This document shows positions 1 to 64,000 of a DNA stretch of 64,000 nucleotides, one piece after another. The DNA comes from Candidatus Marinacidobacterales bacterium. Its GTDB lineage: Bacteria > Acidobacteriota > Vicinamibacteria > Marinacidobacterales > SMYC01. The position numbers and the translations under genes were made by a program. The stretch lies in contig OZ250169.1 of the NCBI GenBank assembly GCA_965237955.1, forward strand, positions 6,624,001 to 6,688,000, written 5' to 3'. Within the stretch, counting starts at the first letter, position 1. Every line of letters begins with the position of its first letter. The notes beneath the pieces were generated by a model. It saw only the letters and a list, made by a program, of their open reading frames with translations. It made no database searches and was not told where the DNA came from.

Positions 1-724
1 GAGACATCTCTTCGAGAAGCGCAGCAAACTCATCTCCGCCCCAGCGCGCCACCAGGTCGACGTTGCGCACGCAGTATCGAAGCCGGCCCGCGACCATGCG
101 CAGAAGCTCGTCGCCGACCCCATGCCCGAAAGCGCTGTTGATCGCTTTGAAGCCGTCGAGTCCGATGAGCATCACTCCGGTGGTCTTGCCGTCACCCGCC
201 CGAGACAGCGCTCGCGCAAGCTTCGAATGCAAGAGATGTCGTGTGGGAATCTCCGTTACCGAATCGAGCGTCGGTGGCTCGTCCGTTCCTTGTTCGAGCG
301 CTTGCCGCTGGCGCTCGATGGCGCGCCGCATGCGCATGGTCTCGAGTGCATTCCTGATCGCACGATACGGCTCGGTGCTACCGGAGCGAGTCGAAAAGAC
401 AATGTCTTGTGCACCCGCGTCCAGCGCCGCTTGCGCGATGTCGTCGTCGTCATCATCAGAGGCGAGCATCAGGACCACCGGAACCGCAACTGCGTTCTCA
501 CGGTGGCCCAACTTCTCCAGAGCGTCCAAGCCGAAGTCACGGACGCGGTGACTCACCAGGACACAATCGAGCTCACCCGCATCCTCGATGGCGAGCCCCT
601 TGCCGACATCACTCGCCTCCAAGAACCGAACGCCAGTATCGAGGTGCTGCTCGAGACGCCGCTTCCAGCGCTCACGGTCGCGCCGAAGCCTGTCGATGAT
701 GAGAATGGTCGCTTCGCTCGTCAT
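1..724 (-). CDS. Receiver-like domain + GGDEF diguanylate cyclase (runs off the window start; missing from the ORF track)
   Basis: Manual minus-strand translation from ATG at 724: MTSEATILIID...DCVLVSH...ALDAGAQDIV (receiver fold), then LDGFKAINSAFGHGVGDELLR...RNVDLVARWGGDEF with an intact RxxD I-site. Confidence 0.9.
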   Translation of the reverse strand, partial: MTSEATILIIDRLRRDRERWKRRLEQHLDTGVRFLEASDVGKGLAIEDAGELDCVLVSHRVRDFGLDALEKLGHRENAVAVPVVLMLASDDDDDDIAQAALDAGAQDIVFSTRSGSTEPYRAIRNALETMRMRRAIERQRQALEQGTDEPPTLDSVTEIPTRHLLHSKLARALSRAGDGKTTGVMLIGLDGFKAINSAFGHGVGDELLRMVAGRLRYCVRNVDLVARWGGDEFAALLEEMS

Positions 725-817
725 GATGGATTGTCGGGAAAAAGCCGGAAAATGTGGCCTTCTACCTACGCTCACGGCGAGAAGCGCCGCAGCACAAACC
801 GCTCGGGCACCATCTAA

Positions 818-832
818 GCAAGGATTGTGCCC
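818..832 (-). promoter_or_regulatory. Putative sigma54 (-24/-12) promoter for the GGDEF gene
   Basis: Minus strand GGGCAC-AATCC-TTGC matches GGCAC-N5-TTGC. Confidence 0.6.
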
Positions 833-985
833 GGCCTTGCTCAATCGTCCAACTCGTTTCTTTTCATCACTGGAGTACCCCACGGTAAGTTGTAGGAATG
901 CAGGGGGATTTATTTTTGCAACCTCGGCGAGCTGTTAACGGGTGGAAAAACCCTCGGCCCGAGCTCTCAACCCGCGCCCAGCGGC

Positions 986-1001
986 GGGCACAGAACTTGC
1001 A
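986..1001 (+). promoter_or_regulatory. Putative sigma54 (-24/-12) promoter for the FHA gene
   Basis: GGGCAC-AGAAC-TTGCA matches GGCAC-N5-TTGC; an in-frame GTG follows at 1017. Confidence 0.6.
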
Positions 1002-1016
1002 TCCCCGATCGTTATC

Positions 1017-2042
1017 GTGTCGGAGGAACGGTCAGACAACACCACCGAGCTTCTTCTGCTCGCCACCGAACGCCAGGTGTATGCATTCGACCTGTCCCAC
1101 CGCGCCCGCGTGACCATCGGCCGCCACGAGTCGAACGACTTAGAGCTCGCTTCGCGGACAGTCTCCAATTTTCACGCCGAGATCGTGAGCGAGAACGGCC
1201 GGCTCCACGTCCGGGATCTGGGCAGTACCAACGGAACACACGTAAACGAAGTTCAGATCGACTCCGAACGAGTGGACACCGGAGACCAGATCCGCGTCGG
1301 CAACCACGTGATGACGTTACAGCTCAAGTCGGTGGACGGCCCCGAAGCTGCATTCCTGCAATATCAGAAAAGCCCACAGGTCTTGGGCCCCGGAACCCGT
1401 GGACGCATCATTTCGATGAGCGGGCGCTCGGCCGACGCGATGAAGACGATTCGCGGTGTAGACCCGAACGACTTCACGTTTCCCGACCTGCTCAAGCTCC
1501 TGACCTCGAATACCCAATCGGTGCGAGCTGTCGTCACACGAGGCGCCGAGGTTGCCCGGGTCGTCATCCACAAACAAAACATCATCCACGCCGAATACGG
1601 CGATGCTGTCGGCGAGAAGGCACTCTACCGCCTGTTTGGATGGCGGGACGCCAGCTACGAAATCGAAGCGCTGCAACCCGCCGACGGAATTTCTCGATCG
1701 ATTTCGCTACCGGTCGACACGCTCATCATGGAGGGAATGGAGCATGCGGTCGAGCTCGGCAGGCTCGTCGCCACGCTACCGCCTCTAGGAGCACCGCTTC
1801 GAATCAAAGAAGATTGCCCGCTTCCCATGACAGCGCATTCGCCCGAAGAGATTGAGGTGTTCCAGTTCATCGTTCGCCACGAAACGATCGGCACCGTGCT
1901 TGCGAAGTCTGCCCTCGCGGACGTGCGTGTTCTTCGTCTTATCGACTCGTTACTCCGTAAAGGTGTTTTCGAGACCGCAAGAGACACCGACGCTACGCTC
2001 GACGGAACGGCGCTTCCGGAATCTCTTCGAACCGGCAGCTGA
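1017..2042 (+). CDS. FHA domain + DUF4388-like domain protein
   Basis: FHA motifs GRHESND, SRTVSNFHA, DLGSTNGT; C-terminal FPDLLKLL...IHAEYG...GEKALYRLFGW. ORF is open from 942; start placed downstream of the sigma54 site. Confidence 0.8.
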   Translation: MSEERSDNTTELLLLATERQVYAFDLSHRARVTIGRHESNDLELASRTVSNFHAEIVSENGRLHVRDLGSTNGTHVNEVQIDSERVDTGDQIRVGNHVMTLQLKSVDGPEAAFLQYQKSPQVLGPGTRGRIISMSGRSADAMKTIRGVDPNDFTFPDLLKLLTSNTQSVRAVVTRGAEVARVVIHKQNIIHAEYGDAVGEKALYRLFGWRDASYEIEALQPADGISRSISLPVDTLIMEGMEHAVELGRLVATLPPLGAPLRIKEDCPLPMTAHSPEEIEVFQFIVRHETIGTVLAKSALADVRVLRLIDSLLRKGVFETARDTDATLDGTALPESLRTGS

Positions 2043-2054
2043 GGCTCGCCAGCG

Positions 2055-3446
2055 CTACGTCGAGCTCCACGCGGTGAGACCGCGCTCTTCGTCGGTTCCC
2101 GGTATCGTATTGTCCAGGACGAGCGCGATGAAAGCGCCCACTGCCATCCCGGTACGACCGAGCGTATTGCTGACGTCCGCGAGGAGACTCCAAGCTGGTC
2201 CGAAGTCGACAGGGTTCGCGGTGAAGTATTGCGGAACCGAAAGCCCCATGAAGAACGCGAACCCGAGGATGAACAAATTGCGCGCTGAGTTCAGGTTCAC
2301 GAACTGCAAGTTCGACAGTCCGACCGCGGCGATCATCCCGAACATCGCGCAGTACATGCCACCCACGATAGGTTGAGGGATCGTCGTAAAGAGCGCGCCG
2401 AACTTTCCGAACGCGCCGAGAACCAACATGAACGCGGCGCCGGTCTGAACGACGCGGCGGCTTCCGACCCGGGTCAGACCGATCGCTCCGATGTTCTCGC
2501 TGTAGGATGTCGTCCCGTTTCCGGTCCCGAAAATTCCGGCGATGAGACAGCCAACGCCCTCCATGCCGATGCCCCGGTTCACGACCGAAGAGCTCGGTAC
2601 CGGTGCGCCCGCAAGCCGAGCGCACGCGTAGTAGTCTCCGACCGACTCCACCATCGAGGCGAGGTAGCCCGCGAGCATGCCGACGGTCGCGGCCAACCCG
2701 AAAACGGGCAGGCCCCATTGAAACGGATACGGGACTCGGACCCAGGGAGCTGCGCGCACGTTGTCCATCGAAACGTACGCTGGGTGACCTTCCGCAAACA
2801 CGCCGAGCGCCGTGAGAAGGCTCGCCACACCCCAGGACAACAAGATCGCGAGCATGATGGGAAACAGCTCGAACGCCCGATGAGTGCGCCGCATGTATTG
2901 GCTGAACAAGATGATGAGGACGATCGTCAGCCCGCCGATCCCCCAATGCTTGCCCGCTTCGGGCGCACCCAAGTTGAAAAGCGCCAGTCCGATGAGCGCG
3001 ATCGTCGGCGCGATCGTGATCGGCCCGACAAAGCGAAGAAGCTTTCCCATCAGCCCGGAGTAACCGATCAGCATTTCGAAAAACGATCCCGCGATGACGG
3101 CGCCTTGAATGTGTTGAAGCCGCACTTCGAAACCCGCTTCACGCACGGCAGCCATCCCTATTATCGAAATCGCAGGAGCGAGGAACGAGAATGTTCCTCC
3201 TTGGATGAGCGGCAGACGGTTGCCCCACGTCGTTTGTAAAAGCGTCGTGATGCCGCTGACGAAGAACATCGTCCCGATGAGCCAGCCGAGCTCGATGGGC
3301 TTATCTGCAATCCCGAGAGGCTCGCTCAAGATCAACGGGATCGCGACCGTCGAGCCGAACATCGTGAGGTATTGCTGGAAGCCGAGTGGGATGACTTCGA
3401 CCCAGGGCGGGTTGTCGTCGATGGAATAGATGAGCTTTGGCTTCAA
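2055..3446 (-). CDS. NCS2 (nucleobase:cation symporter-2, uracil/xanthine permease family) transporter
   Basis: GFQQYLTMFG, NRLPLIQGGTFSF, ESVGD, TTSYSENIGAIGLTRVGSR signature; multiple TM segments. Confidence 0.95.
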   Translation of the reverse strand: MKPKLIYSIDDNPPWVEVIPLGFQQYLTMFGSTVAIPLILSEPLGIADKPIELGWLIGTMFFVSGITTLLQTTWGNRLPLIQGGTFSFLAPAISIIGMAAVREAGFEVRLQHIQGAVIAGSFFEMLIGYSGLMGKLLRFVGPITIAPTIALIGLALFNLGAPEAGKHWGIGGLTIVLIILFSQYMRRTHRAFELFPIMLAILLSWGVASLLTALGVFAEGHPAYVSMDNVRAAPWVRVPYPFQWGLPVFGLAATVGMLAGYLASMVESVGDYYACARLAGAPVPSSSVVNRGIGMEGVGCLIAGIFGTGNGTTSYSENIGAIGLTRVGSRRVVQTGAAFMLVLGAFGKFGALFTTIPQPIVGGMYCAMFGMIAAVGLSNLQFVNLNSARNLFILGFAFFMGLSVPQYFTANPVDFGPAWSLLADVSNTLGRTGMAVGAFIALVLDNTIPGTDEERGLTAWSST

Positions 3447-3455
3447 GAAGCGTTA

Positions 3456-3484
3456 AAGGTAGGCGCGCGCCTCGACGATGTCAA
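3456..3484 (-). promoter_or_regulatory. Sigma70-type promoter for the NCS2 gene
   Basis: TTGACA-17nt-TACCTT on the minus strand, ending 9 nt before the TTG start. Confidence 0.6.
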
Positions 3485-3579
3485 TTCGAACGTGCGCAGC
3501 AAGAAAAGTGAGAGAATGTGCGGCATGGAATTCGCGACTTGTCTAGCCTCTGCGGTGAGTCTTTCTTTTCCAGCTCAGC

Positions 3580-4452
3580 TCAGGGCAGCAGCCCCGTCAT
3601 GTCGCCGTAGGTCTCCGGCCGGCGGTAGCGGTAGAACTGCCACACCCGGCGGACCTCTTCGATCATGTCGAGGTCCATCTCCGCCGTCACGAGCTCGTCT
3701 TGATCTTCACTGCCTTCCGCAAGAAACTGCCCACGCGGGTCGACGAAGTAGCTGTGTCCGTAGAATTTTCCGATGTTCCACGGCGCTTCCTCTCCGACGC
3801 GGTTGAGACAACCCATGAAGTACCCGTTGGCAACGGCATGCGCGGGCTGCTCGAGCTTCCAAAGATACTGCGATAACACGGCCACCGTGGCCGATGGATT
3901 GAACACGATCTCCGCACCAGCCAGCCCGAGCAAACGCGCTCCCTCGGGAAAATGGCGGTCGTAACATATATAAAGGCCGACTTTCGCGTGCGCCGTATCG
4001 AATACCGGATAACCGAGATTGCCGGGCTTGAAGAAATACTTCTCCCAGAACCCGGACGTGTGCGGCAAGTGGTTCTTCCGGTACTTGCCCAGATACTTCC
4101 CATCCGCATCGATGATCGCCGCCGAGTTGTAGTAAACACCCGCCTGCTCCCGCTCATAGATCGGAATGATGAGAACCATTTCGTACTTCTGCGCGTAAGG
4201 CGTGAGCGCTTCCGTCGTCGGTCCCGGGATCGGCTCGGCAGCGTCGTACCAGCGCGCGTCCTGAGACGGGCAAAAGTAGGGCCCGTTGAAAATTTCCTGG
4301 AGGCACAGAATCTGAACGCCCTCCTGCCCCGCTTCCTCAACGAGCGGGATGTGCTTTTCGAGGGCCGCGTCCTGGATTTCCTTCACGGGACGAGTTTCGT
4401 CGTTGATGGGATTTTCACATTGGATGAGACCGCCTTTCACGAGCCTGGCCAT
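3580..4452 (-). CDS. Nitrilase-superfamily carbon-nitrogen hydrolase, beta-ureidopropionase-like
   Basis: LQEIFNGPYFC, YRKNHLP, FWEKYFFKPGN, ICYDRHFPE (E-K-C triad); SD AAGGAG before the ATG at 4452. Confidence 0.9.
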   Translation of the reverse strand: MARLVKGGLIQCENPINDETRPVKEIQDAALEKHIPLVEEAGQEGVQILCLQEIFNGPYFCPSQDARWYDAAEPIPGPTTEALTPYAQKYEMVLIIPIYEREQAGVYYNSAAIIDADGKYLGKYRKNHLPHTSGFWEKYFFKPGNLGYPVFDTAHAKVGLYICYDRHFPEGARLLGLAGAEIVFNPSATVAVLSQYLWKLEQPAHAVANGYFMGCLNRVGEEAPWNIGKFYGHSYFVDPRGQFLAEGSEDQDELVTAEMDLDMIEEVRRVWQFYRYRRPETYGDMTGLLP

Positions 4453-4469
4453 CGCTGAACTCCTTTTCA

Positions 4470-4716
4470 CTTTTCAGTGTCGCGCGCTGCGCAAGGGACG
4501 CTATCAGACGCGCCCACGGACAAGCTCTCCTTATGGCCCTCGAGCTCCCCGGGCGGCTGGACGCTAGCCCGCGCCGGGAAGCCCGAGCTCGAGGGGTAGC
4601 GTTCCCAACACTCCCAATCTAAATGATTGCGAGACCACGACTCCGTCCTCGAACGCGACGGGAAGCGGCTACAGGCATCTTGCCGCGAAGCGGCACCGAA
4701 GGAGCTTCCCGCCGGG
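4470..4716 (-). ncRNA. Candidate structured 5' leader (riboswitch-like) upstream of the ureidopropionase gene
   Basis: Stems 4657-4666/4704-4713 enclosing hairpin 4681-4695; perfect 11-bp stem 4537-4547/4585-4595; lies between the promoter and the SD. Confidence 0.4.
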
Positions 4717-4722
4717 CCGCGG

Positions 4723-4751
4723 AGTTTAGTACATCACGGACGTTCTGGCAA
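4723..4751 (-). promoter_or_regulatory. Sigma70-type promoter giving a ~265-nt leader
   Basis: TTGCCA-17nt-TAAACT on the minus strand. Confidence 0.6.
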
Positions 4752-4797
4752 CGACATCAATTTCCCGGTAGTGCTGTAGTTTGATCAAACTGATGCA

Positions 4798-4965
4798 CTA
4801 CCAATTTCCGGCCAGGCGATTGAGTACGTGCTGCGACCGCTCGACGAGCTCCGCCACGAGCTCCGCCGCCCGACGGTTTCGGAAGAGACCAACACCCTGG
4901 CCCGCCCACATCGCCATGAAGCGTGAGTCTCCGCGTTCGGCCACTGCCTTGCGCAACTCTCTGGA
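4798..4965 (-). pseudogene. 3' remnant of a nitronate monooxygenase-family gene
   Basis: RELRKAVAERGDSRFMAMWAGQGVGL...AAELVAELV resembles the NMO C-terminal WAGQG motif; no 5' part present. Confidence 0.6.
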
Positions 4966-4990
4966 TACTGAATGAGGTAACATTTCGACC

Positions 4991-6259
4991 ATGATTGGCG
5001 ACAACGCTCGGCGGAGCCTAAGTATCGATGGGGCGCGGCTCATGCGCCGCCTCAACGAGCTCAACCAGCGGGGGGCACGGGATGACGGCGGCTGCAACCG
5101 CCTCGCGTTCACCGACGCCGACAAAGAAGGTCGTGACCTCGTCACCGGATGGATGCGCGAGCTCGGGATGAGCGTTACCGTCGACGCTATCGGTAACGCC
5201 GTCGCGGCGCGCCCGGGTGCGGAAGACGGCCCGCCGGTCATGTGCGGCTCGCACATCGACACCGTACGCACAGGTGGTCGCTACGACGGAAACCTCGGTG
5301 TGCTCGCCGGACTCGAGATCATCGAAACGCTGAACGACGCGGGGCTCACCACGCGCCGTCCCCTCGCGGTCGCGTTCTTCTCTAACGAGGAAGGTGCACG
5401 CATCGCGCCTGACATGATGGGTAGCCTGGTATACGTCGGTGGGCTCCCGCTCGCGGAAGCACACGCCGCGGTGAGTATCGATGGCAAGACCGTCGCCGAC
5501 GAGCTCGAGCGGATCGGCTATCGCGGCGACGCGCCTGTTCCCGGCGCGACACCGTACGCGTTCGTCGAGCTTCACATCGAGCAAGGTCCGATCCTGGAGG
5601 CGGAGGGCATCGGCCTCGGCGCGGTCACCGGTGTCCAGGGGATCTCGTGGACCGAAGTCACGGTGGAAGGCCAAGCGAACCACGCGGGCACGACACCGAT
5701 GTCGTACCGCCACGACGCCGGTTACGTCGCCGCGGAAACAGCAGCGTTCGTCCGGCGTTTGGTGAAAGAGATGGGAGGCGCGCAAGTCGGCACCGTCGGC
5801 GCGATCGACCTCGACCCGAACCTCGTGAATGTCGTCGCCCGGAAAGCCGTGCTCACCGTCGATCTACGCAACACCGACGAGAGTCTGCTGCAACAAGCCG
5901 AGGCGCGACTCAACCAGCACCTCGACACTATCGCCGAAGCCGAAGGCGTCGAGACCACGACGCGCAAGCTCGCACGGTTCGAGCCCGTCGATTTCGACCG
6001 GCGCGTTATCGAGCTCGTCGAAGATACGGCCAAAGCCCTCGGGAACACAGTCCGCCAACTACCCGCGGGAGCGGGACACGACGCCCAGATGCTCGCGCGC
6101 GTTTGCCCGACGGGCATGGTGTTCACGCCGAGCGTCAAAGGCATCAGCCACAATCCGAAAGAGCACACCGACCCGAAAGACCTCGAAGCCGGCGCCAACG
6201 TCTTGCTTCAACTGCTTCTCACCCTGTCCGAGTCCGACGACATCCCGGTGCGTTTATGA
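4991..6259 (+). CDS. Zn-dependent M20 amidohydrolase (N-carbamoyl-L-amino-acid hydrolase/allantoate amidohydrolase family)
   Basis: GSHIDTV, GGRYDGNLGV, NEEG, ELHIEQGP, ANHAGTTPM, GAGHDAQ, SHNPKE. Confidence 0.93.
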   Translation: MIGDNARRSLSIDGARLMRRLNELNQRGARDDGGCNRLAFTDADKEGRDLVTGWMRELGMSVTVDAIGNAVAARPGAEDGPPVMCGSHIDTVRTGGRYDGNLGVLAGLEIIETLNDAGLTTRRPLAVAFFSNEEGARIAPDMMGSLVYVGGLPLAEAHAAVSIDGKTVADELERIGYRGDAPVPGATPYAFVELHIEQGPILEAEGIGLGAVTGVQGISWTEVTVEGQANHAGTTPMSYRHDAGYVAAETAAFVRRLVKEMGGAQVGTVGAIDLDPNLVNVVARKAVLTVDLRNTDESLLQQAEARLNQHLDTIAEAEGVETTTRKLARFEPVDFDRRVIELVEDTAKALGNTVRQLPAGAGHDAQMLARVCPTGMVFTPSVKGISHNPKEHTDPKDLEAGANVLLQLLLTLSESDDIPVRL

Positions 6260-7188
6260 GCCGCGAGGTCGTCATCGCAGCGGCCCAGCTCGGTCCCATC
6301 TCGAGAAGCGACAGCCGCGAGGCCGTCGTCGAACGGCTCCTCGCCCTCTTGCATCAAGCCCACGAGCAAGGCGCCGAGCTCGTGGTGTACCCGGAGCTCG
6401 CACTCACAACGTTTTTCCCGCGTTGGAGCATCGACGACCAGGACGAGATCGACAGATTTTTCGAGCGCGAGATGCCGAACGCAGCAACGCAGCCGTTGTT
6501 CGACGAAGCGAATAAACTCGGCGTCGGTTTCAGTGTCGGTTATGCCGAGCTCACACCGGACGGGCACCACTACAACACGCAGATTCTTGTCGAGCGCAAC
6601 GGCACCGTTGTCGGAAAGTTTCGCAAAGTCCACCTCCCCGGCCACGAAGAGAACGAAACGTGGCGCAAGTTCCAACATCTGGAGCGGCGTTACTTCGAGC
6701 CGGGCCCCGAAGGCTTTCAAGTGTGGCGCGCGTTCGGTGGCATAATAGGCATGGCCATTTGCAACGATCGGCGTTGGCCGGAAACGTATCGCGTGATGGG
6801 TCTTCAAGGCGCGGAGCTCATTCTCATCGGCTACAACACGCCAATTCACTACGCGCCTGATCCCAGCCAGGACGTTCTCCGAAGTTTTCACAACCATCTC
6901 GTCATGCAGGCGGGCGCGTATCAGAACGGCACGTGGGTCGTCGGTGTCGCCAAGGGCGGCTGTGAAGAAGGCGTCGATTCGCTTACAGAGAGTGCGATCA
7001 TCGCCCCTTCGGGGCAGATCGTCGCGCGATGCGACTCGGAGAGTGACGAGGTCGCCGTCGCGCGATGCGATCTCGATATGTGTAAGAACTACAAAGGCAC
7101 GCTGTTCGACTTCGAGCGCTACCGCATGCCCGAGCACTACAAGCGCATCACCGAGCAACGCGGCGCTATTGAACCGGCCCCGGACTGA
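6256..7188 (+). CDS. N-carbamoyl-D-amino-acid hydrolase (D-carbamoylase)
   Basis: PELALTTFFPRW, RKVHLPGH, FQHLERRYF, ICNDRRWPE, GYNTP, AGAYQNG; ATGA overlap with the upstream stop. Confidence 0.93.
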   Translation: MSREVVIAAAQLGPISRSDSREAVVERLLALLHQAHEQGAELVVYPELALTTFFPRWSIDDQDEIDRFFEREMPNAATQPLFDEANKLGVGFSVGYAELTPDGHHYNTQILVERNGTVVGKFRKVHLPGHEENETWRKFQHLERRYFEPGPEGFQVWRAFGGIIGMAICNDRRWPETYRVMGLQGAELILIGYNTPIHYAPDPSQDVLRSFHNHLVMQAGAYQNGTWVVGVAKGGCEEGVDSLTESAIIAPSGQIVARCDSESDEVAVARCDLDMCKNYKGTLFDFERYRMPEHYKRITEQRGAIEPAPD

Positions 7189-7202
7189 CCCGGAATGACC
7201 CA

Positions 7203-9752
7203 ATGACGTTTACGCTGAACGGAAACTCGACAGACATAAAGGGTCGCCACCCCCATCTTTTGTCCGCTCTGCGCGACGAGCTCGGAGTGATTTCGCCCAA
7301 AGATGGTTGCGCGCCTTCGGGTCAGTGTGGCTGCTGCGTCGTTCTCATCGACGGGCGTGCGGTCACGAGCTGCACGCAGTCGGTGGACTCGATCGAAGGG
7401 AAAGACATCGTCACCCTCGAAGGCGTGGACGACGCCGAAGTCGATCGCTACGCGCGCGCGTTTGCATCCACGGGCGCTCTCCAGTGCGGATTCTGTACCC
7501 CAGGCATCGTCATGCGCACCAAAGCGCTGCTGGACTCCAAAGGAAAAGACTTGAAGCGCGACGAGGCGGCGCGTTTCCTAGGGACGCATCTTTGTCGCTG
7601 CACGGGTTACGTCAAAATTCTCGACGCCATCGAAGCACTCGCTCGAGGGGAAAACGTCGACGTCGAGCTCCCGCGAGGCGTGGGGACGTGCGGCATCAAG
7701 TACGAAGGCTGCGATCTCGCCGTCGGGCGACGGCCCTACATCGACGATATGCGAGAGCCCGGGATGCTCCATGCCGCGTTGAAGCTCACCGATCACGCGC
7801 GCGCCGAGATCATCGCCATCAATCCATCGCACGCGCTCGAAGAGCCCGGCGTCGAGGCGGTGTACACCGCGGCCGACGTGCCGGGCGAGCTCCGTATCGG
7901 TCTCATCCACAAAGACTGGCCGGTGTTTATTCCCGAAGGCAGCATCACGTCCTATCTCGGCGACGTGCTCGCGATCGTCGTCGCGCGCGACCGTGAGACC
8001 GCCCGCCGCGCGGCAGCACTCGTCGACGTCACCTACAAGGAGCTTCGCCCGTTAACCGACCCGGTGGCGGCGATCGATGACGAAGACAACGCCGTCTGGA
8101 CTCTGGACGGCAACGTGTTGTCGCGTTCGAGCTACCTTCGGGGTAACGTCGACGACGCGCTCGCGAGCTCGGCCCACAAGGTGCACGAGGTCTTCCAGAC
8201 GCAACGCGTCGAGCACGCGTACCTCGAGCCCGAATCTACGCTCGCGGTCTCTCAGCCCGGAGGAACCCTCCAAGTGTATTCGGGCGGCCAAGGCATCTGG
8301 GACGATCGCAATCAGATCGCGTCCGTGCTCGGTGTTCCTCAAAACGCGGTGCGCGTCGAGCTCGTCTCGAACGGTGGTGCTTTCGGCGGCAAGGAAGACA
8401 TGTCGAACCAAGCGCAAACCGCGCTTGCGGCCTATCTTCTGCAAAAGCCGGTGAAGTGTACCCTCAGTCGTGAAGAGTCGCTCCTCATGCACCCGAAACG
8501 ACACCCGATCCGGATGGAGTATTGGGCGGGCTGCGACGCGGACGGCAAACTCACCGCGATCAAAGCCCGCATGATCGGCGACTCCGACCCGTACGCGTCG
8601 GTCGGGATGAAAGTGCTGGAGCGAGCCGCGGGTCACGCGACCGGTCCGTACCAAGTTCCTTCCGTCGACATCGAGTCGATCGCGGTGCGCACCAACAATC
8701 CCGTATGTGGCGCCTTCCTCGGCTTCGGTGCGAACCAGGCGCACTTCGCCGTCGACGGCGTTTTGGATCGCCTCGCGGAGAAAGTCGGCATCAGCGGTTG
8801 GGAGCTGCGCTCGCGCAATATCATCGAGCCGGGAAAGCTCTGGGGACCGGGCCAAATCATGGATGACGGTTGCCTCGGGGCACGCGTCTGTCTGGACTCC
8901 GTGAAACGTGCTTACGACCAGGCGGTCGCGGACGGAAAAGCTGTCGGCGTCTCGTTGGGACTCAAGAACTCCGGTCTCGGAAACGGGTTCAAGGAGATCG
9001 CCAAAGCCGTCGTGCGCTTCGAGGACGACGGTATCGTCGAAATCCGCCACTGCTGGACCGAGATGGGGCAAGGCGTGCATACGGTCGCGCTTCAAGTAGC
9101 GGTGGAAGAGCTCGGCGTTTCACCGGAGAAGGTCCGCGTCATCGTCGACACGTCGCGCGAGCTCGGCGCCGGGCAAACGACAGGCTCGCGCGGAACGTTG
9201 ATGACTGCGGGCTCGGTGAAGGATGCGTGCCGCGTCGCGCTCGAAGACGGCAAGAGGACCGGCGTCGATTACCACGGCGAGTACCGCGTGGATTGGACCA
9301 ACTCGCTTTCCGACGGTGTGGACAATCCCATCATCCACTCGACGTTCGGCTATGCCGCGCAGCTCGTCATCGCGGATCGCGAGAGCGGCAAGATCGAGCG
9401 CGTGGTCGCCGTACACGACGTTGGCCGCGCCGTGAATCCGATCCTCTGTGAAGGCCAAATCGAAGGCTCAGTACACATGGGGCTCGGCTTCGCGCTCAGC
9501 GAAGACTTCCCCGCCGACGAGAACGGGCGTCCGACCAACATGACCATCAAGAGCCTCGGTATCCTGCGGGCGGGAGACATGCCGGAGGTCGACGTGAAGC
9601 TCGTCGAAAGCCCGCAGCCGAACTCGCCTTACGGCATCAAAGGCGTCGGCGAAATCGGCCTGGTGCCGACCGCGGGCGCGGTGGCTGCGGCACTTCACGA
9701 CGCCGACGGGAAGTGGCGCACGACGCTTCCCATGGCACAGCGCGGCAAGTGA
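7203..9752 (+). CDS. Xanthine dehydrogenase-family Mo hydroxylase with fused 2x[2Fe-2S] domain (selenium-dependent xanthine dehydrogenase-like architecture)
   Basis: KDGCAPSGQCGCC, QCGFCTPG, LCRCTGY, GGAFGGKED, EMGQG, TTGSR, KGVGE; no FAD domain. Confidence 0.9.
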   Translation: MTFTLNGNSTDIKGRHPHLLSALRDELGVISPKDGCAPSGQCGCCVVLIDGRAVTSCTQSVDSIEGKDIVTLEGVDDAEVDRYARAFASTGALQCGFCTPGIVMRTKALLDSKGKDLKRDEAARFLGTHLCRCTGYVKILDAIEALARGENVDVELPRGVGTCGIKYEGCDLAVGRRPYIDDMREPGMLHAALKLTDHARAEIIAINPSHALEEPGVEAVYTAADVPGELRIGLIHKDWPVFIPEGSITSYLGDVLAIVVARDRETARRAAALVDVTYKELRPLTDPVAAIDDEDNAVWTLDGNVLSRSSYLRGNVDDALASSAHKVHEVFQTQRVEHAYLEPESTLAVSQPGGTLQVYSGGQGIWDDRNQIASVLGVPQNAVRVELVSNGGAFGGKEDMSNQAQTALAAYLLQKPVKCTLSREESLLMHPKRHPIRMEYWAGCDADGKLTAIKARMIGDSDPYASVGMKVLERAAGHATGPYQVPSVDIESIAVRTNNPVCGAFLGFGANQAHFAVDGVLDRLAEKVGISGWELRSRNIIEPGKLWGPGQIMDDGCLGARVCLDSVKRAYDQAVADGKAVGVSLGLKNSGLGNGFKEIAKAVVRFEDDGIVEIRHCWTEMGQGVHTVALQVAVEELGVSPEKVRVIVDTSRELGAGQTTGSRGTLMTAGSVKDACRVALEDGKRTGVDYHGEYRVDWTNSLSDGVDNPIIHSTFGYAAQLVIADRESGKIERVVAVHDVGRAVNPILCEGQIEGSVHMGLGFALSEDFPADENGRPTNMTIKSLGILRAGDMPEVDVKLVESPQPNSPYGIKGVGEIGLVPTAGAVAAALHDADGKWRTTLPMAQRGK

Positions 9753-10762
9753 ATACCACTCCGGGACTCGTCTGCGCCCACCATCATCTTTATTCCGCCC
9801 TCGCGCGCGGGATGCCGCCGCCACCCCGAACCCCGACGACGTTTCAGGAGATCCTCGAGCTCATCTGGTGGCGTCTCGATAAGGCGCTCGATCTCGAGAT
9901 GATCGAGTGGTCGGCCAAGCTCGGCGCGCTCGAAGCGCTCGAGCGCGGGACGACCGCCATCATCGAGCACCACGCGTCACCGAGCGCCATCGAAGGATCC
10001 CTGTCTGTCATTGCAGATGCGTGCGCTGAGGTCGGCGTTCGCCTCTCGACCTGTTACGAAGTCACTGACCGAAACGGTCGCGACGAAGCCAAAGCGGGTC
10101 TTGCCGAGAACGAGCGCTACCTCAAGGCCGGAGGACGCGGCTATGTGGGCGCCCATGCGTGCTTCACGCTCTCGGACGAAACACTCGACGCCGTGTGTGC
10201 GCTCGCGGAGGAGCTCGACGTCGGCGTCCACATCCACGTGGCCGAAGGACCCGAAGACATCGACGCAGGCAAGCGACTCGAAGAACGTGCGCGCGACAAC
10301 TGGATCCTCGTCCATGCCGTCCACCTCGATCGCGAGCTTCCCGGAACGATCGCACACAATCCCCTGTCCAACATGAACAACGCCGTCGGCTACGCCGCGC
10401 CAGCCAAGCGTCCGAACCCAATCGTTCTCGGCACCGACGGCATCGGCGGCGACATGATCGAAGCGTTCCGCATGGCGTACCTGCGCGCCCGCGAGACCGA
10501 CGTTACCTTTTCGCCCGAGACCGCGTGGAGCTGGCTCGAAGCCAACTGGGAGCTCTTTCCCGAGGCCAAAGACGATCGCGTCACCTGGTCGTACGACCCC
10601 ATGGAACCGTGGCATCTAGCGTTCACCCCTGGAGTCCGGCCACTCGAAATCGTCGTCGACGGAGAGAAGGTCGTGGCGGACGGCAAGCCGACGCGCGTCG
10701 ATCCCATCGAAGTTAGAGCCAAAGCGCGGGAGCAAGCCGAGCGCCTGTTCGAGAAACTCTGA
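9749..10762 (+). CDS. SsnA-like metal-dependent amidohydrolase
   Basis: PGLVCAHHHLYSALARG, WWRLDKAL, HHASP, GAHACFT, HIHVAE, HNPLSNMNNAVG, LGTDG; GTGA overlap with xdh. Confidence 0.88.
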   Translation: MNTTPGLVCAHHHLYSALARGMPPPPRTPTTFQEILELIWWRLDKALDLEMIEWSAKLGALEALERGTTAIIEHHASPSAIEGSLSVIADACAEVGVRLSTCYEVTDRNGRDEAKAGLAENERYLKAGGRGYVGAHACFTLSDETLDAVCALAEELDVGVHIHVAEGPEDIDAGKRLEERARDNWILVHAVHLDRELPGTIAHNPLSNMNNAVGYAAPAKRPNPIVLGTDGIGGDMIEAFRMAYLRARETDVTFSPETAWSWLEANWELFPEAKDDRVTWSYDPMEPWHLAFTPGVRPLEIVVDGEKVVADGKPTRVDPIEVRAKAREQAERLFEKL

Positions 10763-11845
10763 TGACGACAATCATTCGCAACGAGTCGACGGTTGCGCTG
10801 CCGGACGGATTCAAAACGTCGCCGAAGCCCCTCGAGCTCCATGAAAAACTCCCGCACTACGCTCCGACCCCACTCATCGATGCACCGCCGATTGCGGAGA
10901 GGCTCAGTCTCTCTCGAGTACTCGTCAAAGACGAATCGCAACGCTTCGGCATGCCCTCGTTCAAGCTTCTCGGCGCGTCGTGGGCGACGTTCCGCGCGCT
11001 CGTCGACTACATCGGACGCGATCCCGCACCCTGGGTCGATATCGACGGGTTGCGCGAACAGGTCGCGCCACTGCGGCCGTTCGCACTCGCGGCAGCCACC
11101 GACGGAAACCACGGCCGCGCGGTTGCGCGCATGGCGAAGCTTCTAGACTTCGAGGCGAAGATCTTCGTTCCCGCGGGAACAACCCAAGCCCGCATCGATA
11201 GGATCGAGAGCGAAGGCGCGAGTTGCACCGTCGTCGACGGCGACTATGATGACACCGTGGCCCGCTCCGCCGAAGAAGCCAGCCATCGCTGTCTCGTCAT
11301 CGACGACACCTCGTGGCCCGGCTACGAAGACATCCCCCGCTGGGTCGCCGAAGGCTACGCGACCATCTTTTATGAGATCGACGAAACCCCCGACGTCGTC
11401 TTCGTTCCTCTCGGTGTCGGCGCACTTGGCGCCGCCGCCACGGACTTCTACAAACGCGCCGACGATACGACCATCGTCGGCGTCGAGCCCAAGACGTGCG
11501 CGTCGGTCCTCGCATCAATCCAAAAAGGCGAGCTCGTGACCGTGCCCGGACCTCACCCATCAATGATGGCCGGCCTCAACTGCGGCACACCGTCCGCGGT
11601 CGCGTTCCCGACGCTAAAAGCGGGCCTCGACTGGTGCGTCTCCGTGGAAGACAGCTACGCCGAACAAGCCATGCGCACCCTAGCGGTGTGCGGCATCATC
11701 TCGGGCGAAACCGGCGCGGCCGCGCTCGCGGGCCTCGTCGAACCCGCTAGAGCTGGGCAAAGAATCGACTGTCCTAGTGATTTCTACCGAAGGCGCCACC
11801 GACCCGGCCGCGTACGAACGAATCGTAGGCCGTAAGCCGACTTGA
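10762..11845 (+). pseudogene. Diaminopropionate ammonia-lyase-like PLP enzyme, frameshifted near its 3' end
   Basis: VKDESQRFGMPSFK, ATDGNHGRAVA, MAGLNCG; the family-like tail ELGKESTVLVISTEGATDPAAYERIVG* is in another frame after ~11745. Confidence 0.8.
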
Positions 11846-11864
11846 AGCTCAACCTCTCGCCCGT

Positions 11865-11891
11865 CCCGCCTTCGCTACTAGCTTCGGCGGG
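11865..11891. repeat. Intergenic palindrome (REP-like or terminator)
   Basis: CCCGCC-TTCGCTACTAGCTTC-GGCGGG just after the operon end. Confidence 0.45.
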
Positions 11892-12026
11892 TTAGCTCAG
11901 AAGCGACCGCGACCGCGAGGTCGTCGAAGCGCTCTTTCGTGTCGAAAGCTACGCGTCCGAGTTCGAAGACCTCGAGCGACTCGTTCCCACGGACGACAGA
12001 CGCCAGGCGAAGGAGGTCGCCGATAG

Positions 12027-12575
12027 CTAGAGGTTTTGCTCTTTCAGGCGACCCTGGATGTACTTGTGAAGTATGCTTGTGATGAGCGTCTGATACGGGA
12101 TGCCTTCAGTCAACGCGCGTTTTTGCAGGGCTTCGAGATCTTTGCTGGTTATCCGGATGTTTACGCGACGGTCTTTCCTGAACGTCGCTCGCGCATAGTC
12201 TTGATATCGCTTCAGCGCGCCTTCTTTGTCGCGGACGCTCTCCCACTCGCCGGCATCAAAGGATTCGACGAGCTCTTTCTCCTCTTTGTCGAGCTTGGGC
12301 ATCCATCGGCCTCCCAGGTATCGTTTCGTCGCCTTGCGACTCGGGATGATGGTCTTCAAAAACAATTCTTCTTCTGATTCCACGAACGGCACGAGATAGG
12401 CGTAGTCGTCCACGGCGACGACGAACAAGCGCTGTTCGGGGTAGCGCTCGTCGTTTGGGTGTTCCAGCACATCGAGGACGTCACCACGCTCGATGTGAAA
12501 CACGACTTCCTCGAAAGAGATTCCGCGCTCCCGTACGAGCTGCTCGTTCTTCTCGTGGTTCCAAGAGAAGTACAC
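12027..12575 (-). CDS. BrnT-family toxin fused in frame to its CopG/BrnA-like antitoxin
   Basis: N half: FSWNHEKN...RGISFEEV...HPNDERYPEQ...LKTIIPSRKAT. C half: LDKEEKEL...RVNIRI...GIPYQTLITSILHKY. Internal GGAGG SD + ATG at 12302. Confidence 0.85.
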   Translation of the reverse strand: MYFSWNHEKNEQLVRERGISFEEVVFHIERGDVLDVLEHPNDERYPEQRLFVVAVDDYAYLVPFVESEEELFLKTIIPSRKATKRYLGGRWMPKLDKEEKELVESFDAGEWESVRDKEGALKRYQDYARATFRKDRRVNIRITSKDLEALQKRALTEGIPYQTLITSILHKYIQGRLKEQNL

Positions 12576-12749
12576 CTAGAAACTAATTGTATCATAATGT
12601 GTGCCTATTGCACTCAGACTTACTACACTCAACGTACTCTGATAGGTCAATCGCAATCGTTGTGCGCTTCATAGCTTCATAATTCCATACTTTCTGCTTT
12701 CGCGGCACACTGGCTGCAAACTAGGCGATATGGGCGTAGAATACGGCCC

Positions 12750-14003
12750 ATGACTACGACAGCCCGAGCGGTTGCATTCCTCCTATCGTGCGGCACGTTT
12801 GCGAGCGTGGCCGTCGCGCAGACCTACGACATCGTCATACAGCACGGGCACGTGATCGACCCCCGAAACGGTATCGATGCGGTGATGGACGTGGCGATTG
12901 GCGACGGCGTCATCGCGGCGGTCCAGACCGAAATCGCGGCGTCGCGGGGTGAAACCGTTATCGACGCCTCGGGGCTCTACGTGACTCCGGGCCTCGTCGA
13001 TCTCCACACGCATGCGTTCTTCGGAACCGAGCCCAACGCCGCGTACAGCAACGGGTACAACGCGCTGCCTCCGGATGGGTTCACGTTCCGCGCCGGGATA
13101 ACGACCGTCATCGATCTCGGTGACGCCGGGTGGCGGAATTTCGTTCAGTTCAAAGAGCAGGTCATCGACCGGTCTCGAACGCGCGTGCTGGCGTTTCTCA
13201 ACATCGTGGGCTCGGGGATGAAAGGCGGTCCCATCGAACAGAACCTCGTGGACATGGATCCGAAGCTCACCGCTATGCGTGCCGCGGAGTTTCCCGAGGT
13301 CGTCGTCGGCATCAAAGTCGCGCACTACCAGGGCGGGGACTGGGATCCGGTCGATCGGGCTGTCGAGGCAGGCAAAATCGCCGGCGTCCCGGTCGCCGTG
13401 GACTTCGGGGGACACATGCCGCCCCTTTCCCTCGAAGAGCTGTTCATGACGCATCTACGTCCCGGCGATATCTTGACGCACGCGTACGCGAATGTCCGCG
13501 GCCGCATTGCGATTGTCGACAACACCGGCACGCTTCGTCCGTTCGTGCCGCTGGCGAGGGAGCGCGGGATCGTTTTCGATGTCGGCCACGGCGCTGGAAG
13601 CTTTCGATTCAATCAAGCGGTGCCGGCGATGCAGCAAGGCTTTCCGCCCGACACGATCAGCACCGACTTGCATCGAGCGAGCATGAACGCGGGGATGAAG
13701 GACATGCTGAACGTGATGTCCAAGTTTCTGAACCTGGAGATGCCGCTTCCCGATGTGATCGAGGCGTCGACATGGCGTCCCGCTCGAACCATCAAGAGAG
13801 ACGACATCGGACACCTGAGCGTAGGCGCCGAAGCAGACCTCACGGTTCTCCGGTTGCGCGAAGGCGACTTCGGCTTCGTCGACGTCGCCGGCGGGAAGCT
13901 CGCCGGGAGCCAGAAGCTCGAATGCGAGCTCACCGTGCGCGCCGGTGAGGTGGTTTGGGATCTGAACGGATTATCGCGACCGGCGTGGGACGCGAGTCCT
14001 TGA
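12750..14003 (+). CDS. Exported amidohydrolase/deacetylase (dihydroorotase-like family)
   Basis: Signal peptide ending AVA-Q; PGLVDLHTH, GIKVAH, FDVGHGAGSF, TISTDLH. Confidence 0.85.
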   Translation: MTTTARAVAFLLSCGTFASVAVAQTYDIVIQHGHVIDPRNGIDAVMDVAIGDGVIAAVQTEIAASRGETVIDASGLYVTPGLVDLHTHAFFGTEPNAAYSNGYNALPPDGFTFRAGITTVIDLGDAGWRNFVQFKEQVIDRSRTRVLAFLNIVGSGMKGGPIEQNLVDMDPKLTAMRAAEFPEVVVGIKVAHYQGGDWDPVDRAVEAGKIAGVPVAVDFGGHMPPLSLEELFMTHLRPGDILTHAYANVRGRIAIVDNTGTLRPFVPLARERGIVFDVGHGAGSFRFNQAVPAMQQGFPPDTISTDLHRASMNAGMKDMLNVMSKFLNLEMPLPDVIEASTWRPARTIKRDDIGHLSVGAEADLTVLRLREGDFGFVDVAGGKLAGSQKLECELTVRAGEVVWDLNGLSRPAWDASP

Positions 14004-14005
14004 TT

Positions 14006-14148
14006 CTAGCGACGCCGCAACGTTCTCAATAGGCGAATCAAATCTCGAAATCCTCCGATCGTAATCCAAACCAGAAACGTGGAACCTAAAGCGAACATCA
14101 CATAGATAGCGCGGCCAGGATGACCCAGTCGATGGTGTGAAGGTTCAC
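14006..14148 (-). pseudogene. Collapsed sodium:solute symporter gene (N- and C-termini only)
   Basis: MNLHTIDWVILAA joined out of frame to AIYVMFALGSTFLVWITIGGFRDLIRLLRTLRRR*, resembling the two ends of SSS transporters. Confidence 0.55.
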
Positions 14149-14203
14149 GCTCTACCTTTTCTCTTGACGCTCGCGCCCGGGTTCGTTTAACTGCCTGCTA
14201 CAA

Positions 14204-14550
14204 ATGTCTATCATCGACAGCCATTGTCCCATCGGAGCCGGCATCCGCTGGGCTACACCGACTTCTGGTACGATGCCGTCCCGGCCGCGCCGCAATCGGA
14301 GAACATCTATCTCGAGACCTCGCTCATCGACATCATGAATATTCAAAACGCGATCGAGAAAGTTGGCGCGGAGCGGATCCTCTTCGGCTCCGACTGCCCG
14401 GAAAGCGATCTCTCGCTCGAGCTCGAGAAGATCGCCATGGTCGACATGAACGACGAGGCGAGGCGCCGCACCGCCAATCACTTGAAGCTTCCGGTGCTGT
14501 TCCATGACGGGACGTTGCACGAGATCGTTTCGGAGATCGATTCACGATGA
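14204..14550 (+). pseudogene. Collapsed amidohydrolase_2-family gene
   Basis: MSIIDSHC(P)IGAGIR start, then in another frame LGYTDFWYDA...NIYLETS...GAERILFGSDCP; most of the barrel is missing. Confidence 0.65.
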
Positions 14551-15917
14551 AGCTAGGACCCACTCTCTCGGAAATGCGCGAGCCGTGGACCATCGATCCC
14601 TCGACGCGCAAGCAGGCTCTCGACGCCAAAGCGTCGGACCCGCTCGACGCCGTCAACCTCTACAACATCACCTGGTACGACGCGGACGACGAGATCCAGC
14701 ACTTCGTGATCCCGCCCGCGGTGACCGGCGTCGAGGCACCCATCGTCGTCATCTACAGCCGCGATTTTCCGACGGGAAGCCACAAAGTCGGCGCCGCGTA
14801 CTCCGTTCTCGCGGAGCTCATCGTCTCCGGTGAAGTCGATCCCGAAAAGCACCGTCTCGTGTGGCCGAGCACCGGCAACTACGGAGTTGGGGGCGCCTGG
14901 GTCGGTGGCCGCGTTGGCTGCAAGAGCATCGTGGTGCTTCCGGAAGGCATGAGCCGCGAGCGTTTCGAGCTCATCGAGAGCTTCGGCGCCGAAATCATCA
15001 AGACGCCGGGAAGCGAGTCGAACGTCAAGGAGATCTACGACAAGACGTGGGAGCTTCGACAGGACCCCGAGATACGCATCCTGAATCAATTCGAGGTCAT
15101 GGGGAACTACCGCTTTCACTACGAGGTGACGGGTAACTCAGTGGTCGAGCTCGCCCAGCGGCTCGGAGCCATTGGGGTCGGGAGCGGCTCGGCGGCCGCG
15201 TTCGTCTCGTCGATGGGAAGCGCCGGTACGATCGCGGCCGGCGATCGTCTGAAACAGGTTTGGCCCGATCACAAAATCGTGGGGCTCGAGCCTATCCAAT
15301 GTCCTACGCTCTACAACAACGGCTACGGCGCTCACGAGATCCAGGGCATCGGCGACAAGCATGTGACTTGGATCCATCACGTCAACAACATGGATGCGAT
15401 GATGTGCATCGACGATCTGTCCTCGGTGCGCGGGCTGCAGCTCTTTACCGACGACACCGGGCGACGGGTGCTCGAGGAGCGGTTCGCGGTGTCATCGAGC
15501 GACGTCGCCATGCTGGCGTCGATCTTCGGGATCAGCGGTGTATGCAATTTGCTCGGTGCAATCAAAACCGCGAAATACTACGGCTTCGGCAAGGACGATC
15601 TCGTGGTGACGGTTTGCACCGATGATATCGGCCGTTACGGAAGCGTCATGGAGTGGCTGACAAAGCAAGAAGGCCCGATGGACGAAGCCGTGGCGACGGC
15701 TCGCATGACCGGCATCTTCCACGGTGCGGGACTTGATTGGATACAAGAAGGAACGGTCCATAACCGGAATACGTGGCACAACCTCAAGTACTACACCTGG
15801 GTCGAACAGCAAGGAAAGAGCGTCGACGAGCTCGATGCCCAGCGCGAGCCTGGCTGGTGGCAAGCACACCAGAGCCGCATCCCGGACGTCAACGAAAAGA
15901 TTCGTGCTTCCCGCTGA
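14547..15917 (+). CDS. PLP-dependent fold-type II enzyme (cysteine synthase/beta-family)
   Basis: FPTGSHKVGAAY, WPSTGNYG, GMSRERF, GSAGT, HEIQGIGDKH. Confidence 0.88.
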   Translation: MKLGPTLSEMREPWTIDPSTRKQALDAKASDPLDAVNLYNITWYDADDEIQHFVIPPAVTGVEAPIVVIYSRDFPTGSHKVGAAYSVLAELIVSGEVDPEKHRLVWPSTGNYGVGGAWVGGRVGCKSIVVLPEGMSRERFELIESFGAEIIKTPGSESNVKEIYDKTWELRQDPEIRILNQFEVMGNYRFHYEVTGNSVVELAQRLGAIGVGSGSAAAFVSSMGSAGTIAAGDRLKQVWPDHKIVGLEPIQCPTLYNNGYGAHEIQGIGDKHVTWIHHVNNMDAMMCIDDLSSVRGLQLFTDDTGRRVLEERFAVSSSDVAMLASIFGISGVCNLLGAIKTAKYYGFGKDDLVVTVCTDDIGRYGSVMEWLTKQEGPMDEAVATARMTGIFHGAGLDWIQEGTVHNRNTWHNLKYYTWVEQQGKSVDELDAQREPGWWQAHQSRIPDVNEKIRASR

Positions 15918-15949
15918 AATGAGCCGCTTTTACGGTACTATGGACGCTC

Positions 15950-16360
15950 ATGAAAACAATTCGGCTCTTGTTCCTCGCATCCTGTCTGTGCATCGCGACC
16001 TTTGGTTGCCAAGCCGTTTCTGGTGTTTCGAACCTCTTCAATGACGGGGACCCCGATCTGATCCCGCTCCCCGTGGCCGGGTTTTGCCGCGACGGTAGCG
16101 TCTCAGTGACGCTACGCAATCAAGGGCCCTCCGACGCGGATTCCTCGACGACCACGGTAACGTTCGCGGGCGGCGGATCGGTGCAGTTACCGACGCCGGC
16201 GATTGAAGGCGGCCGTATCGAGTCGCTTCCGCCGCTCACGATCCCAGCGAAGTGTTTCGCGCCGAGCTGCTTTTTCCAGGTGATCGTCGATTCGAACAAC
16301 GACATCGAAGAGAGCGATGAGTCGAACAATAGCGTCGATGAAACCTGTTCAGCCCCCTGA
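15950..16360 (+). CDS. CARDB-domain lipoprotein
   Basis: Lipobox-like TFGC; PDLIP...VTLRNQG...VDSNNDIEESDESNN. Confidence 0.75.
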   Translation: MKTIRLLFLASCLCIATFGCQAVSGVSNLFNDGDPDLIPLPVAGFCRDGSVSVTLRNQGPSDADSSTTTVTFAGGGSVQLPTPAIEGGRIESLPPLTIPAKCFAPSCFFQVIVDSNNDIEESDESNNSVDETCSAP

Positions 16361-16699
16361 CGGCGCTTCGTCCCGGTTCCAGATCAAACTTTTTCTCAGC
16401 TCACGCGCCATCCCGAAAGCGATGCGTATGACGGACGTCTTGACCAGGTCATAGAAAAGGTTGCCGCGGTAGCCGAAGTGACTCGTAATGATGTGGGAAT
16501 GCACGGCCCGCTCGAGCATCGTCAAGCCGTTCGGTAACGAGTGCTGCCAGTACCGGCGTCATCGCTCGTCCGCGACGTTCGCGATCGTCGGAAACACCGC
16601 CGGGCCGGATTTCGTGTTTCACCCGCATCCTCGCGATCGAGATTCCGGGCAAAACCGTCGGATTCGCTGGCACCATTGCCGGCAATTGTCCTTAGCGCC

Positions 16700-18010
16700 C
16701 TAGCTGAAGAGCCCTGCCAGCTCAACCTCTAGCGCCGCCTCGGCCTCTTGTTGAGTCTCTCCTATCGCGATCACGTCTAGCTTTCCTGATTCCTGCAAAG
16801 GGCCGACGTTGTAGAGAATGAACCGTCCTTTGCCACTCGCGGGATGGTAGAGCTCACTTCTTAGCCGACTCTGCACTTCCTCGAAGGACGTGCCAACGAG
16901 ATGCTCGGATACATAGTCTTGAGCGCGGTACGGCGGCCGGTTACTCGGGACAAGACGGTCGACGAGAGACATCGGGATGCTCGTGCCGCCCCATCGACCA
17001 TTGCACTCGGTAAACCGCGCGCGCTCATCGTCGAGCACGATGAAATCAAACGAGCATCTTCCGACGTAGCCGAGCTCTTGCAGAGCCGTGGCCACTCGAG
17101 TTGACGCCGTCGCCAGCTCGACAGCAATCGGATGCGTGAGCGGACGACTGCCGACGAAAATCTTCTCGGGTCCTTTCAGGATCTGCTCGTAGACGCCTTC
17201 GACGATCGGCCGCCCCTGTCCGCGCGGTGGAATCCACGTTTGTGTGGACGGAGAAAGATCGGTTTCTTCCCACGCGACAGCGAGCACATCTTCCGCGCCG
17301 TCCCACTCGGTACGCTCGAGGAACGCGCACACGACGTCTTCGACGTCTTGTTCGAGGAGCTCGGCCGAATCGAAAACTTCATTCCCCATGGCCGAAGCAC
17401 AGCGGGTTCGCTTGAGACCGACGCGGGTACACGTCTTGGCGATCTCGCGAAGATGGTGCGCGATCACGCGAGGCTCACGTGCAATCTCGGTACGGACGAG
17501 CCACTCCTTCCCAAGTGTTTGCTCGACTAGCTCGCTGAAGGATTTTTTATCATTCGCGATCCACGTGACCGGAGGCGGCGGCCCGATGACTTTGACGGGC
17601 GCGTTCGCATCGGCTTCCACGCGCGCCGCCAGCTCCCATACCGGCTCGATGCTCATGTAGGGATGGATCAACAAGCCTCGCGCGGCGCGGGCGCGCTCGA
17701 CAATCTGCGCGAGCGCGGTGCCGCAGCCGCAAGCCTTCGCGACCGCGAGAGGTGACGTGACGATCTCCGCAATCACCGGCTCGGGCGAGCCCATGCGCAA
17801 AGCGTCGCGACAATACTCTTCATAGCCTTCGACGGGAGGGGTTACCGCGGCATAAAGGTCGCCGACGCCGGCGCGCACGCGTGCGCGGTGCTGGTACTCC
17901 TCGATCCCGATGATTTTGCCGAGAAACGGAATTTCAGAGACGTCGTCGAGGTAGAGCGTGGGGTAGCCGCTCTCGCCCCTCCAAAGGTGCTCTTCGTAGT
18001 TCGATCCCAT
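16700..18010 (-). CDS. ATP-grasp-like ligase (PGM1/pre-ATP-grasp peptide ligase-related)
   Basis: [46 protein letters not shown] (E-x-N-x-R). Confidence 0.7.
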
Positions 18011-18029
18011 TGATTTACAATCCCAGATT

Positions 18030-18993
18030 ATGAGCCGTGTCGCACTCTATCTCCAGGACGCGCATCCTCTCGAGGATTGCATTCGCTTCGCGAGCTACGC
18101 CGAGGAAAAAGGATTCGAAGCCGTGTGGCAGGCGGAGAGCCGCCTCGTCCGGGACGCTATCGTTCCCATGGCCGCCTACGCGGCTGTCACGTCACGTATC
18201 AAAATCGGCTCGGGTGTCATCAATAACTGGACGCGCAATATCGGGCTTCTGGCCGCGACGTATTTGACCCTCGACGACCTCGCCCCCGACCGCATCTTGT
18301 GCGGCATCGGTGCGTGGTGGGATCCGCTCGCAAAAAACGTCGGCATCGACCGCCGGAAGCCATTGCTCGCAATGAAGGAGACCATCGAAGTCTTCCGCAA
18401 ACTGCTGCGGCTCGAGAACGTGACGTTCCACGGCGAGTTTCACCACGTGGACGGCATCGAGCTCGACGTCGTCCATGGCCGGCGCGAGCCTAGAAACGTT
18501 CCTGTGTTGATCGGTGCAACCGGAAACAAGATGCTCGAGCTCACCGGCGAGATCGCCGATGGCTGCTTACTGAACTACTGCGTCCCGCCGTCCTACAACG
18601 ACCGCGCGATGGAGCTCCTGACGGCGGGCGCCAAGAAAGCGGGCCGCAGCATCGATGACATCGACCGCCCGCAGCTCATCGTCTGTTCCGTCGACCACGA
18701 TCGCGCCCGCGCCATCGAAGGCGCCAAGGAGCTGATCACACAATACCTGGCGCAGCAACCTCACATCGCCAAAGCGTCCGGCGTCGACGACCAAAGAACA
18801 AATCCACGAAGCCATGCAATACGTCCCCGACGAGCTGATCCTGAACATCACCGCCACCGGAACCCCGGAAGAAGCGAAAGCCCGGGTCGAAGACTACAAG
18901 GCCAGAGGCTGCACCTGCCCTGTGCTTTACCCGTTGGGCGACGCAAAGCTGATGATCGACACCTTCGCCAACCGAGGCACAGCCGATGGCTGA
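18030..18993 (+). pseudogene. LLM-class (luciferase-like, possibly F420-dependent) oxidoreductase with a frameshifting deletion at ~18790
   Basis: [25 protein letters not shown]; the C-terminus [16 protein letters not shown]...[11 protein letters not shown] is in a shifted frame ending at TGA 18991-18993. Confidence 0.8.
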
Positions 18994-19009
18994 CGGCCGA
19001 TGGCCGACG
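18982..19009. repeat. Heptamer tandem repeat (GCYGAYG x4)
   Basis: gccgatg gctgacg gccgatg gccgacg between convergent genes. Confidence 0.7.
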
Positions 19010-19022
19010 GCGGAATCCCCGA

Positions 19023-20492
19023 CTATCTAATCATCGCCCTACCGGACTCCCCAGAGTAGTTAATGAACACCGTCTTCAGCTCGGTAAAGAAATTCAAACC
19101 CTCTTCCGACATCTCACGCTCGCCCACTCCGGTCGACTTCATCCCGCCGAACGGAAGCTGCGCTTCGCCGCCAATGGTCGGCTCGTTGACGTGCACCATC
19201 CCCGTTTCCACTTCAGCGATGAACCGCATCACGTGGTTCACGTCCTGAGTGAAAATCGATGTCGTCAGTCCGAACTCCACCGAGTTCGCCATCCGTAAGG
19301 CCTCGTCGATATCGTTTGCGCTCGCCACCGATAGCACCGGCCCAAACACCTCTTCTCGGAAGATACGCATCTCCGGACGCACGCCGTCGAAGATCGTCGG
19401 CTCGACGAAAAATCCGTTTTCGAGTCCCTTCGGCCTACCGCCTCCGCTGATGAGCCGTGCGCCTTCCTTCTTCGCGATCTCGATGTAGTCGAGATCCGTC
19501 TTGAACTGGCTCTCGTCCACGGCGGGCCCAATGTCGACGCTCTCGTCGGCACCGGGGCCGACTTTCATCTTCTTGGTGAGCTCGGTAATGCGCTCGACGA
19601 GCTCTTCCTTCGTCGACTCGAGCGCGATGACACGCGACGTCGCGGTACAACGCTGCCCGGTCGAGCCGAACGCGCCATCTCGGATCGCCACCGCCGCCTT
19701 CTCGAGATCCGCATCGGGCATCACGACCACGGCGTTTTTTCCACCCATCTCGCACGTGACTTTCGCGCCGCGCGACGCCGCTTTGACGTACAAGTCGCCC
19801 CCCACGCTATTCGAGCCCGTAAAGGAAATGATCGGGATATGGGTTGAATTCACGATCGCCTCGCCGACGGTCGAGCCCGGTCCGACCACGACATTGAAAA
19901 CGCCGGGCGGAAGCCCCGCTTCTTCGTAAATCTCCGCGAGAACGGCGGCGGTCGCCGGGGTCAACGCGGCCGGTTTGAACACGACCGCGTTCCCTGCCAC
20001 GAGCGCGGGCGCGGACTTCCACACCGGGATGGCCCAGGGGAAGTTCCACGGCGAGATGAGCCCGACGACGCCCACCGGTTGACGGATGGTGTAAGTGAAG
20101 GTGTCCCGGATCTCCGAGGGGAGCGTCTTGCCGCCCATACGGAAACCGGCGCCGGCGTAGTACTCGATGAGGGAGATGCCCTTCGCGACCTCGCCGCGAG
20201 CTTCACGGAAGATCTTGCCTTCTTCACGCGTCATCAACCGCGCGATCTCGTCCGCGCGTCCGCGCGCGATCTCCGCCGCCCGCCACAGCACACGACCCCG
20301 TTTAGGTCCAGGCGTCTTCTTCCACGCCGGAAACGCCTGACGGGCCGCCTCGATCGCACGCTCCGCGTCGATGGCCGTTGCCATTGGAAATTCGGCGATC
20401 ACGTCGTTCGTGTTCGCCGGGTTCACGTTGGTGATGAGCCGGTCCGATTCCGGCTGAAACCATTTCCCATCGATATAAGAACCGGTGTGCAT
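19023..20492 (-). CDS. Aldehyde dehydrogenase family (ketoglutarate semialdehyde dehydrogenase-like)
   Basis: [30 protein letters not shown]; SD GGAGG before the ATG at 20492. Confidence 0.92.
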
Positions 20493-20601
20493 CCAAACCT
20501 CCAAAAACATACGTTAACATAGCGCGGCGAACTCGGACTCTACCGGTGAGCTTTCGAAACTGAGTTGCACTGCCATAGAGAGCGCCTTTATTCTCCCTCT
20601 C

Positions 20602-21996
20602 ATGGAGATCGACAAAGTCATCAAAGGTGGAACCATCGTCACCGCCGACGACATGTATCCGGCGGACATCGGTATTACGAACGGACGCATTGTCGCGATT
20701 GGCATGGAGCTCGAAGGTGCAGAGACGATCGACGCCGCGAGCAAGTACGTCATGCCCGGCGGGATCGACGTCCATACGCATCTCGACATGCCGTTTGGAG
20801 GCACGACCACGGCCGACGATTGGGAGAGCGGGACGATTGCTGCTGCCTGCGGCGGCACCACGACGCTCATCGATTTCGCGATCCAGGATTTCGGAAACAC
20901 GCTCCACGCCGGTGTCGACGCCTGGCACAAGCGCGCCGAAGACCGTGCCGCGATCGACTACGCGTTCCACATTATCGTGCGCGAGCTCCGCGAGTCGCAC
21001 CTGAAGGAAATGGACGAGCTCGTCGACGACGGCATCACCAGCTTCAAGCTCTTCATGGCCTACCCCGGCGTCTTCATGGTCGACGACGCCACGATTTTCA
21101 AAGCGATGCTGCGCACCAAAGACAACGGCGGGCTCATCTGCATGCACGCGGAAAACGGCAGCGTCATCGACGCGCTCGTCGAGCGCGCGCTCAAAGAGGG
21201 CCACACCGAACCCAAGTGGCATGCGCTGACCCGCCCGATGAGCGCCGAGGCCGAAGCGACACACCGAACGATCGCTCTCGCCGAGATGGCCGGTGTGCCC
21301 GCCTACATCGTTCACTTGTCGGCAGGAGACGCGATGGAAGAAGTGCGGCGAGCGCGCGAGCGAGGCCTTCCGGTGTTCGCCGAGACGTGCCCGCAGTACC
21401 TGTTCCTCTCCTACGAAGATTACGAGAAGCCGGGATTCGAGGGCGCGAAATACGTGATGTCCCCTCCCCTTCGCCCCAAAGGCAACGAAGAACGGCTGTG
21501 GAACGGCCTGCAAACCGACGCGCTCCAAGCGGTGTCCACCGACCATTGCAGCTTCTGTATGAAGGAACAGAAAGAGCTCGGCAAGAACGATTTCACGAAG
21601 ATCCCGAATGGTGCGCCCGGGATCGAGAACCGCTTGATGCTACTCTACGACGGCGGTGTGAACGGCGGCCGCATCAGCCCCAACCGTTTCGTCGAGCTCG
21701 TCTCGACGCGGCCCGCCAAGATCTTCGGACTCTATCCGCGCAAAGGATCGATCACCATCGGAGCCGACGCCGATCTTCTCCTCTGGGACCCCAAGCGAAA
21801 GTGGACCATCAGCGCCGATACCCATCGTATGAAGGTCGACTACAGCGCTTACGAAGGCCGCGAAGTCACCGGTATCCCCGACAAGGTGCTGCTCCGAGGC
21901 GATATCATCGTCGACGATCAAAAATACGTCGGCAACATCAAGCAGGGCTCGTTCGTGAAGCGCGAGCCCGGCTCAGCACGAACGCCCGAAGGGTAG
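20602..21996 (+). CDS. hydA: Dihydropyrimidinase/D-hydantoinase
   Basis: PGGIDVHTHLDMPF, SFKLFMAY, MHAENG, ETCPQYL, MSPPLR, STDHC, IPNGAPG. Confidence 0.93.
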   Translation: MEIDKVIKGGTIVTADDMYPADIGITNGRIVAIGMELEGAETIDAASKYVMPGGIDVHTHLDMPFGGTTTADDWESGTIAAACGGTTTLIDFAIQDFGNTLHAGVDAWHKRAEDRAAIDYAFHIIVRELRESHLKEMDELVDDGITSFKLFMAYPGVFMVDDATIFKAMLRTKDNGGLICMHAENGSVIDALVERALKEGHTEPKWHALTRPMSAEAEATHRTIALAEMAGVPAYIVHLSAGDAMEEVRRARERGLPVFAETCPQYLFLSYEDYEKPGFEGAKYVMSPPLRPKGNEERLWNGLQTDALQAVSTDHCSFCMKEQKELGKNDFTKIPNGAPGIENRLMLLYDGGVNGGRISPNRFVELVSTRPAKIFGLYPRKGSITIGADADLLLWDPKRKWTISADTHRMKVDYSAYEGREVTGIPDKVLLRGDIIVDDQKYVGNIKQGSFVKREPGSARTPEG

Positions 21997-22066
21997 ACCA
22001 TCAGCCGTAATAGCCGAACGCCACCCAGCCAGACTCGATTTTAACGCCCGAAAGCCTCGCGACGGT

Positions 22067-22109
22067 TTGACACATATCTATCGACACATGATTCTCGACA
22101 GAGTATACT
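22067..22109 (+). promoter_or_regulatory. TA promoter with three direct repeats (putative operator)
   Basis: T(T/C)GACA at 22067, 22081 and 22095 (14-bp period); TCGACA-17-TATACT, then ATG 7 nt later. Confidence 0.6.
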
Positions 22110-22116
22110 TCACACA

Positions 22117-22384
22117 ATGGCAAAAAACGAAGAAGGTGCAGGTGACCCTTGATGAGGCGCGATACAAAGAGCTCGCCGACATCGCCCAAAGAGAAGGAAG
22201 GAAGCTGGCAAGCATTGTAAGGGAATCGATCGAACAATACGCTCTCGCCCCCGAGGCGGATCGCAACAAGCGCGAAGCGTTAGAGGAACTTTTTGCGCTA
22301 GAGCCCACTCCTCGGCCCAAGAACTACAAAGACTGGAAGCGCGAATACGGTGGCCGTAAAACGAAGAGCGAAGAAAAAAACTGA
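22117..22384 (+). CDS. RHH/CopG-type antitoxin (apparent +1 frameshift in an A6 run just after the ATG)
   Basis: KTKKVQVTLDEARYKELADIAQREGRKLASIVRESIEQY; ATG 22117 is out of frame by one A. Alternative in-frame GTG at 22136. Confidence 0.7.
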
Positions 22385-22805
22385 CAAAGACGCGTACTTC
22401 TTGGACGCAAGCGTACTCATGTACGCGGCCGGCGGACCGCATCCGCTACGAGAGCTGTGCCGAACGACGCTCGAGCTCGCCGTCACGCGCCGTGTTCGAT
22501 TAGTAAGCAGCTCCGAAGTGCTGCAGGAGATTCTCCACCGATATTTCTCGATTGGACGGCCGGACGCAGCGCGTACCGTCTATCGAGCCGCCACGACATT
22601 GTGCGCGGACATTCTTGCGATTGATATCCAACACACCAATCGAGCCCTCGAGCTACTTCTCGAATCCCCTCAGCTCTCCCCCCGAGACGCAGTTCACGTA
22701 GCGACGATGGAATCACATGGATTGCGACGAATACTCACGACCGATCGAGATTTCGATTCGATCGAAAGCGTCGATCGTATCGAGCCAGCCTATTTTGTTT
22801 CGTAG
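22350..22805 (+). CDS. vapC: VapC/PIN-domain toxin
   Basis: FLDASVLMYAAG, SSEVLQEILHRY, RDAVHVATM, TTDRDFD. Confidence 0.88.
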   Translation: MAVKRRAKKKTDKDAYFLDASVLMYAAGGPHPLRELCRTTLELAVTRRVRLVSSSEVLQEILHRYFSIGRPDAARTVYRAATTLCADILAIDIQHTNRALELLLESPQLSPRDAVHVATMESHGLRRILTTDRDFDSIESVDRIEPAYFVS

Positions 22806-22826
22806 CGTGCTGCCCGGACGGAGCTC

Positions 22827-23777
22827 CTAAATGTCCAGCGCCCTACCTCGTCCCTGCTCGCGGCCCGCTTCGTACACGTGCTTGGCGGCGGCGAGGTCTT
22901 CGATGGCTAGGCCCTGGGACTCGAAGAGCGTAATGTCGTCGTCGTTCTGACGCGCTGTCGTGTTGCCGGCCACCACGTCGGCGAACTCGTGGACGTCGTC
23001 CCACGAGATGCCGCCCGATTCCACCACGTCGGCGAGATCGCCGCATTCGATCTTCGCTTGCTCGACAGAGTCAGTAGCGATGAAGCTCGAGCTCGTCACC
23101 GCGTCGGCATCGATCTCGAGGCGGCGGAGATTGTTCGATCCCGCGGCGTTTATGTGCTGGCCCGGACGGAGCCACTCCCCCCTCAACACGGGCTCACGGG
23201 AATTGGTGACGGTGACAATGATATCGACATCGGCCGTGACCGCTTCGGGGCTGTCGCACGGTGTCACCGGAAGCCCGAGCGTCTCGGACATTTCCTCGCA
23301 GAACTTCTCCCGCCGCTCTTGGTTGCGCCCGTACGCCACCACCGATTCAATCGATCTCACGACAACGATGGCCTCGAGCTGGGAGCGCGCCTGCCAACCA
23401 GTGCCGTAGATGCCGACTCGGGATGCCGCCTCGCGGGCCAGGTAGCGCGTCGCAACGCCGCTCGCGGCGCCGGTCCGGATCTGGCCCAGCCGATCGGCCT
23501 CCATCAACGAGACCAGCTCACCGCTCGCGGCATCGAACATCAGGAAGTGAAACCGCGCTCCCGACGGGCCCGTCGTGTAGGCCTTGAGCCCGACATAGCC
23601 GAGCGCACTGCTGCCCGCGGGCAGCACATGCAGCATGAGCTTGTCGGCCCGAACCCGTTGCCGGGGTTTGTTCATCGCGTCGCCACTCGCGAGGAGGCGG
23701 AAGGCTTCGTCGACGCACGCGAGAGCGTCTTTCATCGTCAACAGCTCGCCGACATCGTCTTCGCTAAAGAACTGCAC
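22827..23777 (-). CDS. Ornithine cyclodeaminase/mu-crystallin family protein
   Basis: GLKAY, LGQIRTGAASGVA, GTGWQA, HINAAGSN, LFESQGLAIED. Confidence 0.9.
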   Translation of the reverse strand: MQFFSEDDVGELLTMKDALACVDEAFRLLASGDAMNKPRQRVRADKLMLHVLPAGSSALGYVGLKAYTTGPSGARFHFLMFDAASGELVSLMEADRLGQIRTGAASGVATRYLAREAASRVGIYGTGWQARSQLEAIVVVRSIESVVAYGRNQERREKFCEEMSETLGLPVTPCDSPEAVTADVDIIVTVTNSREPVLRGEWLRPGQHINAAGSNNLRRLEIDADAVTSSSFIATDSVEQAKIECGDLADVVESGGISWDDVHEFADVVAGNTTARQNDDDITLFESQGLAIEDLAAAKHVYEAGREQGRGRALDI

Positions 23778-23832
23778 ACCATGGTGATTCTTTGACACCT
23801 CCACGACTGAATGATAGATCAAAGCTATTCAC

Positions 23833-24354
23833 ATGAGCACGCCTTTCGAGCAAACGTTGGAGTTCCGCTTCTGTCCGAAGTGCGGCGCGGGACTCGTATC
23901 GAAGCGCCTCAAAGATCACGAGCCCGAGCGTATGGTGTGCAAGAAATGCGAGTTCGTTCTGTTCCACGACCCGAAGCTCGCCGCTGGGACACTGTTTCAG
24001 CAGGACGCGAAGTTCGTTCTCCTGAGGCGCGCGATCGAGCCCGGCTACGGCAAGTGGGTATTCCCGGGCGGGTTCGTCGACCGGGGCGAAACCGTCAAGG
24101 ACGCGGCCATCCGCGAGACGCGCGAAGAAGCGAACGTCGACGTCGGCATCCGTGAGCTCATTGACGTGTACTCCTACCCGGGCTCGCCCGTCGTCGTCGT
24201 CGTTTACGCGGCCGACATTCTAGGAGGTGACTTGAAAGCAGCCGACGAGACTCTCGAAGTGAAGACGTTCGACCAAGCCGACATCCCCTGGGACGAGCTC
24301 GCGTTTCCGAGCACCCGTGACGCGTTAAAAGCTTACATCTCGAGATTCTTATGA
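23833..24354 (+). CDS. Nudix hydrolase with N-terminal zinc ribbon
   Basis: FCPKCG...CKKC; GGFVDRGETVKDAAIRETREE Nudix box. Confidence 0.9.
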   Translation: MSTPFEQTLEFRFCPKCGAGLVSKRLKDHEPERMVCKKCEFVLFHDPKLAAGTLFQQDAKFVLLRRAIEPGYGKWVFPGGFVDRGETVKDAAIRETREEANVDVGIRELIDVYSYPGSPVVVVVYAADILGGDLKAADETLEVKTFDQADIPWDELAFPSTRDALKAYISRFL

Positions 24355-25127
24355 ACCGTTTTGCAGAAAAAGTCGCACTCGTTACCGGTGCGAGCCGTGG
24401 CATTGGCCGGGCCATTGCCGAGGCCTATCTCGAAGAGGGCGCCAAGGTGGCTCTTTGCGCCCGTACCGTTTCTGAACTCGAATCGCTTGCCGATGCGTGG
24501 AACCAGAAAGGGCGGCGCGCGCTCGCACTCGAATGCGACGTGACGTCGAAAGAATCCGTCGCGCGTGCGGTGGGCGAGCTCGAATCGAGCTGGGGCAAGC
24601 TCCACATCGTGGTGAACAACGCGGGCATCTCCGGCAGAACCCCGTTAACGGAAGACTCCGCCGAACTGTGGCAGCGGATCCTCGACGTCAATCTCACCGG
24701 GAGCTACAACGTGACCCGGGCCGCGCTCGATCTCATGAGCTCCGGGGACGGCCGCATCGTCAACATGTCGTCGGTACTCGGCCGATTCGGCGTGCCCGGC
24801 TACACAGCGTACTGCACGTCGAAACACGGCATCATCGGATTCACCCGCGCGCTCGCGCTCGAGCTCGCGCCCCGCGGCATCACCGTGAACGCCATTTGCC
24901 CCGGCTGGGTCCAGACCGACATGGCCGACAAGGGGATCCAGGAAACCGCAGATGTCCTCGGGATGAGTGCGGTCGCGTTTCGCGAGCAGGCGATCGAAGG
25001 CGTTCCTCTGAAACGCTTCATCGATCCGCCCGAGATCGCGAAGCTCGCACTGTATCTCACCTCGGAGGAGGCGTCCGCCGTCACCGGCCAGGCTTACAAT
25101 ATTTGCGGCGGGCAGGTGATGAATTGA
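24351..25127 (+). CDS. Short-chain dehydrogenase/reductase
   Basis: TGASRGIG, NNAG, YCTSK, CPGWV. Confidence 0.92.
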   Translation: MNRFAEKVALVTGASRGIGRAIAEAYLEEGAKVALCARTVSELESLADAWNQKGRRALALECDVTSKESVARAVGELESSWGKLHIVVNNAGISGRTPLTEDSAELWQRILDVNLTGSYNVTRAALDLMSSGDGRIVNMSSVLGRFGVPGYTAYCTSKHGIIGFTRALALELAPRGITVNAICPGWVQTDMADKGIQETADVLGMSAVAFREQAIEGVPLKRFIDPPEIAKLALYLTSEEASAVTGQAYNICGGQVMN

Positions 25128-25168
25128 AGCGCAAAGTTCCGGTTTTCTTCTACGGCTCGTTCATCCTG
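25124..25168 (+). pseudogene. 5' stub of a gamma-glutamylcyclotransferase-like gene
   Basis: TTG coupled to the SDR stop reads MKRKVPVFFYGSFI (FxYGS motif), then similarity is lost. Confidence 0.35.
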
Positions 25169-25212
25169 GTACGCGGATCACATACGCGGCTTCGTCTGAT
25201 ACGATCTCCCCC

Positions 25213-25422
25213 ATGGTCAAGATTTACGGCAAAGCTGGATGACCCTACACCGCCCAGGCCCGTGAGGCCTATGCGGACCAAGAAGTCGAGTATTTCGATG
25301 TGAAGGCCGACCCTGCACGCATGGAAGAAATGCTCTCGGTGAGCGGCGGCGAAAGAGCCGTACCCGTCATCGTCGACGGCGACAACGTTACCGTCGGCCA
25401 CGGCGGGACGTGAGCCGTTTGA
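25213..25422 (+). CDS. Glutaredoxin-like selenoprotein with two in-frame UGA codons (UXX-star type), 69 aa
   Basis: [69 protein letters not shown]; TGA at 25240 and 25411, each followed by a hairpin. Confidence 0.85.
25250..25276 (+). promoter_or_regulatory. Candidate bacterial SECIS element 1
   Basis: CCGC..AGGCC-CGTGA-GGCCT..GCGG stem-loop starting 7 nt after UGA 25240-25242. Confidence 0.5.
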
Positions 25423-25423
25423 C

Positions 25424-25440
25424 GCTGGCAGTTCGCCAGC
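25424..25440 (+). promoter_or_regulatory. Candidate bacterial SECIS element 2
   Basis: GCTGGC-AGTTC-GCCAGC, 10 nt after UGA 25411-25413. Confidence 0.45.
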
Positions 25441-25456
25441 CCAACCTCTCTTACCG

Positions 25457-26239
25457 ATGACCCGTCCGGAGTGGAAACACGTCATCGGCATCATCGGTGG
25501 CCTCGGCCCGCACGCGCACGTCGAGTTCGAAGTCTTGCTCCTGTTTGCGACCGAGAAAGCGCTCGGACGCCCGCCTCTCGACCAGGACTACCCGCCATGG
25601 GTGTTGTCGTCGATACCGACGACACCCGATCGAACCGGTGCATTGCTCGTGAACAGTGAGTCTCCGGTCGAAGCCCTCGTCCGAAGTGCGGAGCGTTTGA
25701 GCGAAGCGGACTTCGGCGTCATCCCGTGCAACACGGCGCATGCGTTTTTGGATGACGTTCGAGAGCGCGTCGCTCTCCCGTTTCTCGATATGGTCCGCGT
25801 CACCGCCGAGCAAGCGGTAAGCGACGTCGGCCGGCAAGGAACCATCGGTATCCTCGCAGCATCGGGCACGCTGCAATCCGGCCTGTACTCGAAATGGATC
25901 GGCAAGCTCGCGCCCGATGCGCGTGTGATCTCACCCCTCGACCTCGACAACGGAGACGAGCTGCAGGAACGTCTCGTCATGGAGCCGATCTACGGCCCGC
26001 GGGGCATCAAAGCCGGCGCTTTTCGAGATCCGGCGCGTCGAGACGAGCTAGCCGAGCCAATGAGGGAGGCCACCCTCAAATTGGCCGAGGCGGGCGCCGA
26101 GGTCGTGTTGACGGCGTGCACCGAGATACCGCTCGTCCTCGGCCGCGACGGTGTCGATGCTATCCCGCTCATCGACCCGATGGCGGTGGCTGCCGAACGT
26201 GCCATCGACGTTGCCCTCGGACGCGACGCGCTCCCTTAG
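25457..26239 (+). CDS. Aspartate/glutamate racemase family protein
   Basis: IGIIGGLGP, PDRT, IPCNTAH, ACTEIP. Confidence 0.9.
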   Translation: MTRPEWKHVIGIIGGLGPHAHVEFEVLLLFATEKALGRPPLDQDYPPWVLSSIPTTPDRTGALLVNSESPVEALVRSAERLSEADFGVIPCNTAHAFLDDVRERVALPFLDMVRVTAEQAVSDVGRQGTIGILAASGTLQSGLYSKWIGKLAPDARVISPLDLDNGDELQERLVMEPIYGPRGIKAGAFRDPARRDELAEPMREATLKLAEAGAEVVLTACTEIPLVLGRDGVDAIPLIDPMAVAAERAIDVALGRDALP

Positions 26240-26266
26240 GGTCCTCCCACCAGTTATACTTTTTCA

Positions 26267-27826
26267 ATGGACATACTGACCGGGGCCGAGATGCGCGAGG
26301 CGGATCGGCGCACGATCCAGGAAGTCGGCGTCCCCGGACGGGTGCTTATGGAGAGCGCGGGACGCGGCGTTGCCGGCGCCATGGAGGCGCACATCGAAGA
26401 TCTCGGCTCGAAATCGATCGTCATCGTTTGTGGCAAGGGCAACAACGGCGGTGACGGGCTGGTGCTGCTGCGGACGTTGGTCGGTCTCGACTACGAAGCG
26501 CGCGCGGTCGTTCTCGCACCGTTCGAAGATCTCGCGCCAGATGCTCTCGATAACCTTCAGTCGGCCTTGAAGCTCGATCTTCCCGTCGACGCCGTCACCA
26601 CCGACGACGAGTGGACCCTCGCTCTCGAGGAGATGTTCAGCGCCGACGTCATCGTGGATGCCATCCTCGGAACCGGTCTGACACGCGCCGCGACCGGCCT
26701 CCCTCTCAGGGTCATCGAAGACATCAACGGGTTGGAAGCAAGCCGCGTGTCCATCGATGTGCCGTCCGGGTTATCGGCCGACTCCGGAGCTCTTCCCGGT
26801 GCGAGTGTGAACGCCGACCTCACTGTCGCCCTCGCGGCGCCGAAGGTGTGCCACTTCGTGCCGCCTGCGTGCGAGCGTTGCGGAAGGGTCGAGGTCGTCG
26901 AGATCGGCATCCCTCCTCAGCTTCTCGAGAGCGACGATCCCAAGCTCATGACGATCGAGCCGGAGTATCTGGTCGGCTCGTGGCCCAAGCGGGACTCCTC
27001 AGCTCACAAGGGTAATTTCGGCCATCTGCTGATCGTCGCCGGTTCGGTCGGGAAGACGGGGGCCGCGGTCATGGCGGCAGAGGCGGCACTTCGGGCGGGA
27101 GTCGGGCTGGTGACCGTGGCTTCGGCGGCCAGCGCGATCCCGCTGATGGCCCCGCGACTCCCCGAAGCCATGTGGGAGCCGCTTCCCGAAACGGCGAGTG
27201 GGGCCATCGCATTCGATGCGACCGATCGCCTGGACGAGCTTCTCTCCGGACAACCGGCACTGGCGGCACTGGCCATCGGCCCCGGACTCGGTCTCGACGA
27301 CGAAACCGTGCGTCTCGTTCAAAAGCTCGTCGGCGAGTGCCGCGTTCCTATGGTCGTCGACGCCGATGCGCTCAACGCGCTCCAAGATCACAAGGACGTC
27401 ATCCAGCCCGGGCAGCCCATCGCGTTGACGCCGCATCCCGGCGAAGCCGCGCGCCTTTTGGGCTGCTCCACTACCACGGTGCAACGAGACCGCCTGCAAG
27501 CGGTGCGCAGCCTCGCGTCCGGCGTGACGGCACACGTCCTGCTCAAGGGCTATCACTCGCTCATCTCGGACCCCGGGGGGCACACGAGCGTGAACCTCAC
27601 CGGCAATCCCGGTCTCGCCACCGCGGGATCCGGGGACGTGCTCACCGGCATCGTCGGCGGGCTGATCGCTCAGGGCGCGTCCGTGGAAAACGCCCTCGTC
27701 GTCGGCGCGTACGTGCATGGGCTTGCCGGAGACCTCGCTGCGGCCGAGCTCGGCGAGACGTCTCTCATCGCAACCGATGTCATCGAAAAGCTCGCCGAGG
27801 CCATCCACTCGCTGGGGGCGGACTGA
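26267..27826 (+). CDS. nnr: Bifunctional NAD(P)H-hydrate epimerase/dehydratase
   Basis: CGKGNNGGDG, DAILGTG, DVPSG, HKGNFG, DADAL, TPHPGE, AGSGDVL. Confidence 0.95.
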   Translation: MDILTGAEMREADRRTIQEVGVPGRVLMESAGRGVAGAMEAHIEDLGSKSIVIVCGKGNNGGDGLVLLRTLVGLDYEARAVVLAPFEDLAPDALDNLQSALKLDLPVDAVTTDDEWTLALEEMFSADVIVDAILGTGLTRAATGLPLRVIEDINGLEASRVSIDVPSGLSADSGALPGASVNADLTVALAAPKVCHFVPPACERCGRVEVVEIGIPPQLLESDDPKLMTIEPEYLVGSWPKRDSSAHKGNFGHLLIVAGSVGKTGAAVMAAEAALRAGVGLVTVASAASAIPLMAPRLPEAMWEPLPETASGAIAFDATDRLDELLSGQPALAALAIGPGLGLDDETVRLVQKLVGECRVPMVVDADALNALQDHKDVIQPGQPIALTPHPGEAARLLGCSTTTVQRDRLQAVRSLASGVTAHVLLKGYHSLISDPGGHTSVNLTGNPGLATAGSGDVLTGIVGGLIAQGASVENALVVGAYVHGLAGDLAAAELGETSLIATDVIEKLAEAIHSLGAD

Positions 27827-27828
27827 GA

Positions 27829-28254
27829 TTGAGATTGTCCCGCGAGAGTGCAAGCCCGGAGGAAACGCTCGCCATCGCCCGGAAGCTCGCGAAGAGTCAG
27901 CCTGACTGTCCCGCGTATTACCTCGAAGGCGACCTCGGCGCCGGGAAGACGCTCTTCGCCAAAGGCCTCGCGGCGTTCTACGGTATCGACGCCGCTCTCG
28001 TCGTGAGCCCCACGTTCGCGCTGGTGAACCGCTACGGCGGCGGCTCTCGCGTCGTCTACCACATCGACTTGTACCGCATCGAGCACGAACGTGAGCTCAT
28101 CGAGCTCGGCATCGAGGAAATGGAGGATGAGGGTGCGTTGCTAGTGGTAGAGTGGGCGGAGAAGCTGGGTCGGCGCCGGAGAGAGGACGCGACCACCGTT
28201 CGCTTCGAAATTAACGGCGAGACGCAAAGGCGACTCCATATTGACCCCGATTGA
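27829..28254 (+). CDS. tsaE: tRNA threonylcarbamoyladenosine biosynthesis ATPase
   Basis: GDLGAGKT, SPTFAL, HIDLYR, VEWAEK; follows nnr. Start codon approximate. Confidence 0.92.
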   Translation: MRLSRESASPEETLAIARKLAKSQPDCPAYYLEGDLGAGKTLFAKGLAAFYGIDAALVVSPTFALVNRYGGGSRVVYHIDLYRIEHERELIELGIEEMEDEGALLVVEWAEKLGRRRREDATTVRFEINGETQRRLHIDPD

Positions 28255-28266
28255 ACATGACTGGAC

Positions 28267-29172
28267 ATGACCGAACGTGAGCTCGGCGGCATCATTGCCG
28301 CCATACCCACTCCGTTCGACGGCAACGAAGATCTCGCGCTCGACGCGCTGACATCCGATATCCGTCGATGGAACGCCACCCGCCTCGATGGCTACACGGT
28401 TTTGGGAACGACCGGCGAGTTCGTATCGCTCACCACCGACGAGAAAAAGAGCGTCATCGAGTGCGCTCGTAATGCCATCGCCGAGGACAAGACGATGCTC
28501 GCGGGCACCGGGGAAGAGTCGACGCGGGAGGCGGCCGAGCTGTCACGATGGGCCGGTGAGATCGGATGCGACTACGCCATCGTGGTGACGCCGCACTACA
28601 CCCGGATGGCGTTTTCGGACGATTCCCTTCCGCAACATTTCAACCGTGTCGCGGACGCGAGCGGCATACCGATCGTGATTTACCACATTCCCGCGTGCAC
28701 CGGAATCGATCTCGCGCCGGAAACCGTAGCCGAGATTGCCGAGCATCCCAATATCGCCGGCATCAAAGACAGCTCGGGAAACGTCTACGCTCTGCAGCAG
28801 ATGCGTCACCTCTGCCCGGAGGAGTTTTCCGTGCTCACCGGAGCAGCGCAAGTCCTGCACGCTGCGTTGACGGTCGGGGCCGATGGCGCGATCCTCGCGG
28901 AAGCGTGCTCCGCCTACGACCTGTGCGCGGACCTCGCGGACGCGTTCGCGGCGGGAGAGATCGAGCGAAGCCGAGCGCTTCAGGAACGGCTCGCGAGCTT
29001 CAATCGCATCTTGATTGGCAAGCACGGCATCCCGGGGGTCAAGGCGCTTTTAGAGAGAACGGGCTTTTACGGCGGTCCGTGCCGCAGTCCGCTAACGTCT
29101 GTTCCAGCCGTGGCCGTGGCCGAGCTCGTCGCTGCGTTCGAAGCAGCAACCAGCGAGACACTCCCTTCGTGA
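28267..29172 (+). CDS. DapA/dihydrodipicolinate synthase-family aldolase
   Basis: GTTGE, IYHIP, GIKDSSG. Confidence 0.88.
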   Translation: MTERELGGIIAAIPTPFDGNEDLALDALTSDIRRWNATRLDGYTVLGTTGEFVSLTTDEKKSVIECARNAIAEDKTMLAGTGEESTREAAELSRWAGEIGCDYAIVVTPHYTRMAFSDDSLPQHFNRVADASGIPIVIYHIPACTGIDLAPETVAEIAEHPNIAGIKDSSGNVYALQQMRHLCPEEFSVLTGAAQVLHAALTVGADGAILAEACSAYDLCADLADAFAAGEIERSRALQERLASFNRILIGKHGIPGVKALLERTGFYGGPCRSPLTSVPAVAVAELVAAFEAATSETLPS

Positions 29173-30602
29173 CGAAACGCCTCGCACCGGCCGTTCTCGT
29201 CGCGGTCATCGCCTGTATGGGCGCATGCAACGGCGATGCGCACGACGCGTCGTCCGCTCGCATCGACACCGGCAACGCGGGCGTCAACGTTTTGCTCGTC
29301 ACCGTCGATACCCTGCGAGCGGATCATCTGAGCGCGTACGGCTATCCCCGGGTAACGAGCCCGAACATCGACGAGCTCGCTACTCGCGGCGTCGTCTTCG
29401 ACGTTGCGTTCACGTACTGGCCCAAGACACGCGGGAGCTTTGCCGCGCTCTTCACCGGACTCTATGCGTCGCAGCACGGTCTGACCGTCCGTGAACGGGA
29501 TTTACCCGACTTCAACCAGACGCTCGCGGAGACACTTCGTGACAGCGGTTACCGCACCGCGGCCGCGCTCGACAACGGCAATCTCGACGCGGCTCTCGGT
29601 TTCGCACAGGGATTCGACATCTACGAACAGACCTGGCACGTGAAGGACTCCGACGAGCTATCGCGAACCGAGACGATTACACGTTGCGGCGAAAGCTTTC
29701 TTGCTTCCTCCGACGACGAGCGCCCGTTTTTCCTCTGGCTTCACTACGTCAACCCGCACACTCCCTACGAGCCAACGGACGAAGCACTGGCCCATTTTCG
29801 TGACGATGGGGTCATTCCGCGTGGACCCGAGCTCGCGCGTGTCACCGGCTACTACGGCGGCGTCAATAAAAAGCACGTGGCCGTAGACGGCGAGAACTAT
29901 TGGGGCGACTACGTCGACCGCTACGACGCCGAGATCCTCGTTTCCGACGAGCATGTGGGCCGGGTCTTGAAGGCTCTGGACGAGAGCGAGCACGCCGCTA
30001 CCACGCTCGTCGTGTTCACCTCAGACCACGGCGAAAGCCTCGGTGAGCACGATTACTACTTCGATCATGGTTTCGATCTGTTCAACCCCTCACTCCGAAT
30101 CCCGCTGATCCTGTCGTTCCCGGGAGTGCTGCCCGCCGGCGAGCGCGTCTCGGGCGCGGTCTCGAGCCTGGACGTGTTCCCCACGATCCTTGATTTGGCA
30201 CAGGTCTCCTACCCTTCGGGCCTCGAAGGAAACTCCGTCTTGCCGCTCGTGCGGGAAACGACGACCCGGCTCCACGAGCAGATGTTCTTCCAAAACGATC
30301 GTCACCAGATGGCCATAAGCAACGGCCGACTGAAGCTCGTGCATTATCCCGAGGACCGCTTCGAGCTCTATGACATGTACCGCGATCCGACGGAAGACGA
30401 CGACCGCTACCCGGGCTCGGAGTCCCGTATCACGCCGTTCAAGGCCGAGCTTACGAGCTTCCGTACGCAGACCGTCGCGTGGCAACAAGCCACCACCGCG
30501 CGCCGCGAAGAACAAGGCGTCGCGGCTGTCGACGACTCGGAGCTGTCCGAGGAGACCAGGCGAATGCTCGAGGCGCTGGGCTACCTCGACGACGAGAAGT
30601 AG
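29169..30602 (+). CDS. Sulfatase-like lipoprotein (non-canonical active-site motif)
   Basis: MGAC lipobox; VDTLRADHL, WPKTRGSFAALFTG, HYVNPH, SDHGE, C-terminal LEALGYL. Confidence 0.85.
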   Translation: MTKRLAPAVLVAVIACMGACNGDAHDASSARIDTGNAGVNVLLVTVDTLRADHLSAYGYPRVTSPNIDELATRGVVFDVAFTYWPKTRGSFAALFTGLYASQHGLTVRERDLPDFNQTLAETLRDSGYRTAAALDNGNLDAALGFAQGFDIYEQTWHVKDSDELSRTETITRCGESFLASSDDERPFFLWLHYVNPHTPYEPTDEALAHFRDDGVIPRGPELARVTGYYGGVNKKHVAVDGENYWGDYVDRYDAEILVSDEHVGRVLKALDESEHAATTLVVFTSDHGESLGEHDYYFDHGFDLFNPSLRIPLILSFPGVLPAGERVSGAVSSLDVFPTILDLAQVSYPSGLEGNSVLPLVRETTTRLHEQMFFQNDRHQMAISNGRLKLVHYPEDRFELYDMYRDPTEDDDRYPGSESRITPFKAELTSFRTQTVAWQQATTARREEQGVAAVDDSELSEETRRMLEALGYLDDEK

Positions 30603-30620
30603 TCAGTCGCCCGCTCAGCC

Positions 30621-31292
30621 CTACGCCTGTTCTTTGATGTCGGTGATGATCCAGCGCGCGATGGGGCTCATGTTGCGCGCTTTGTCCACGAGCTCGTAGC
30701 GTTCGAGCTTGAACGTGTAGCTCTTCTCAGCTGAGCCGTCGTGCACTTTGAGCTGCAACAGCTTGCCTTTCACATCACCGGCGAATTTCTCGTTTACAGC
30801 CGTATTCAACGAAAGTCCCGCCGCGGAGCGTAGCGCCTTGGCTTCCTCGTTGAGCGTTTCTACCTCCTTCTCGACCACCCCCATTTGCTGCATGCGCTCT
30901 TCCCACGCCACCTGAAACTCACCCAACTCGCCGCTGAATGTCTGCTCTGGATTCTCCGCGTGCCTTTTCTGGTACTCGTCAAAAAGGCTCTTGTTGTCAC
31001 CCGCGAAGTTCGAGTTCTTCTCGGTCTCGATACGGAGCTCGCTCCGCTTCTTCGCGAGCTTTTCGTGAAGCTCCGGCAGAGTGAACGGCGCCCGCGATTC
31101 CGCTCCGATCTCGACGAGCTCCCAGGACTCGACGTCGCCCGGAAACTTTGCCAGCGAGACACTTTGAATGACGTTGTCGTCCCCACCCTGAATTGCGGTG
31201 AAGAACACATTTAACACTTGCTCTTCCTGCCCGCCGCAGCCTGAAACGAGCAGGAACGCAACTCCGACGAATAGATGCTTGAGACTTCGCAC
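30621..31292 (-). CDS. Hypothetical lipoprotein with coiled coil
   Basis: VSGC lipobox, SD GGAGG, coding-like composition. Confidence 0.75.
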   Translation of the reverse strand: MRSLKHLFVGVAFLLVSGCGGQEEQVLNVFFTAIQGGDDNVIQSVSLAKFPGDVESWELVEIGAESRAPFTLPELHEKLAKKRSELRIETEKNSNFAGDNKSLFDEYQKRHAENPEQTFSGELGEFQVAWEERMQQMGVVEKEVETLNEEAKALRSAAGLSLNTAVNEKFAGDVKGKLLQLKVHDGSAEKSYTFKLERYELVDKARNMSPIARWIITDIKEQA

Positions 31293-31474
31293 ATTTCCCT
31301 CCTTCTATCCAGCCGCCGGGCGTCGGGCCTTTACAGAAGGAAGCTGAAGCCAATCAGGACGTGCTACGAGCGAGGAGTATCATGAGACCAACGACGAGGC
31401 GACCTCGGCTGGAGACATCCTAGATCTCTCCGCCATCGAAGGCAACACTGTTCTTGATTGCCGCCGGCGTGAGA

Positions 31475-31800
31475 ATCAGTAGAGCACTTCGTCTTCGCCA
31501 CGCTCGTCTATCAGGCCCGGAAGTGCTCGACGATGAGACCGCGGCGTGCCCACACACCGTCGAGCTCGTTGTCATCGAGAATATCGGACAACTCGGCTTC
31601 GAGCTCAACGCGGCTCAGCTCGGACATCGCTCGCTCGAAACAGGTTTCGATCGCAGCGCACGAGCCATTCCGGCCTTCGAATTTTCTTCCACCGACGGAA
31701 CGCGAGAGAGAAATCGATCATCCATATCTTCCAATCATTCGTGATCAGCAGGTGACTCTGATTCAGATCGGTATCAGAATACGCGAAGAGTTTCGATGGC
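31475..31800 (-). pseudogene. Degraded 3' part of a kinase-fold conserved hypothetical gene
   Basis: DTDLNQSHLLITNDWKIWMIDFSLAF...RCDR, then frameshifted ELDGVWARRGLIVEHF...ERGEDEVLY*. Confidence 0.55.
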
Positions 31801-31822
31801 CGCCCCGATTCCGATGCGCGCT

Positions 31823-31854
31823 CTTGCGTCTCCGCGCCCTTGCGTCTTTGCGCT
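31823..31854. repeat. Octamer-periodic short repeat (YTTGCGTC type)
   Basis: cttgcgtc tccgcgcc cttgcgtc tttgcgct; a related run lies at 41676-41721. Confidence 0.55.
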
Positions 31855-31876
31855 GAAAAAATCGCCAAAAGCCGCT

Positions 31877-33100
31877 CTAGCGGCCACCTTTGGCTGCGGA
31901 CAGGATTCTTTGGGCCGCGGCCCAGACCTCTGCGGGCTCGATCGTTTTCAGGCACTGGTTGTCGCCGTCGCACGGCGAAAGCCGGTGGTTGTACGCCGTC
32001 AGGCACGGCGAGCACGAAAGCCCCTGGAAAAAGTGAACGGCTTTGGGATCGAGACTGCCGTAGAGCGCCGGAGTTTCGGGCCCGAACAGGATGATGCTCG
32101 GCATCGGCGTCATCGACGCAAAGTGGCCGGGGCCACCGTCGTTCGTCACCAGAAGCTCCGCAAGATGGAACACGAGCATGAGCTCGCGCACCGTTTTGGT
32201 GAACCCGGTGAGATCGATGCAATTCTCGCGCTCGTCTTCGGGAATGTCTTCTTGGATCGCGCGCGCGAGCGGCCTGTCCTGAGCCAGTCCGATGATCCCG
32301 ACGACGAAGCCTTCGCCGATCAGCCGTGAAGTCAGCGTCTTGAACGACGCAAGGGGCCACGCACGGATCGGTAACAGACCGCCCCCCGGGTGCACCAGCA
32401 CCAGGCATTTTCCTTTCGTGCTCGGAAAGCTCATTTCCAGGTGAGCCCTGGTGGCGCCGAGCTCGCCGTCGCGAACCGACACCATGGACAGCGTGAGCTC
32501 GCGGTCGAAGGTACGCCGCTTCACCGTCGGCGAACCCTTCCCATCGATCGCCTCTGCAAGCGTCAAAAACTGCTGCGCGATGTGCTGGTAGGGATTGTAG
32601 GGCACCGGCCGGTTGATGAAGCTCCCCCGGTACAAACCCTCTTGGGTGTGGCGCTCGAAACCGACGCGCACCTCGGCCCCGCTCAGAAACGACAAGATCG
32701 CACCCGCTCTCGCGAAAAGCTCGCAATCGATGACGGTATCGACACCGATGAACCGAAGCGTCTTCAGCGCGGACAGGCCGTCCTGCACGAACGTCTTCAA
32801 CGAAGAGTTACGAATCGTGAGGATATTCCCTTCGGGGACTTCGTCGAGAACCTCGAGGACCTCCTTGTTTTGCTGGAACACGAGTGCATAGATAGACGCC
32901 TCCGGATACCGGGCGCGCACGCTCCGGAACATAGGTTGCGCAAGCACGAGGCTTCCCATCTCCGACAACAGGATAACGAGGATCTTTTTCGGCGGCGGAG
33001 CGTCCGCGGCCCGGCGACGGGCCCGCGGGAGCAGGGACAAGAAACGACAGAGCGGCGCCCCGACGAAACGATCCAGCTTGCGTTGGAAGTCGACGTTCAC
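31877..33100 (-). CDS. Glycosyltransferase family 9 (heptosyltransferase-like)
   Basis: LSEMGS, HPGG..RAWP, TNDGGPGH, LFGPE, CSPC. Confidence 0.9.
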   Translation of the reverse strand: MNVDFQRKLDRFVGAPLCRFLSLLPRARRRAADAPPPKKILVILLSEMGSLVLAQPMFRSVRARYPEASIYALVFQQNKEVLEVLDEVPEGNILTIRNSSLKTFVQDGLSALKTLRFIGVDTVIDCELFARAGAILSFLSGAEVRVGFERHTQEGLYRGSFINRPVPYNPYQHIAQQFLTLAEAIDGKGSPTVKRRTFDRELTLSMVSVRDGELGATRAHLEMSFPSTKGKCLVLVHPGGGLLPIRAWPLASFKTLTSRLIGEGFVVGIIGLAQDRPLARAIQEDIPEDERENCIDLTGFTKTVRELMLVFHLAELLVTNDGGPGHFASMTPMPSIILFGPETPALYGSLDPKAVHFFQGLSCSPCLTAYNHRLSPCDGDNQCLKTIEPAEVWAAAQRILSAAKGGR

Positions 33101-33226
33101 GGCTGTCGCTCACGCTCTTGTCGAAACCGCCTCATCACCAACTCCTGGCGGCGCTCACTCCACGATCGACAACACCGGTTGGCGCACGAGCGCCCGAAAC
33201 GCAATTTTGAAATCAGCTAGCACGAC
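33097..33226 (-). pseudogene. Deletion scar: 5' stub of an ADOP/MacB-type permease joined to the 3' end of another gene
   Basis: VLADFKIAFRALVRQPVLSIV ends abruptly, followed by SERRQELVMRRFRQERERQP* coupled (GTGA) to the GT9 start. Confidence 0.45.
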
Positions 33227-33310
33227 GGCGAGGATATCACCTGCGAGCATTCCCAGCGAGGCTCGAGAACGCAGCAGATTTCCTTGGCCAGCCCGATTAG
33301 AATCCACATC

Positions 33311-35257
33311 ATGATCGTTCGACACTCGATACTCGTAGCGGCCCTTTTTCTCGTGACCGCAGACGTGCGTGGCCAGCACGGCGCCGCCAACGGTGAGTGG
33401 CCGTATTACGGAGGCGACCTCGGAAGCACCCGCTACGCGCCGCTCGACCAGATCAACGGGGACAACATTTCCGAGCTCGAGATCGTGTGGCGATGGTCGG
33501 GCTTGAACCTCGGCCCCCGTCCCGACTACAACTTCCGCGCGACCCCGATCATGATGAACGGCGTCTTGTACACGACCGCGGGCTCGAGACGCTCGGCGGT
33601 GGCGATCGATCCAGCGACGGGAGAAACGCTGTGGTGGTATCGGTTCGACGAAGGCGAGCGCGGCGCTTCGGCCCCGCGCAAGACGTCCGGTCGAGGCGTC
33701 TCGTACTGGAGCGACGGTGACGACGAGCGCATCTTCTTCATCACGCCCTCGTATTTCATGATCGCCCTCAACGCCAAAACGGGGCGGCCTTACCCGGATT
33801 TCGGGCGAGACGGTATCGTCGACCTGAAAGAAGATCTCGATCAACCCATCGATCTCGTCAAAGACGCGATCGGCTCGAGCACACCGGGCATCGTCATTGG
33901 CGACGTCATCGTCATAGGGGCGGCGCTCCCGGCAGGCGACGCCCCGCCGACCAAGGAGATGCCCAAGGGATACATTCGCGGCTACGACGTGCGTACCGGC
34001 AAGCGAGAGTGGATCTTCCACACGATTCCCCAACCCGGCGAGCTCGGACACGACACGTGGGAAGGCGACTCGTGGAAATTCACCGGTAACGACAGCGTGT
34101 GGACTTCGATGTCGGCCGACCCCGAGCTCGGCTACGTCTACCTACCGACGGAGCTTCCGACCGGCGACTACTACGGCGGACATCGCCTCGGCGACAACCT
34201 GTTCTCGAACAGCATCGTGTGTCTCGACGCGAAGACGGGCGAGCGCGTGTGGCATTTTCAGACGGTGCACCACGGTATCTGGGACTACGATCTTCCGGCC
34301 GCCCCGGTACTCGCGGATATCACCGTGGACGGCAAAGACATCAAATCCATCGCCCAGGTTACGAAGCAAGGCTTTACTTTCGTCCTCGACCGCGAGACGG
34401 GCGAGCCGGTTTGGCCGATCGAAGAGCGGCCGGTTCTCCAGACGACCATTCCCGAAGAGAGAACCGCGCCCACGCAGCCGTTTCCAACGAAACCGGCGCC
34501 GTTCGATCGCCAAGGCGTCTCCGAAGACGATCTTCTCGACTTCACGCCCGAGCTCAAAGCCGAAGCGCTCGAGATCGCGAGCTCGTACACGCTCGGCCCT
34601 CTGTTCACTCCCCCGACCCTCGTGACCGAGACGCACAAAGGAACCCTATCGCTTCCCGGCTCGCAGGGCGGCGCCAACTGGCAGGGAGCCGCGCTCGATC
34701 CGGAAACCGGCATCCTCTACGTGTCGTCGTCGACGTACCCGACACCGCTCGGTCTCGTCCATGCACCGAAGCGCTCGAACATGGACTACATTCGAGAACG
34801 GCGACTCTTCCTGCCAGAAGGTGGTGGGCCCCAGGGCCTTCCTCTCATCAAGCCCCCGTGGGGACGCATCACCGCCATCGACCTGAACACCGGCGAGCAC
34901 GTGTGGATGGTGGCGAATGGCGAGGCGCCCGATTACGTTCGCGATCACCCGGCGCTCGAAGGGGTCGAGATCGGGCGGTGGGGGCGCCCCGAGCGAGTGG
35001 GGATGCTGGTGACGAAGACGCTTTTCTTCGCCGGTGAAGGGGCCGGCCTGTTTGGAATGTTCGGTGGCGGTGGGCCGATGTTGCGCGCTCACGACAAGCT
35101 CACCGGAAAAATCTTCTCGGAGCTCGAGCTTCCCGCGCATCAAACGGGCGTGCCCATGACCTACATGCACGAGGGCTTCCAGTACATCGTCGTCGCGGTG
35201 GGAAACCGAGACCACCCGGCAGAGCTCGTCGCGTTTCGGCTGCCTCAAGCGCCGTGA
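33311..35257 (+). CDS. PQQ-dependent (quinoprotein glucose dehydrogenase-like) dehydrogenase
   Basis: Signal peptide; EWPYYGGD, RYAPLDQIN, RGVSYW, WHFQTVHHGIWDYD, GGANW, KPPWG, PMTY. Confidence 0.92.
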   Translation: MIVRHSILVAALFLVTADVRGQHGAANGEWPYYGGDLGSTRYAPLDQINGDNISELEIVWRWSGLNLGPRPDYNFRATPIMMNGVLYTTAGSRRSAVAIDPATGETLWWYRFDEGERGASAPRKTSGRGVSYWSDGDDERIFFITPSYFMIALNAKTGRPYPDFGRDGIVDLKEDLDQPIDLVKDAIGSSTPGIVIGDVIVIGAALPAGDAPPTKEMPKGYIRGYDVRTGKREWIFHTIPQPGELGHDTWEGDSWKFTGNDSVWTSMSADPELGYVYLPTELPTGDYYGGHRLGDNLFSNSIVCLDAKTGERVWHFQTVHHGIWDYDLPAAPVLADITVDGKDIKSIAQVTKQGFTFVLDRETGEPVWPIEERPVLQTTIPEERTAPTQPFPTKPAPFDRQGVSEDDLLDFTPELKAEALEIASSYTLGPLFTPPTLVTETHKGTLSLPGSQGGANWQGAALDPETGILYVSSSTYPTPLGLVHAPKRSNMDYIRERRLFLPEGGGPQGLPLIKPPWGRITAIDLNTGEHVWMVANGEAPDYVRDHPALEGVEIGRWGRPERVGMLVTKTLFFAGEGAGLFGMFGGGGPMLRAHDKLTGKIFSELELPAHQTGVPMTYMHEGFQYIVVAVGNRDHPAELVAFRLPQAP

Positions 35258-35925
35258 TAGCGGCGGAGGAGGTCGCGGTACTCGGACGCGTGGAATAGCC
35301 GGTAACCGTTCTGTTCGAACCGCACGACGTCCTCGTCGTCGGGAAAGCTGAAGTAGGATTGCACCGGGTCGGCCGGTCGCCGCCATTCATCAACGATCGG
35401 GCCGGTGTCGATCGTGGGGTCGTCGATGTAGTGAAGCGTACATCCAATCTCTCGCGCACCCGCAGCGAGCGCGTGAAAGCTCGCCATGACACCGCGGTAA
35501 TCGGGAAGGATTCCCGAGTGGAGGTTCAAGACGCCCAACCTGGGGACGGTCAGAAAATCGGCCTTGAAGATACGACCGTAGCGGATCGAGACGACGAGGT
35601 CGAGCTCGAGCGCCCGCACCCGATTGAGAGCGACCGGCTCGTTGGGAGCGTTCATCGTCTCGCACGGAATACGGTACTGCCGCTCGATGAGCTGTGGTGT
35701 CAGGAGCTCGCCCCCTGACCCTTCTGACCCGATGAAAGGGAAGACGTGCTCGTTGGGAATGTCTTGTTCGATAAGACGGAGCACATCGAGGGCTTCGCCC
35801 GCCGGCGCGCGCCCGACTTTGTCGGAGTAAAAGACCGAGGTTTGATGCTCGGCGAGCCCAGCGACGAGATGGTTCAAGACGACGCTGCAATAGACGTCTC
35901 GATTGAGGAAGAAGGCGATGTTCAC
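35245..35925 (-). CDS. Formyltransferase-family protein (possibly with an in-frame internal deletion near the C-terminus)
   Basis: SIRYGRI, LNLHSGILPDYRG, TLHYI, IDTG; short span between IDTG and YFSFP. Confidence 0.8.
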   Translation of the reverse strand: MNIAFFLNRDVYCSVVLNHLVAGLAEHQTSVFYSDKVGRAPAGEALDVLRLIEQDIPNEHVFPFIGSEGSGGELLTPQLIERQYRIPCETMNAPNEPVALNRVRALELDLVVSIRYGRIFKADFLTVPRLGVLNLHSGILPDYRGVMASFHALAAGAREIGCTLHYIDDPTIDTGPIVDEWRRPADPVQSYFSFPDDEDVVRFEQNGYRLFHASEYRDLLRRYHGA

Positions 35926-36282
35926 GCGATATTCACGGACCTTCACAGAGTAGTCGCTTCATTGAATGTAACCCAGTGCTTTCAGGTTCCGTGTCGTTTC
36001 CTCGTCCAGATCGACACGATTTCGTCCCGCGGTGAACGGCAAGTACCAAGTTCGTAGCGCGCTGTCGTCGTCGGCGTTCATGAGCTTATCGGCCTCGGCG
36101 ATGGAGACTTCGAACTCTTTCGGCTCGAGCTCGAGGCTCGTCACGGGAACATCGTCCGCGCGCACGTCGAGTGTTACCGGCGCGCGCCCTCAGGCCGTGT
36201 CTGCACAACGAGATGACGCGCCTTGTCGTCAGCGGTGAAGGCGGACGTGAGGAGGCCCCCCCCGGGAGCGAGCGTGAAATCG

Positions 36283-37727
36283 GGAGGTGCCCCCACCATA
36301 GTTGAAGGTTCGAGGTGGTGGCGGCTCCTGACACATGGTTTACCCGACTTTGGCGTGCTTGTCGAGCGCTTGATTCTCAGTGACCTCCGCTAACTTCGCT
36401 TCGAGGATCGGTAGCGATTGGTATCCAATGATACGACGGAAATTTTTCTCCGTGGCGAGCAGAGCCGAAGCGGCCCATCTCAGAACCATCTTGCCATTGC
36501 GCCAGCGGGTGACGCGACGGGTACGACCTCGCGCACCGCTGAAGCACGACTCGATGATGTTCGTCGACCCAAGGCAGCGTTTCAGAGATGCGGGGAGGTC
36601 GAGCTCGTTGATGGTGAACATCTCGTCGAGCCCCTCCCGGATGCTCTCCGCCGCCGAGGGGTAGTCGTCCTCGAGCCACTTCGCCTGTTGCTCCAACCGC
36701 GCTTTGCCCTTCTTTGCTGGGAGCTGCCAGGCCGAACGCAGGCTCGCTTGCACTTGCGGCTTCAGCTCCTGCGGCAGATAACCGAGCACATTGCGCTCCT
36801 TGTGCTTCCTGCAACGCTGGACCTTGTTGTGGGTACCGAACACAGCGTCGACGGCGACCCGTAGCGCCTTGGAGCCATCGATCACGAACAGCCGACACCG
36901 CTCTGGGCTCAGGCCTCGTTCGACCAGGTCCTCCAGCAGCGCCTTGCACACTATCTGGTTCTCCGATGCTCCATCCCGAAGCCCCAGAACATGCTTGTAT
37001 CCCTCTGTATCTACGCCGATTGCCGCCAGAGCGTGGTGCACGCCGAAGCGAATCCCGTCCAGGTACACGACCGCGATCTCCAGCTCGTCCAGCGGACGCT
37101 CCATCAGCCCCTGCAACTGCTCCGCGCTTGCTTCCACGAACTCACGGCTCACCTCGCTCTTGCTAACCCCTACCGTCTCCGCCATCTCGGGAAGAACCGA
37201 CGCGTACTTGCGCGTCGACACACCCAGCATCAGGATTTCCCAGATGCGTTGGCTCAGCCGAGACGAGTTGTTCACCGCTTCGTAGGCAGGAATCGCAACC
37301 TCCCCTCCCTCTGCCTTTCCCTTACGCCGCAGACGTGGCCGGCTCACTCTCAACTTCCGCTCCGCAAGGCTTACTACGCCACCCTGCCGGCCGTGCCAGC
37401 GAACATCGCTACCCTTCTTCCCCGGGTGTTTCTCCCCAGCCACACTTTGGGCTGACAGATCCAAGACCGCTTCGATCGTCGCTCGGCCAGCAACGTCGAT
37501 CACTTCGTCGATCGCTATCTCGGTTCGCTCAATCGCATCCAAGAACGGCAACAGAGCTTGCCCCTTCGAGCTCAGTATCTCTCGAAGCTTCTTCCTGTTC
37601 TTCGCATCGATGATTTGGTGATTTGACATCGTGGTGGCTCCTTTCTTTTTCCTTCACAGCCGGATTCTATCGAACCCGGCCTTAGGAGCCGCCACTCCTA
37701 ACCTTCAACTATCTCAGGGGCATCTCC
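36283..37727 (-). mobile_element. IS256-family element, copy 1 (1445 bp, 8-bp TSD TGAAATCG)
   Basis: Imperfect terminal IRs GGAGATGCCCC../GGAGGTGCCCC..; TSD at 36275-36282 and 37728-37735. Confidence 0.95.
36340..37629 (-). CDS. IS256-family transposase
   Basis: GVSTRK, YLDG, IDGSKAL, QRCRKH, STNIIES. Confidence 0.95.
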   Translation of the reverse strand: MSNHQIIDAKNRKKLREILSSKGQALLPFLDAIERTEIAIDEVIDVAGRATIEAVLDLSAQSVAGEKHPGKKGSDVRWHGRQGGVVSLAERKLRVSRPRLRRKGKAEGGEVAIPAYEAVNNSSRLSQRIWEILMLGVSTRKYASVLPEMAETVGVSKSEVSREFVEASAEQLQGLMERPLDELEIAVVYLDGIRFGVHHALAAIGVDTEGYKHVLGLRDGASENQIVCKALLEDLVERGLSPERCRLFVIDGSKALRVAVDAVFGTHNKVQRCRKHKERNVLGYLPQELKPQVQASLRSAWQLPAKKGKARLEQQAKWLEDDYPSAAESIREGLDEMFTINELDLPASLKRCLGSTNIIESCFSGARGRTRRVTRWRNGKMVLRWAASALLATEKNFRRIIGYQSLPILEAKLAEVTENQALDKHAKVG

Positions 37728-39655
37728 TGAAATCGTCGCCCGTCGCCATGGCGAAGCGGAATGCGTTGACGATTTCGGCGTCGCCCACGATGCGAGCCTC
37801 GACCACGACGCGTGCGCCACGGTCCTCGCCTCGAATCGAGAGGTGAAGCCCGTGTTGGCCGAGTTGGACGAAGCGCTCGATTTCAGGGAGAAGACGCATC
37901 GCGTCCGCGGGCGCGTCTGGGAGCAAGGAAGTGTGCTCGCCAGCATCGGCTTCCAAATCGAACAGGCTCTCCGAGAACTCCGGCGCCAGATTGCGGACAT
38001 ATTTGTAGCGCTCGCTTCGGACGGAATAGCTCACGTGCTGAGGCGCGACGAGCTCGGCAAACGAGGGCCGGTTCGTCTCGTGCGCGGCTCTCGAGAGCGC
38101 GGGAACGATCTCGCGATTACCCTGGAACGTTTCCGGAGGCTCGATCCCGGCGAGCTGCAGAAGTGTCGGTGCGATATCGACGTTGCTCGTCAGCATCGGG
38201 GAGCGCTCGCCCGCAAACCGTGAGTCGGGAAACTTCAAGATCCCAGGGATGTGTAACGCCTGTTGGTACAGCGTTGTACCGTGGCGAGTCGCACCGTGCT
38301 CGCCGAACTCCTCGCCGTGATCCGCGGTGACGAAGATGGCGGTGTTGTCGTAGAGATCGAGCTCCTTCAAACGGGCGATCAGCTTCCCGAGCTCCCGATC
38401 GTTGTAAGCGAGCTCGTTGTCGTAGAGCTCACGGTCGCGCTCGAGACCGGTGCTGCCTTCGGAAACGAACACTTCGTCGAATGGTGGACGCGCACGGTAT
38501 TCGTAGTGCAGGTCGAGCGAATGGAGGTAGAGAAGGAACGTGTCGTGGCGGTGCTCTTCGAGCCAGGGAGGACTCCGGCGGTGATGTCGGCGGCGTCGGG
38601 CTCGAGCGCGTTCGCATGCGTTCGCGTGGTGCGCTCCTCGAAGCTCCTGAGATCCGCCCAGCGATCGAAACCCTGGTTAAAGAAGAACACTCGCGGATCG
38701 ATGACCGGATTCGCGACCCACGCGGCCGTGGTATAGACCGCACCGCGGAACGCTTCCGCCAACGTCGTCCGCTCCTGGGACAGCGCATCGTCGACGGTGC
38801 GCGCTTGGTGGTAGATCGGAAGCAGCGACGTGAACAGGCACGCCGTCGACGGCTTCGTCCACGGTGCGCACGACGCGAGATCCTCGAAAACGACACTATC
38901 GGTGGCGAGCGCGTCGAGCTCGGGTGTCGTCGGCAGCTCATAGCCGTACGCGCCGACGTGATCGGCACGCAAGCAATCGATGACGTACACGATGACGTTC
39001 GGCCGCGATGGGTCATCGGCCCGTCCGAGCACCTCGGGGTGCGCGAGCATCACCGTGCCCTCGCCGTCGAAGGCAAGCTCGAGCTCCATCGACTCGTTCG
39101 AGAACGCTTCGAGGTCGATGTTCTCGTCGACCCAGTCGCGAGCCTCTTCCCAAGCTCTTTCGTAGGCAAGCTCGCCGTTCACCGTCAACGTCACCGACAC
39201 GGCGGCCTCGGGTGGACGTATGGCGAGACCGAACCGAAACCGCGGCGAGCGGACACCGTCGCTCCGAAAAGCGATGCGCGCCGGCGCCTCGAGAACCACG
39301 CTCGGCCGGCGGTCACCGTGGATGGCGGCGTCGCGCACTTCGGACGGAGTGCGGGTGCCAGCGACGACGGCATCGAAACGCCCCATGCCCGATGCGTCGA
39401 CTTCGCTCATGTCCACGAGACGTTGGTGGACGCTGTAGCGGGACGTGAACGGGTTGCAGCCGGCGGTCACCAGCAGAGCTAGGGCGAGGAGTCTCGGCAC
39501 TCGGCGGATGGTAGACGGACCGACCGGCGCGCGCAAGCCGGGCGTGTAAAGGCGAGCCGGGATGCGGCCGACGCATGACGGATATTGCGGGATGAGTTGC
39601 GCCAGAGCTAATATCGCGAGACTGAAGTCCAATCTCAGAAGTAAGGCGGTCCGCA

Positions 39656-41638
39656 ATGTCCATCCTCAAACTGATCCCCCGTTTCACTTTCGTCCTCCTG
39701 ACGCTTCTTGTGGGCGCTCCCGGCCTCCTGGTCGCACAACGGCGCGCACCGCTGACGCCGGAGCAGAAAGCACAACGTGCAGAGCTCGAGGAAGAGCTCC
39801 AGGAGATCGCCGTCGTCGACCGCAAAGTGATGGTGCCCATGCGCGACGGCGTCCGCCTCGCGACCGACATCTACCGGCCGAGAAACGCAACCGGGACGGT
39901 GCCCATCATCTGGTCCCGTACTCCTTACAACTTCAACTTCTGGGACGTCAAGAACCACGTGCCCGCGGACATGGCGCGCGCACTCACCGCCGTGAAGCAC
40001 GGCTACGCGTATGTCGTCCAGAACGAGCGCGGGCACTTCTTCTCCGAGGGCAACTACGACATCCTCGGCGCTCCCATCACCGACGGTTACGATGCGCTCG
40101 CGTGGATGCAGGAGCAGCCGTGGTCGAACGGGAAAGTCGGAACAACGGGCTGCTCATCAACGGCGGAGTACCAGATGGCGGTCGCGTCGATGGGTCATCC
40201 GGCCTTTGCCGCGATGAACGTGCAGGGTTTTGGCGCGGGCGTGGGTCGCGTCGGGCCGTACTACGAGCAGGGCAACTGGTATCGCGGCGGCGCCATCCAG
40301 ATGCTCTTCATCGCGTGGTTGTACGGTCAACAGAATCAGGTGCGGCCGATGTTCCCGGAGGACACGGGCTCAGAGAACCTCGCCGCCGCCGCACGGATGT
40401 TCGACCTGGCCCCGCAGATGCCCCCGGTGGATTGGAGCAAGGCACTGACGCATCTTCCGGTGCAGGACATCATTCAAAACGCCCAGGGCCCGCGGGGGAT
40501 TTTCGCGGATCCGATGCCGGTGGACACGGGCGGACGTCTGATTCAACGCGCACCGAACGACCCGACCTGGTACAAGGGCGGCCTGTGGCACGATGATATG
40601 CAGCTCGAAGTGCCCGGCCTGTGGTTTATGTCCTGGTACGACGTGTCGATCGGCCCGAACCTGGCGATGTACAGCCACGTGAGGAACAACGCGTCTCCCG
40701 CGATCGCCGACCAGCAGTGGGCGATCGTGGCACCGGTGGCGCACTGCGCGTTCCGACGCGCTACCAAGGATACTGTAGTGGGCGAGCGCAGCATGGGCGA
40801 CGCGCGCCTGGACTACGAAGAGATCGTCTTCGGCTTCTTCGATCGCTTCTTGAAGGGCGAGGCAAGCACACGACTCGACACCCTGCCGAAAGTCACCTAC
40901 TTCACGATGGGCTCGAACGAGTGGCAGTCATCCAACACGTGGCCGCCCGAGGGAGCCGAGGAATTGACGCTCTACTTGTCGAGTGGTGGAAAAGCGAACT
41001 CGCTCTATGGTGACGGGGAACTGGCCGCGGCGCCGCCGGACGCCGACCGGCCGGACTCGTTCGTCTACGACCCCATGAACGCCGTGCCGTCCTATGGCGG
41101 CAACGTCTGTTGCGCTGGCAACGCCGTCCAGGCCGGCTCGTTCGACCAGCGCAAGATGGAGGCGAGGCAGGACATCCTCGTCTATACCACTGAGCCGTTC
41201 CCCGATGGCATCGAAGTGAGCGGCTCGATCACGCCCACGCTCTACGTATCGTCCGACGCCAAGGACACCGATTTCACCCTGAAGGTCCTGGACGTCTATC
41301 CGGACGGAAGCGTTTACAACCTCGACGAGACCATTCAGCGAATGCGCTACCGCGACGGCTACGACAAACCGCTCGCGTGGATGGAGAAGGGCGAGGTCCA
41401 CAAGGTGACGCTACAACCGCTCAACACGAGCAACTACTTCGCCCCCGGCCACCGCCTGCGCATCGAGGTTTCGAGCAGCAACTTCCCGCGCTTCGATCGC
41501 AACCTGAACACCGGCGGCAACAACTACGACGAGTGGAGCGCCGTGGTGGCGAGAAACGCCGTGCACCACTCCAAACAGTACCCGTCGAGTATCACGATCA
41601 CGGTGATCCAAACCGAGAGCCCGGCGTCCCAGCCCTAG
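39656..41638 (+). CDS. CocE/NonD family hydrolase (exported)
   Basis: [22 protein letters not shown] nucleophile elbow, [14 protein letters not shown]. Confidence 0.92.
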
Positions 41639-41675
41639 AGGCTTTCAAGGTCGATTCGAGTGCGGCGATGGAGCG

Positions 41676-41721
41676 CTTGGCGCTGTGCGCCTCGGCGACT
41701 TTGCGTTTCTTCTTTGCGTTT
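41676..41721. repeat. Octamer-periodic short repeat between convergent genes
   Basis: cttggcg ctgtgcgc ctcggcga ctttgcgt..tttgcgtt, same type as 31823-31854. Confidence 0.45.
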
Positions 41722-43327
41722 AGAGCTGGATCTGGACGAGGTCAGGCTCTTCCACACCTTTACAGACGCGGCAGGTCTTGGACTCGAGGACGTCTTCCCA
41801 CATCGTCGTGCGCAGACGACGCCATTTCTCGCCCGTCCAAATCTCTTCGATGGATTGTTCGTGAACGTTTCCCATGTTCAGCGTGCCTTCGTAATCCGTG
41901 CAGCACACGGTGACGGTGCCGTCCCACAGGATCACGAACTGTTCGTTCGGCGCGGGGCAATAGCCGTCGACTTTCTGCTTCACGGCTTCACCCTGGATGA
42001 TGTTGCCCCAGGTGTGGAGCTCTTTCCAAAGAATGTCGACGCCAGGGAGGATCTCGTAGCGGCCGGTGTCGGCGTCGTGCTCGAGGAAACGGAACCCGCC
42101 GTCGACGAAGTTGATATCGTGCCGCTTCGGCGGTAACCCGAACTTGCGCTCGATCGAGCGTGCAAACGAGATCCAATCGAGCATGACCCGGTCCGCCTGG
42201 CTGTTCGAGCCCACAATTCGGATCTCCGGTGAGCCGAGCGTGTTCATGATGTCGATCTCGAGCTTGGTGGAAGCACCTTTGGCGATCTTCCGCTCGACCG
42301 CCATGCGCACCTTCTCGAGATAGATGTCGAACGTCAGCTTCTTGTTCTTGGCTTTGCGCGTCTCGAACGACTCCTCGTCGGGCGTCTGGTAGCTGAGGAT
42401 GAAACTGGTCAGCCCCGCGTCGTAGAGGCCGTCGACGAGCTCCTCGGTGAGCAGGCTGCAGTTCGTGTTGAGCTCGATGGGAAGCCCCTTCTCCTGCTCG
42501 GCATAGCGAACGATGTCGACGAGGCGTGGGTGGATCGAAGGCTCTCCCATTTGGTGGAGCTTGATCGGGTAGAGCGGACCTAAACGGTGTTTTTCACGAG
42601 CGACTTGGTCGAATATCTTGCGCGCGTCGTCGTAGTCCATCATGCCGCGCTCGCGTTCCATGATCTCGTCGGGGCAGAACGTGCAGTGGAAATTGCAGAG
42701 GTTCGTGATCTCCACGAAGAGCCACCATATCGGGTACACGCGCTCCGGCGATTTGCGGATAGAAGGAAGCGGCGCGATTTCGGGAAACGCCGACAAATCG
42801 TCGGACATTTCTTTGTCGTCTTTGTCTGGGGCCCTTACCGAGACGCGTCCGACGTGAAAGTCCTGCCGGATCTCCATTCGGAAGCTCGCATCGACGTTTT
42901 GCACTCTTTTTGGATCGAAATCGAAATCCTCGATGATGAACAGCGCCTTCTTCCATGCCGGCTCATCGAGCGCGACGCCGTCCCAACGCTGCTCGGCTTC
43001 TTTGTAAAGGCCTTCGTAGGGAGCGTCGTGATCGGTGGACACGTATTGGAGACGAAACGGCGCGAACTCCCTTCCGTAGTAGTCGACTTCGATGACGGTG
43101 CGTGCGCCGAGCTGCTCGCGCAACTCGCTGTGAACCCAATAGTAGAGGTACTGTGACCACGCCTCGGGCGTGACCGCGGCGCGCCCTCCCTTTTCGACGA
43201 TGTCGTAGCGTCCATCGCCTTCGTTCACGAGACGAAGGAGCGCGCTCCCCTCGTCCGGCAGAACGAGCTCGGCGCCCACCGAAGCCGCCCCTCGTCCGAG
43301 AACGCGATCAAGCAGAGTCGCCATCAT
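41720..43327 (-). CDS. Radical SAM protein with SPASM/twitch domain and a ~200-aa N-terminal beta-sandwich-like extension
   Basis: CNFHCTFC, HQMGEP, NTN; C-terminal CPAP...VCCTD...CRVC. Confidence 0.88.
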   Translation of the reverse strand: MMATLLDRVLGRGAASVGAELVLPDEGSALLRLVNEGDGRYDIVEKGGRAAVTPEAWSQYLYYWVHSELREQLGARTVIEVDYYGREFAPFRLQYVSTDHDAPYEGLYKEAEQRWDGVALDEPAWKKALFIIEDFDFDPKRVQNVDASFRMEIRQDFHVGRVSVRAPDKDDKEMSDDLSAFPEIAPLPSIRKSPERVYPIWWLFVEITNLCNFHCTFCPDEIMERERGMMDYDDARKIFDQVAREKHRLGPLYPIKLHQMGEPSIHPRLVDIVRYAEQEKGLPIELNTNCSLLTEELVDGLYDAGLTSFILSYQTPDEESFETRKAKNKKLTFDIYLEKVRMAVERKIAKGASTKLEIDIMNTLGSPEIRIVGSNSQADRVMLDWISFARSIERKFGLPPKRHDINFVDGGFRFLEHDADTGRYEILPGVDILWKELHTWGNIIQGEAVKQKVDGYCPAPNEQFVILWDGTVTVCCTDYEGTLNMGNVHEQSIEEIWTGEKWRRLRTTMWEDVLESKTCRVCKGVEEPDLVQIQL

Positions 43328-44336
43328 CGGTCTCCGGGTCGTCGCGCGGGCCAAAAAAGCTCGCGACAATCTCGTCTATCCATGGCTCAATGGCATAGTA
43401 CACCTGATTGCGAGCGTTGAACTTGTAGATATAGCTTTTTTCGTCCTCGACGAAATAGACGGTCCGCTCAAGGTAGTCCGCGAGCTGGGTCTCGACGTAG
43501 TAGAGCGTCGAGATGGCCCCCACGTCCTCCAGAACTTCGTGCCGCACGAGCCGGTAAGTGTCACCGAGGAGCTCGGTCCGCTCGGCATAGAACAGCTCGA
43601 CGGTCGTTTCTGGCGCCACCTTGTTGACGGTAACCTCGAGGGTCGCGTGCACGGTGGCGCCTTCTTTCTCGACCGCGAGCGGCGTGCTTCGAAAACCGAC
43701 GAACAGCGATTCGCCCGAATCCGCCGCGGTATGGGTGCGCTCCCAGCTGCGCGGGTGTTTGATGACGATGTCGCCGCCGGGAGCCACATACGCTTCGAAG
43801 AACTCACCTCGCTCCAGCGAGAACTCGTCGAACATACGCACGATGGCCTCGTCGTAAGCCTCGAGCGTTCTCGCCTCGCCTCGGACGTACAAGCCGTAGA
43901 GCGTTCCGTCGACGTCGGTCAGCATCAAGCGCGAGCTCTCTTCGCCGTCGTCAGAGAGGAAACTCCAGAACTTGCCTTCCCGCCCCTCCAGCTCGTACAT
44001 TTCTTCGACCTCGACGTTGAGTCCACCTTTGAATCGCTCGGCAACGTCGTCGACCACACCGTCGGGCATCGGACCAGCCAACACCTGAGCGCGTATCCCC
44101 GCTCGCTCGGAAACGTCGACGGAGCGACCCGTGAACGTTTGCATGTGGAAGCCGCCTTGCTGTGTAGCCTCGTCCGCGGTCCACCCTTGAGGCAACGGGA
44201 ACGAGACCTTCAACGACGGGTTGTAGACGGTGATGAGCGCAGGCGTGGCGCGGATCTCGCAGCCAACGAGCGCAAGCGCTATCAGCGGCAGAGCGAAGGC
44301 CACCCGAGCTCGTGCAAGCATGGCATGTCCATCCAT
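43308..44336 (-). CDS. Hypothetical lipoprotein with two PsbP/DcrB-like repeats
   Basis: LVGC lipobox; repeated SFPLPQGW / IKHPRSW modules. Confidence 0.7.
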   Translation of the reverse strand: MDGHAMLARARVAFALPLIALALVGCEIRATPALITVYNPSLKVSFPLPQGWTADEATQQGGFHMQTFTGRSVDVSERAGIRAQVLAGPMPDGVVDDVAERFKGGLNVEVEEMYELEGREGKFWSFLSDDGEESSRLMLTDVDGTLYGLYVRGEARTLEAYDEAIVRMFDEFSLERGEFFEAYVAPGGDIVIKHPRSWERTHTAADSGESLFVGFRSTPLAVEKEGATVHATLEVTVNKVAPETTVELFYAERTELLGDTYRLVRHEVLEDVGAISTLYYVETQLADYLERTVYFVEDEKSYIYKFNARNQVYYAIEPWIDEIVASFFGPRDDPETDDGDSA

Positions 44337-45793
44337 CAGTCCAGCTGATAGTTCGGTGCTTCCTTTGTGATGATGACGTCGTGAACGTGGCCTTCGCGAT
44401 GTCCCGCGGCGGTCACCCGGACGAATTTTGCTTTCTTCTGGAGCTCGGGGATGCTATCGGCGCCGCAATAACCCATGCCGGAGCGCAACCCGCCGACGAG
44501 CTGATCGACGACGCCGTGGAGAGCACCTTTGTAGGGAACACGGCCTTCGATCCCCTCGGCAACGAGCTTTTCGGTCTCGACGTCCTGCTGGAAGTAGCGG
44601 TCCTTGGTCGCATCGCTCATCGCACCTAACGAGCCCATGCCCCGATACGTCTTGAACGTGCGGCCTTGATAGAGGATCTGTTCTCCCGGACTTTCCGCGG
44701 TTCCCGCAAAGAGACTACCGATCATCACGCACTGCGCACCTGCGGCAATCGCTTTCACGACATCGCCGCTGAACCTGATCCCGCCGTCGGCGATGAGCGG
44801 CACGTCGTGCTTCGCCGCCACCTCGGCGCAGTCGAGGATCGCCGTCATTTGCGGCATGCCCGCGCCAGAGATGATACGCGTCGTACAAATCGAGCCCGGC
44901 CCCATGCCTATCTTGACCGCATCGACGCCGGCGCTGATGAGATCCGCCGCCGCCGCGCCGGTCCCGACGTTGCCGGCAACGATATCCACACCCGAGACGA
45001 TACCGCGAAGCTTCTCGACGGTCTCGAGCACGCCGCGGCTATGGCCGTGAGCCGTGTCGACGACGATGACGTCGGCTTTCGCATCGATGAGAAGCTTGGC
45101 CCGTTCGAGGGCTTCGTCTCCTACGCCGATCGCGGCGCCTACGAGGAGACGGCCGAGATCGTCCTTCGCGGAGTTGGGGTACTTCATCGCCTTTTGGATG
45201 TCTTTGACAGTGATGAGCCCCTTCAGCTGGTAGTCCTCGTCGACAACGAGAAGTTTTTCGACACGATGTTCGTGAAGAAGAGCACGCGCCTCATCGAGCG
45301 TCGTTCCCACCGCCACTGTGATCAAGTTCTCCTTGGTCATGACATCGGAGATCGGAAGCTCGAGTCTCGTCTCGAACCGAAGATCCCGATTGGTGAGGAT
45401 GCCCAGGAGCCGCCCGCCATCCGTGATCGGTACGCCGGAAATGCGGTATTTCGACATCAGCGCGAGCGCATCCGAGATCGGCCGATCGGCACCGATAGTG
45501 ATCGGGTCGACGATCATGCCGCTCTCCGAGCGTTTGACCTTGTCGATTTCGTCCGCCTGGTCCTCGGGCGCAACGTTTCGATGGACGATGCCGAGCCCGC
45601 CGAGCTGCGCAATAGCGATCGCGAGTCGCGACTCCGTCACCGTATCCATGCTCGCGCTCACGATGGGAATCTTGAGGCGAATGTTGCGCGTGATCCGAGT
45701 CGTGACGTCGACCTGAGACGGCAAAACGTCGGATTTTTGGGGGACGAGTAGAACGTCTTCGAATGTAAGGGCTTCTTTGAAGTTCTCTCTCAC
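44336..45793 (-). CDS. guaB: IMP dehydrogenase
   Basis: [12 protein letters not shown] pair, [27 protein letters not shown]. Confidence 0.98.
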
Positions 45794-45820
45794 GGAAACC
45801 TTTTCACGCTAACGTGCCGC

Positions 45821-48592
45821 TCAGCCGGCCGCACCACAGCACTTCTTGTACTTCTTGCCACTCCCGCAGGGACAGGGTGCGTTCCGGCCGACCTTGGCCG
45901 TGGAACGCTTGACGGTGGTGACGGCCGCATCGACACCGCCTTGCGATTCCCGTCGCGGACCGACCGAGCTTGGCCCGTCGAAGGCCGACAGGGTGGCGGC
46001 GGGATCATTGAAAGACAGACGCGACGGCCGCATCGGTGGAGCCGATGCGAACGCCGGCTCTCGCACCGGCTGCAGCAAGAACAGGATCCGGACGATCTCG
46101 TCTTCGACGCGATACCACATCGCCTTGAACATGCTGAAGCTTTCCTTTTTGTACTCCATGAGCGGATCGCGCTGGCCGTAGCCCCTGAGGCCAATCCCCT
46201 CTTTGAGGTGATCCATAGCATACAGATGATCTTTCCACTGCGAATCGACGACCTGCAACATGATGATGCGCTCGTGGGTGCGCATCAGATCGGGACCAAT
46301 CGCCGTCTCCTTGTTCTCGTATTTCTCGTGGATCCTCTTGGTGAGCTCTTCCTCAATCTCGTTCCGGTTCAGCCCGTCCCAATCGATTTGAGCGAGCGTG
46401 GTGGCGTTGAACCCGTATTGAGCGGAGACCGCCGTCCGAAATCCGTCGAGATCCCATTCCTCGACGTTGAGGTCCGCCGCCAAGTGCTGGTCGAGGAGGT
46501 CGTCGAGAATCTTATCCGCAAGCTCGAGGATGTATTCGCGCTGCTCTTTCCCGTCTAGAATGTCGCGGCGCAGACGGTAGATGGCGACGCGCTGCTTGTT
46601 CATCACGTCGTCGTATTCGAGCAGATGTTTGCGGATGGAGAAGTTCTGGCCCTCGACTTGTTTCTGGGCTCGCTCGATGGCGTTGGTCACCATTTTGTGC
46701 TCGATGGGAACACCCTCTTCCATGCCCATCTTCTGCATGAGACCGCTGATGCGATCGCTCCCGAAAATACGCATCAAATCGTCTTCGAGGGAGAGGAAAA
46801 AGCGCGAGCTTCCAGGATCGCCCTGGCGTCCGGCACGACCTCGAAGCTGGTTGTCGATGCGCCGTGATTCGTGCCGCTCGGTTGCAAGGATGTGAAGACC
46901 TTCAGCCTCGACGACGTCTTCGTGCGCCTCTGCGGCCTCTTTTTTTGCAACCTCGAGGGCTTCCTCCCACACCTCCGGCTCGACTTCCATCGGATCGAGC
47001 TTCTTTTTCTTGAGCGCGACCCGCGCCGCATACTCGGGGTTACCGCCGAGAAGAATATCGGTGCCGCGCCCGGCCATGTTGGTGGCGATGGTCACCGCAC
47101 TCGGACGACCCGCCTGCGCGACGATCTCCGCTTCCATCTGGTGGTATTTGGCGTTGAGGACGACGTGTTTGATACCGCTTCGCTTGAGCACCTGGGAGAG
47201 CTTCTCACTCTTGCCGATCGACGTCGTACCGACGAGAGTCGGACGCCCAGCATCGACCATCTCACGAATCTCTTCGGCGATGGCGGTCAGCTTCTCCCGC
47301 TCCGTCCGGTACACCAGGTCGGCGTACTCGTGTCGGATGAGCGTGCGATTCGTCGGGACAGGAATGACCTCGAGCTCGTAGATCTTCTCGAACTCCGCCG
47401 CTTCCGTCTCCGCGGTACCCGTCATCCCCGCAAGCTTGTCGTACATGCGGAAGTAGTTCTGAAACGTGATCGTCGCGAGCGTCTGGTTCTCCCGCTCGAT
47501 CTTGACGTGCTCTTTCGCTTCGACCGCTTGGTGAAGACCGTCCGACCAGCGCCGGCCCGGCATGAGACGGCCGGTGAACTCGTCCACGATGACGACCTGG
47601 TTGTCCTTGATCATGTAGTCGATATCGCGCTTGTAGAGCGTGTGGGCCCGGAGCGCCTGATACACATGGTGCAGGATGTGCATCTGCTCCGGGTCGTAGA
47701 CGTTGTCGACACCGAGGAGCTTCTCGACGCTCGGAACTCCGTCTTCGGTCAGCGTCACCGTGCGGGTCTTCTCGTCGACGGTGAAGTCGAGATCACGGCG
47801 AAGTTTGGGGATGATCTGGTCCACTTTGTAGTAGAGATCCGTCGACTCTTCCGCCGGACCGCTAATAATGAGGGGAGTCCGGGCCTCGTCGATGAGGATC
47901 GAGTCCACCTCGTCCACGATGGCGAAGTGGAAGAGCTTTTCGACTTCCTTGCCGTCAGCGGATTTCCTGACCTTGGGAAACAGCTGGTGCACGTACAACG
48001 ACGGGTCGAACTTCATGTTGTCGCGCAGATAGTCGAAGCCGAGCTCGTTGTTCGTTCCGTAACTGACGTCGCAGCGATAGGCCTCTTGCCGCTCGATGTC
48101 CGTCATATCGTGCTGGATGATGCCCACACTCAGACCGAGAAACTTGTAGAGCTTCCCCATCCACTCGGCATCGCGGCGGGCAAGGTAATCGTTGACGGTG
48201 ACAACGTGAGCGCCTTTGCCGGTGAGCGCGTTCAGATAAATCGGAAGCGTCGCCACGAGGGTCTTGCCCTCACCCGTCTTCATCTCGGCGATCTTGCCCT
48301 GGTGGAGCACCATGCCGCCGATGAGCTGGACGTCGAAGTGGCGCATCTCGAGCACGCGCCAGCTCGCCTCGCGTGCGACAGCAAAGACTTCGGGCAGGAG
48401 GTCGTCGAGGGTCTCGCCCTTCTCGAGCCGGGCCTTGAACTCCGTCGTTTTCGCTGCGAGCTCATCGTCGGACAGTGCTTTGATGGACGGCTCGAGCTCG
48501 TTGATGACCTCGACGCTCGGCCACATCTTCTTGAGCTCGCGCTCGGAGTTGCTCCCGAAGACTTTGGTGAGAATCGTGTTAACAACAGACAT
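45821..48592 (-). CDS. secA: Preprotein translocase subunit SecA
   Basis: [60 protein letters not shown]. Confidence 0.99.
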
Positions 48593-48664
48593 AAGAACGC
48601 ATAGGCCCTAGTTGAAAATATCTTAGTCTAACAGAGGGGTTTGGACCGGGCAAACCCACGGGAC

Positions 48665-48780
48665 ATCACCGGTTCGATACGAAAACGCTTGCGCCCTTCG
48701 ATGCGATAGACGGAGAAGTCTCGTCGATCGGTGGTAAAGACGCGGTCGGTGCCAAGCTCTTCCGCAAGCACCAGACAACG
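48665..48780 (-). pseudogene. 3' remnant of a PIN/VapC toxin gene
   Basis: LVLAEELGTDRVFTTDRRDFSVYRIEGRKRF. Confidence 0.6.
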
Positions 48781-48941
48781 TCTATTGGGAGAGCCACGAC
48801 ATCGTACGCATGGTCGCGGCCCTCCCAGGCCTCGAGAAGGAGTCACTCGAGGCGCGCGTCGAAGAGCTCACCCGCGAGTACAGCGAGCTATCCGACCTAA
48901 ATCAGGCCTCGAAGCCCGACAACGAAATCCCGCTCGCGTGA
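48780..48941 (+). pseudogene. 3' remnant of an unidentified gene
   Basis: VYWESHDIVRMVAAL...EYSELSD...DNEIPLA* with coding-like codon usage and no start. Confidence 0.4.
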
Positions 48942-49132
48942 CTTACTTCTTCTTGACGTAGCTCGAGTGGAGCGGCCGGTTGTCCCCGCGGACTCGGTAC
49001 TCGAAGATGGCCGCGTCGACGTTTTCCGACGAGCGCCGCTCCATGGTTTTGGAAATCGACTCCGTCCGGACGGAGGACGTGAGAAAAAAATAAGCTTGAC
49101 TAGCGGTGCAGCTATGTTATAGAGTGACCAGC

Positions 49133-49336
49133 ATGGGATACGTGACAAAGCTGCAGGTGATCAAGCGAGCCAACGACACCCGTCAGTTCTATGTGATTTG
49201 CCCGTCACCTTTAGCCCAGGCGCTAGAGATGGAGCCGGGCGAGGAGCTGGAGTGGGTGGTGGAGGATCGAAACACACTGATTGTGCGTCGGACGCCTAAG
49301 GCAAAGCGTGGGAGGAAGCGGGGTAAACGTGGGTGA
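49133..49336 (+). CDS. Small AbrB/SpoVT-like DNA-binding protein carried by the IS1182 element
   Basis: MGYVTKLQVIKR...QFYVICPSPLAQALEMEPGEELEWVVED; promoter TTGACT-18-TAGAGT. Confidence 0.7.
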   Translation: MGYVTKLQVIKRANDTRQFYVICPSPLAQALEMEPGEELEWVVEDRNTLIVRRTPKAKRGRKRGKRG

Positions 49337-49899
49337 TAAGCAAACGTCACTTCCAGGCTTTCCGAGTCCGCGAAAACGCAGCGATGGTGATGACGGCGAT
49401 GAGGGAGCGCGCGTGACACAAGCTCGGTTGAAGGTGGTCGATAGGGCGCAGCTGCTGCTGCGGACGGTCGACGTGGAGCGTTTGATCCCAGAGGATCACC
49501 CAGCGCGTGCGATCTGGGAGTTCGTGGGTCGGCCGGATCTCAGCGGGTACACGGATCAAGTCCGCTCGGTCGCGGGTGGCGCAGGCCGGCCTGCGTTTGA
49601 TCCTCAGCTACTGGTGAGCCTGTGGGTCTACAGCTACAGCCAAGCCGTGAGTTCGGCCCGCGCGGTTGAGCGGCTGTGCGAACATCATCCGGCGTATCAA
49701 TGGCTCAGCGGAATGCAGAGCATCAGTGCGCACACGCTGTCGGACATTCGGATGATTCATAGGGAGATCCTGGACGAGTTGTTTGTGCAAGCTCTGGGAG
49801 TTCTGAGTTCGGACGGATTGATCACGCTCGAGCGAGTCATGCTGGATGGGACGAAGGTGCGCGCGAACGCTTCGTCGAGTGGATTTCGCCGCAAGCCGA

Positions 49900-51344
49900 G
49901 GAGATGCCCCTGAGATAGTTGAAGGTTAGGAGTGGCGGCTCCTAAGGCCGGGTTCGATAGAATCCGGCTGTGAAGGAAAAAGAAAGGAGCCACCACGATG
50001 TCAAATTACCAAATCATCGATGCGAAGAACAGGAAGAAGCTTCGAGAGATACTGAGCTCGAAGGGGCAAGCTCTGTTGCCGTTCTTGGATGCGATTGAGC
50101 GAACCGAGATAGCGATCGACGAAGTGATCGACGTTGCTGGCCGAGCGACGATCGAAGCGGTCTTGGATCTGTCAGCCCAAAGTGTGGCTGGGGAGAAACA
50201 CCCGGGGAAGAAGGGTAGCGATGTTCGCTGGCACGGCCGGCAGGGTGGCGTAGTAAGCCTTGCGGAGCGGAAGTTGAGAGTGAGCCGGCCACGTCTGCGG
50301 CGTAAGGGAAAGGCAGAGGGAGGGGAGGTTGCGATTCCTGCCTACGAAGCGGTGAACAACTCGTCTCGGCTGAGCCAACGCATCTGGGAAATCCTGATGC
50401 TGGGTGTGTCGACGCGCAAGTACGCGTCGGTTCTTCCCGAGATGGCGGAGACGGTAGGGGTTAGCAAGAGCGAGGTGAGCCGTGAGTTCGTGGAAGCAAG
50501 CGCGGAGCAGTTGCAGGGGCTGATGGAGCGTCCGCTGGACGAGCTGGAGATCGCGGTCGTGTACCTGGACGGGATTCGCTTCGGCGAGCACCACGCGCTG
50601 GCGGCAATCGGCGTAGATACAGAGGGATACAAGCATGTTCTGGGGCTTCGGGATGGAGCATCGGAGAACCAGATAGTGTGCAAGGCGCTGCTGGAGGACC
50701 TGGTCGAACGAGGCCTGAGCCCAGAGCGGTGTCGGCTGTTCGTGATCGATGGCTCCAAGGCGCTACGGGTCGCCGTCGACGCTGTGTTCGGTACCCACAA
50801 CAAGGTCCAGCGTTGCAGGAAGCACAAGGAGCGCAATGTGCTCGGTTATCTGCCGCAGGAGCTGAAGCCGCAAGTGCAAGCGAGCCTGCGTTCGGCCTGG
50901 CAGCTCCCAGCAAAGAAGGGCAAAGCGCGGTTGGAGCAACAGGCGAAGTGGCTCGAGGACGACTACCCCTCGGCGGCGGAGAGCATCCGGGAGGGGCTCG
51001 ACGAGATGTTCACCATCAACGAGCTCGACCTCCCCGCATCTCTGAAACGCTGCCTTGGATCGACGAACATCATCGAGTCGTGCTTCAGCGGTGCGCGAGG
51101 TCGTACCCGTCGCGTCACCCGCTGGCGCAATGGCAAGATGGTTCTGAGATGGGCCGCTTCGGCTCTGCTCGCCACGGAGAAAAATTTCCGTCGTATCATT
51201 GGATACCAATCGCTACCGATCCTCGAAGCGAAGTTAGCGGAGGTCACTGAGAATCAAGCGCTCGACAAGCACGCCAAAGTCGGGTAAACCATGTGTCAGG
51301 AGCCGCCACCACCTCGAACCTCCAACTATGCTGGGGGCACCTCC
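49900..51344 (+). mobile_element. IS256-family element, copy 2 (1445 bp, 8-bp TSD CAAGCCGA)
   Basis: Near-identical to copy 1; TSD at 49892-49899 and 51345-51352. Confidence 0.95.
49998..51287 (+). CDS. IS256-family transposase
   Basis: 429 aa; two aa differences from copy 1 (H4Y, FGVHH/FGEHH). Confidence 0.95.
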   Translation: MSNYQIIDAKNRKKLREILSSKGQALLPFLDAIERTEIAIDEVIDVAGRATIEAVLDLSAQSVAGEKHPGKKGSDVRWHGRQGGVVSLAERKLRVSRPRLRRKGKAEGGEVAIPAYEAVNNSSRLSQRIWEILMLGVSTRKYASVLPEMAETVGVSKSEVSREFVEASAEQLQGLMERPLDELEIAVVYLDGIRFGEHHALAAIGVDTEGYKHVLGLRDGASENQIVCKALLEDLVERGLSPERCRLFVIDGSKALRVAVDAVFGTHNKVQRCRKHKERNVLGYLPQELKPQVQASLRSAWQLPAKKGKARLEQQAKWLEDDYPSAAESIREGLDEMFTINELDLPASLKRCLGSTNIIESCFSGARGRTRRVTRWRNGKMVLRWAASALLATEKNFRRIIGYQSLPILEAKLAEVTENQALDKHAKVG

Positions 51345-53436
51345 CAAGCCGACGGTCGAAGAGTGTCTGGAGCAGGCGCGTGAGGCGGTAGAGACTCTCA
51401 ACGCCCAGACGGAGGAGGAATCGAGCCGGCAGATGCAGGCAGCGCAGCAACGCGCCAGGCGAGAGAGACAGGATCGTCTAGAATCAGCGTTGAAGGAGTA
51501 TGACAAGCTGAAAGCCGCGAAAAGCCGCATAGACCGCGTGAGCACGACCGATCCCGACGCGCGGGTGATGAAGCAAGCCGAGGGCGGCTCCGCACCTAAC
51601 TACAACGTCCAAGTCTCAACGGATGCCGCACACGGCCTGATTGTCGACATCGATGCCACGCAGGCCGGTAGCGATTATCAGCAGCTGACGCCGGCCATAG
51701 AACGGATTGAGCAGAGCATGCAGCGTGCGCCCGAGCAGATGGTCGTAGATGGAGGCTACATTAGTAGCAACAACATCGCGGAGATGGCGAAGCGCGGCAT
51801 CGATCTCGTCGGCCCCGACCACGAGAACAAGGCAGCAGAGGCCAATCGGCGCAAGTCGTATAAGCACCACGGCGTGAAAGCGGAATACGAGGCGTCGAAG
51901 TTTGTCTTCGATACGCAGACCAACATGTATGTGTGCCCGCAGGGCAAGCACTTACGCTACGACGCCAAGCAGGAAAGCCATGGCACGATGCGCTATCGAT
52001 ATAAGGCGTCTAAGCAAGACTGCCAGACGTGTCCGGCCAAAGAGCAGTGTTGTCCTCGTACGCAGCACGGCCGCTCGATCGAGCGGCGCGAACTCTTGCC
52101 CGACATAGCCGCGTTCCGGAAGAAGATGCAGACCGACGAAGCCAAGGCCATCTATAAGACACGCTCGCAGGTGGCCGAGTTTCCGAATCTCTGGATCAAA
52201 ACCAAGTTCGGCCTGCGGCAGTTTAGCGTGCGCGGAGTCGCCAAAGTGCGCATTGAATCTCTGTGGGTCGCCCTCACCTACGATATCTTGCAGTGGATTC
52301 GCCTCCGCTGGAGGCCGAAGATGGTATCGACACTCGTGCCGACGTGAGCGCGTTGAGCACACGCAGCCCGACTTGTTAAAGCGCTAGCAATACGCACCAA
52401 CGAAACGCCGATACGATATCGGGTGAATCCGTACCGCGCGGACCCGACCCCCTAGTTGACAGAAGTGTGGACCAACCATCCCCATCTCCCTTGGGAAACG
52501 CGATTTTTTCTCACGTCCGGAGTCACCCTCGGCGAGGAAGCGCTTCACGTCATCGAGCTCCGGTGCCTCGCCACTCGGAGACTCTCCAGCCAGAATCGAC
52601 TCTTGCGCGTACGAGTCCAATACCTTGCGGACCAGTTTTTGGAACAGCTCGTGCGATCCGTAGACGTCCGCGCCGACGAGCTCACCGTCGATGGCAACCA
52701 CGACACCGATGGCGTCGTCGTGTGCAACCACTTGCGGCAAGAGAATCTCGACGTAGTCCGCACGCTTGGCCTTGAGCGTCTCGTTGTCGACGATCGCGCT
52801 ATAAGTGCCGGAGGCGGACAAGCTCGGAGACGGCGCCGCCACGTAGGTCGCAACTTGCGCCTCGGTCTCGGCAACCGCGTTCCAGACGCCCCGCTGGCTT
52901 TGCTCGGCCTGGATGGTTCTTTTGAGCGCCGCGCCGCTCACCATGGCGTCGCTCAGTGAGAACGCCATGCCACTGGCGCCGTCCGCCGCCCACCGGCCGT
53001 GCTCGACACAAAACGCGTCGATGGTGACCGGCGTCGACCGCGGCGGAAGAACGACATCGGTGGCGATGGTGCGGTCCTGCTTACCGCCGCGGATGACGTC
53101 GCCAACGTGAAGGAACAGAAACTCGTCGGAGCCGTTCTCGACCTCGAGCGTGTTGACCTCGCCGCTCCCGCGCTCGCGGACTTTGACGGCCCCGCTCTTC
53201 AAACCTTCGTCGAGAGTGATGTAGGACCGCGTGTCAGCCTGCGGACCGTGCACCACGTAGACCGCGAGCTTCCCGTGAGTGTAGGGTCCTTCGACTTTCG
53301 GGGGCGCCATGATCAGAAACGCCGCTAGGACAGAAATAGAGTGCATGATTTCCTCCCGGGCGGCGGCGCTCTCTGGAGTATAGACACACGCCCCGCCTCA
53401 AAGGTCCTACTTCGGGAGGAGGGAGATTATTCCCTA

Positions 53437-54619
53437 GTCCCCTGGAACAGAAAAAGCTAGACAACACCGGCCCTTCTGTGATCTGCTAAATGCATGAAAC
53501 ACAAGGGCCGGCGAAAAGCCGAATTGAAGCTGTCGTCTCAAGAAAGCGAAGCGCTGACGCGACTGGCGCGACGCAGCCGTAGTTCGCCGCACCAAGCCTT
53601 CCGAGCGAAGATCGTGCTGGATTGCGCGGCGGGTCTGACGAATATGGAAGTTGCTAGGAAGATGCACACCATGAGGAGCACGGTGGGCAAGTGGCGAAGA
53701 CGCTTTGTAGAACAACGAATGGAAGGGTTGTACGACGAACCTCGGCCGGGAGCGGCTCGCAAAATCGGCGATGACCAGATCGAGGAAGTCGTGACCAAGA
53801 CGCTGGAGACGACTCCAAAGGGGAGAACCCATTGGAGTACGCGCTCGATGGCCAAGCATCTTGGGCTGAGTCATTCGACGATTGGACGTATTTGGCGAAC
53901 GTTCGGGCTTCAACCGCACCGCTCGGAATCGTTTCGTCTCTCGCAAGACCCACAACTGGTCGAAAAAGTACGCGACGTTGTTGGCCTGTATATGAACCCA
54001 CCGGATAACGCGGTCGTCCTGTGCGTCGACGAGAAATCGCAGATTCAAGCGCTCGAGCGTGCTCAACCTGTCCTGCCCATGAGCTTGGGCCAGCCCGAGC
54101 GACAAACCCACGACTACATTCGGCATGGAACGACTGACCTGTTTGCCGCACTCGACGCCGCAACAGGTGAAGTCTTCGGAAAGTGCTACGCGCGACATCG
54201 AGCGCTAGAGTTCAAGAAGTTCCTCGCTGAGATCGAAGCAGCCGTTCCCAGCGAGTTGGACATCCACGTCGTGCTCGACAATCTCGCCACGCACAAGACA
54301 CCGGCGATCAAACGCTGGCTTTCCAAGCGACCTCGGTTCCACTTTCACTTCACACCGACACACGCCTCTTGGCTCAACTTCGCTGAGCGCTTCTTTGGCT
54401 TGCTCACCGAACACGCCTTGCGACGAGGCTCGCACACGAGCGTGCCTCAGCTCCGCGTTGCGATACAAGACTATCTCGATGCTCACAACGAGAACCCAAA
54501 GCCGTTCAAGTGGACGAAATCCGCCGACCAAATCCTCGAAACCATCGCTCGGTTCGCCCAGCGAACGCTCGATACACATGGCAAATCGAATTTGGACAGT
54601 AATTAAAGATCCGGGGGAC
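53437..54619 (+). mobile_element. IS630-family element (TA duplication)
   Basis: Ends TA-GTCCCCTGGA / TCCGGGGGAC-TA. Confidence 0.88.
53494..54606 (+). CDS. IS630-family transposase
   Basis: [42 protein letters not shown]. Confidence 0.95.
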
Positions 54620-54657
54620 TAGGGAATGGGAACCAGCCGCTCGAGCTCGTCGAACCA
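54619..54657 (-). pseudogene. Displaced original 3' tail of the kinase/propeller gene (WFDELERLVPIP*)
   Basis: 13 codons that continue ...VVLN from 56250 if the IS110 is removed. Confidence 0.7.
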
Positions 54658-54677
54658 GGATCGAAAAACATCTATCG

Positions 54678-55955
54678 TCATGCTGGATCTCCCCGTAGAG
54701 AAGGCTCGATGTGATATCCGAGTTTGCGCAGGTCGCGGATCATATTGGCAATGCGTCGTTTGGAGCGCGCGCGGCTAACGTCGGGGCCACGTTCCTCATA
54801 GTCAACGCCCTGGTGGAGAATCTTCCAGATTAAACGACACAACCGATGGGCAACGGCCCAGATGGCTTGCGCGTGCCCCAGGCGTGGAACCAACCGCCGG
54901 TACACGAGCTGGAAGAAACTCCCTTTGGTCTTGACGGCCGCGTTGGCGGCTTGATTGAGGAGGCGGCGCATCGGCCGACTGCCTTTGGGCGAGCGATGGC
55001 TGTAGCTTTTGCCGGCGCTTTCGTGCTCTCCGGGGCACACGCCCACCCAGGACGCGAGGTGCTTGGCCGACGGAAACGTCTCGGCGCTCGCCCCGACTTC
55101 CGCGATGATCTGCTGCGCCGAATCCACGCCGAGCCCAGGCACTTCAGCGAGTCGTTGCACAGCTGCTTGATGCTCGCCGAGCAGATGCGCCATCTCTTCA
55201 TCGAGTTGCGCGCTCTGCTCTTCGAGCAATCGTAATTCCTCGAGCGTCATTTGCACGAGCTTCCGATAGACGGGGTTGAGATCGGCACACGCGCCGAGCG
55301 CATCGCACAACTGCTCGGGCGTGGCACGCAATCGACGGTCGGCCAACTCCGCCAAGCGGGCCGGCTCCGTTTCCCCGTCCGCCAAGGCTTGCAACATCCG
55401 CCGCGCACTCAGCCCCAGAAGATCCGACACCAGGCTCGACAACTTTAGATGCGCTTCCTCCAGCAACGACTCTAGGCGGTTTTGGAGCTGAACCCGGTTA
55501 CGCGTGAACTGGTACTTGCGGCGCATCACCGTTCGCCACAGGCGCTGCTCCGGCTCGGGAACGAAGCTTAGAGTCAGCTCCTGCGCCACCAAACGCTTCA
55601 CCAATCGTTCGGCATCCGGAAAATCCCGCTTCCGACCCCGCGCGCCGCGATTCGACTTTGCTTGCGCCAGATGCAAGTTGCCCGACTGCGCACCCGCGCC
55701 CGGCCGAGCTCGGCACTGCGGAGCCCAGGACCGCTCCAACGCCTCCCACACCGGGCGCCAATATTGCGCGGTCGATTCCATCACTACTTCATCGACCCCC
55801 TCGGCCACCAGCCACTCCGCCAGAGCCCGAAGCTCACTCGGTCTCGTGCCCACACGCCGGCGCGAAAACTTATACTCACCCTCTACTGCGATGTCGGCGA
55901 CCACCACCGCCAGCATCTTCTTGTGAACGTCTATCCCAGCAATCCGGTTTGGCAT
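54678..55955 (-). CDS. IS110-family recombinase/transposase
   Basis: GIDVHK, MESTAQYW, RKRDFPDA (DEDD RuvC-like), VPGLG, SWVGVCPG..ESAG (catalytic Ser); SD GAGGAGG. Confidence 0.95.
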   Translation of the reverse strand: MPNRIAGIDVHKKMLAVVVADIAVEGEYKFSRRRVGTRPSELRALAEWLVAEGVDEVVMESTAQYWRPVWEALERSWAPQCRARPGAGAQSGNLHLAQAKSNRGARGRKRDFPDAERLVKRLVAQELTLSFVPEPEQRLWRTVMRRKYQFTRNRVQLQNRLESLLEEAHLKLSSLVSDLLGLSARRMLQALADGETEPARLAELADRRLRATPEQLCDALGACADLNPVYRKLVQMTLEELRLLEEQSAQLDEEMAHLLGEHQAAVQRLAEVPGLGVDSAQQIIAEVGASAETFPSAKHLASWVGVCPGEHESAGKSYSHRSPKGSRPMRRLLNQAANAAVKTKGSFFQLVYRRLVPRLGHAQAIWAVAHRLCRLIWKILHQGVDYEERGPDVSRARSKRRIANMIRDLRKLGYHIEPSLRGDPA

Positions 55956-55964
55956 CGCTCCTCC

Positions 55965-56170
55965 TCATCGCCGCAGCGGAGCGCGTGCTAATCAACTTCA
56001 TTAATCAGGATCTCAGGCTCGCACCGTGGACAAAGCGCTCACGGCGACGCCTACTTATTCGCTCTACCAACGCACACGCCGGATCAGCCAGTTGAACGGT
56101 CTCAACGGCCCCACTGGTTCGTCGATCTCACCGCTCCGGACCGCACCAGTCTGCCTTAACCGGAAATGTT
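55965..56170 (-). ncRNA. Candidate IS110 bridge RNA
   Basis: Structured non-coding end containing CGAACCAG (56121-56114) and TCAACTGG (56095-56088), which match the insertion site, and GATCCTG (56012-56006), complementary to the element end. Confidence 0.7.
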
Positions 56171-56210
56171 TTTCATGTTCTTTCGCGAGCTGCGTCCATC
56201 ACATCCCCAC

Positions 56211-56360
56211 TCAATTCACCGGAACCAGCCTAAGCAGCTCTTCGTGCCAGTTGAGCACGACGTTTATCTGCTCGGTCGGTCGCTCGACGCGGAGCATGAG
56301 AAAGCGCTGACCGTCCGCGCTCACGTCGTAGTCCGGCGGATTGACAGTTGCTCGGGGCGA
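56211..56360 (-). pseudogene. 3' remnant of a Ser/Thr kinase-TolB-like beta-propeller gene
   Basis: YDVSADGQRFLMLR...INVVLNWHEELLRLVPVN*. Confidence 0.75.
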
Positions 56361-56620
56361 TCGGTTGTCGCGGAAAGAACCTCGACAATTAGACAGGGGC
56401 GCTCCTTGAAGTAAGACTCCCGGTCATCGGAATCGCAAGTGACGAATACGTCCGGATAGTAGTAGACGTCGGCCGCTCGGACGCGGACCTTCATGTCCGC
56501 CATGAAAACACGACAAGGCCGACCGCGGAGGTGCTCGCGGAGTCCGGATGCGATGTTCAAAGAGATGATCTCCTGGACCAGGTGCTCGTCGCGCACTCGC
56601 TCGAGAGATGGATCTCCCAG
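56360..56620 (-). pseudogene. Truncated Uma2-family endonuclease
   Basis: ISLNIAS..RPCRVFMADMKVR..YYYPDVFVTC..PCLIVEVLSATTDR, then lost. Confidence 0.75.
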
Positions 56621-56648
56621 GCTGACTCCAGCTCGTATAGCTACGAGC

Positions 56649-57587
56649 TTAGGGCGCCGTTGCGGTTGCGCGCGGCCGGTTTCTCGGGTCGAACGAACGG
56701 TAGTACTCGAGGATGTAATCGAGCGGATGGGCCGTTCGAACGTCCACCCACACCTCGTAGTGGAGGTGCGGTGCCCGGCTGCGACCGGTACTGCCGACGT
56801 AGCCGATGACGTCGCCGCGCTTCACCCGCGTTCCTGCCTTGACAGCGAACTTCGAGAGGTGCGCGTAGCGGGTCATCATGTCGAACTTGTGGTCGATAAC
56901 GACGATGTTGCCGTAGGTGCCGCGACGTGCCGCGTAAAGTACGATGCCATCGGCGGTCGCCACGATCGGACGACCCGCGGGCGTAGAGATGTCGATGCCG
57001 AAGTGCATCGCTCGCACCCCGGTGAAGGGGTCCTTCCGATACCCGTAGGTCGAGGAAAAATACCCTCGTACCGGCCAGATGGACGGCGTCGACGCGAGCA
57101 TCACCGTGTTCTGAGCATAGAAGCGCTCGAGCACGCGGCTTTGCTCTTCCAAGTCGGTCAGCTCACCACGCATGCGTTCCAGCTCGTCTTTCACTTGACC
57201 GTATGCGCTCGTGGGCGGGTTGAACTCCAGGTCCGCCGGTCCGCCGACTCCCCCATCGGCTGACGCCGCTCCCTCGCCGAGCCCCGCCATGACCGACAGC
57301 TTCATGACGAAGTCTTCGAGAGACACGACCTGCTCGTTCAAATGCTCGACCGAAACCTCGTAGTCGAGGTTCTGCCGCTTTAATTCCGCGTTGCCGAGCC
57401 GAAGCTCCCGGAGCTCTGTAAGTTCCTGATAAAAAATAAAATAGTGCGCAGTTAGTGCTCCGGCTACGATCACCGCCGCCCCGGCGAGAACGGCTAGCGT
57501 CTTGAGGGCCCCCGCAGTCAGACGCCATTTCTTGTGCCGCTCCCCAGTGTGAGGAACGAAAATTAACGTATACGAACGTTTCATCAT
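56649..57587 (-). CDS. M23 family metallopeptidase
   Basis: TM + coiled coil; PSIWP, HFGID, YAHL, HLHYEV. Confidence 0.92.
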   Translation of the reverse strand: MMKRSYTLIFVPHTGERHKKWRLTAGALKTLAVLAGAAVIVAGALTAHYFIFYQELTELRELRLGNAELKRQNLDYEVSVEHLNEQVVSLEDFVMKLSVMAGLGEGAASADGGVGGPADLEFNPPTSAYGQVKDELERMRGELTDLEEQSRVLERFYAQNTVMLASTPSIWPVRGYFSSTYGYRKDPFTGVRAMHFGIDISTPAGRPIVATADGIVLYAARRGTYGNIVVIDHKFDMMTRYAHLSKFAVKAGTRVKRGDVIGYVGSTGRSRAPHLHYEVWVDVRTAHPLDYILEYYRSFDPRNRPRATATAP

Positions 57588-57686
57588 TTCGGACCCATAG
57601 ATAATTTCGTGTTAAGTACTGCCGGAATTTAGATTTACGGAAGAGATGACTGAAGACGAGTCACCCGGCCTACAAAAAGTGCACGA

Positions 57687-57715
57687 GTTCTACTACGGCC
57701 GAACGATTGTGTCAA
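57687..57715 (-). promoter_or_regulatory. Sigma70-type promoter for the M23 gene
   Basis: TTGACA-17-TAGAAC within an AT-rich intergenic region. Confidence 0.5.
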
Positions 57716-57771
57716 GGATAACATATGCAGGAGGGAAGGTAAACCCTTATGGGAAAGGCATTTGCCTCAGA

Positions 57772-59136
57772 TCAGCGAATATAGCCGAGGCCCCGAAGCT
57801 CGCGTAAAACTTCTTCATCGAGAGGACTTTCGGCTGTACCGCCCGAGCGGCTCCCGTCGTCGTGCGACGCCACCCAGGTCGGTGGACGGGCCGCCATCAG
57901 CGACGGCTCGAGTGCTTCCGTGAGAACGCGTCCGTCCATATCGCGCCCCGCTGGGAGTCCCATCAGGTAGAGCGCGGTGGGTGCCACGTCGAAAAGCGTT
58001 GGGTCGTCGAGACGGACGCCCGCTCGCACCGGCGGACCCCACAAAAACATGACCCCAGACGGCGCTCGCACGCCGCCGCGGCCATCGTCGTAGTGGTTGA
58101 AGCCGTAGTTTCGGAACTGGAAGCCGTGATCCGACAGCACGAGAAGGACGGTGTCCGGCCCAGCTCGCTCCATGATTCGGCCGAGCCGGCGGTCTTCGTG
58201 CACGTAGACGGGTTCGAGCACCCGCGCGTAGGCCTCGTCCATCGTGCGCGACATCTCTTCGGTCACGGGACGCCCCTCGCCGCGAAGCTCGTCATAGACG
58301 CGCTGCGCTACCCGCCGCTCGATGAAGCGCCACATGAAGTGAGTGTAGACATCGGCGGTACGGAAGAGAGCTTGCACCAGATCGGCCTGTCCCCGGCTGT
58401 CGATGAGATGCTCGAGGCTGCGCTCGGTGATCATGTCGTTGTTGAAAATACCGGCGGAAGTCTGAAACCGAGCCCGGAAATTCGTCGACGGCAAGAAGGC
58501 ACTGTCCGCGCGCTCGCGTGAGAACACCGGCATGCCGGCGGCGGCGAGCGCTCGGTTCGCGTCCTCACGGCCCGGCAATGCGAGCTCGTCGAGCTCGCGC
58601 GCTAGCTCGGGCGGAAACGTCACGTCAGCGACCTCTTCTCTGAGCGCGCGCGGAAAGTGGTTCGAGACGATCTCGCCGGCGACCTCCTCCGCGGGCCACG
58701 TCGCCCACCAGTTGAGAATTTGTACGCTCTTGCCACCGTTCGTCGCGATGTTCCAAAGCGCCTCGGTGCGCCTAGAGTGGCCGGACGCCAGCACTTTGCG
58801 CTGCCCGTCCTCGGACAAGAGCTGCCAGTCGACGATGCCGTGCTTCTCCATACGCTTTCCCGTCGTGACTGACGTCCACAGCACGACGGATTTCGTCGGC
58901 TTGAACGTCTGGCACGGCGCGTACGCGCCCTCATCCATGAGCCTCTGGAAATTGGGGAGCTTGCCTTGCGACAGAAAGTAATCCAAAAACTCCGGATCCA
59001 TGCCGTCGAAGCCGAGGATCATCACCGGGTAGGAGGACCCCTCGGTGCTCGGGCGCTCAGCGGACGCGTCGAGATAAACCATCAGGCCGATGGTTCCGAC
59101 GACGACGGCGGAGACGCCAAGCCAGAGTTTCATCAT
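57772..59136 (-). CDS. Alkaline phosphatase superfamily (phosphodiesterase/nucleotide pyrophosphatase-like) protein
   Basis: LGFDGMD, SVVLWTSVTTG, SDHGF, DVAPT, LRGLGYI. Confidence 0.85.
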   Translation of the reverse strand: MMKLWLGVSAVVVGTIGLMVYLDASAERPSTEGSSYPVMILGFDGMDPEFLDYFLSQGKLPNFQRLMDEGAYAPCQTFKPTKSVVLWTSVTTGKRMEKHGIVDWQLLSEDGQRKVLASGHSRRTEALWNIATNGGKSVQILNWWATWPAEEVAGEIVSNHFPRALREEVADVTFPPELARELDELALPGREDANRALAAAGMPVFSRERADSAFLPSTNFRARFQTSAGIFNNDMITERSLEHLIDSRGQADLVQALFRTADVYTHFMWRFIERRVAQRVYDELRGEGRPVTEEMSRTMDEAYARVLEPVYVHEDRRLGRIMERAGPDTVLLVLSDHGFQFRNYGFNHYDDGRGGVRAPSGVMFLWGPPVRAGVRLDDPTLFDVAPTALYLMGLPAGRDMDGRVLTEALEPSLMAARPPTWVASHDDGSRSGGTAESPLDEEVLRELRGLGYIR

Positions 59137-59150
59137 TAATGACGTCTACT

Positions 59151-59525
59151 TTACTCCGTCGGCACGAACTCCATACGGGGAACATCTTCGGATGCCCATT
59201 CGACGGATTCGCCGGCGAGAAGCCGGTTCGATTTTTCGAGACAAATCGACGCCTTGTCGGCGAGCGCCGCCACGTCGAGCCCGTCCGTCGACGGAGCGAA
59301 TCGCGCGAGCACTTGGAGCGCACGCGACAGAAGATTGACGGCGCCCTGATGGTTCGCGGCGGCGACGTGGTACATGCCCACCGACACGTGGATCAGCGCT
59401 TGAAGGAAGGCACGCTCGTCACCGCGGGCATCTTGCCAAGCGTCTTCGAGATAGTCGTGGGCTTCGAAATAGAGCTTGTCGTTGAAGAGGCGCGCGGCTT
59501 CGGCGAGGAGCTCCCGCTCGCTCAC
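59151..59525 (-). CDS. DUF309 domain protein
   Basis: LFN..YFEAHDYLEDAW...LQALI. Confidence 0.85.
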   Translation of the reverse strand: MSERELLAEAARLFNDKLYFEAHDYLEDAWQDARGDERAFLQALIHVSVGMYHVAAANHQGAVNLLSRALQVLARFAPSTDGLDVAALADKASICLEKSNRLLAGESVEWASEDVPRMEFVPTE

Positions 59526-61050
59526 CGGTCGAGCTCGTCACGATCACTGCTCGCTCGGTAGACGATGGCCTCTTGCAGGTGAATCGCTTCGATTTCGCCT
59601 GCGCCGGCGAGGTCGGCGATGGTCCGCGCTACCTTGAGCACGCGATGGAATGCGCGCGCGGAAAGGTGGAGTCGTTCCGTCGCTCGCTTCAACATCACCT
59701 CGGTTTTGTCATCGAGACCACAGCATCGCGCGATTTGCTTCGGCGTCATGAACGCGTTGAGCTTCGTCGCACCGCGGCGGAACCGCGCTCCTTGGACGCG
59801 CCGCGCCCGCTCCACCCGGCCTCTGACCTCGGCCGAGCTTTCGCCCGGTTTCTTGTCGAGCATCTCATGGGACGCAAGCGCGCGGACCTCGACACGCAAG
59901 TCGATCCGATCGAGCAGTGGTCCCGAGATCTTCGATTGATAGCGATGGATCATCCCGGGCGTGCAATCGCACGGCCGTGTTTCCGCGCCACGATAGCCAC
60001 ACGGACAAGGGTTCATCGCCGCAACGAGAGTGAACCGCGCCGGCAACGTCGCCATGCGATCGACCCAACGGATGCGCACCTTGCCTTCCTCCAGGGGTTG
60101 GCGGAGCGATTCGAGGGACGGGCGAATGAACTCGGCGAGCTCGTCGAGAAACAGCACGCCCCGGTGTGCGAGGCTCACCTCACCGGGCCGGGGCCCAACG
60201 CCCCCACCGACCATCGCTTGTGTCGAGACCGTATGGTGCGGCGCCCGAAACGGTGGGTTCGACACCAGAGCACCATCGTCCAAGAGCCCCGCAACCGAGT
60301 AAATCTTCGTGACCTCGAGCGCGTGCTCGAAACAAAGCGGGGGCAGAAGCGAAGGCAGGCGCATGGCGAGAAGACTCTTCCCCGCGCCGGGTGGCCCCGA
60401 CATGAGAAGGTTGTGCCCGCCCCCGCCGCGGCGACCTCGAGCGCCCGTTTGGCAGAACGCTGCCCTTTGACGTCGGACAGGTCGGCCCCATCCGCGGTGC
60501 GGGTACCGTTTGGACGCGTGATCGGCTCAGGCGCGACCCAATCCGATGAGACCAGATCGACCGCCTCGCGAAGCGAGTCCACGGTGTACACCGACACGTC
60601 TTTGACGAGCGCCGCCTCGGCACCGTTGGCTTTCGGCACGACGACGCGGCGGATCCCACTCTTCGCGGCCTGCAACACCGCCGGCAGCACGCCCCGCACC
60701 GGGCGCAGGTTGCCATCGAGCGCAAGCTCCCCGAGAAAGAGCGTGTTCTCGAGCGGCTCGACGGGCGCCTGCTGCTTGGCGGCAACGAGCCCTAGCGCTA
60801 CCGCGAGATCGAAGGCGGAGCCTTGCTTCTTGACGTCGGCAGGAGCGAGGTTGACTGTCACCTCCCCCTCGAGCTTGCCGAACCCACTGTTGATGAGAGC
60901 GGATCGAACCCGCACCTGAGCCTCGCGCACCGCGGCATCCGGAAGCCCAACCATGCGGACCTTGGTGATCCCGCCCGCCATGTCCACCTCGACGTGGATC
61001 ACGAGCCCCTCGACACCGTGAATCGTGCCTGTGTTCGTCTTTACCAGCAT
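59522..61050 (-). pseudogene. comM: YifB/ComM Mg-chelatase-like AAA ATPase, frameshifted in a G run at ~60420
   Basis: VGLPDAAVRE, VNLAPA, AKRALEVAAAG | GHNLLMSGPPGAGKS, RAPHH, PGEVSLAH, MNPCPCG, SGPLLDRID. Confidence 0.88.
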
Positions 61051-61098
61051 TAATGGGTATAGACGAGTTCGGGAGGCAAAAGCCTCCCTCACGGTGTC

Positions 61099-61126
61099 CA
61101 GCATTCAGCATTCAGCATCCAGGATC
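61099..61126. repeat. Heptamer tandem repeat (CAGCATY x4, degenerate)
   Basis: cagcatt cagcatt cagcatc caggatc. Confidence 0.65.
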
Positions 61127-61162
61127 TCGGACGGAAACAACGCGCCTCACCGGCGGCGGGAA

Positions 61163-63181
61163 CTAATTAGTTCCCGCGCCGACGTGAATGCTAATCCTCT
61201 CCCCCGCAATAATGTGGTCCGAGCTGATGTCGTTCCACTCGCGGATGTCTTCGACGGTGACGCCGAAGCGGCGGGCGATCTTCGAAAGGGTGTCGCCGCG
61301 GCGGACGCGGTAGCTCATTGGGCCCGCGTCCGCTTGGGCGACGGTTGCCTCGCGGACGTAGAGCTCTTGTCCCGGATAGATGCGACTCCGGCGCCCGGAG
61401 AAACCGTTCAGCCGTCTGAGGGTCGATAGGCCGATACCGTGGTCGTCCGCAATCTGGCCCATTGTGTCGCCGGGTTGAACGGTATAGGTCGCTCCACCAC
61501 GCGGAGCCGCACTGCCCCGCCGCGACGTGCTCAGAGTGGCCGCGGCGCGCTCGGTCACGATGAGCTTCTGACCCGGGTAGATGCGCGTCGCGCGTGACGC
61601 CATCCCGTTGAGAGCGCGAAGCTCGGAAAGCGACATCGAAAACGACGTCGAGATATCACCCAACGTGTCACCGCGCTGGACGAGGTAGACGTCCTGCCCA
61701 TTCTCGGCGATGACCTCGCGCCGTTCGACCGATCGAATCCTCTGGCCGCCACTCCCCGGCGGGACCGGTACCGTCAGGACTTGACCGGGGTGGATGAGCG
61801 AGCGGCGACTAACGTTGTTGGCCGCCGTGAGAGCGGCGATCGACGTGCCGTAGCGATTCGCGATACCGGACAGCGTGTCACCCCGGCGCACCACATGCGT
61901 CCCGAAGCGAACGCGCTCGTCTTCAGGGATCGCGGCGAGGGCCGTCTTGAACGCTTCCGCGTTACCCTTCGGAATCCTGATCGGATAGGTGTTGCTGTCG
62001 AGAGGCGTCACCCAGCGCCGGAGCTCGGGATTCAGGAACTTCATGTCGTCCAGGCTCACGCCGGCGGAGTCGGCTGCGGTCGAGAGATCGACCGCGTGTT
62101 CGAGGCGAACCACGTCGTATTCGATCGGTGTCTTCGACGACGATGTGAAACCGTAAGCTTCTGGGTTTTTCGCAATGACGGTGGCCGCGATGATGAGCGG
62201 CACGTAGCTTCGGGTCTCTCGCGGCAGGACGCGCCTTTGCGCATGAACCCAGAAGTCGCGGCTGCCGGTGCGGCGGATCGCGCGCTCGACGCGCCTCTGC
62301 CCCGAGTTGTACGCCGCCATGACGAGGTACCAATCACCGAGATCGGCGTACAGATCTTTCAAGTGCCGTGCCGCCGCGCGGGTCGCCTTCTCAGCATTGA
62401 AACGATCGTCGACCCAAAAAGTCTGCCGCAACCCGTACAGTCGGCCGGTCCCGCGAATGAACTGCCAGATACCGCGAGCGCCCGCGCGCGAGACGGCGCG
62501 TCCCTTGAAGGCGCTTTCCACCATCGCGAGGTACATTAAATCCTGCGGCACTCCCTCTTCCGCGAAGACCTCGTGGACCATCGGGGCGTAGTAGCCGGAT
62601 CGGTCGAGAGCTTCTTGAAACCAATCGTGCCGGCGCAGCTGGAACATCTCGATGATGGAGCGCACCCGCTGGTTCATCACGATGGGGATGTCGTAGGTAA
62701 CCGAGGGAAGGTCGCTCGCCGCAATGGGTGCGGGCTCTTCGGCAGGATCAGCATCGCTCAGCTCTTCGAGCCCGGCGTCGCTCGTGAGCTCGTCCACGGC
62801 CGCGACATCCGCTTGCTCGAGCTCGGCGGCGAGCGCATCGAGAGACGCGCGCTCGGTGTCATGGATCGTCGCGATCACGTCGTTGTAGAGGCCGTCTCCT
62901 TCCGCGCTCGAGGAGACCCCGCCGGGTAAGCCGAGAAGCAGATCCACCGCCCGATCGAACGCGAGACGAGCCTCGCTCCACTGACCTTGGTGGGCGAGCT
63001 CCTCGCCTTTTTCCAGCTCAGCGCGAGCGGATTGAATGACCTCTTTCTGGGAGCTTTCGCTAACCTCCGGCAACGGCGGCGCTACCGGCTCGGTTTCCGT
63101 GTTCTTGCCCGAGCAGCTCGCGAGCGATGCAACAATGGCAACGGTGAGCACACAGCCCAATCGGGTGGAAAACACCGGCAC
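61163..63181 (-). CDS. MltD-like lytic transglycosylase lipoprotein with four LysM domains
   Basis: LASC lipobox; VESAF, GIWQF, AAYNSG, ETRSYVP; four (R/P)GDT(L/M) LysM repeats. Confidence 0.92.
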   Translation of the reverse strand: MPVFSTRLGCVLTVAIVASLASCSGKNTETEPVAPPLPEVSESSQKEVIQSARAELEKGEELAHQGQWSEARLAFDRAVDLLLGLPGGVSSSAEGDGLYNDVIATIHDTERASLDALAAELEQADVAAVDELTSDAGLEELSDADPAEEPAPIAASDLPSVTYDIPIVMNQRVRSIIEMFQLRRHDWFQEALDRSGYYAPMVHEVFAEEGVPQDLMYLAMVESAFKGRAVSRAGARGIWQFIRGTGRLYGLRQTFWVDDRFNAEKATRAAARHLKDLYADLGDWYLVMAAYNSGQRRVERAIRRTGSRDFWVHAQRRVLPRETRSYVPLIIAATVIAKNPEAYGFTSSSKTPIEYDVVRLEHAVDLSTAADSAGVSLDDMKFLNPELRRWVTPLDSNTYPIRIPKGNAEAFKTALAAIPEDERVRFGTHVVRRGDTLSGIANRYGTSIAALTAANNVSRRSLIHPGQVLTVPVPPGSGGQRIRSVERREVIAENGQDVYLVQRGDTLGDISTSFSMSLSELRALNGMASRATRIYPGQKLIVTERAAATLSTSRRGSAAPRGGATYTVQPGDTMGQIADDHGIGLSTLRRLNGFSGRRSRIYPGQELYVREATVAQADAGPMSYRVRRGDTLSKIARRFGVTVEDIREWNDISSDHIIAGERISIHVGAGTN

Positions 63182-63194
63182 GCTCGAACCTCCT

Positions 63195-64000
63195 CTAAAC
63201 CTGCACGAAAATATTGTTGTCGTTCCCGAACTCCCGGGCCGACGGCGTGATGACCGTCGACGGGCCTACGGGAAGCTTCCGACCGTCGCTGAGAGCGGAG
63301 CGCACGTCGTCTTCGGAGACGAACTCCAAAGCGTTCACCGACGGCCCCGACACCGACGAGACCGACGCTACCGTCGGTCTCGACGATGTCTCGCCCTCGA
63401 ACGATGCGTCGGGCGCTGAAGCTGAGCCTGAAGCTGAAGAAGACAAGCCCAAGCCCCGGCGAACGAGAAACTGTGTGACACGTTGCTCCAATGGCACTGA
63501 GCGAGTCCCGGTCCCGGTCGACGGCGGTGATGTCGTCACCACCGATGTTGACGCGACCGAAGCCGGGGGAGCGGTACGCTCTCCCGTATAACCATATGCG
63601 TCGAGCGCGGACGCAACATCCACGCTTCGCACTTCGTAAGCGAGCCGCTTCACGTTGATGAGATGAAGCGGGGTGATGTTGTCCGAAGTGATGTTGCCCC
63701 CGTAAGAGCCACATCCGAGCGTCATCGCCGGAAACAGACCGGTGGAAAACCCCACCGCGCCATGGGTGGCCGGGGAGTTCGCGACAATGCGCGACGCCGG
63801 TTTCTGGAGCGCGAACTCGCGAATGATGTCGTCGTTTTTCGAATGGATCGAGAGCGTGTGCCCCATACCGCCGTAGCGCAGAATCTGTTTGGCGCGCTCA
63901 CAACCTTCTTTCCAATCGCGAACGACATAGAACGCGAGAATCGGTGAGAGCTTCTCGATGGACAACGGATAATCGCGTCCGACGCCATCGAGCTCCACCA
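63195..64000 (-). CDS. 3' part of an acylating aldehyde dehydrogenase (EutE-like) with C-terminal extension
   Basis: EKLSPIL, GMGHT, TLGCGSYGGNITSDN; linker-helix-linker plus FVSEDDVR...VITPSARE tail. Confidence 0.88.
   Translation of the reverse strand, partial: VELDGVGRDYPLSIEKLSPILAFYVVRDWKEGCERAKQILRYGGMGHTLSIHSKNDDIIREFALQKPASRIVANSPATHGAVGFSTGLFPAMTLGCGSYGGNITSDNITPLHLINVKRLAYEVRSVDVASALDAYGYTGERTAPPASVASTSVVTTSPPSTGTGTRSVPLEQRVTQFLVRRGLGLSSSASGSASAPDASFEGETSSRPTVASVSSVSGPSVNALEFVSEDDVRSALSDGRKLPVGPSTVITPSAREFGNDNNIFVQV

Follow-up and report, generated by a model that had tools for sequence, protein, structure and literature searches.

The reductive route of uric-acid breakdown was solved in gut bacteria in 2025, and its cluster in E. 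coli and C. sporogenes comprises xdhD-ygfM or xdhAC, ygfK, ssnA, hyuA, ygeW, yqeA, ygeY and ygeX (Li et al., 2025, PMC12507026; Liu et al., 2025, 10.1101/2025.04.24.650524). A hydrolytic variant in C. difficile uses UacX for YgfK and the D-aminoacylase-like UacY for YgeW/YqeA (Li et al., 2025, PMC12507026). In another, proposed variant, an LLM gene linked to ssnA replaces ygfK/uacX (Li et al., 2025, Fig. 3c); carbamoylases are not mentioned in that paper. The sequence-only reading had proposed an LLM enzyme in place of YgfK and hydrolytic removal of ureido groups; both ideas are in line with our data, but Li et al. (2025) had already put forward the F420/LLM swap and, with UacY, a hydrolytic stand-in for YgeW. 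For the D-carbamoylase swap described below, we found no paper on such a replacement in the literature. The physiological role of the D-carbamoylases of the hydantoinase process has been called unclear (PMC13011192), and the present cluster suggests a natural job for this industrial enzyme.

The window, that is, the whole stretch of 64,000 nucleotides analysed here, carries a cluster that likely encodes a nitrogen-scavenging form of the 2,8-dioxopurine (reductive urate) pathway, hydrolytic and probably of the F420 type. Like the E. coli/C. sporogenes pathway, it has a Mo hydroxylase that, as in XdhAC, is fused to its Fe-S part and lacks an FAD domain, an SsnA-like ring opener, a hydantoinase, a diaminopropionate lyase and, in the genome, selD. 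Unlike that pathway, the window lacks YgfK, YgeW, YgeY and carbamate kinase, for which an LLM enzyme, a D-carbamoylase and an M20 carbamoylase-family hydrolase appear to stand in; its SsnA is shorter, no ATP would be gained from carbamoyl phosphate, and its host encodes a homologue of heme-copper oxidase. Irreversible D-specific hydrolysis of one ureido group without carbamate kinase would be shared with C. difficile; there, however, the hydrolase UacY is homologous to D-aminoacylases and YgeY is retained, and here a nitrilase-fold D-carbamoylase and an M20 carbamoylase would take over both steps. The LLM gene resembles that of the published LLM variant but occurs here in a family with Vicinamibacteria-named close homologues and without cofC/cofD/cofG.

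The genes of the operon, the divergent pair and the nearby genes were all present as described in the sequence-only reading (Table 1); its range, ending at 23777, also takes in an ornithine-cyclodeaminase-family gene. An Asp/Glu/hydantoin racemase-family gene was seen at 25457-26239. Three of the four operon junctions overlap (ATGA, at M20/D-carbamoylase, GTGA and TGATG), and the D-carbamoylase/hydroxylase junction is a 14-nt gap. The five-gene order was kept in 9/11 same-family loci fetched, the remaining two being cut by contig ends, which argues that the arrangement is not due to chance.

Table 1. Features of the cluster and its neighbours, with predicted roles.
Feature	Position	Strand	Remark
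M20 hydantoinase/carbamoylase-family hydrolase	4991..6259	+	operon gene 1; predicted to remove the 3 (beta) ureido group
N-carbamoyl-D-amino-acid hydrolase (D-carbamoylase)	6256..7188	+	predicted to take the 2 (alpha) ureido group off the (R) intermediate
Fused 2Fe-2S/molybdopterin hydroxylase, no FAD domain	7203..9752	+	candidate urate -> 2,8-dioxopurine dehydrogenase
SsnA-like amidohydrolase, short (337 aa)	9749..10762	+	candidate ring opener
DpaL-like gene (diaminopropionate ammonia-lyase-like), frameshifted	10762..11845	+	operon gene 5
PLP fold-type II (cysteine-synthase-like) enzyme	14547..15917	+	candidate alternative diaminopropionate or albizziin lyase
LLM (Mer-like) oxidoreductase, frameshifted	18030..18993	+	candidate 2,8-dioxopurine reductase
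Aldehyde dehydrogenase (ALDH)	20510..19023	-	PF00171; neighbour at family level only
D-hydantoinase/dihydropyrimidinase	20602..21996	+	candidate HyuA step, possibly common to pyrimidine breakdown
Beta-ureidopropionase-like nitrilase	4470..3580	-	divergent from operon; most likely pyrimidine branch
NCS2 nucleobase permease	3446..2055	-	PF00860; divergent from operon

The absence of ygeW, carbamate kinase and ygfK, noted earlier for the window, extended to the whole genome (8.1 Mb, 97.96% complete): a search for copies lying elsewhere found no ygeW, ygeY, ygfK or carbamate kinase gene (yqeA), and no uricase was found in the genome either. This absence supports a urate-type route without carbamoyl-phosphate conservation. 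Among the accessory genes proposed for a search, selD was present; for YqeB the match was confined to the N-terminal, XdhC-like half, which counts against the reading. The gene identities, this absence, the replacement patterns and the lesions reported below were observed directly.

In intact relatives, the Fe-S/Mo enzyme would reduce urate to 2,8-dioxopurine, and the LLM enzyme, with a deazaflavin hydride donor, would carry out the ring reduction in place of YgfK. The alpha-ureido group would later be taken off by the D-carbamoylase and the beta-ureido group by the M20 hydrolase, in either order, each giving CO2 and NH3 without carbamoyl phosphate, and diaminopropionate would yield pyruvate and 2 NH3 through DpaL or the cysteine-synthase-like PLP enzyme. 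All substrates in this route, the direction in which the Mo enzyme works and the LLM enzyme's cofactor are inferred.

The core set, namely a Mo hydroxylase near TIGR03311, the SsnA-like enzyme, the hydantoinase and DpaL, matches the characterised pathway and supports this reading. The fused hydroxylase, in which the Pfam domains were found, scored 812.6 bits against TIGR03311 (cut-off 830.45), the SsnA-like protein matched SsnA families best (266.8 bits, cut-off 444; 32% to E. coli SsnA) and the DpaL-like protein reached 272.5 bits with NF006058 (cut-off 276); that each falls under its own curated cut-off counts against the reductive urate assignment. The SsnA-like protein lacks the first ~55 model positions, a short form that is usual across a large family, with 7834 proteins at E<=1e-40 (the best 120 listed). 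The PLP enzyme (Pfam PALP; PDB matches to cysteine synthases) occurred in 46 of 50 genomes, the four without it all having DpaL, and its gene immediately precedes the LLM gene in six same-family relatives. Related loci showed a purine context with xdhABC-type genes, an 8-oxoguanine deaminase family gene and BMP transporters.

The best family and PDB matches of the LLM enzyme were F420-dependent Mer/FGD proteins, all under cut-offs, and it was 60-67% identical to LLMs encoded after ssnA in Acidimicrobiia. Across 80 short-SsnA loci, YgfK was found in 43 and an LLM orthologue in 28, never both; the LLM type was mostly from Acidimicrobiia, and Chloroflexia loci carried YgfK. Fifty other genomes with the window's SsnA type, selected for the length of their contigs, were surveyed for replacement patterns, and these held the LLM in 22 cases, a YgfK-type protein in 27, both in none and neither in one. 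These patterns support the earlier proposal that the LLM enzyme fills YgfK's slot, and it is probably an F420-type reductase, as predicted from its relatives. The proposed search for F420 genes gave an unfavourable answer, in that the host family cannot make F420 by known genes: CofD was found in 0/12 and CofG in 0/5 of its genomes, CofC was below cut-off in 4/4, and only npdG-cofE is kept. An F420-dependent LLM would thus need an imported cofactor.

The lack of F420 synthesis and the low hydroxylase and SsnA scores would also fit a reading in which only the lower half is urate-type. The hydrolases and DpaL would then scavenge ureido-diaminopropionate compounds that are already open-chain, and the substrate of the Mo enzyme, SsnA and LLM would be a different N-heterocycle, or the Mo enzyme would work oxidatively. 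Proteobacteria do have dpaL-M20-D-carbamoylase operons without xdh or ssnA, and the host genome encodes a homologue of heme-copper oxidase subunit I, whereas clostridial DOPDH works only anaerobically. We regard this reading as unlikely, as true YgfK comes next after this hydroxylase-ssnA pair in those 43 loci and full-length YgfK exceeded the TIGR03315 cut-off in 20/68 genomes, which ties this SsnA type to characterised 2,8-dioxopurine reduction.

Returning to the reductive urate reading, the M20 hydrolase scored above cut-off with NF006769 (466 bits, cut-off 452) and TIGR01879 (400, cut-off 204); its best PDB matches were hydantoinase/carbamoylase-family amidases, then L-carbamoylase and N-carbamoyl-beta-alanine amidohydrolase. 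The D-carbamoylase matched solved D-carbamoylases at E 1.6e-124, with aligned Glu, Lys, Cys and Arg-Arg motifs that we take to be catalytic; it belongs to one enzyme family with the hydantoinase-process D-carbamoylases (PDB 8I99, 1FO6, 1ERZ) and shares their catalytic motifs. Among the 50 genomes, M20 occurred in 21 and a cluster carbamoyltransferase in 24, never together, and the D-carbamoylase in 20, with both it and the transferase in one; M20 was present in 17/20 D-carbamoylase genomes and 0/24 carbamoyltransferase genomes. The genomes are related to one another, so that Fisher values for co-occurrence overstate the case, and the seven with neither D-carbamoylase nor transferase count against our reading. 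Of 26 carbamoyltransferase-type loci (one locus counted twice), 24 held an OTCase-like transferase together with an ATCase-like one, which suggests that every variant has two ureido-removing enzymes. The replacement pattern supports M20 and the D-carbamoylase as the occupants of both slots, in keeping with the earlier claim that the operon's hydrolases strip ureido groups. The label L-carbamoylase is probably wrong for M20: the intermediate has been proposed as (R)/D (Liu et al., 2025, 10.1101/2025.04.24.650524), so that removal of the beta-ureido group is more likely than of an L-alpha one.

D-carbamoylase metagenome loci of at least 7 kb held the Mo hydroxylase in 42/51 and ssnA in 31/51; no partner was seen in 31/103 D-carbamoylase loci, many on short contigs, which counts against the reading. 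Plasmid D-carbamoylases were 53-65% identical to the window's, and their loci carried ssnA in 0/13, unlike here; D-carbamoylases thus also occur without purine-ring genes, a further point against the reading. Three had dpaL-M20-D-carbamoylase operons. In those of Rhizobium and Cupriavidus plasmids, M20 was 58-62% identical to the window's, versus 43-44% in hydantoinase-type loci without dpaL.

The sequence-only reading had counted three carbamoyl hydrolases, which we reduce to two. The nitrilase, whose best PDB matches include beta-ureidopropionases and which has two substitutions at conserved columns, adjoins the operon in 7/11 family loci but occurred in only 1/80 short-SsnA loci outside the family. 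In relatives it is joined to pyrimidine reductases, heading an operon before preT-preA (G002) or flanked by a TIGR03842 LLM (G017, G018), and it most likely belongs mainly to a neighbouring pyrimidine branch rather than the purine core. The same route with three hydrolases, the ureidopropionase taking the beta-ureido group and M20 an L-isomer or other ureide, seems quite unlikely. A more distant paralogue, 52-58% identical to the window's, is divergent from the D-carbamoylase in 10/103 loci, several inside xdh/ssnA clusters, so cross-activity is possible; these loci never have the M20 gene, however, an exclusion suggesting that M20 already does the job.

The NCS2 permease (28% to UacT and XanQ, its signature motif beginning with Glu versus their Gln) was in 0/80 non-family short-SsnA loci. 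The hydantoinase scored 609 bits with TIGR02033 (cut-off 393) and was 40% identical to E. coli HyuA. The LLM-ALDH-hydantoinase order was conserved in same-family relatives; ALDH was in 1/80 non-family loci. Reductive pyrimidine breakdown, which uses PreT-PreA or a TIGR03842 LLM, then dihydropyrimidinase and beta-ureidopropionase, accounts for the divergent ureidopropionase, and the hydantoinase may serve it as well; ssnA, dpaL, the Mo enzyme and D-carbamoylase are not part of that pathway. Breakdown of pyrimidines or 5-substituted hydantoins only, by hydantoinase, D- and L-carbamoylase and an F420 uracil reductase, with a coincidental purine likeness, is very unlikely. It would account for the hydantoinase, ureidopropionase, permease and racemase-family gene, and D-carbamoylase, M20 and hydantoinase loci are common on rhizobial plasmids. 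Yet ssnA, dpaL and the Mo enzyme in the D-carbamoylase operon would be left unexplained, the exclusion of YgfK and of the transferase pair is specific, and the window's LLM is of a different type from TIGR03842 (72 bits, cut-off 295), the genome having a separate TIGR03842-like gene (80% to G017's).

The window's own copy is damaged and decaying, and it is probably no longer fully functional, given the frameshifts in dpaL and the LLM gene. The sequence-only reading had the genes right but missed both frameshifts and a Leu in the hydroxylase (R506L), where the GAFRGFG motif has Arg in 86/86 homologue rows of a conserved-column audit; G462D also falls at a conserved column, and an X1 contig over 8345-9877 was identical to the window. 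In dpaL, the loss of 17 nt near 11730 shifts the frame near 11730-11750, leaving two frames; an X2 contig at 10934-11870 equals the window form exactly, and strain X3 retains the 17 letters. The LLM gene has a frameshift near 18788 with about 44 nt (about 16 codons) missing, as indicated by a split alignment. No contig among the X1/X2 contigs displayed bridges this deletion, so an assembly error is possible there; the stretch is present in contigs of X3 and X5. Related strains bear different lesions, and strain X3 has frame-breaking lesions in 6/11 cluster genes, with only in-frame indels over 22827-33000.

The cluster genes named by the sequence-only reading of the window were all found as listed. 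Five of them form the operon in the table, with three overlapping junctions and one 14-nt gap. The D-carbamoylase was a clear member of its family (E 1.6e-124 against solved enzymes), and its Glu-Lys-Cys triad and Cys-Asn-Asp-Arg-Arg motif were unchanged when aligned with solved D-carbamoylases of the nitrilase fold. The hydroxylase scored 812.6 on TIGR03311 against a cut-off of 830.45 (an intact relative's copy scores 810), and its architecture matches that of the Mo-type 2,8-dioxopurine dehydrogenase (DOPDH; XdhAC/XdhD) kind, of which it is a candidate member. SsnA models were the top match of the short SsnA-like protein (266.8 against a cut-off of 444), the N-terminal part of which is missing; its close homologues bear the names Vicinamibacteria and Acidimicrobiia, which suggests an acidobacterial host. 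The short SsnA was found in 11 of 18 genomes of the same family, and the five-gene order was whole in 9 of the 11 family loci carrying it, with contig ends cutting the remaining two. The frameshifted DpaL gene scored 272.5 against a cut-off of 276, and 9 of 11 relatives were above that cut-off. The hydantoinase was of the HyuA type (TIGR02033, 609 bits against a cut-off of 393). For comparison, a GTDB scan with the SsnA alignment returned at least 597 relatives, of which the best 80 were kept as comparison loci; the 50 of these with the longest contigs, from related genomes that are mostly incomplete MAGs, made up the whole-genome co-occurrence set, a make-up that inflates the apparent significance of its p-values. 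A hydantoinase match was present in 45 of these 50 genomes.

Features of the cluster and its surroundings (window positions)
Feature	Position	Strand	Place
M20 hydrolase	4991-6259	+	operon gene 1
D-carbamoylase	6256-7188	+	operon gene 2
Fused Fe-S/Mo hydroxylase	7203-9752	+	operon gene 3
Short SsnA-like protein	9749-10762	+	operon gene 4
DpaL-like gene	from 10762	+	operon gene 5
BrnT-like toxin and CopG-like antitoxin, single frame	12027-12575	-	
Amidohydro_2 gene remnant	14224-14550	+	upstream of PLP gene
PLP enzyme (cysteine-synthase-like)	14547-15917	+	
Protein weakly matching PreATP-grasp and PGM1_C	16700-18010	-	between PLP and LLM genes
Luciferase-like (LLM) oxidoreductase	18030-18993	+	
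Antitoxin-like ORF and PIN-domain gene	22067-22805	+	between hydantoinase and ornithine-cyclodeaminase-family gene

The genome of the window (G000) is a single 8.1-Mb contig, 97.96% complete and 6.2% contaminated. When E. coli proteins were used as queries, YgfK and carbamate kinase (YqeA) had no match in G000 by tblastn, and YgeW and YgeY had matches of only 26% and 21-30%, respectively. The YgfK model TIGR03315 found nothing in 12 family genomes, nor did the family searches for YgeW/carbamate kinase and YgeY. The reported absence of ygeW, ygfK and carbamate kinase from the window therefore holds genome-wide, and ygeY is likewise absent, by E. coli queries and family searches alike. The single strong PF01180 gene in G000 was read as pyrD, no uricase was found in that genome, and family and Pfam annotation identified no UacY-type D-aminoacylase among the cluster genes. 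G000 also carries selD above its cut-off, a 31% match to yqeC, a match to yqeB over residues 1-259 of 541 only, and a heme-copper oxidase subunit I homologue. Because the YgfK, YgeW and YgeY features of membership are missing, the cluster is a variant of the 2,8-dioxopurine pathway, not a canonical member. Judged from gene content, it probably works like that pathway.

YgeY was above its cut-off in none of the 50 comparison genomes. D-carbamoylase was found in 20 of them and a cluster carbamoyltransferase (at least 67% identity to the protein of locus L010) in 24, with both in one genome and neither in seven. An M20 orthologue was present in 21 genomes, never together with the carbamoyltransferase, and in 17 of the 20 D-carbamoylase genomes. 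Transferase-type loci carried a pair of transferases, an OTCase/YgeW-like and an ATCase-like enzyme, and the latter accompanied the former in 24 of 26 loci (one locus counted twice; the other two at locus edges). This pairing suggests that every cluster variant would have two enzymes for ureido removal, the number that a diureido substrate calls for. Barba et al. (PMC4016543, section 7) describe, for Nocardioides, a pseudo-ATCase next to ygeW and xdh genes. The SsnA-type genomes represented by loci L010, L017, L019, L021 and L221-L232 had OTCase-like and ATCase-like transferases and carbamate kinase, no YgeY and, often, a threonine-synthase-like PLP enzyme. Two-transferase clusters are candidates for a two-ATP variant of the pathway. 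Urease, present in 4 of 68 genomes, was not discriminating.

The partner of the D-carbamoylase was then tallied in 103 loci, 23 from GTDB and 80 from metagenomes (best 80 of 520): M20 hydrolase in 60, a nitrilase resembling ureidopropionase in 10, one locus each with true YgeW and with the ATCase-like transferase, and no partner seen in 31. Among metagenome loci of at least 7 kb, Mo hydroxylase was present in 42 of 51 and ssnA in 31 of 51 (best 80 of 520, biased to close relatives). None of the 13 plasmid D-carbamoylase loci read, out of 50 records, contained ssnA; three of the 13 held dpaL-M20-D-carbamoylase operons with an M20 58-62% identical to the window's. Such operons lacking xdh and ssnA were seen at five loci (L207, L208, L213, L188 and L203), on Rhizobium and Cupriavidus plasmids and two metagenome contigs, and may represent a stand-alone lower-pathway module. 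The plasmid operons would independently tie the M20/D-carbamoylase pair to the diaminopropionate skeleton. The M20 tree, quick and unfinished with long-branch warnings, was used for identities and broad grouping only.

D-carbamoylases act on N-carbamoyl-D-alpha-amino acids. Because of this specificity and of the assignment of the pathway intermediate as (R) in Liu et al. (10.1101/2025.04.24.650524), the D-carbamoylase would remove the 2-ureido group and the M20 hydrolase the 3-ureido group. Whether these steps correspond to YgeW or to YgeY hinges on a point disputed between Li et al. and Liu et al. (PMC12990295). In a 2.7-kb metagenome contig (L145:1-1879), a true YgeW above the TIGR03316 cut-off lies directly upstream of a D-carbamoylase, a weak hint in favor of the order of Liu et al. 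Locus L012, with an ATCase-like transferase beside the D-carbamoylase, was left out of the slot assignment because a second transferase may be off the contig.

The suggestion that the LLM enzyme stands in the place of YgfK gained support from gene distribution. Among the best 80 of at least 597 SsnA relatives, Mo hydroxylase was present in 70 loci and D-carbamoylase in 23. YgfK, in full or shortened form, occurred in 43 and an LLM orthologue of 60-67% identity in 28, the two never together; two LLM matches at 27-30% were treated as paralogues and not counted. At the whole-genome level, 22 of the 50 genomes had the LLM orthologue, 27 a YgfK-type N-terminal domain, none both and one neither, in a tally that enters genome G069 from its split gene and leaves out GltD-like-domain-only matches and LLM matches below 60%. 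These counts would fit an LLM enzyme acting in place of YgfK. The shortened YgfK, of about 600 aa, combines the N-terminal part with a short match at the C-terminus; it was seen at loci L003, L006, L012, L027, L074 and L148, often alongside D-carbamoylase, and has an architecture similar to that of UacX.

All eight PDB matches of the LLM protein were Mer or FGD, and its top NCBIfam models were F420 types, none above its cut-off. In G000, cofE and npdG were both above their cut-offs and adjacent (G000:C1:5685303-5686707; L002:851-2256). The pair was also seen at loci L103-L107 and was kept in all family genomes checked (5/5 to 6/6). In contrast, cofD was found in 0 of 12 family genomes versus 48 of the 50 comparison genomes; cofG was found in none of five family genomes (G000 and four relatives), and cofC was below its cut-off in all four family genomes examined. 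A PF01933 'CofD' match in G000 was ruled out, with 25 bits only on TIGR01819; the match is presumably YvcK-like. A genome of the sister family (G025) carried cofG, cofD and cofC together. With npdG-cofE and no cofC, cofD or cofG found, the family possibly consists of F420 scavengers. Nothing relevant came up in literature searches for F420 uracil reductases or for cofE occurring in the absence of cofD.

For the last step, the PLP enzyme was present in 46 of the 50 comparison genomes; the remaining four all had DpaL, and no genome lacked both. The look of the best 80 of at least 597 SsnA relatives had suggested that DpaL and the PLP enzyme were mutually exclusive, a reading ruled out by the eight of 50 genomes that have both. 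The two thus appear complementary, not exclusive, and the distribution argues that the PLP enzyme does belong to the cluster, where it may serve as an alternative lyase for the last pathway step. That it is necessarily an albizziin lyase, as transferase clusters without YgeY had suggested, was weakened by the second, ATCase-like transferase in those clusters. The Amidohydro_2 remnant has matching pieces over a longer stretch in relative G006. In four relatives, too, the gene of the PreATP-grasp/PGM1_C protein is an insertion that separates the PLP gene from the LLM gene, and a second copy (62%) lies with a PLP gene fragment at G000:C1:7861066-7862606, among insertion sequences.

The window's copy of the cluster carries several lesions: a frame shift in dpaL near 11730-11750, about 16 absent codons and a frame shift near 18788 in the LLM gene, and R506L in the hydroxylase, with Leu in the window versus Arg in 86 of 86 homologue rows. 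Contigs from public sequencing runs were aligned to the window. A contig of run X2 (same study, second sample) covers the dpaL deletion and does not differ from the window, and a contig of X1, which may be the source sample, spans the hydroxylase changes. Because these contigs show them, some of the lesions, at least, are real. The LLM lesion is likely but not proven to be real, because none of the X1 and X2 contigs displayed bridges its site. X3 has the 17 letters deleted from the window's dpaL, and X3 and X5 contigs contain the stretch absent from its LLM gene. These two strains stem from two further studies. They are about 99% alike and have lesions in common that differ from the window's: the hydroxylase has lost 1310 nt and the M20 gene 1 nt, the start of the permease gene is gone, and the LLM gene has gained 1 nt at each of two places. 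X3 additionally has frameshifts in dpaL and hydantoinase, and only in-frame indels over 22827-33000. Given the differing strain lesions and the in-frame indels of this stretch, selection on the cluster appears relaxed in the window's species. In relative G018, insertions of about 1.5 kb break both the M20 gene and the TIGR03842 LLM gene (L083, L117), so the cluster may be decaying there too. The toxin-antitoxin frame lacks one base at 12303 in X3 and X5.

Part of this variation has been anticipated in print. Li et al. (2025; PMC12507026) propose a luciferase-family F420 reductase for YgfK in Chloroflexota and describe a hydrolytic UacY for YgeW in C. difficile. The words 'carbamoylase' and 'nitrilase' do not occur in the main text of that paper, nor does 'carbamoylase' in Liu et al. 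(10.1101/2025.04.24.650524). No paper linking D-carbamoylase with ssnA clusters was found among the top search results, subscription papers being outside the scope. The ureido cleavage order and the stereochemistry of the intermediate are given as open in passages of PMC12990295, and the physiological role of D-carbamoylase is called unclear in a 2026 paper (PMC13011192). Within the scope of the searches, the pairing of D-carbamoylase with M20, its twin-transferase counterpart, the PLP complement to DpaL and the LLM gene kept without F420 synthesis genes are new. A joint reading, doubtful as a whole, would have (R)-2,3-diureidopropionate, or the mono-ureido compound formed from it, as a natural D-carbamoylase substrate across bacteria; an oxygen-respiring acidobacterial family that breaks purines down reductively with imported F420, which it is unable to synthesise and which CofE extends and NpdG recharges; the PLP enzyme as an undescribed second family of diaminopropionate lyase; and two-transferase clusters capturing both ureido groups as ATP. 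If the reading of the cluster as a hydrolytic variant of the 2,8-dioxopurine pathway is right, D-carbamoylase would gain a natural substrate and become a D-alpha-specific reagent for the ureido cleavage order and the (R) question, on both of which the 2025 papers give no final answer. A gut-anaerobe pathway would reach environmental Acidimicrobiia and Acidobacteriota, and simple hydrolases with a possible F420 reductase would become building blocks for urate-degrading strains. What limits the value is that the F420 swap and a hydrolytic variant have both been proposed in print before and that the window's copy is damaged.

The third hydrolase of the sequence-only reading, the divergent ureidopropionase, did not hold as part of the purine cluster. 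Outside the family it was present in 1 of 80 loci, as was ALDH, and the permease in none (best 80 of at least 597 SsnA relatives). The ureidopropionase heads preT-preA in relative G002 and adjoins a TIGR03842 LLM gene in G017 and G018; it would therefore be placed in a pyrimidine branch. No gene lies between ureidopropionase and permease in the window, and a TIGR03842-like copy is present elsewhere in G000. Assignment of the permease as a uracil carrier by the Glu in its signature motif was dropped, as passages of PMC5972032 gave no confirmation. An antitoxin-like ORF and a PIN-domain gene follow the hydantoinase. A second hydantoinase gene in G000 (C1:6786237-6787709) has an internal stop and an insertion sequence next to it; three relatives and genome G109 have a second hydantoinase that adjoins a second D-carbamoylase (52-56% identity).

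Follow-up and report, generated by a model that had tools for sequence, protein, structure and literature searches.

SXT/R391 at prfC and e14/phage 21 at icd are mobile elements that replace the gene end they displace. The dusA-associated integrase islands likewise bring in a diverged gene end and leave the original at the far boundary; in the cited part of that work these are large elements, carried by protein-guided tyrosine integrases into one single-copy gene (PMC4482086). IS621 and the other bridge recombinases of the IS110 group combine a DEDD + Tnp recombinase with a long left end that holds a two-loop RNA and a short right end (PMC11208160; 10.1101/2024.01.24.577089; PMC13626964, each as far as cited here), and in IS621 the core is of two nucleotides, with a handshake dinucleotide that matches the donor after exchange (PMC13626964, same portion). 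For ISEc21, the RNA is aimed at conserved codons of a protein-coding family, those encoding the DDE motif's second D in IS3 transposases; insertion is mid-gene and the portion of the report used here describes no replacement sequence (Siddiquee et al., 10.1101/2024.04.26.591405). IStrons also spare the gene that they enter, by self-splicing at the RNA level (PMC13521648, in part). Expanded IS110 loci with half-matched, one-sided boundaries were described by Hu et al. (10.64898/2026.08.14.744561), whose main text, in the portion considered, makes no mention of restoration, host gene, in-frame, C-terminal or intragenic. On these sources, both IS110 targeting of coding motifs (ISEc21) and gene-end replacement by integrase elements (dusA islands) are already known. 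No IS110 end that completes its target gene was found in the IS110 and bridge-RNA literature searched, including the cited part of 10.64898/2026.10.21.760802, though a passing mention is possible in supplements, subscription papers or ISfinder notes.

Here we describe an IS110 element that very probably inserts at the Trp codon of a VVLN-W motif under the direction of a predicted bridge RNA, and whose own first 39 bases give the cut gene a homologous ending of 12 residues, likely keeping the host protein working. It shares with ISEc21 the aim at a coding motif, and differs from it in lying 12 codons from the gene end and in replacing that end. Unlike the dusA islands, it is a 1.6-kb RNA-guided IS that uses a multi-copy paralogue family and a 39-bp tail doubling as donor site, and unlike the IStrons it carries its replacement codons in the DNA. 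An in-frame homologue of the displaced gene end is thus present on the element, as in gene-restoring elements generally, while its sole enzyme is an IS110 recombinase and not a tyrosine or serine integrase with attP/attB sites. Compared with IS621, as described in the parts of the sources cited above, the core is TG and not CT, the first target guide is directed at the downstream flank, on the opposite strand, the target is a coding motif rather than a REP-type repeat, and the left end encodes host protein and has no detectable guide beyond the handshake. A donor guide was found for the right end only. The element works like IS621 yet is not filed as IS621-type, because no second donor guide was found.

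The element, its boundaries and its copies

The window is the whole 64,000-nt stretch of DNA that was analysed (G000:C1:6624001-6688000, G000 being the source genome), and the minus strand of its positions 54,000-57,200 was inspected. The features are as follows; an asterisk marks a stop codon.

54658..56249, minus strand: IS110 element of 1,592 bp, starting with the left TG core and ending on the base that precedes the right TG core, with ends common to 10 G000 copies
56211..56249, minus strand: element-borne replacement tail WHEELLRLVPVN*, with TG core, handshake bases GC and stop codon, identical at 8/8 intact left ends
56170..56187, minus strand: family-wide conserved left-end motif CGCGAAA..ATGAA, kept in relatives irrespective of target
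55981..56131, minus strand: predicted bridge RNA with target-binding and donor-binding loops, from a two-loop consensus fold (99 sequences) and covariation with the flanks
56115..56123, minus strand: predicted first target guide GACGAACCA, complementing the displaced flank TG-GTTCG (62-82% complement match per position, 71 element types)
56087..56096, minus strand: predicted second target guide TTCAACTG and handshake dinucleotide GC (upstream flank 88-100% at four positions; left-end bases 3-4 91% and 98%; 99 types)
56006..56012, minus strand: predicted donor guide GATCCTG, matching the right end CGATCC-TG (99-100% at variable right-end positions, 72 types)
56054..56059, minus strand: 5' side of the donor loop, AATAAG, near-invariant and without complementarity to the left end (alignment, fold, covariation)
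54678..55955, minus strand: IS110 DEDD recombinase, 425 aa (PF01548, PF02371; NF033542)
54658..54677, minus strand: short right end, terminating in TTTTTCGATCC (copies and relatives)
54619..54657, minus strand: displaced original host tail WFDELERLVPIP*, different at every one of 7 sites
56250..56330, minus strand: 3' end of a kinase/TolB-like propeller gene remnant (YDVSADG...VVLN), in frame with the element tail (tblastn to P0121 residues 848-894, 53% identity, E 1e-8)
56321..56596, minus strand: truncated Uma2-family ORF adjoining the remnant, outside the element (PF05685, E 6e-14)

The transposase has the features of the IS110 family, a DEDD RuvC-like domain and a Transposase_20 domain (PF01548, PF02371, NF033542), with a score of 211.5 bits against a cut-off of 140 for NF033542 in the profile search. 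Its sequence holds D9, E60, D111, D114 and S313, which we take to be the catalytic-motif residues of an IS110 recombinase. It is preceded by a left end of 294 bp, of which the first 39 bp are host-coding, and followed by a right end of about 20 bp. The insertion point is the Trp codon of VVLN-W, 12 codons before the end of the kinase/TolB-like propeller genes. A TG core is found at 69/71 right junctions; at the left end TG is set by construction of the call. The initial reading of the core as CT was dropped, TG fitting the IS110 family better.

An earlier note on this DNA had placed two tails of 13 codons each on the minus strand, and both lie where it put them, WHEELLRLVPVN* at 56249-56211 and WFDELERLVPIP* at 54657-54619. 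The differences between them are also as it named them: synonymous (CTG/CTC, AGG/CGG, CCG/CCC), conservative (E/D, V/I) and non-conservative (H/F, L/E, N/P). Its element bounds of 54659-56250 are equivalent to ours, and excision of that interval in silico yields VVLNWFDELERLVPIP* as it had predicted. The CCAG that it took for the core is indeed where the tails start, but the core common to the family is only the TG (CA on the plus strand) within it.

There are 10 copies of the element in G000, 99.5-100% identical and at 7 sites, four of them in a tandem array at 5,882,415-5,889,015. The first 39 bases, WHEELLRLVPVN*, are shared by all eight intact left ends, with differing sequence upstream, so the identity of the tail is not due to chance. 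The left end is not intact in the remaining two copies: one, an array copy without the tail, begins at element base 53, and the other at base 299. Within the array, right ends meet TG sites that are not canonical: twice at 143 bp upstream of the left end and once at 51 bp inside it, at base 53. The displaced tails at the seven sites, WFQELERLVPTK*, WFQELERLVPTN*, WFEELKRLVPTDN*, WSQGLDRRVPRSQ* (degenerate), WFDELERLVPTR*, WFEELKRLVPAP* and WFDELERLVPIP*, are all of the family type. The earlier note expected the tail to accompany the element across copies that differ in upstream gene and displaced tail, and this was borne out at 8/8 left ends in G000, 7/7 in a second genome (G229) and in 46/55 element types. 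At the level of sequence, the tail belongs to the element.

Short reads, from runs that may include the source sample, agree with the assembly: in run X1 a unitig of 1,605 nt (54650-56254) spans the element, and in run X2 the unitig over the tail has a depth of 185 against 27.5 in unique flank. Neither a circle junction with joined ends nor a true empty allele was seen in the contigs of 8 of the 24 listed runs. Contigs of RNA runs cover parts of the element, with coverage too weak to count as expression.

Relatives, coding constraint and host genes

Searching GTDB genomes with the transposase gave 79 loci of 68-86% identity, mostly in Acidobacteriota as judged by record titles. Seven of these loci carry tails, and their guides are for the N-W motif. 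The other 72 have other guides; 63 of the 70 that were parsed have a head of 20-24 nt between core and conserved motif and no such tail, and the seven outside this range look like parse failures. No homologous replacement was seen in frames across the other-guide junctions, a doubtful LDDFRNW-targeting group excepted. This group was rejected as a second case, since its upstream frames are short (12-76 codons) and leave coding unsupported. On plasmids only distant relatives were found (<60% identity, best 37%).

The family was also searched with a target-loop pattern containing no tail sequence. This guide-only pattern found 66 metagenome loci and, in genomes of the class, hit 10/401 while the reversed control hit 0. 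The 85 loci analysed (66 + 11 + 8, two found twice) include 73 with a callable left end, the other 12 being dropped, and these group at 95% identity into 55 element types, of which 46 carry a 13-codon tail, 8 carry a short one and 1 carries neither. The 46 start with a 12-residue tail of the form WxxELxxxVPxx*. At every family site the element runs in the same direction as the host gene. Upstream flanks end in frame with [VILF][VILFT]xN in 62/73 loci, and displaced flanks read W..[ED][LI] in 39/49, the 10 misfits being five short-tail paralogues and five that are unrelated or cut off. G229 has seven copies, each with the tail WHQELLERVPVP*, and two of them have identical flanks. The short-tail types (WHPERGK*, WRPEHGK*, WQETLKK*, WQAALGAR..*) have different guides and displace tails that are themselves short, such as WKPPTK*, WTAGLKK* and WTEELKKS*. 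There are exceptions on both sides: the tail displaced by the short-tail type L140 is long, and several long-tail types have pushed out a short one. Downstream of the stop codon the spacer varies widely, while the long tail is constant at 13 codons.

The 44 distinct tail sequences encode 35 peptides. None of them departs from W1, E4, L5, V9, P10 or the stop at the end; each of the four codons is found for V and for P, and each of the three stop codons is used. The E4 codon is always GAG and may be fixed at the DNA level, because base 12 of the left end is G in 98/99 family members whether a tail is present or absent. For the 44 tails, whose kin are not independent, pN/pS is 0.53 in the tail frame (Jukes-Cantor dN/dS 0.36) against 1.3 and 1.0 in the other two frames. 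Parsimony on the tree, from which 2 of the 46 types were left out for short sequence, gives a dN/dS of 0.34 (44 types, kin again not independent). The dN/dS check that the earlier note proposed thus indicates purifying selection, at a moderate value of about 0.35. Neutral simulation produced premature stops in 15-19 of 44 tails and no invariant column, where 0 and 4 were observed. Tail distance tracks element distance (rho 0.42, reached in 0/2000 permutations). In the quick tree sister elements have tail types in common; the tail carriers do not form one resolved clade there, and L124 sits on a spurious long branch. Taken as sequence evidence, these patterns strongly support a coding constraint on the tail.

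The host genes form a large family (of 7,998 candidates scored, 7,388 passed), with about 29 empty family ends in G000. Among 120 homologues, 106 finish with a tail of type [NS]W in which the same residues are conserved, some of them perhaps completed by an element. The host at locus L195 is an 895-aa Pkinase + PD40 protein. An uninterrupted paralogue, P0122, is 90.5% identical to it over the last 250 aa and ends exactly in the tail that L195 displaces, so that it may serve as a stand-in for the empty allele. The AlphaFold model places the insertion after the last strand (877-882) and before a terminal helix (884-891) with a pLDDT of about 90-95; Foldseek returned matches to the kinase domain only and none on the tail helix.

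Host genes differ in their integrity. In G229, 4/7 are full-length kinase-propeller frames of 904-939 aa, and 12 other loci with at least 1.5 kb upstream comprise four full kinases, two frames open to the contig edge and six short ones. In G000, three long occupied hosts extend over the whole family length, each having a single frame break (decay or assembly error), and the other occupied sites are remnants or unrelated sequence; as most empty paralogues there are also short-framed, rescue cannot matter much in this genome. The window host is itself a remnant of about 27-35 codons fused to the truncated Uma2-family fragment, so this copy rescues nothing useful. Use of the paralogue family as a 'safe harbour', put forward in the earlier note, may apply where the hybrid proteins work, with many host genes broken anyway.

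Predicted bridge RNA and the reading of the ends

The alignment of 99 types folds into two internal loops. The case for the bridge RNA structure rests on this alignment, because folding the left end as a single sequence did not outperform shuffles (z 0.04); Rfam gave no match. In the covariation analysis, from which six doubtful calls of the left end were omitted together with types whose RNA region is incomplete, and in which kin are not independent, the predicted RNA covaries with both flanks, with the right end and with left-end bases 3-4. None of the columns of the RNA varies in register with left-end bases 5-9 (best excess 0.16-0.23). It would seem, then, that the left end is not read by the RNA beyond base 4, making the donor one-sided, and that it is likely free from there on to encode protein.

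Bases 3-4 of the left end follow the handshake guide in 53/55 types and match the displaced host tails in only 5/37. They also set the first base of codon 2 (53/55 types), with GC giving H, Q or L, GA giving T, S, M or N and GT giving F. The target guide matches 2.6/7 bases of the element's own left end against 4.8/7 of the displaced flank, and the match is lower in 45/48 loci. A WFE or WFD start, which would recreate the preferred target, occurs in 0/44 element tails and in 44/106 host tails, and where a tail begins with WF the next residue is E or D in 0/7 of the element tails against 44/56 of the host tails. The suggestion that the TTC to CAC change keeps the element from inserting into its own end gains support from these counts, and since codon 2 has its first base coupled to the two-nucleotide handshake guide, the change has a mechanistic cause as well.

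No sigma-70 consensus promoter was found in 55900-56330. TAGGCT within the tail was considered as a -10 box and dropped, as it is not kept in relatives. Heads of 20 to 104 nt occur among relatives, a spread that speaks against a fixed promoter across the circle junction.

Origin and function of the tail

Three other accounts of the tail were weighed. Were the two tails merely the ends of neighbouring paralogues, joined by deletion or recombination, the element would end near 56200; the array copy that starts at base 53 without a tail and the copy cut at base 299 could be read in this way, but the tail follows the core in 8/8 intact copies, in 7/7 copies of G229 and in 54/55 types, and the identical tail behind different genes already refutes this account, to which we give practically no credence. 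A second account has the tail as a passively captured flank, repeatedly recaptured or gene-converted from host paralogues whose own history gives the low dN/dS. Capture and loss do happen, as the right ends at non-canonical TG sites 143 bp upstream and 51 bp inside in G000 attest, there are native genes that have WH tails without any remnant of an element, and the quick tree does not resolve the carriers as one clade. This origin is nevertheless improbable, in that the tails follow the element tree with tail types common to sister elements, none of the 44 has the commonest host start, bases 3-4 fit the handshake guide in 53/55 types and the displaced host tails in only 5/37, and the length of 13 codons is kept next to a widely varying spacer.

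The tail could also serve the element alone, if its stop codon freed the bridge RNA of ribosomes while the host transcript read through into the RNA and the transposase, the likeness in amino acids being a by-product of origin. Co-orientation with the host gene at all family sites, the lack of a consensus promoter in the left end and short-tail types (WQAALGAR..*) that are only loosely like their displaced tails all fit such a role, and read-through from a flanking gene gives a working IS621 bridge RNA according to the cited portion of PMC13626964. As the whole explanation, however, it appears unlikely, for a bare stop needs neither an invariant L, V and P with free third positions nor a dN/dS of 0.34. 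Such a role is compatible with completion of the host gene, and both can act together.

For an element whose tail completes the host gene, the sequence of events might be as follows. The element would be excised as a circle with its right end joined to its left end at the TG core, as is known for IS621 and ISEc21. The RNA would read both halves of the target and the right end, and of the left end only bases 3-4 through the handshake, leaving the rest free for codons. Recombination at TG would then set VVLN in frame with the element tail and displace the old tail past the right end. Copies in intact genes would be tolerated, and selection on the hybrid genes would maintain the tail. The tail itself may first have been captured when a right end was joined to a non-canonical left boundary, as in the G000 tandem array, whose one-sided junctions are of the kind that would capture or drop a tail.

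The element joins RNA-guided IS110 insertion with a phage-style repair of the target gene, a combination not found in the literature searched. It also offers a small test case in which 39 bases stand under three constraints, those of core, handshake and protein, and a warning that boundary calls for IS110 elements may mistakenly assign a tail of this kind to the flank or the gene. If the donor loop reads only the right end, the clade would be a natural one-sided-donor bridge recombinase in which the incoming sequence is almost free from base 5 on, and this, if true, would bear on in-frame C-terminal tagging. The finding explains the use of a coding motif by an IS as a landing site of many copies. 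We think it rather probable that an RNA-guided IS110 lineage gave up the RNA reading of one of its own ends and made it a protein-coding spare part, with which it spreads through a large family of kinase paralogues and does not destroy it, swapping C-terminal helices, avoiding itself through codon choice and altering the spare part on retargeting to a short-tail subfamily.

Element copies and gene ends in the source genome

Four slightly differing copies of the element form a tandem array in the source genome (G000). Twice in the array the joint with a right end is made by a TG that lies upstream of the left end at a distance of 143 bp, and once a right end is fused to a TG within the left end, with loss of the tail. 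Two further copies, L022 and L023, have in common a 1-bp insertion near the end of the transposase, through which the frame runs on across the right end and terminates with the displaced host tail. WH-type tails are also found at four gene ends of the host family with no element directly behind them. These tails may be native variants, or they may be scars that earlier insertions left.

G000:C1:5882415-5889015, tandem array of L015, L007, L017 and L011
G000:C1:5209078-5210670 and 6927340-6928634, element copies L022 and L023
G000:C1:1421557, 4072045, 6038016 and 7765161, host-family gene ends with WH-type tails

Surroundings of the element in the window

49281-52347, plus strand, transposase-like gene, apparently split
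53494-54606, plus strand, IS630-family transposase (NF033545)
56242-56260, plus strand, terminator-like hairpin across the left junction

The hairpin is probably due to chance, because bases of the flank are required to form it. The IS630-family transposase has its end, a sequence that recurs dozens of times across the genome, just past the displaced tail. Further away, a 429-aa transposase-like ORF (49998-51287) appears to interrupt the transposase-like gene.

Relatives at other targets

A well-supported sister group (L027, L043, L050, L051, L063, L065, L073, L074, L082, L089, L090, L094, L096 and L101) targets a repeat with the translation WLxxxDDFRN-W. The heads, the left-end stretches between core and conserved motif, are here 22-24 nt long and translate as WLRLGLEARERE*, the displaced counterpart being WLIREAA*. 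Frames upstream of the insertion are short and the target is a putative coding sequence.

Short-head relatives (L032, L033, L036, L054, L067, L069, L070, L092 and L100) are inserted on the antisense strand in MLEELQRR[NH]Y codons. The codons lie close to the beginning of ORFs that reach about 300 aa at most, and may encode a tyrosine-integrase N-terminus. No replacement sequence was found in this group at these sites.

Regardless of target, left-end base 10 is G in 82 of the 99 family members and base 12 in 98 of 99, possibly reflecting readout of these bases by protein.

Follow-up and report, generated by a model that had tools for sequence, protein, structure and literature searches.

The stretch of 64,000 nucleotides analysed here (the window) contains an IS110-family element on its minus strand. 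We consider it probable that the predicted bridge RNA of this element matches the Asn|Trp codons of a kinase-beta-propeller gene family, and that an in-frame tail of 12 codons likely keeps the invaded host protein working. The guides match the DNA assigned to them and covary with it across relatives, the core common to both junctions is 2 nt long, the targets form a recognizable gene family, and the replacement tail is conserved. Insertion would take place at a C-terminal codon of the host gene, where the left end of the element would supply the tail and likely spare the host protein.

The element, its ends and its relatives

The body of the element measures 1590 nt from TG core to TG core (54658..56247, minus strand), as delimited by copies in the same genome and by a metagenome contig. 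The ten copies in its own genome are at least 99% identical and have different flanks, which fixes the ends independently of the guides; the metagenome contig, of 1605 nt, spans exactly 54650-56254. The non-coding left end, of about 290 nt, lies upstream of the gene, and the right end comprises about 20 nt. The left core TG (56248..56249, minus strand) forms bases 1 and 2 of the host Trp codon, and the right core TG (54656..54657, minus strand) was placed by junction comparison.

The original prediction, made from the window's sequence, had located the flanks correctly (54651-54658 and 56251-56254) and proposed a 4-nt CCAG core. The identity between left and right junctions, measured over 63 loci, is 0.68 at position -1, 0.86 and 1.00 at the two core positions and 0.30 at +1; because it drops outside both TG positions, the shared core is the 2-nt TG and not CCAG. 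The proposal of an IS621-like subtype with a CCAG core agrees with the presence of CTGG at both ends of most copies in the genome, but not with these junction identities, and the extra G that adjoins the core in the window completes the Trp codon as its third base. We regard this proposal as highly improbable.

No end-to-end circle joint was seen in four DNA runs taken as contigs, and the tandem copies that exist in the genome are an indirect sign of a circular intermediate at most. One of these is a four-copy tandem array (L212, G000:C1:5882274-5889015) with a captured left flank of 142 bp, in which one junction is tail-less and joined at an internal TG. IS110 elements are described as taking up flanking DNA and building tandem arrays with flexible boundaries (10.64898/2026.08.14.744561, accessible portion), and the captured flank and the tail-less junction of the array agree with such flexibility.

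The recombinase gene (54678..55955, minus strand) encodes 425 aa with a DEDD RuvC-like domain (PF01548) and a Transposase_20 domain (PF02371). The protein passes the NCBIfam model for IS110 RNA-guided transposases (NF033542) at 211.5 bits, against a cut-off of 140, and reads GVCPGEHESAG where the IS1111 group has GL-P----S(T)G. For comparison we aligned the left ends of 79 genome and 80 metagenome loci whose transposases are 67-86% identical. The covariation sets comprise 150 loci with an intact scaffold, or the 125 of them with a strict right-end motif, with 25 omitted; six tandem right flanks were also removed, and the left boundary in 98 short-ended loci was placed by a hairpin motif. On a quick tree with an unreliable root, the elements that bear a tail cover about 70-87% transposase identity. 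This tree, from which 69 short-end rows were thinned out, has a long outgroup and no IS1111 references, and it does not settle the number of tail origins.

A predicted bridge RNA with covarying target guides

The predicted bridge RNA occupies 55971..56139 (minus strand) and consists, in the consensus fold, of an outer stem enclosing a target-binding and a donor-binding domain. In this two-loop fold, derived from 30 relatives, 20 of the 39 base pairs have changed on both sides, and none of 500 shuffles scored as high. The alignment was used for folding in place of a single sequence, which gave a z of 0.25 for the non-coding end and no improvement on shuffles. The Rfam search of the predicted RNA returned no match, and a sigma-70 scan called no promoter. 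Outside the calls of that consensus scan, a weak promoter candidate, ATGAAA and CAGACT separated by 17 nt, stands just 5' of the predicted RNA (56148-56176, minus strand), and a similar spacing is found in several of the tail-bearing relatives. Four RNA runs taken as contigs cover parts of the element, although such contigs are unable to show a transcript.

The original prediction had singled out two 8-mers, CGAACCAG at 56121-56114 and, 18 nt later, TCAACTGG at 56095-56088, as target guides. Both are present at these positions, and when the non-coding end was resampled 200,000 times with a first-order Markov model, the two occurred together once. The 5' target guide CGAACCA (56115..56121, minus strand) is complementary to the core and right flank on the sense strand, and the 3' target guide TCAACTG (56089..56095, minus strand) is identical to the left flank and core. 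Among relatives, when the 5' arm is compared with the reverse-complemented right flank, 189 of 275 positions agree over 55 distinct guides, against a mean of 76 and at most 104 after shuffling; in the 98 short-ended loci, 240 of 250 positions of the 3' arm agree with the left flank over 50 distinct guides (shuffled 80). The controls in which guides and flanks were swapped stayed at chance (73 vs 71 and 69 vs 63). The two 8-mers thus covary with the flanking DNA across relatives that are 67-86% identical; had they remained constant in homologues with different targets, their role would have been contradicted, and instead they change along with the targets. Judged by this covariation, the target guides are genuine. 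The worry that TCAACTGG might pair internally concerns a pairing outside the conserved fold: the inner hairpin of the target loop is, in the consensus, TGG with CCG, and the internal pairing of TCAACTGG is therefore not conserved.

The 3' target guide is followed by a handshake-like dinucleotide GC (56087..56088, minus strand) that equals the two bases with which the left end begins, in agreement with what is described of handshake guides in IS621 (PMC13626964, accessible portion). The dinucleotide equals the start of the left end in 82 of 92 loci, a figure that is partly circular in that boundary placement gave such a match a small bonus, and in 14 of the 15 tail elements. A handshake sought behind the donor guide does not vary with the right flank.

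A flipped target orientation, from which a distinct subtype had been suggested, is real: the 5' target guide pairs with the top strand. The order alone does not define a rare subtype, however, because the seekRNAs of the IS1111 group have the same order; the accessible part of PMC11187229 gives the top-strand-first order for these seekRNAs and the opposite one for ISEc21. By analogy with IS621, the RNA would be expressed and would guide the recombinase, but in the guide order of the IS1111 type. In seven relatives (L082, L096, L107, L108, L127, L029 and L015) the 3' target guide is the family's own right end, GACCCTG, and several of these elements stand directly behind the right end of another copy, which looks like self-targeting.

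The target gene family

The target consists of the Asn|Trp codons in a motif conserved at the C-terminus of Ser/Thr-kinase-beta-propeller genes. In a scan of twelve long host frames, all 12 contain PD40 propeller repeats and 11 a kinase domain. When homologues of the host family were collected with a query that carried an element tail, 100 of 120 ended in the motif, with E4 in 99 of these, L5 in 100, V9 in 92, P10 in 98, F2 in 72 and L6 in 7. In an AlphaFold2 model of the propeller region of one host (mean pLDDT 92), whose fold resembles TolB, the junction falls after the last strand and before a helix formed by residues 352-359; this confidently predicted helix is the tail.

In the window the host gene survives as a kinase-beta-propeller remnant (56250..56423, minus strand) of 58 open codons that ends with VVLN at the junction, and the displaced original host tail, WFDELERLVPIP*, forms the right flank of the element (54619..54657, minus strand). 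A truncated Uma2-family gene (56321-56596, minus strand) adjoins the kinase remnant, and at 56343-56345 two public runs have one base fewer, a possible assembly error. At the other junction the stop codon of the transposase overlaps an ATG in frame with the displaced tail, so that a peptide of 20 aa is possible (54619-54681, minus strand); this spacing is kept in many relatives and may merely reflect the length of the right end.

Seven of ten right flanks in the genome of the window encode family tails. Of 401 genomes belonging to the same class, 13 contain matches to a sequence pattern for the present guide class; one of these (G229) has seven such matches and 85 tail sites in 4.6 Mb. One perfect 12-nt target stays empty. 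In a sister clade (L078, L148, L059, L027 and others) the targeted Asn|Trp codons belong to another C-terminal motif, DDFRNWLIREAA*, and the short left end of this clade often reads WL, with a stop at codon 13. One tail-bearing element (L156, tail WKHELKQRVPTR) has an altered target guide and is inserted at a Tyr|Trp junction.

Replacement of the host C-terminus

The frame 5' of the window's left junction reads ...INVVLN and continues inside the element with WHEELLRLVPVN*, a replacement tail of 12 codons and a stop in frame with the host gene (56211..56249, minus strand). At all eight left junctions listed for this genome the tail is identical. Fifteen distinct element tails from relatives all keep the frame, the 12 codons and the pattern W-x-x-E-L-x-x-x-V-P (W1, E4, L5, V9, P10); one element with a short end and a tail that is just loosely similar (L003) stands outside the 15. 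Synonymous codons are used at L5, V9 and P10 among these tails, and their pN/pS is 0.60 in frame as against 1.06 and 0.99 in the shifted frames, a modest value obtained from related sequences. The spacer 3' of the tail stop ranges from 7 to 58 nt across variants. Every left flank of the 22 tail-bearing loci parsed in other genomes ends V/L-x-N in frame, and the 18 right flanks parsed in tail-bearing relatives comprise 15 displaced tails of the W-x-x-E-L/I type, two shorter related ones and one that is unrelated. Where enough flank was available, a host frame of at least 850 aa runs into the tail in 10 of 19 loci, whereas 9 of 19 are broken upstream. Among the other clades no replacement tail is as clear, the clade that targets FRNWL giving WL and a stop at codon 13.

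An alternative explanation is that the tail is a neutral captured flank, in which case half-match reactions would repeatedly take the neighbouring host tail and the conservation would mirror that of the source hosts. Such capture, together with tandem arrays, is what 10.64898/2026.08.14.744561 describes in its accessible portion, and the genome's own array has both the 142-bp captured flank and a tail-less junction. Two elements (L001 and L002) bear host-like WFxELERLVP tails where the nearest relative has WHEELL, and some tails are identical to a host tail at 30-31 of 36 nt. Host genes with natural WHEEL and WHQEL (His-2) tails occur, so repeated recapture could mimic selection. In the genome of the window the hosts are also mostly broken: six filled hosts were examined, of which three are near full length but frameshifted, one is the remnant in the window and two yielded no hit. 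The empty sites there fare little better, with just 1 of 18 intact, which indicates that the host family in this genome is decayed or mis-assembled. Neutral cargo would be expected to decay, whereas exactly 12 codons are kept in 15 of 15 element tails, compared with 13 of 19 displaced host tails, next to a spacer that is free to vary. Leu6, which is rare in hosts (7 of 100), occurs in 6 of the 15 element tails, encoded by four different codons in elements 70-87% apart, and Phe2 is found in 2 of 15 element tails as against 72 of 100 hosts. These differences from the hosts favour inheritance under constraint, and a neutral flank appears to us an unlikely explanation. If the tail does spare the host protein, selection against breakage of host genes likely kept it once captured, and codon 2 mostly avoids Phe, whose codon would rebuild the target.

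Double tails were observed at 18 sites in one genome (G229, L213-L231), where an element-type tail is followed after 0-8 nt by a near-constant host-type tail. The first tail has Leu6 at 15 of these sites, and two rows resemble one duplicated region. No double-tail sites were found in four other genomes. The double tails may be scars left by loss of the element body, or the product of local duplication, or a mobile mini-cassette.

Donor recognition

The sequence GATCCTG, previously read as a donor guide at 56012-56006, covaries with the right end across relatives and is the 3' donor guide (56006..56012, minus strand), identical to the right end and core. This arm agrees with the right end at 363 of 370 positions in 74 pairs, compared with 330 after shuffling. 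The closing stem of the second domain, formed by GCGTGTGC at 56079-56072 and GCACGCGC at 55988-55981, had likewise been located correctly. The earlier work identified no convincing left donor guide, and none showed at the terminus: when all columns of the RNA were scanned against positions +1 to +10 of the left end, only the handshake column stood out, and none tracks +3 to +10. Further inside, however, a candidate 5' donor guide GCGAA (56058..56062, minus strand) is identical to a left-end site GCGAA about 60 nt from the terminus (56182..56186, minus strand). We discarded the idea that the 5' donor arm pairs with the right end, since TTCA variants of the right end leave the arm unchanged.

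The internal site lies beside an inverted repeat of 9 bp, whose left copy (56166..56174, minus strand) is 73 nt inside the left core and whose right copy (54663..54671, plus strand) is 5 nt from the right core. A 7-mer of the repeat covaries between the copies (333 of 364 vs 303 when shuffled; 52 distinct pairs, 114 of 119 loci). When the GCGAA arm is compared with the site at a gap of 7 nt (2+5) from the internal repeat, the mean identity is 0.92, and it does not exceed 0.42 at other gaps; it was measured in 105 of the 150 loci, the parser having dropped 45. When either strand of the circle junction is folded to minimum energy, the two repeat copies pair and the left terminus is looped out. 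The internal GCGAA match beside a covarying inverted repeat suggests a folded-back donor. The donor would fold back on its inverted repeats, and both donor guides would read one and the same (antisense) strand.

Alternatively, the donor could be an ordinary duplex with one working RNA guide, a half-match, in which case the GCGAA site and the inverted repeat would be protein-binding or promoter elements. This possibility bears on the donor step alone and would not conflict with tail replacement. For IS621, recognition of the donor by a half-match has been reported (10.64898/2026.08.31.748434, accessible portion), and with wobble pairs allowed the permutation test gives 263 matches against 259.7, a value reached by 29 of 5000 shuffles. 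The covariation of GCGAA is thin because GCGAA is nearly invariant: 4 of 55 distinct variants have changed on both sides, in three clades, and perhaps three of these changes are independent. One locus (L096) breaks the match, and one clade is mismatched at the first base. Against an ordinary duplex, the fixed spacing of 2+5 nt mirrors the right end in 105 loci, the changes in the three clades are compensated, and under strict pairing the test gives 251 of 275 against 242.3, with none of 5000 shuffles as high. We hold the half-match reading to be a serious possibility, though one of less than even probability.

With a folded donor, the left terminus would lie in a loop whose length is free to vary and measures about 20 nt in most relatives and 45-95 nt in the lineage of the window. 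Such freedom could, we propose, have allowed this lineage to capture a host tail. A further step would be to regard the lineage as an exchanger of C-terminal tails, with a folded single-strand donor and a coding cassette in its loop that is swapped onto kinase-propeller genes on entry and can be left behind on partial excision, so that the double tails of G229 would be scars. We put this forward as a speculative scheme, and a rather doubtful one.

Comparison with known systems

The element resembles IS621 and IS622 (ISCro4) of the IS110 group in having DEDD and Tnp domains, an RNA in a long left end and a two-loop fold (PMC11208160; PMC13626964; 10.1101/2025.05.14.653916; here and below, as given in the accessible portions of the sources). 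In both cases guides for the two target strands overlap at a 2-nt core, and a handshake-like dinucleotide follows the 3' guide. The 425-aa protein matches ISCro4 weakly, however (E 6.8e-7). The core is TG, where IS621 has CT, and the guide order is opposite to that of IS621, in which the bottom-strand guide lies 5' of the top-strand guide. The 5' donor guide matches an internal site, whereas the donor guides of IS621 pair with both termini beside the core. Unlike IS621 and IS622, the element has an asymmetric inverted repeat of 7-9 bp, a protein-coding target and a replacement tail.

With ISEc11, ISKpn4 and ISPa11 of the IS1111 group (PMC11187229) the element shares a top-strand complement 5' of the bottom-strand match and an inverted repeat of at least 7 bp. 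Its non-coding region is upstream, however, and not downstream of the gene as in IS1111, and its transposase has 425 aa as against 330-350 aa. In the IS1111 group, sub-terminal inverted repeats of 7-17 bp lie close to either end; here a covarying 7-mer (9 bp in the window) has its left copy 73 nt inside. The element thus mixes traits, since it combines an IS1111 guide order with a non-coding region upstream of the gene and a length within the range of the IS110 subgroup. It is a genuine IS110-family bridge-RNA element that, by the defining features of those groups, belongs neither to the IS621 type nor to the IS1111 group. ISEc21, another member of the IS110 family (PMC11187229), likewise has an upstream RNA and is directed to conserved codons of one protein family, the IS3 transposases, but its guide order is opposite to that of the window's element and the accessible text describes no replacement for the gene it interrupts. 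The closest named element in a plasmid search is ISArsp3, likened by its transposase alone, an IS110-family enzyme of similar length that is 34.5% identical.

Incoming elements that rebuild the end of the gene they enter, as here, are described among integrase elements: ICEclc (PMC5812530) and Tn5253 in rbgA (PMC8571831), and likewise IMEVchUSA3 in dusA and SXT in prfC (10.1101/2021.06.18.448947). Those elements are guided by proteins, tyrosine or serine integrases, and depend on homology between attP and attB in single-copy genes. In contrast, the element in the window is an RNA-guided IS of 1.6 kb with a DEDD recombinase and a 2-nt core, and the gene family that it enters has as many as 85 tail sites in a genome. 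We found no report of an IS110 element that carries a replacement protein tail or targets the kinase family, in the accessible portions of these sources or of 10.1101/2025.10.25.684509, 10.64898/2026.10.21.760802, 10.1101/2024.04.26.591405 and 10.64898/2026.03.19.712850; element tables and ISfinder could hold the clade. Within this material the new part is the target-repair cassette, restoration of a gene on entry being otherwise described for integrase elements only.

The findings suggest that, by repairing the gene that it interrupts, an RNA-guided IS may find a safe harbour in a large protein-coding family. They also point to a bridge recombinase with a left donor arm that tolerates free sequence beside the core, a requirement of scarless in-frame C-terminal tagging, and if the tail-exchanger scheme is true, the element would be a natural programmable editor of protein ends that works in frame. 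The reversed guide order and the internal donor guide provide natural compensatory variants for the question of a folded single-strand donor, which has been live since the copy-and-paste preprints of 2025-2026.

Neighbouring mobile elements

Other mobile elements were also noticed in the window. An IS630-like element (DDE_3, 53434-54621) ends at the TAG stop of the displaced host tail. Farther away, at 49281-52347, a transposase gene of the Mutator/IS256 type (49998-51287) splits a second transposase, of which a DDE_Tnp_1_6 part is found at 51328-52347.
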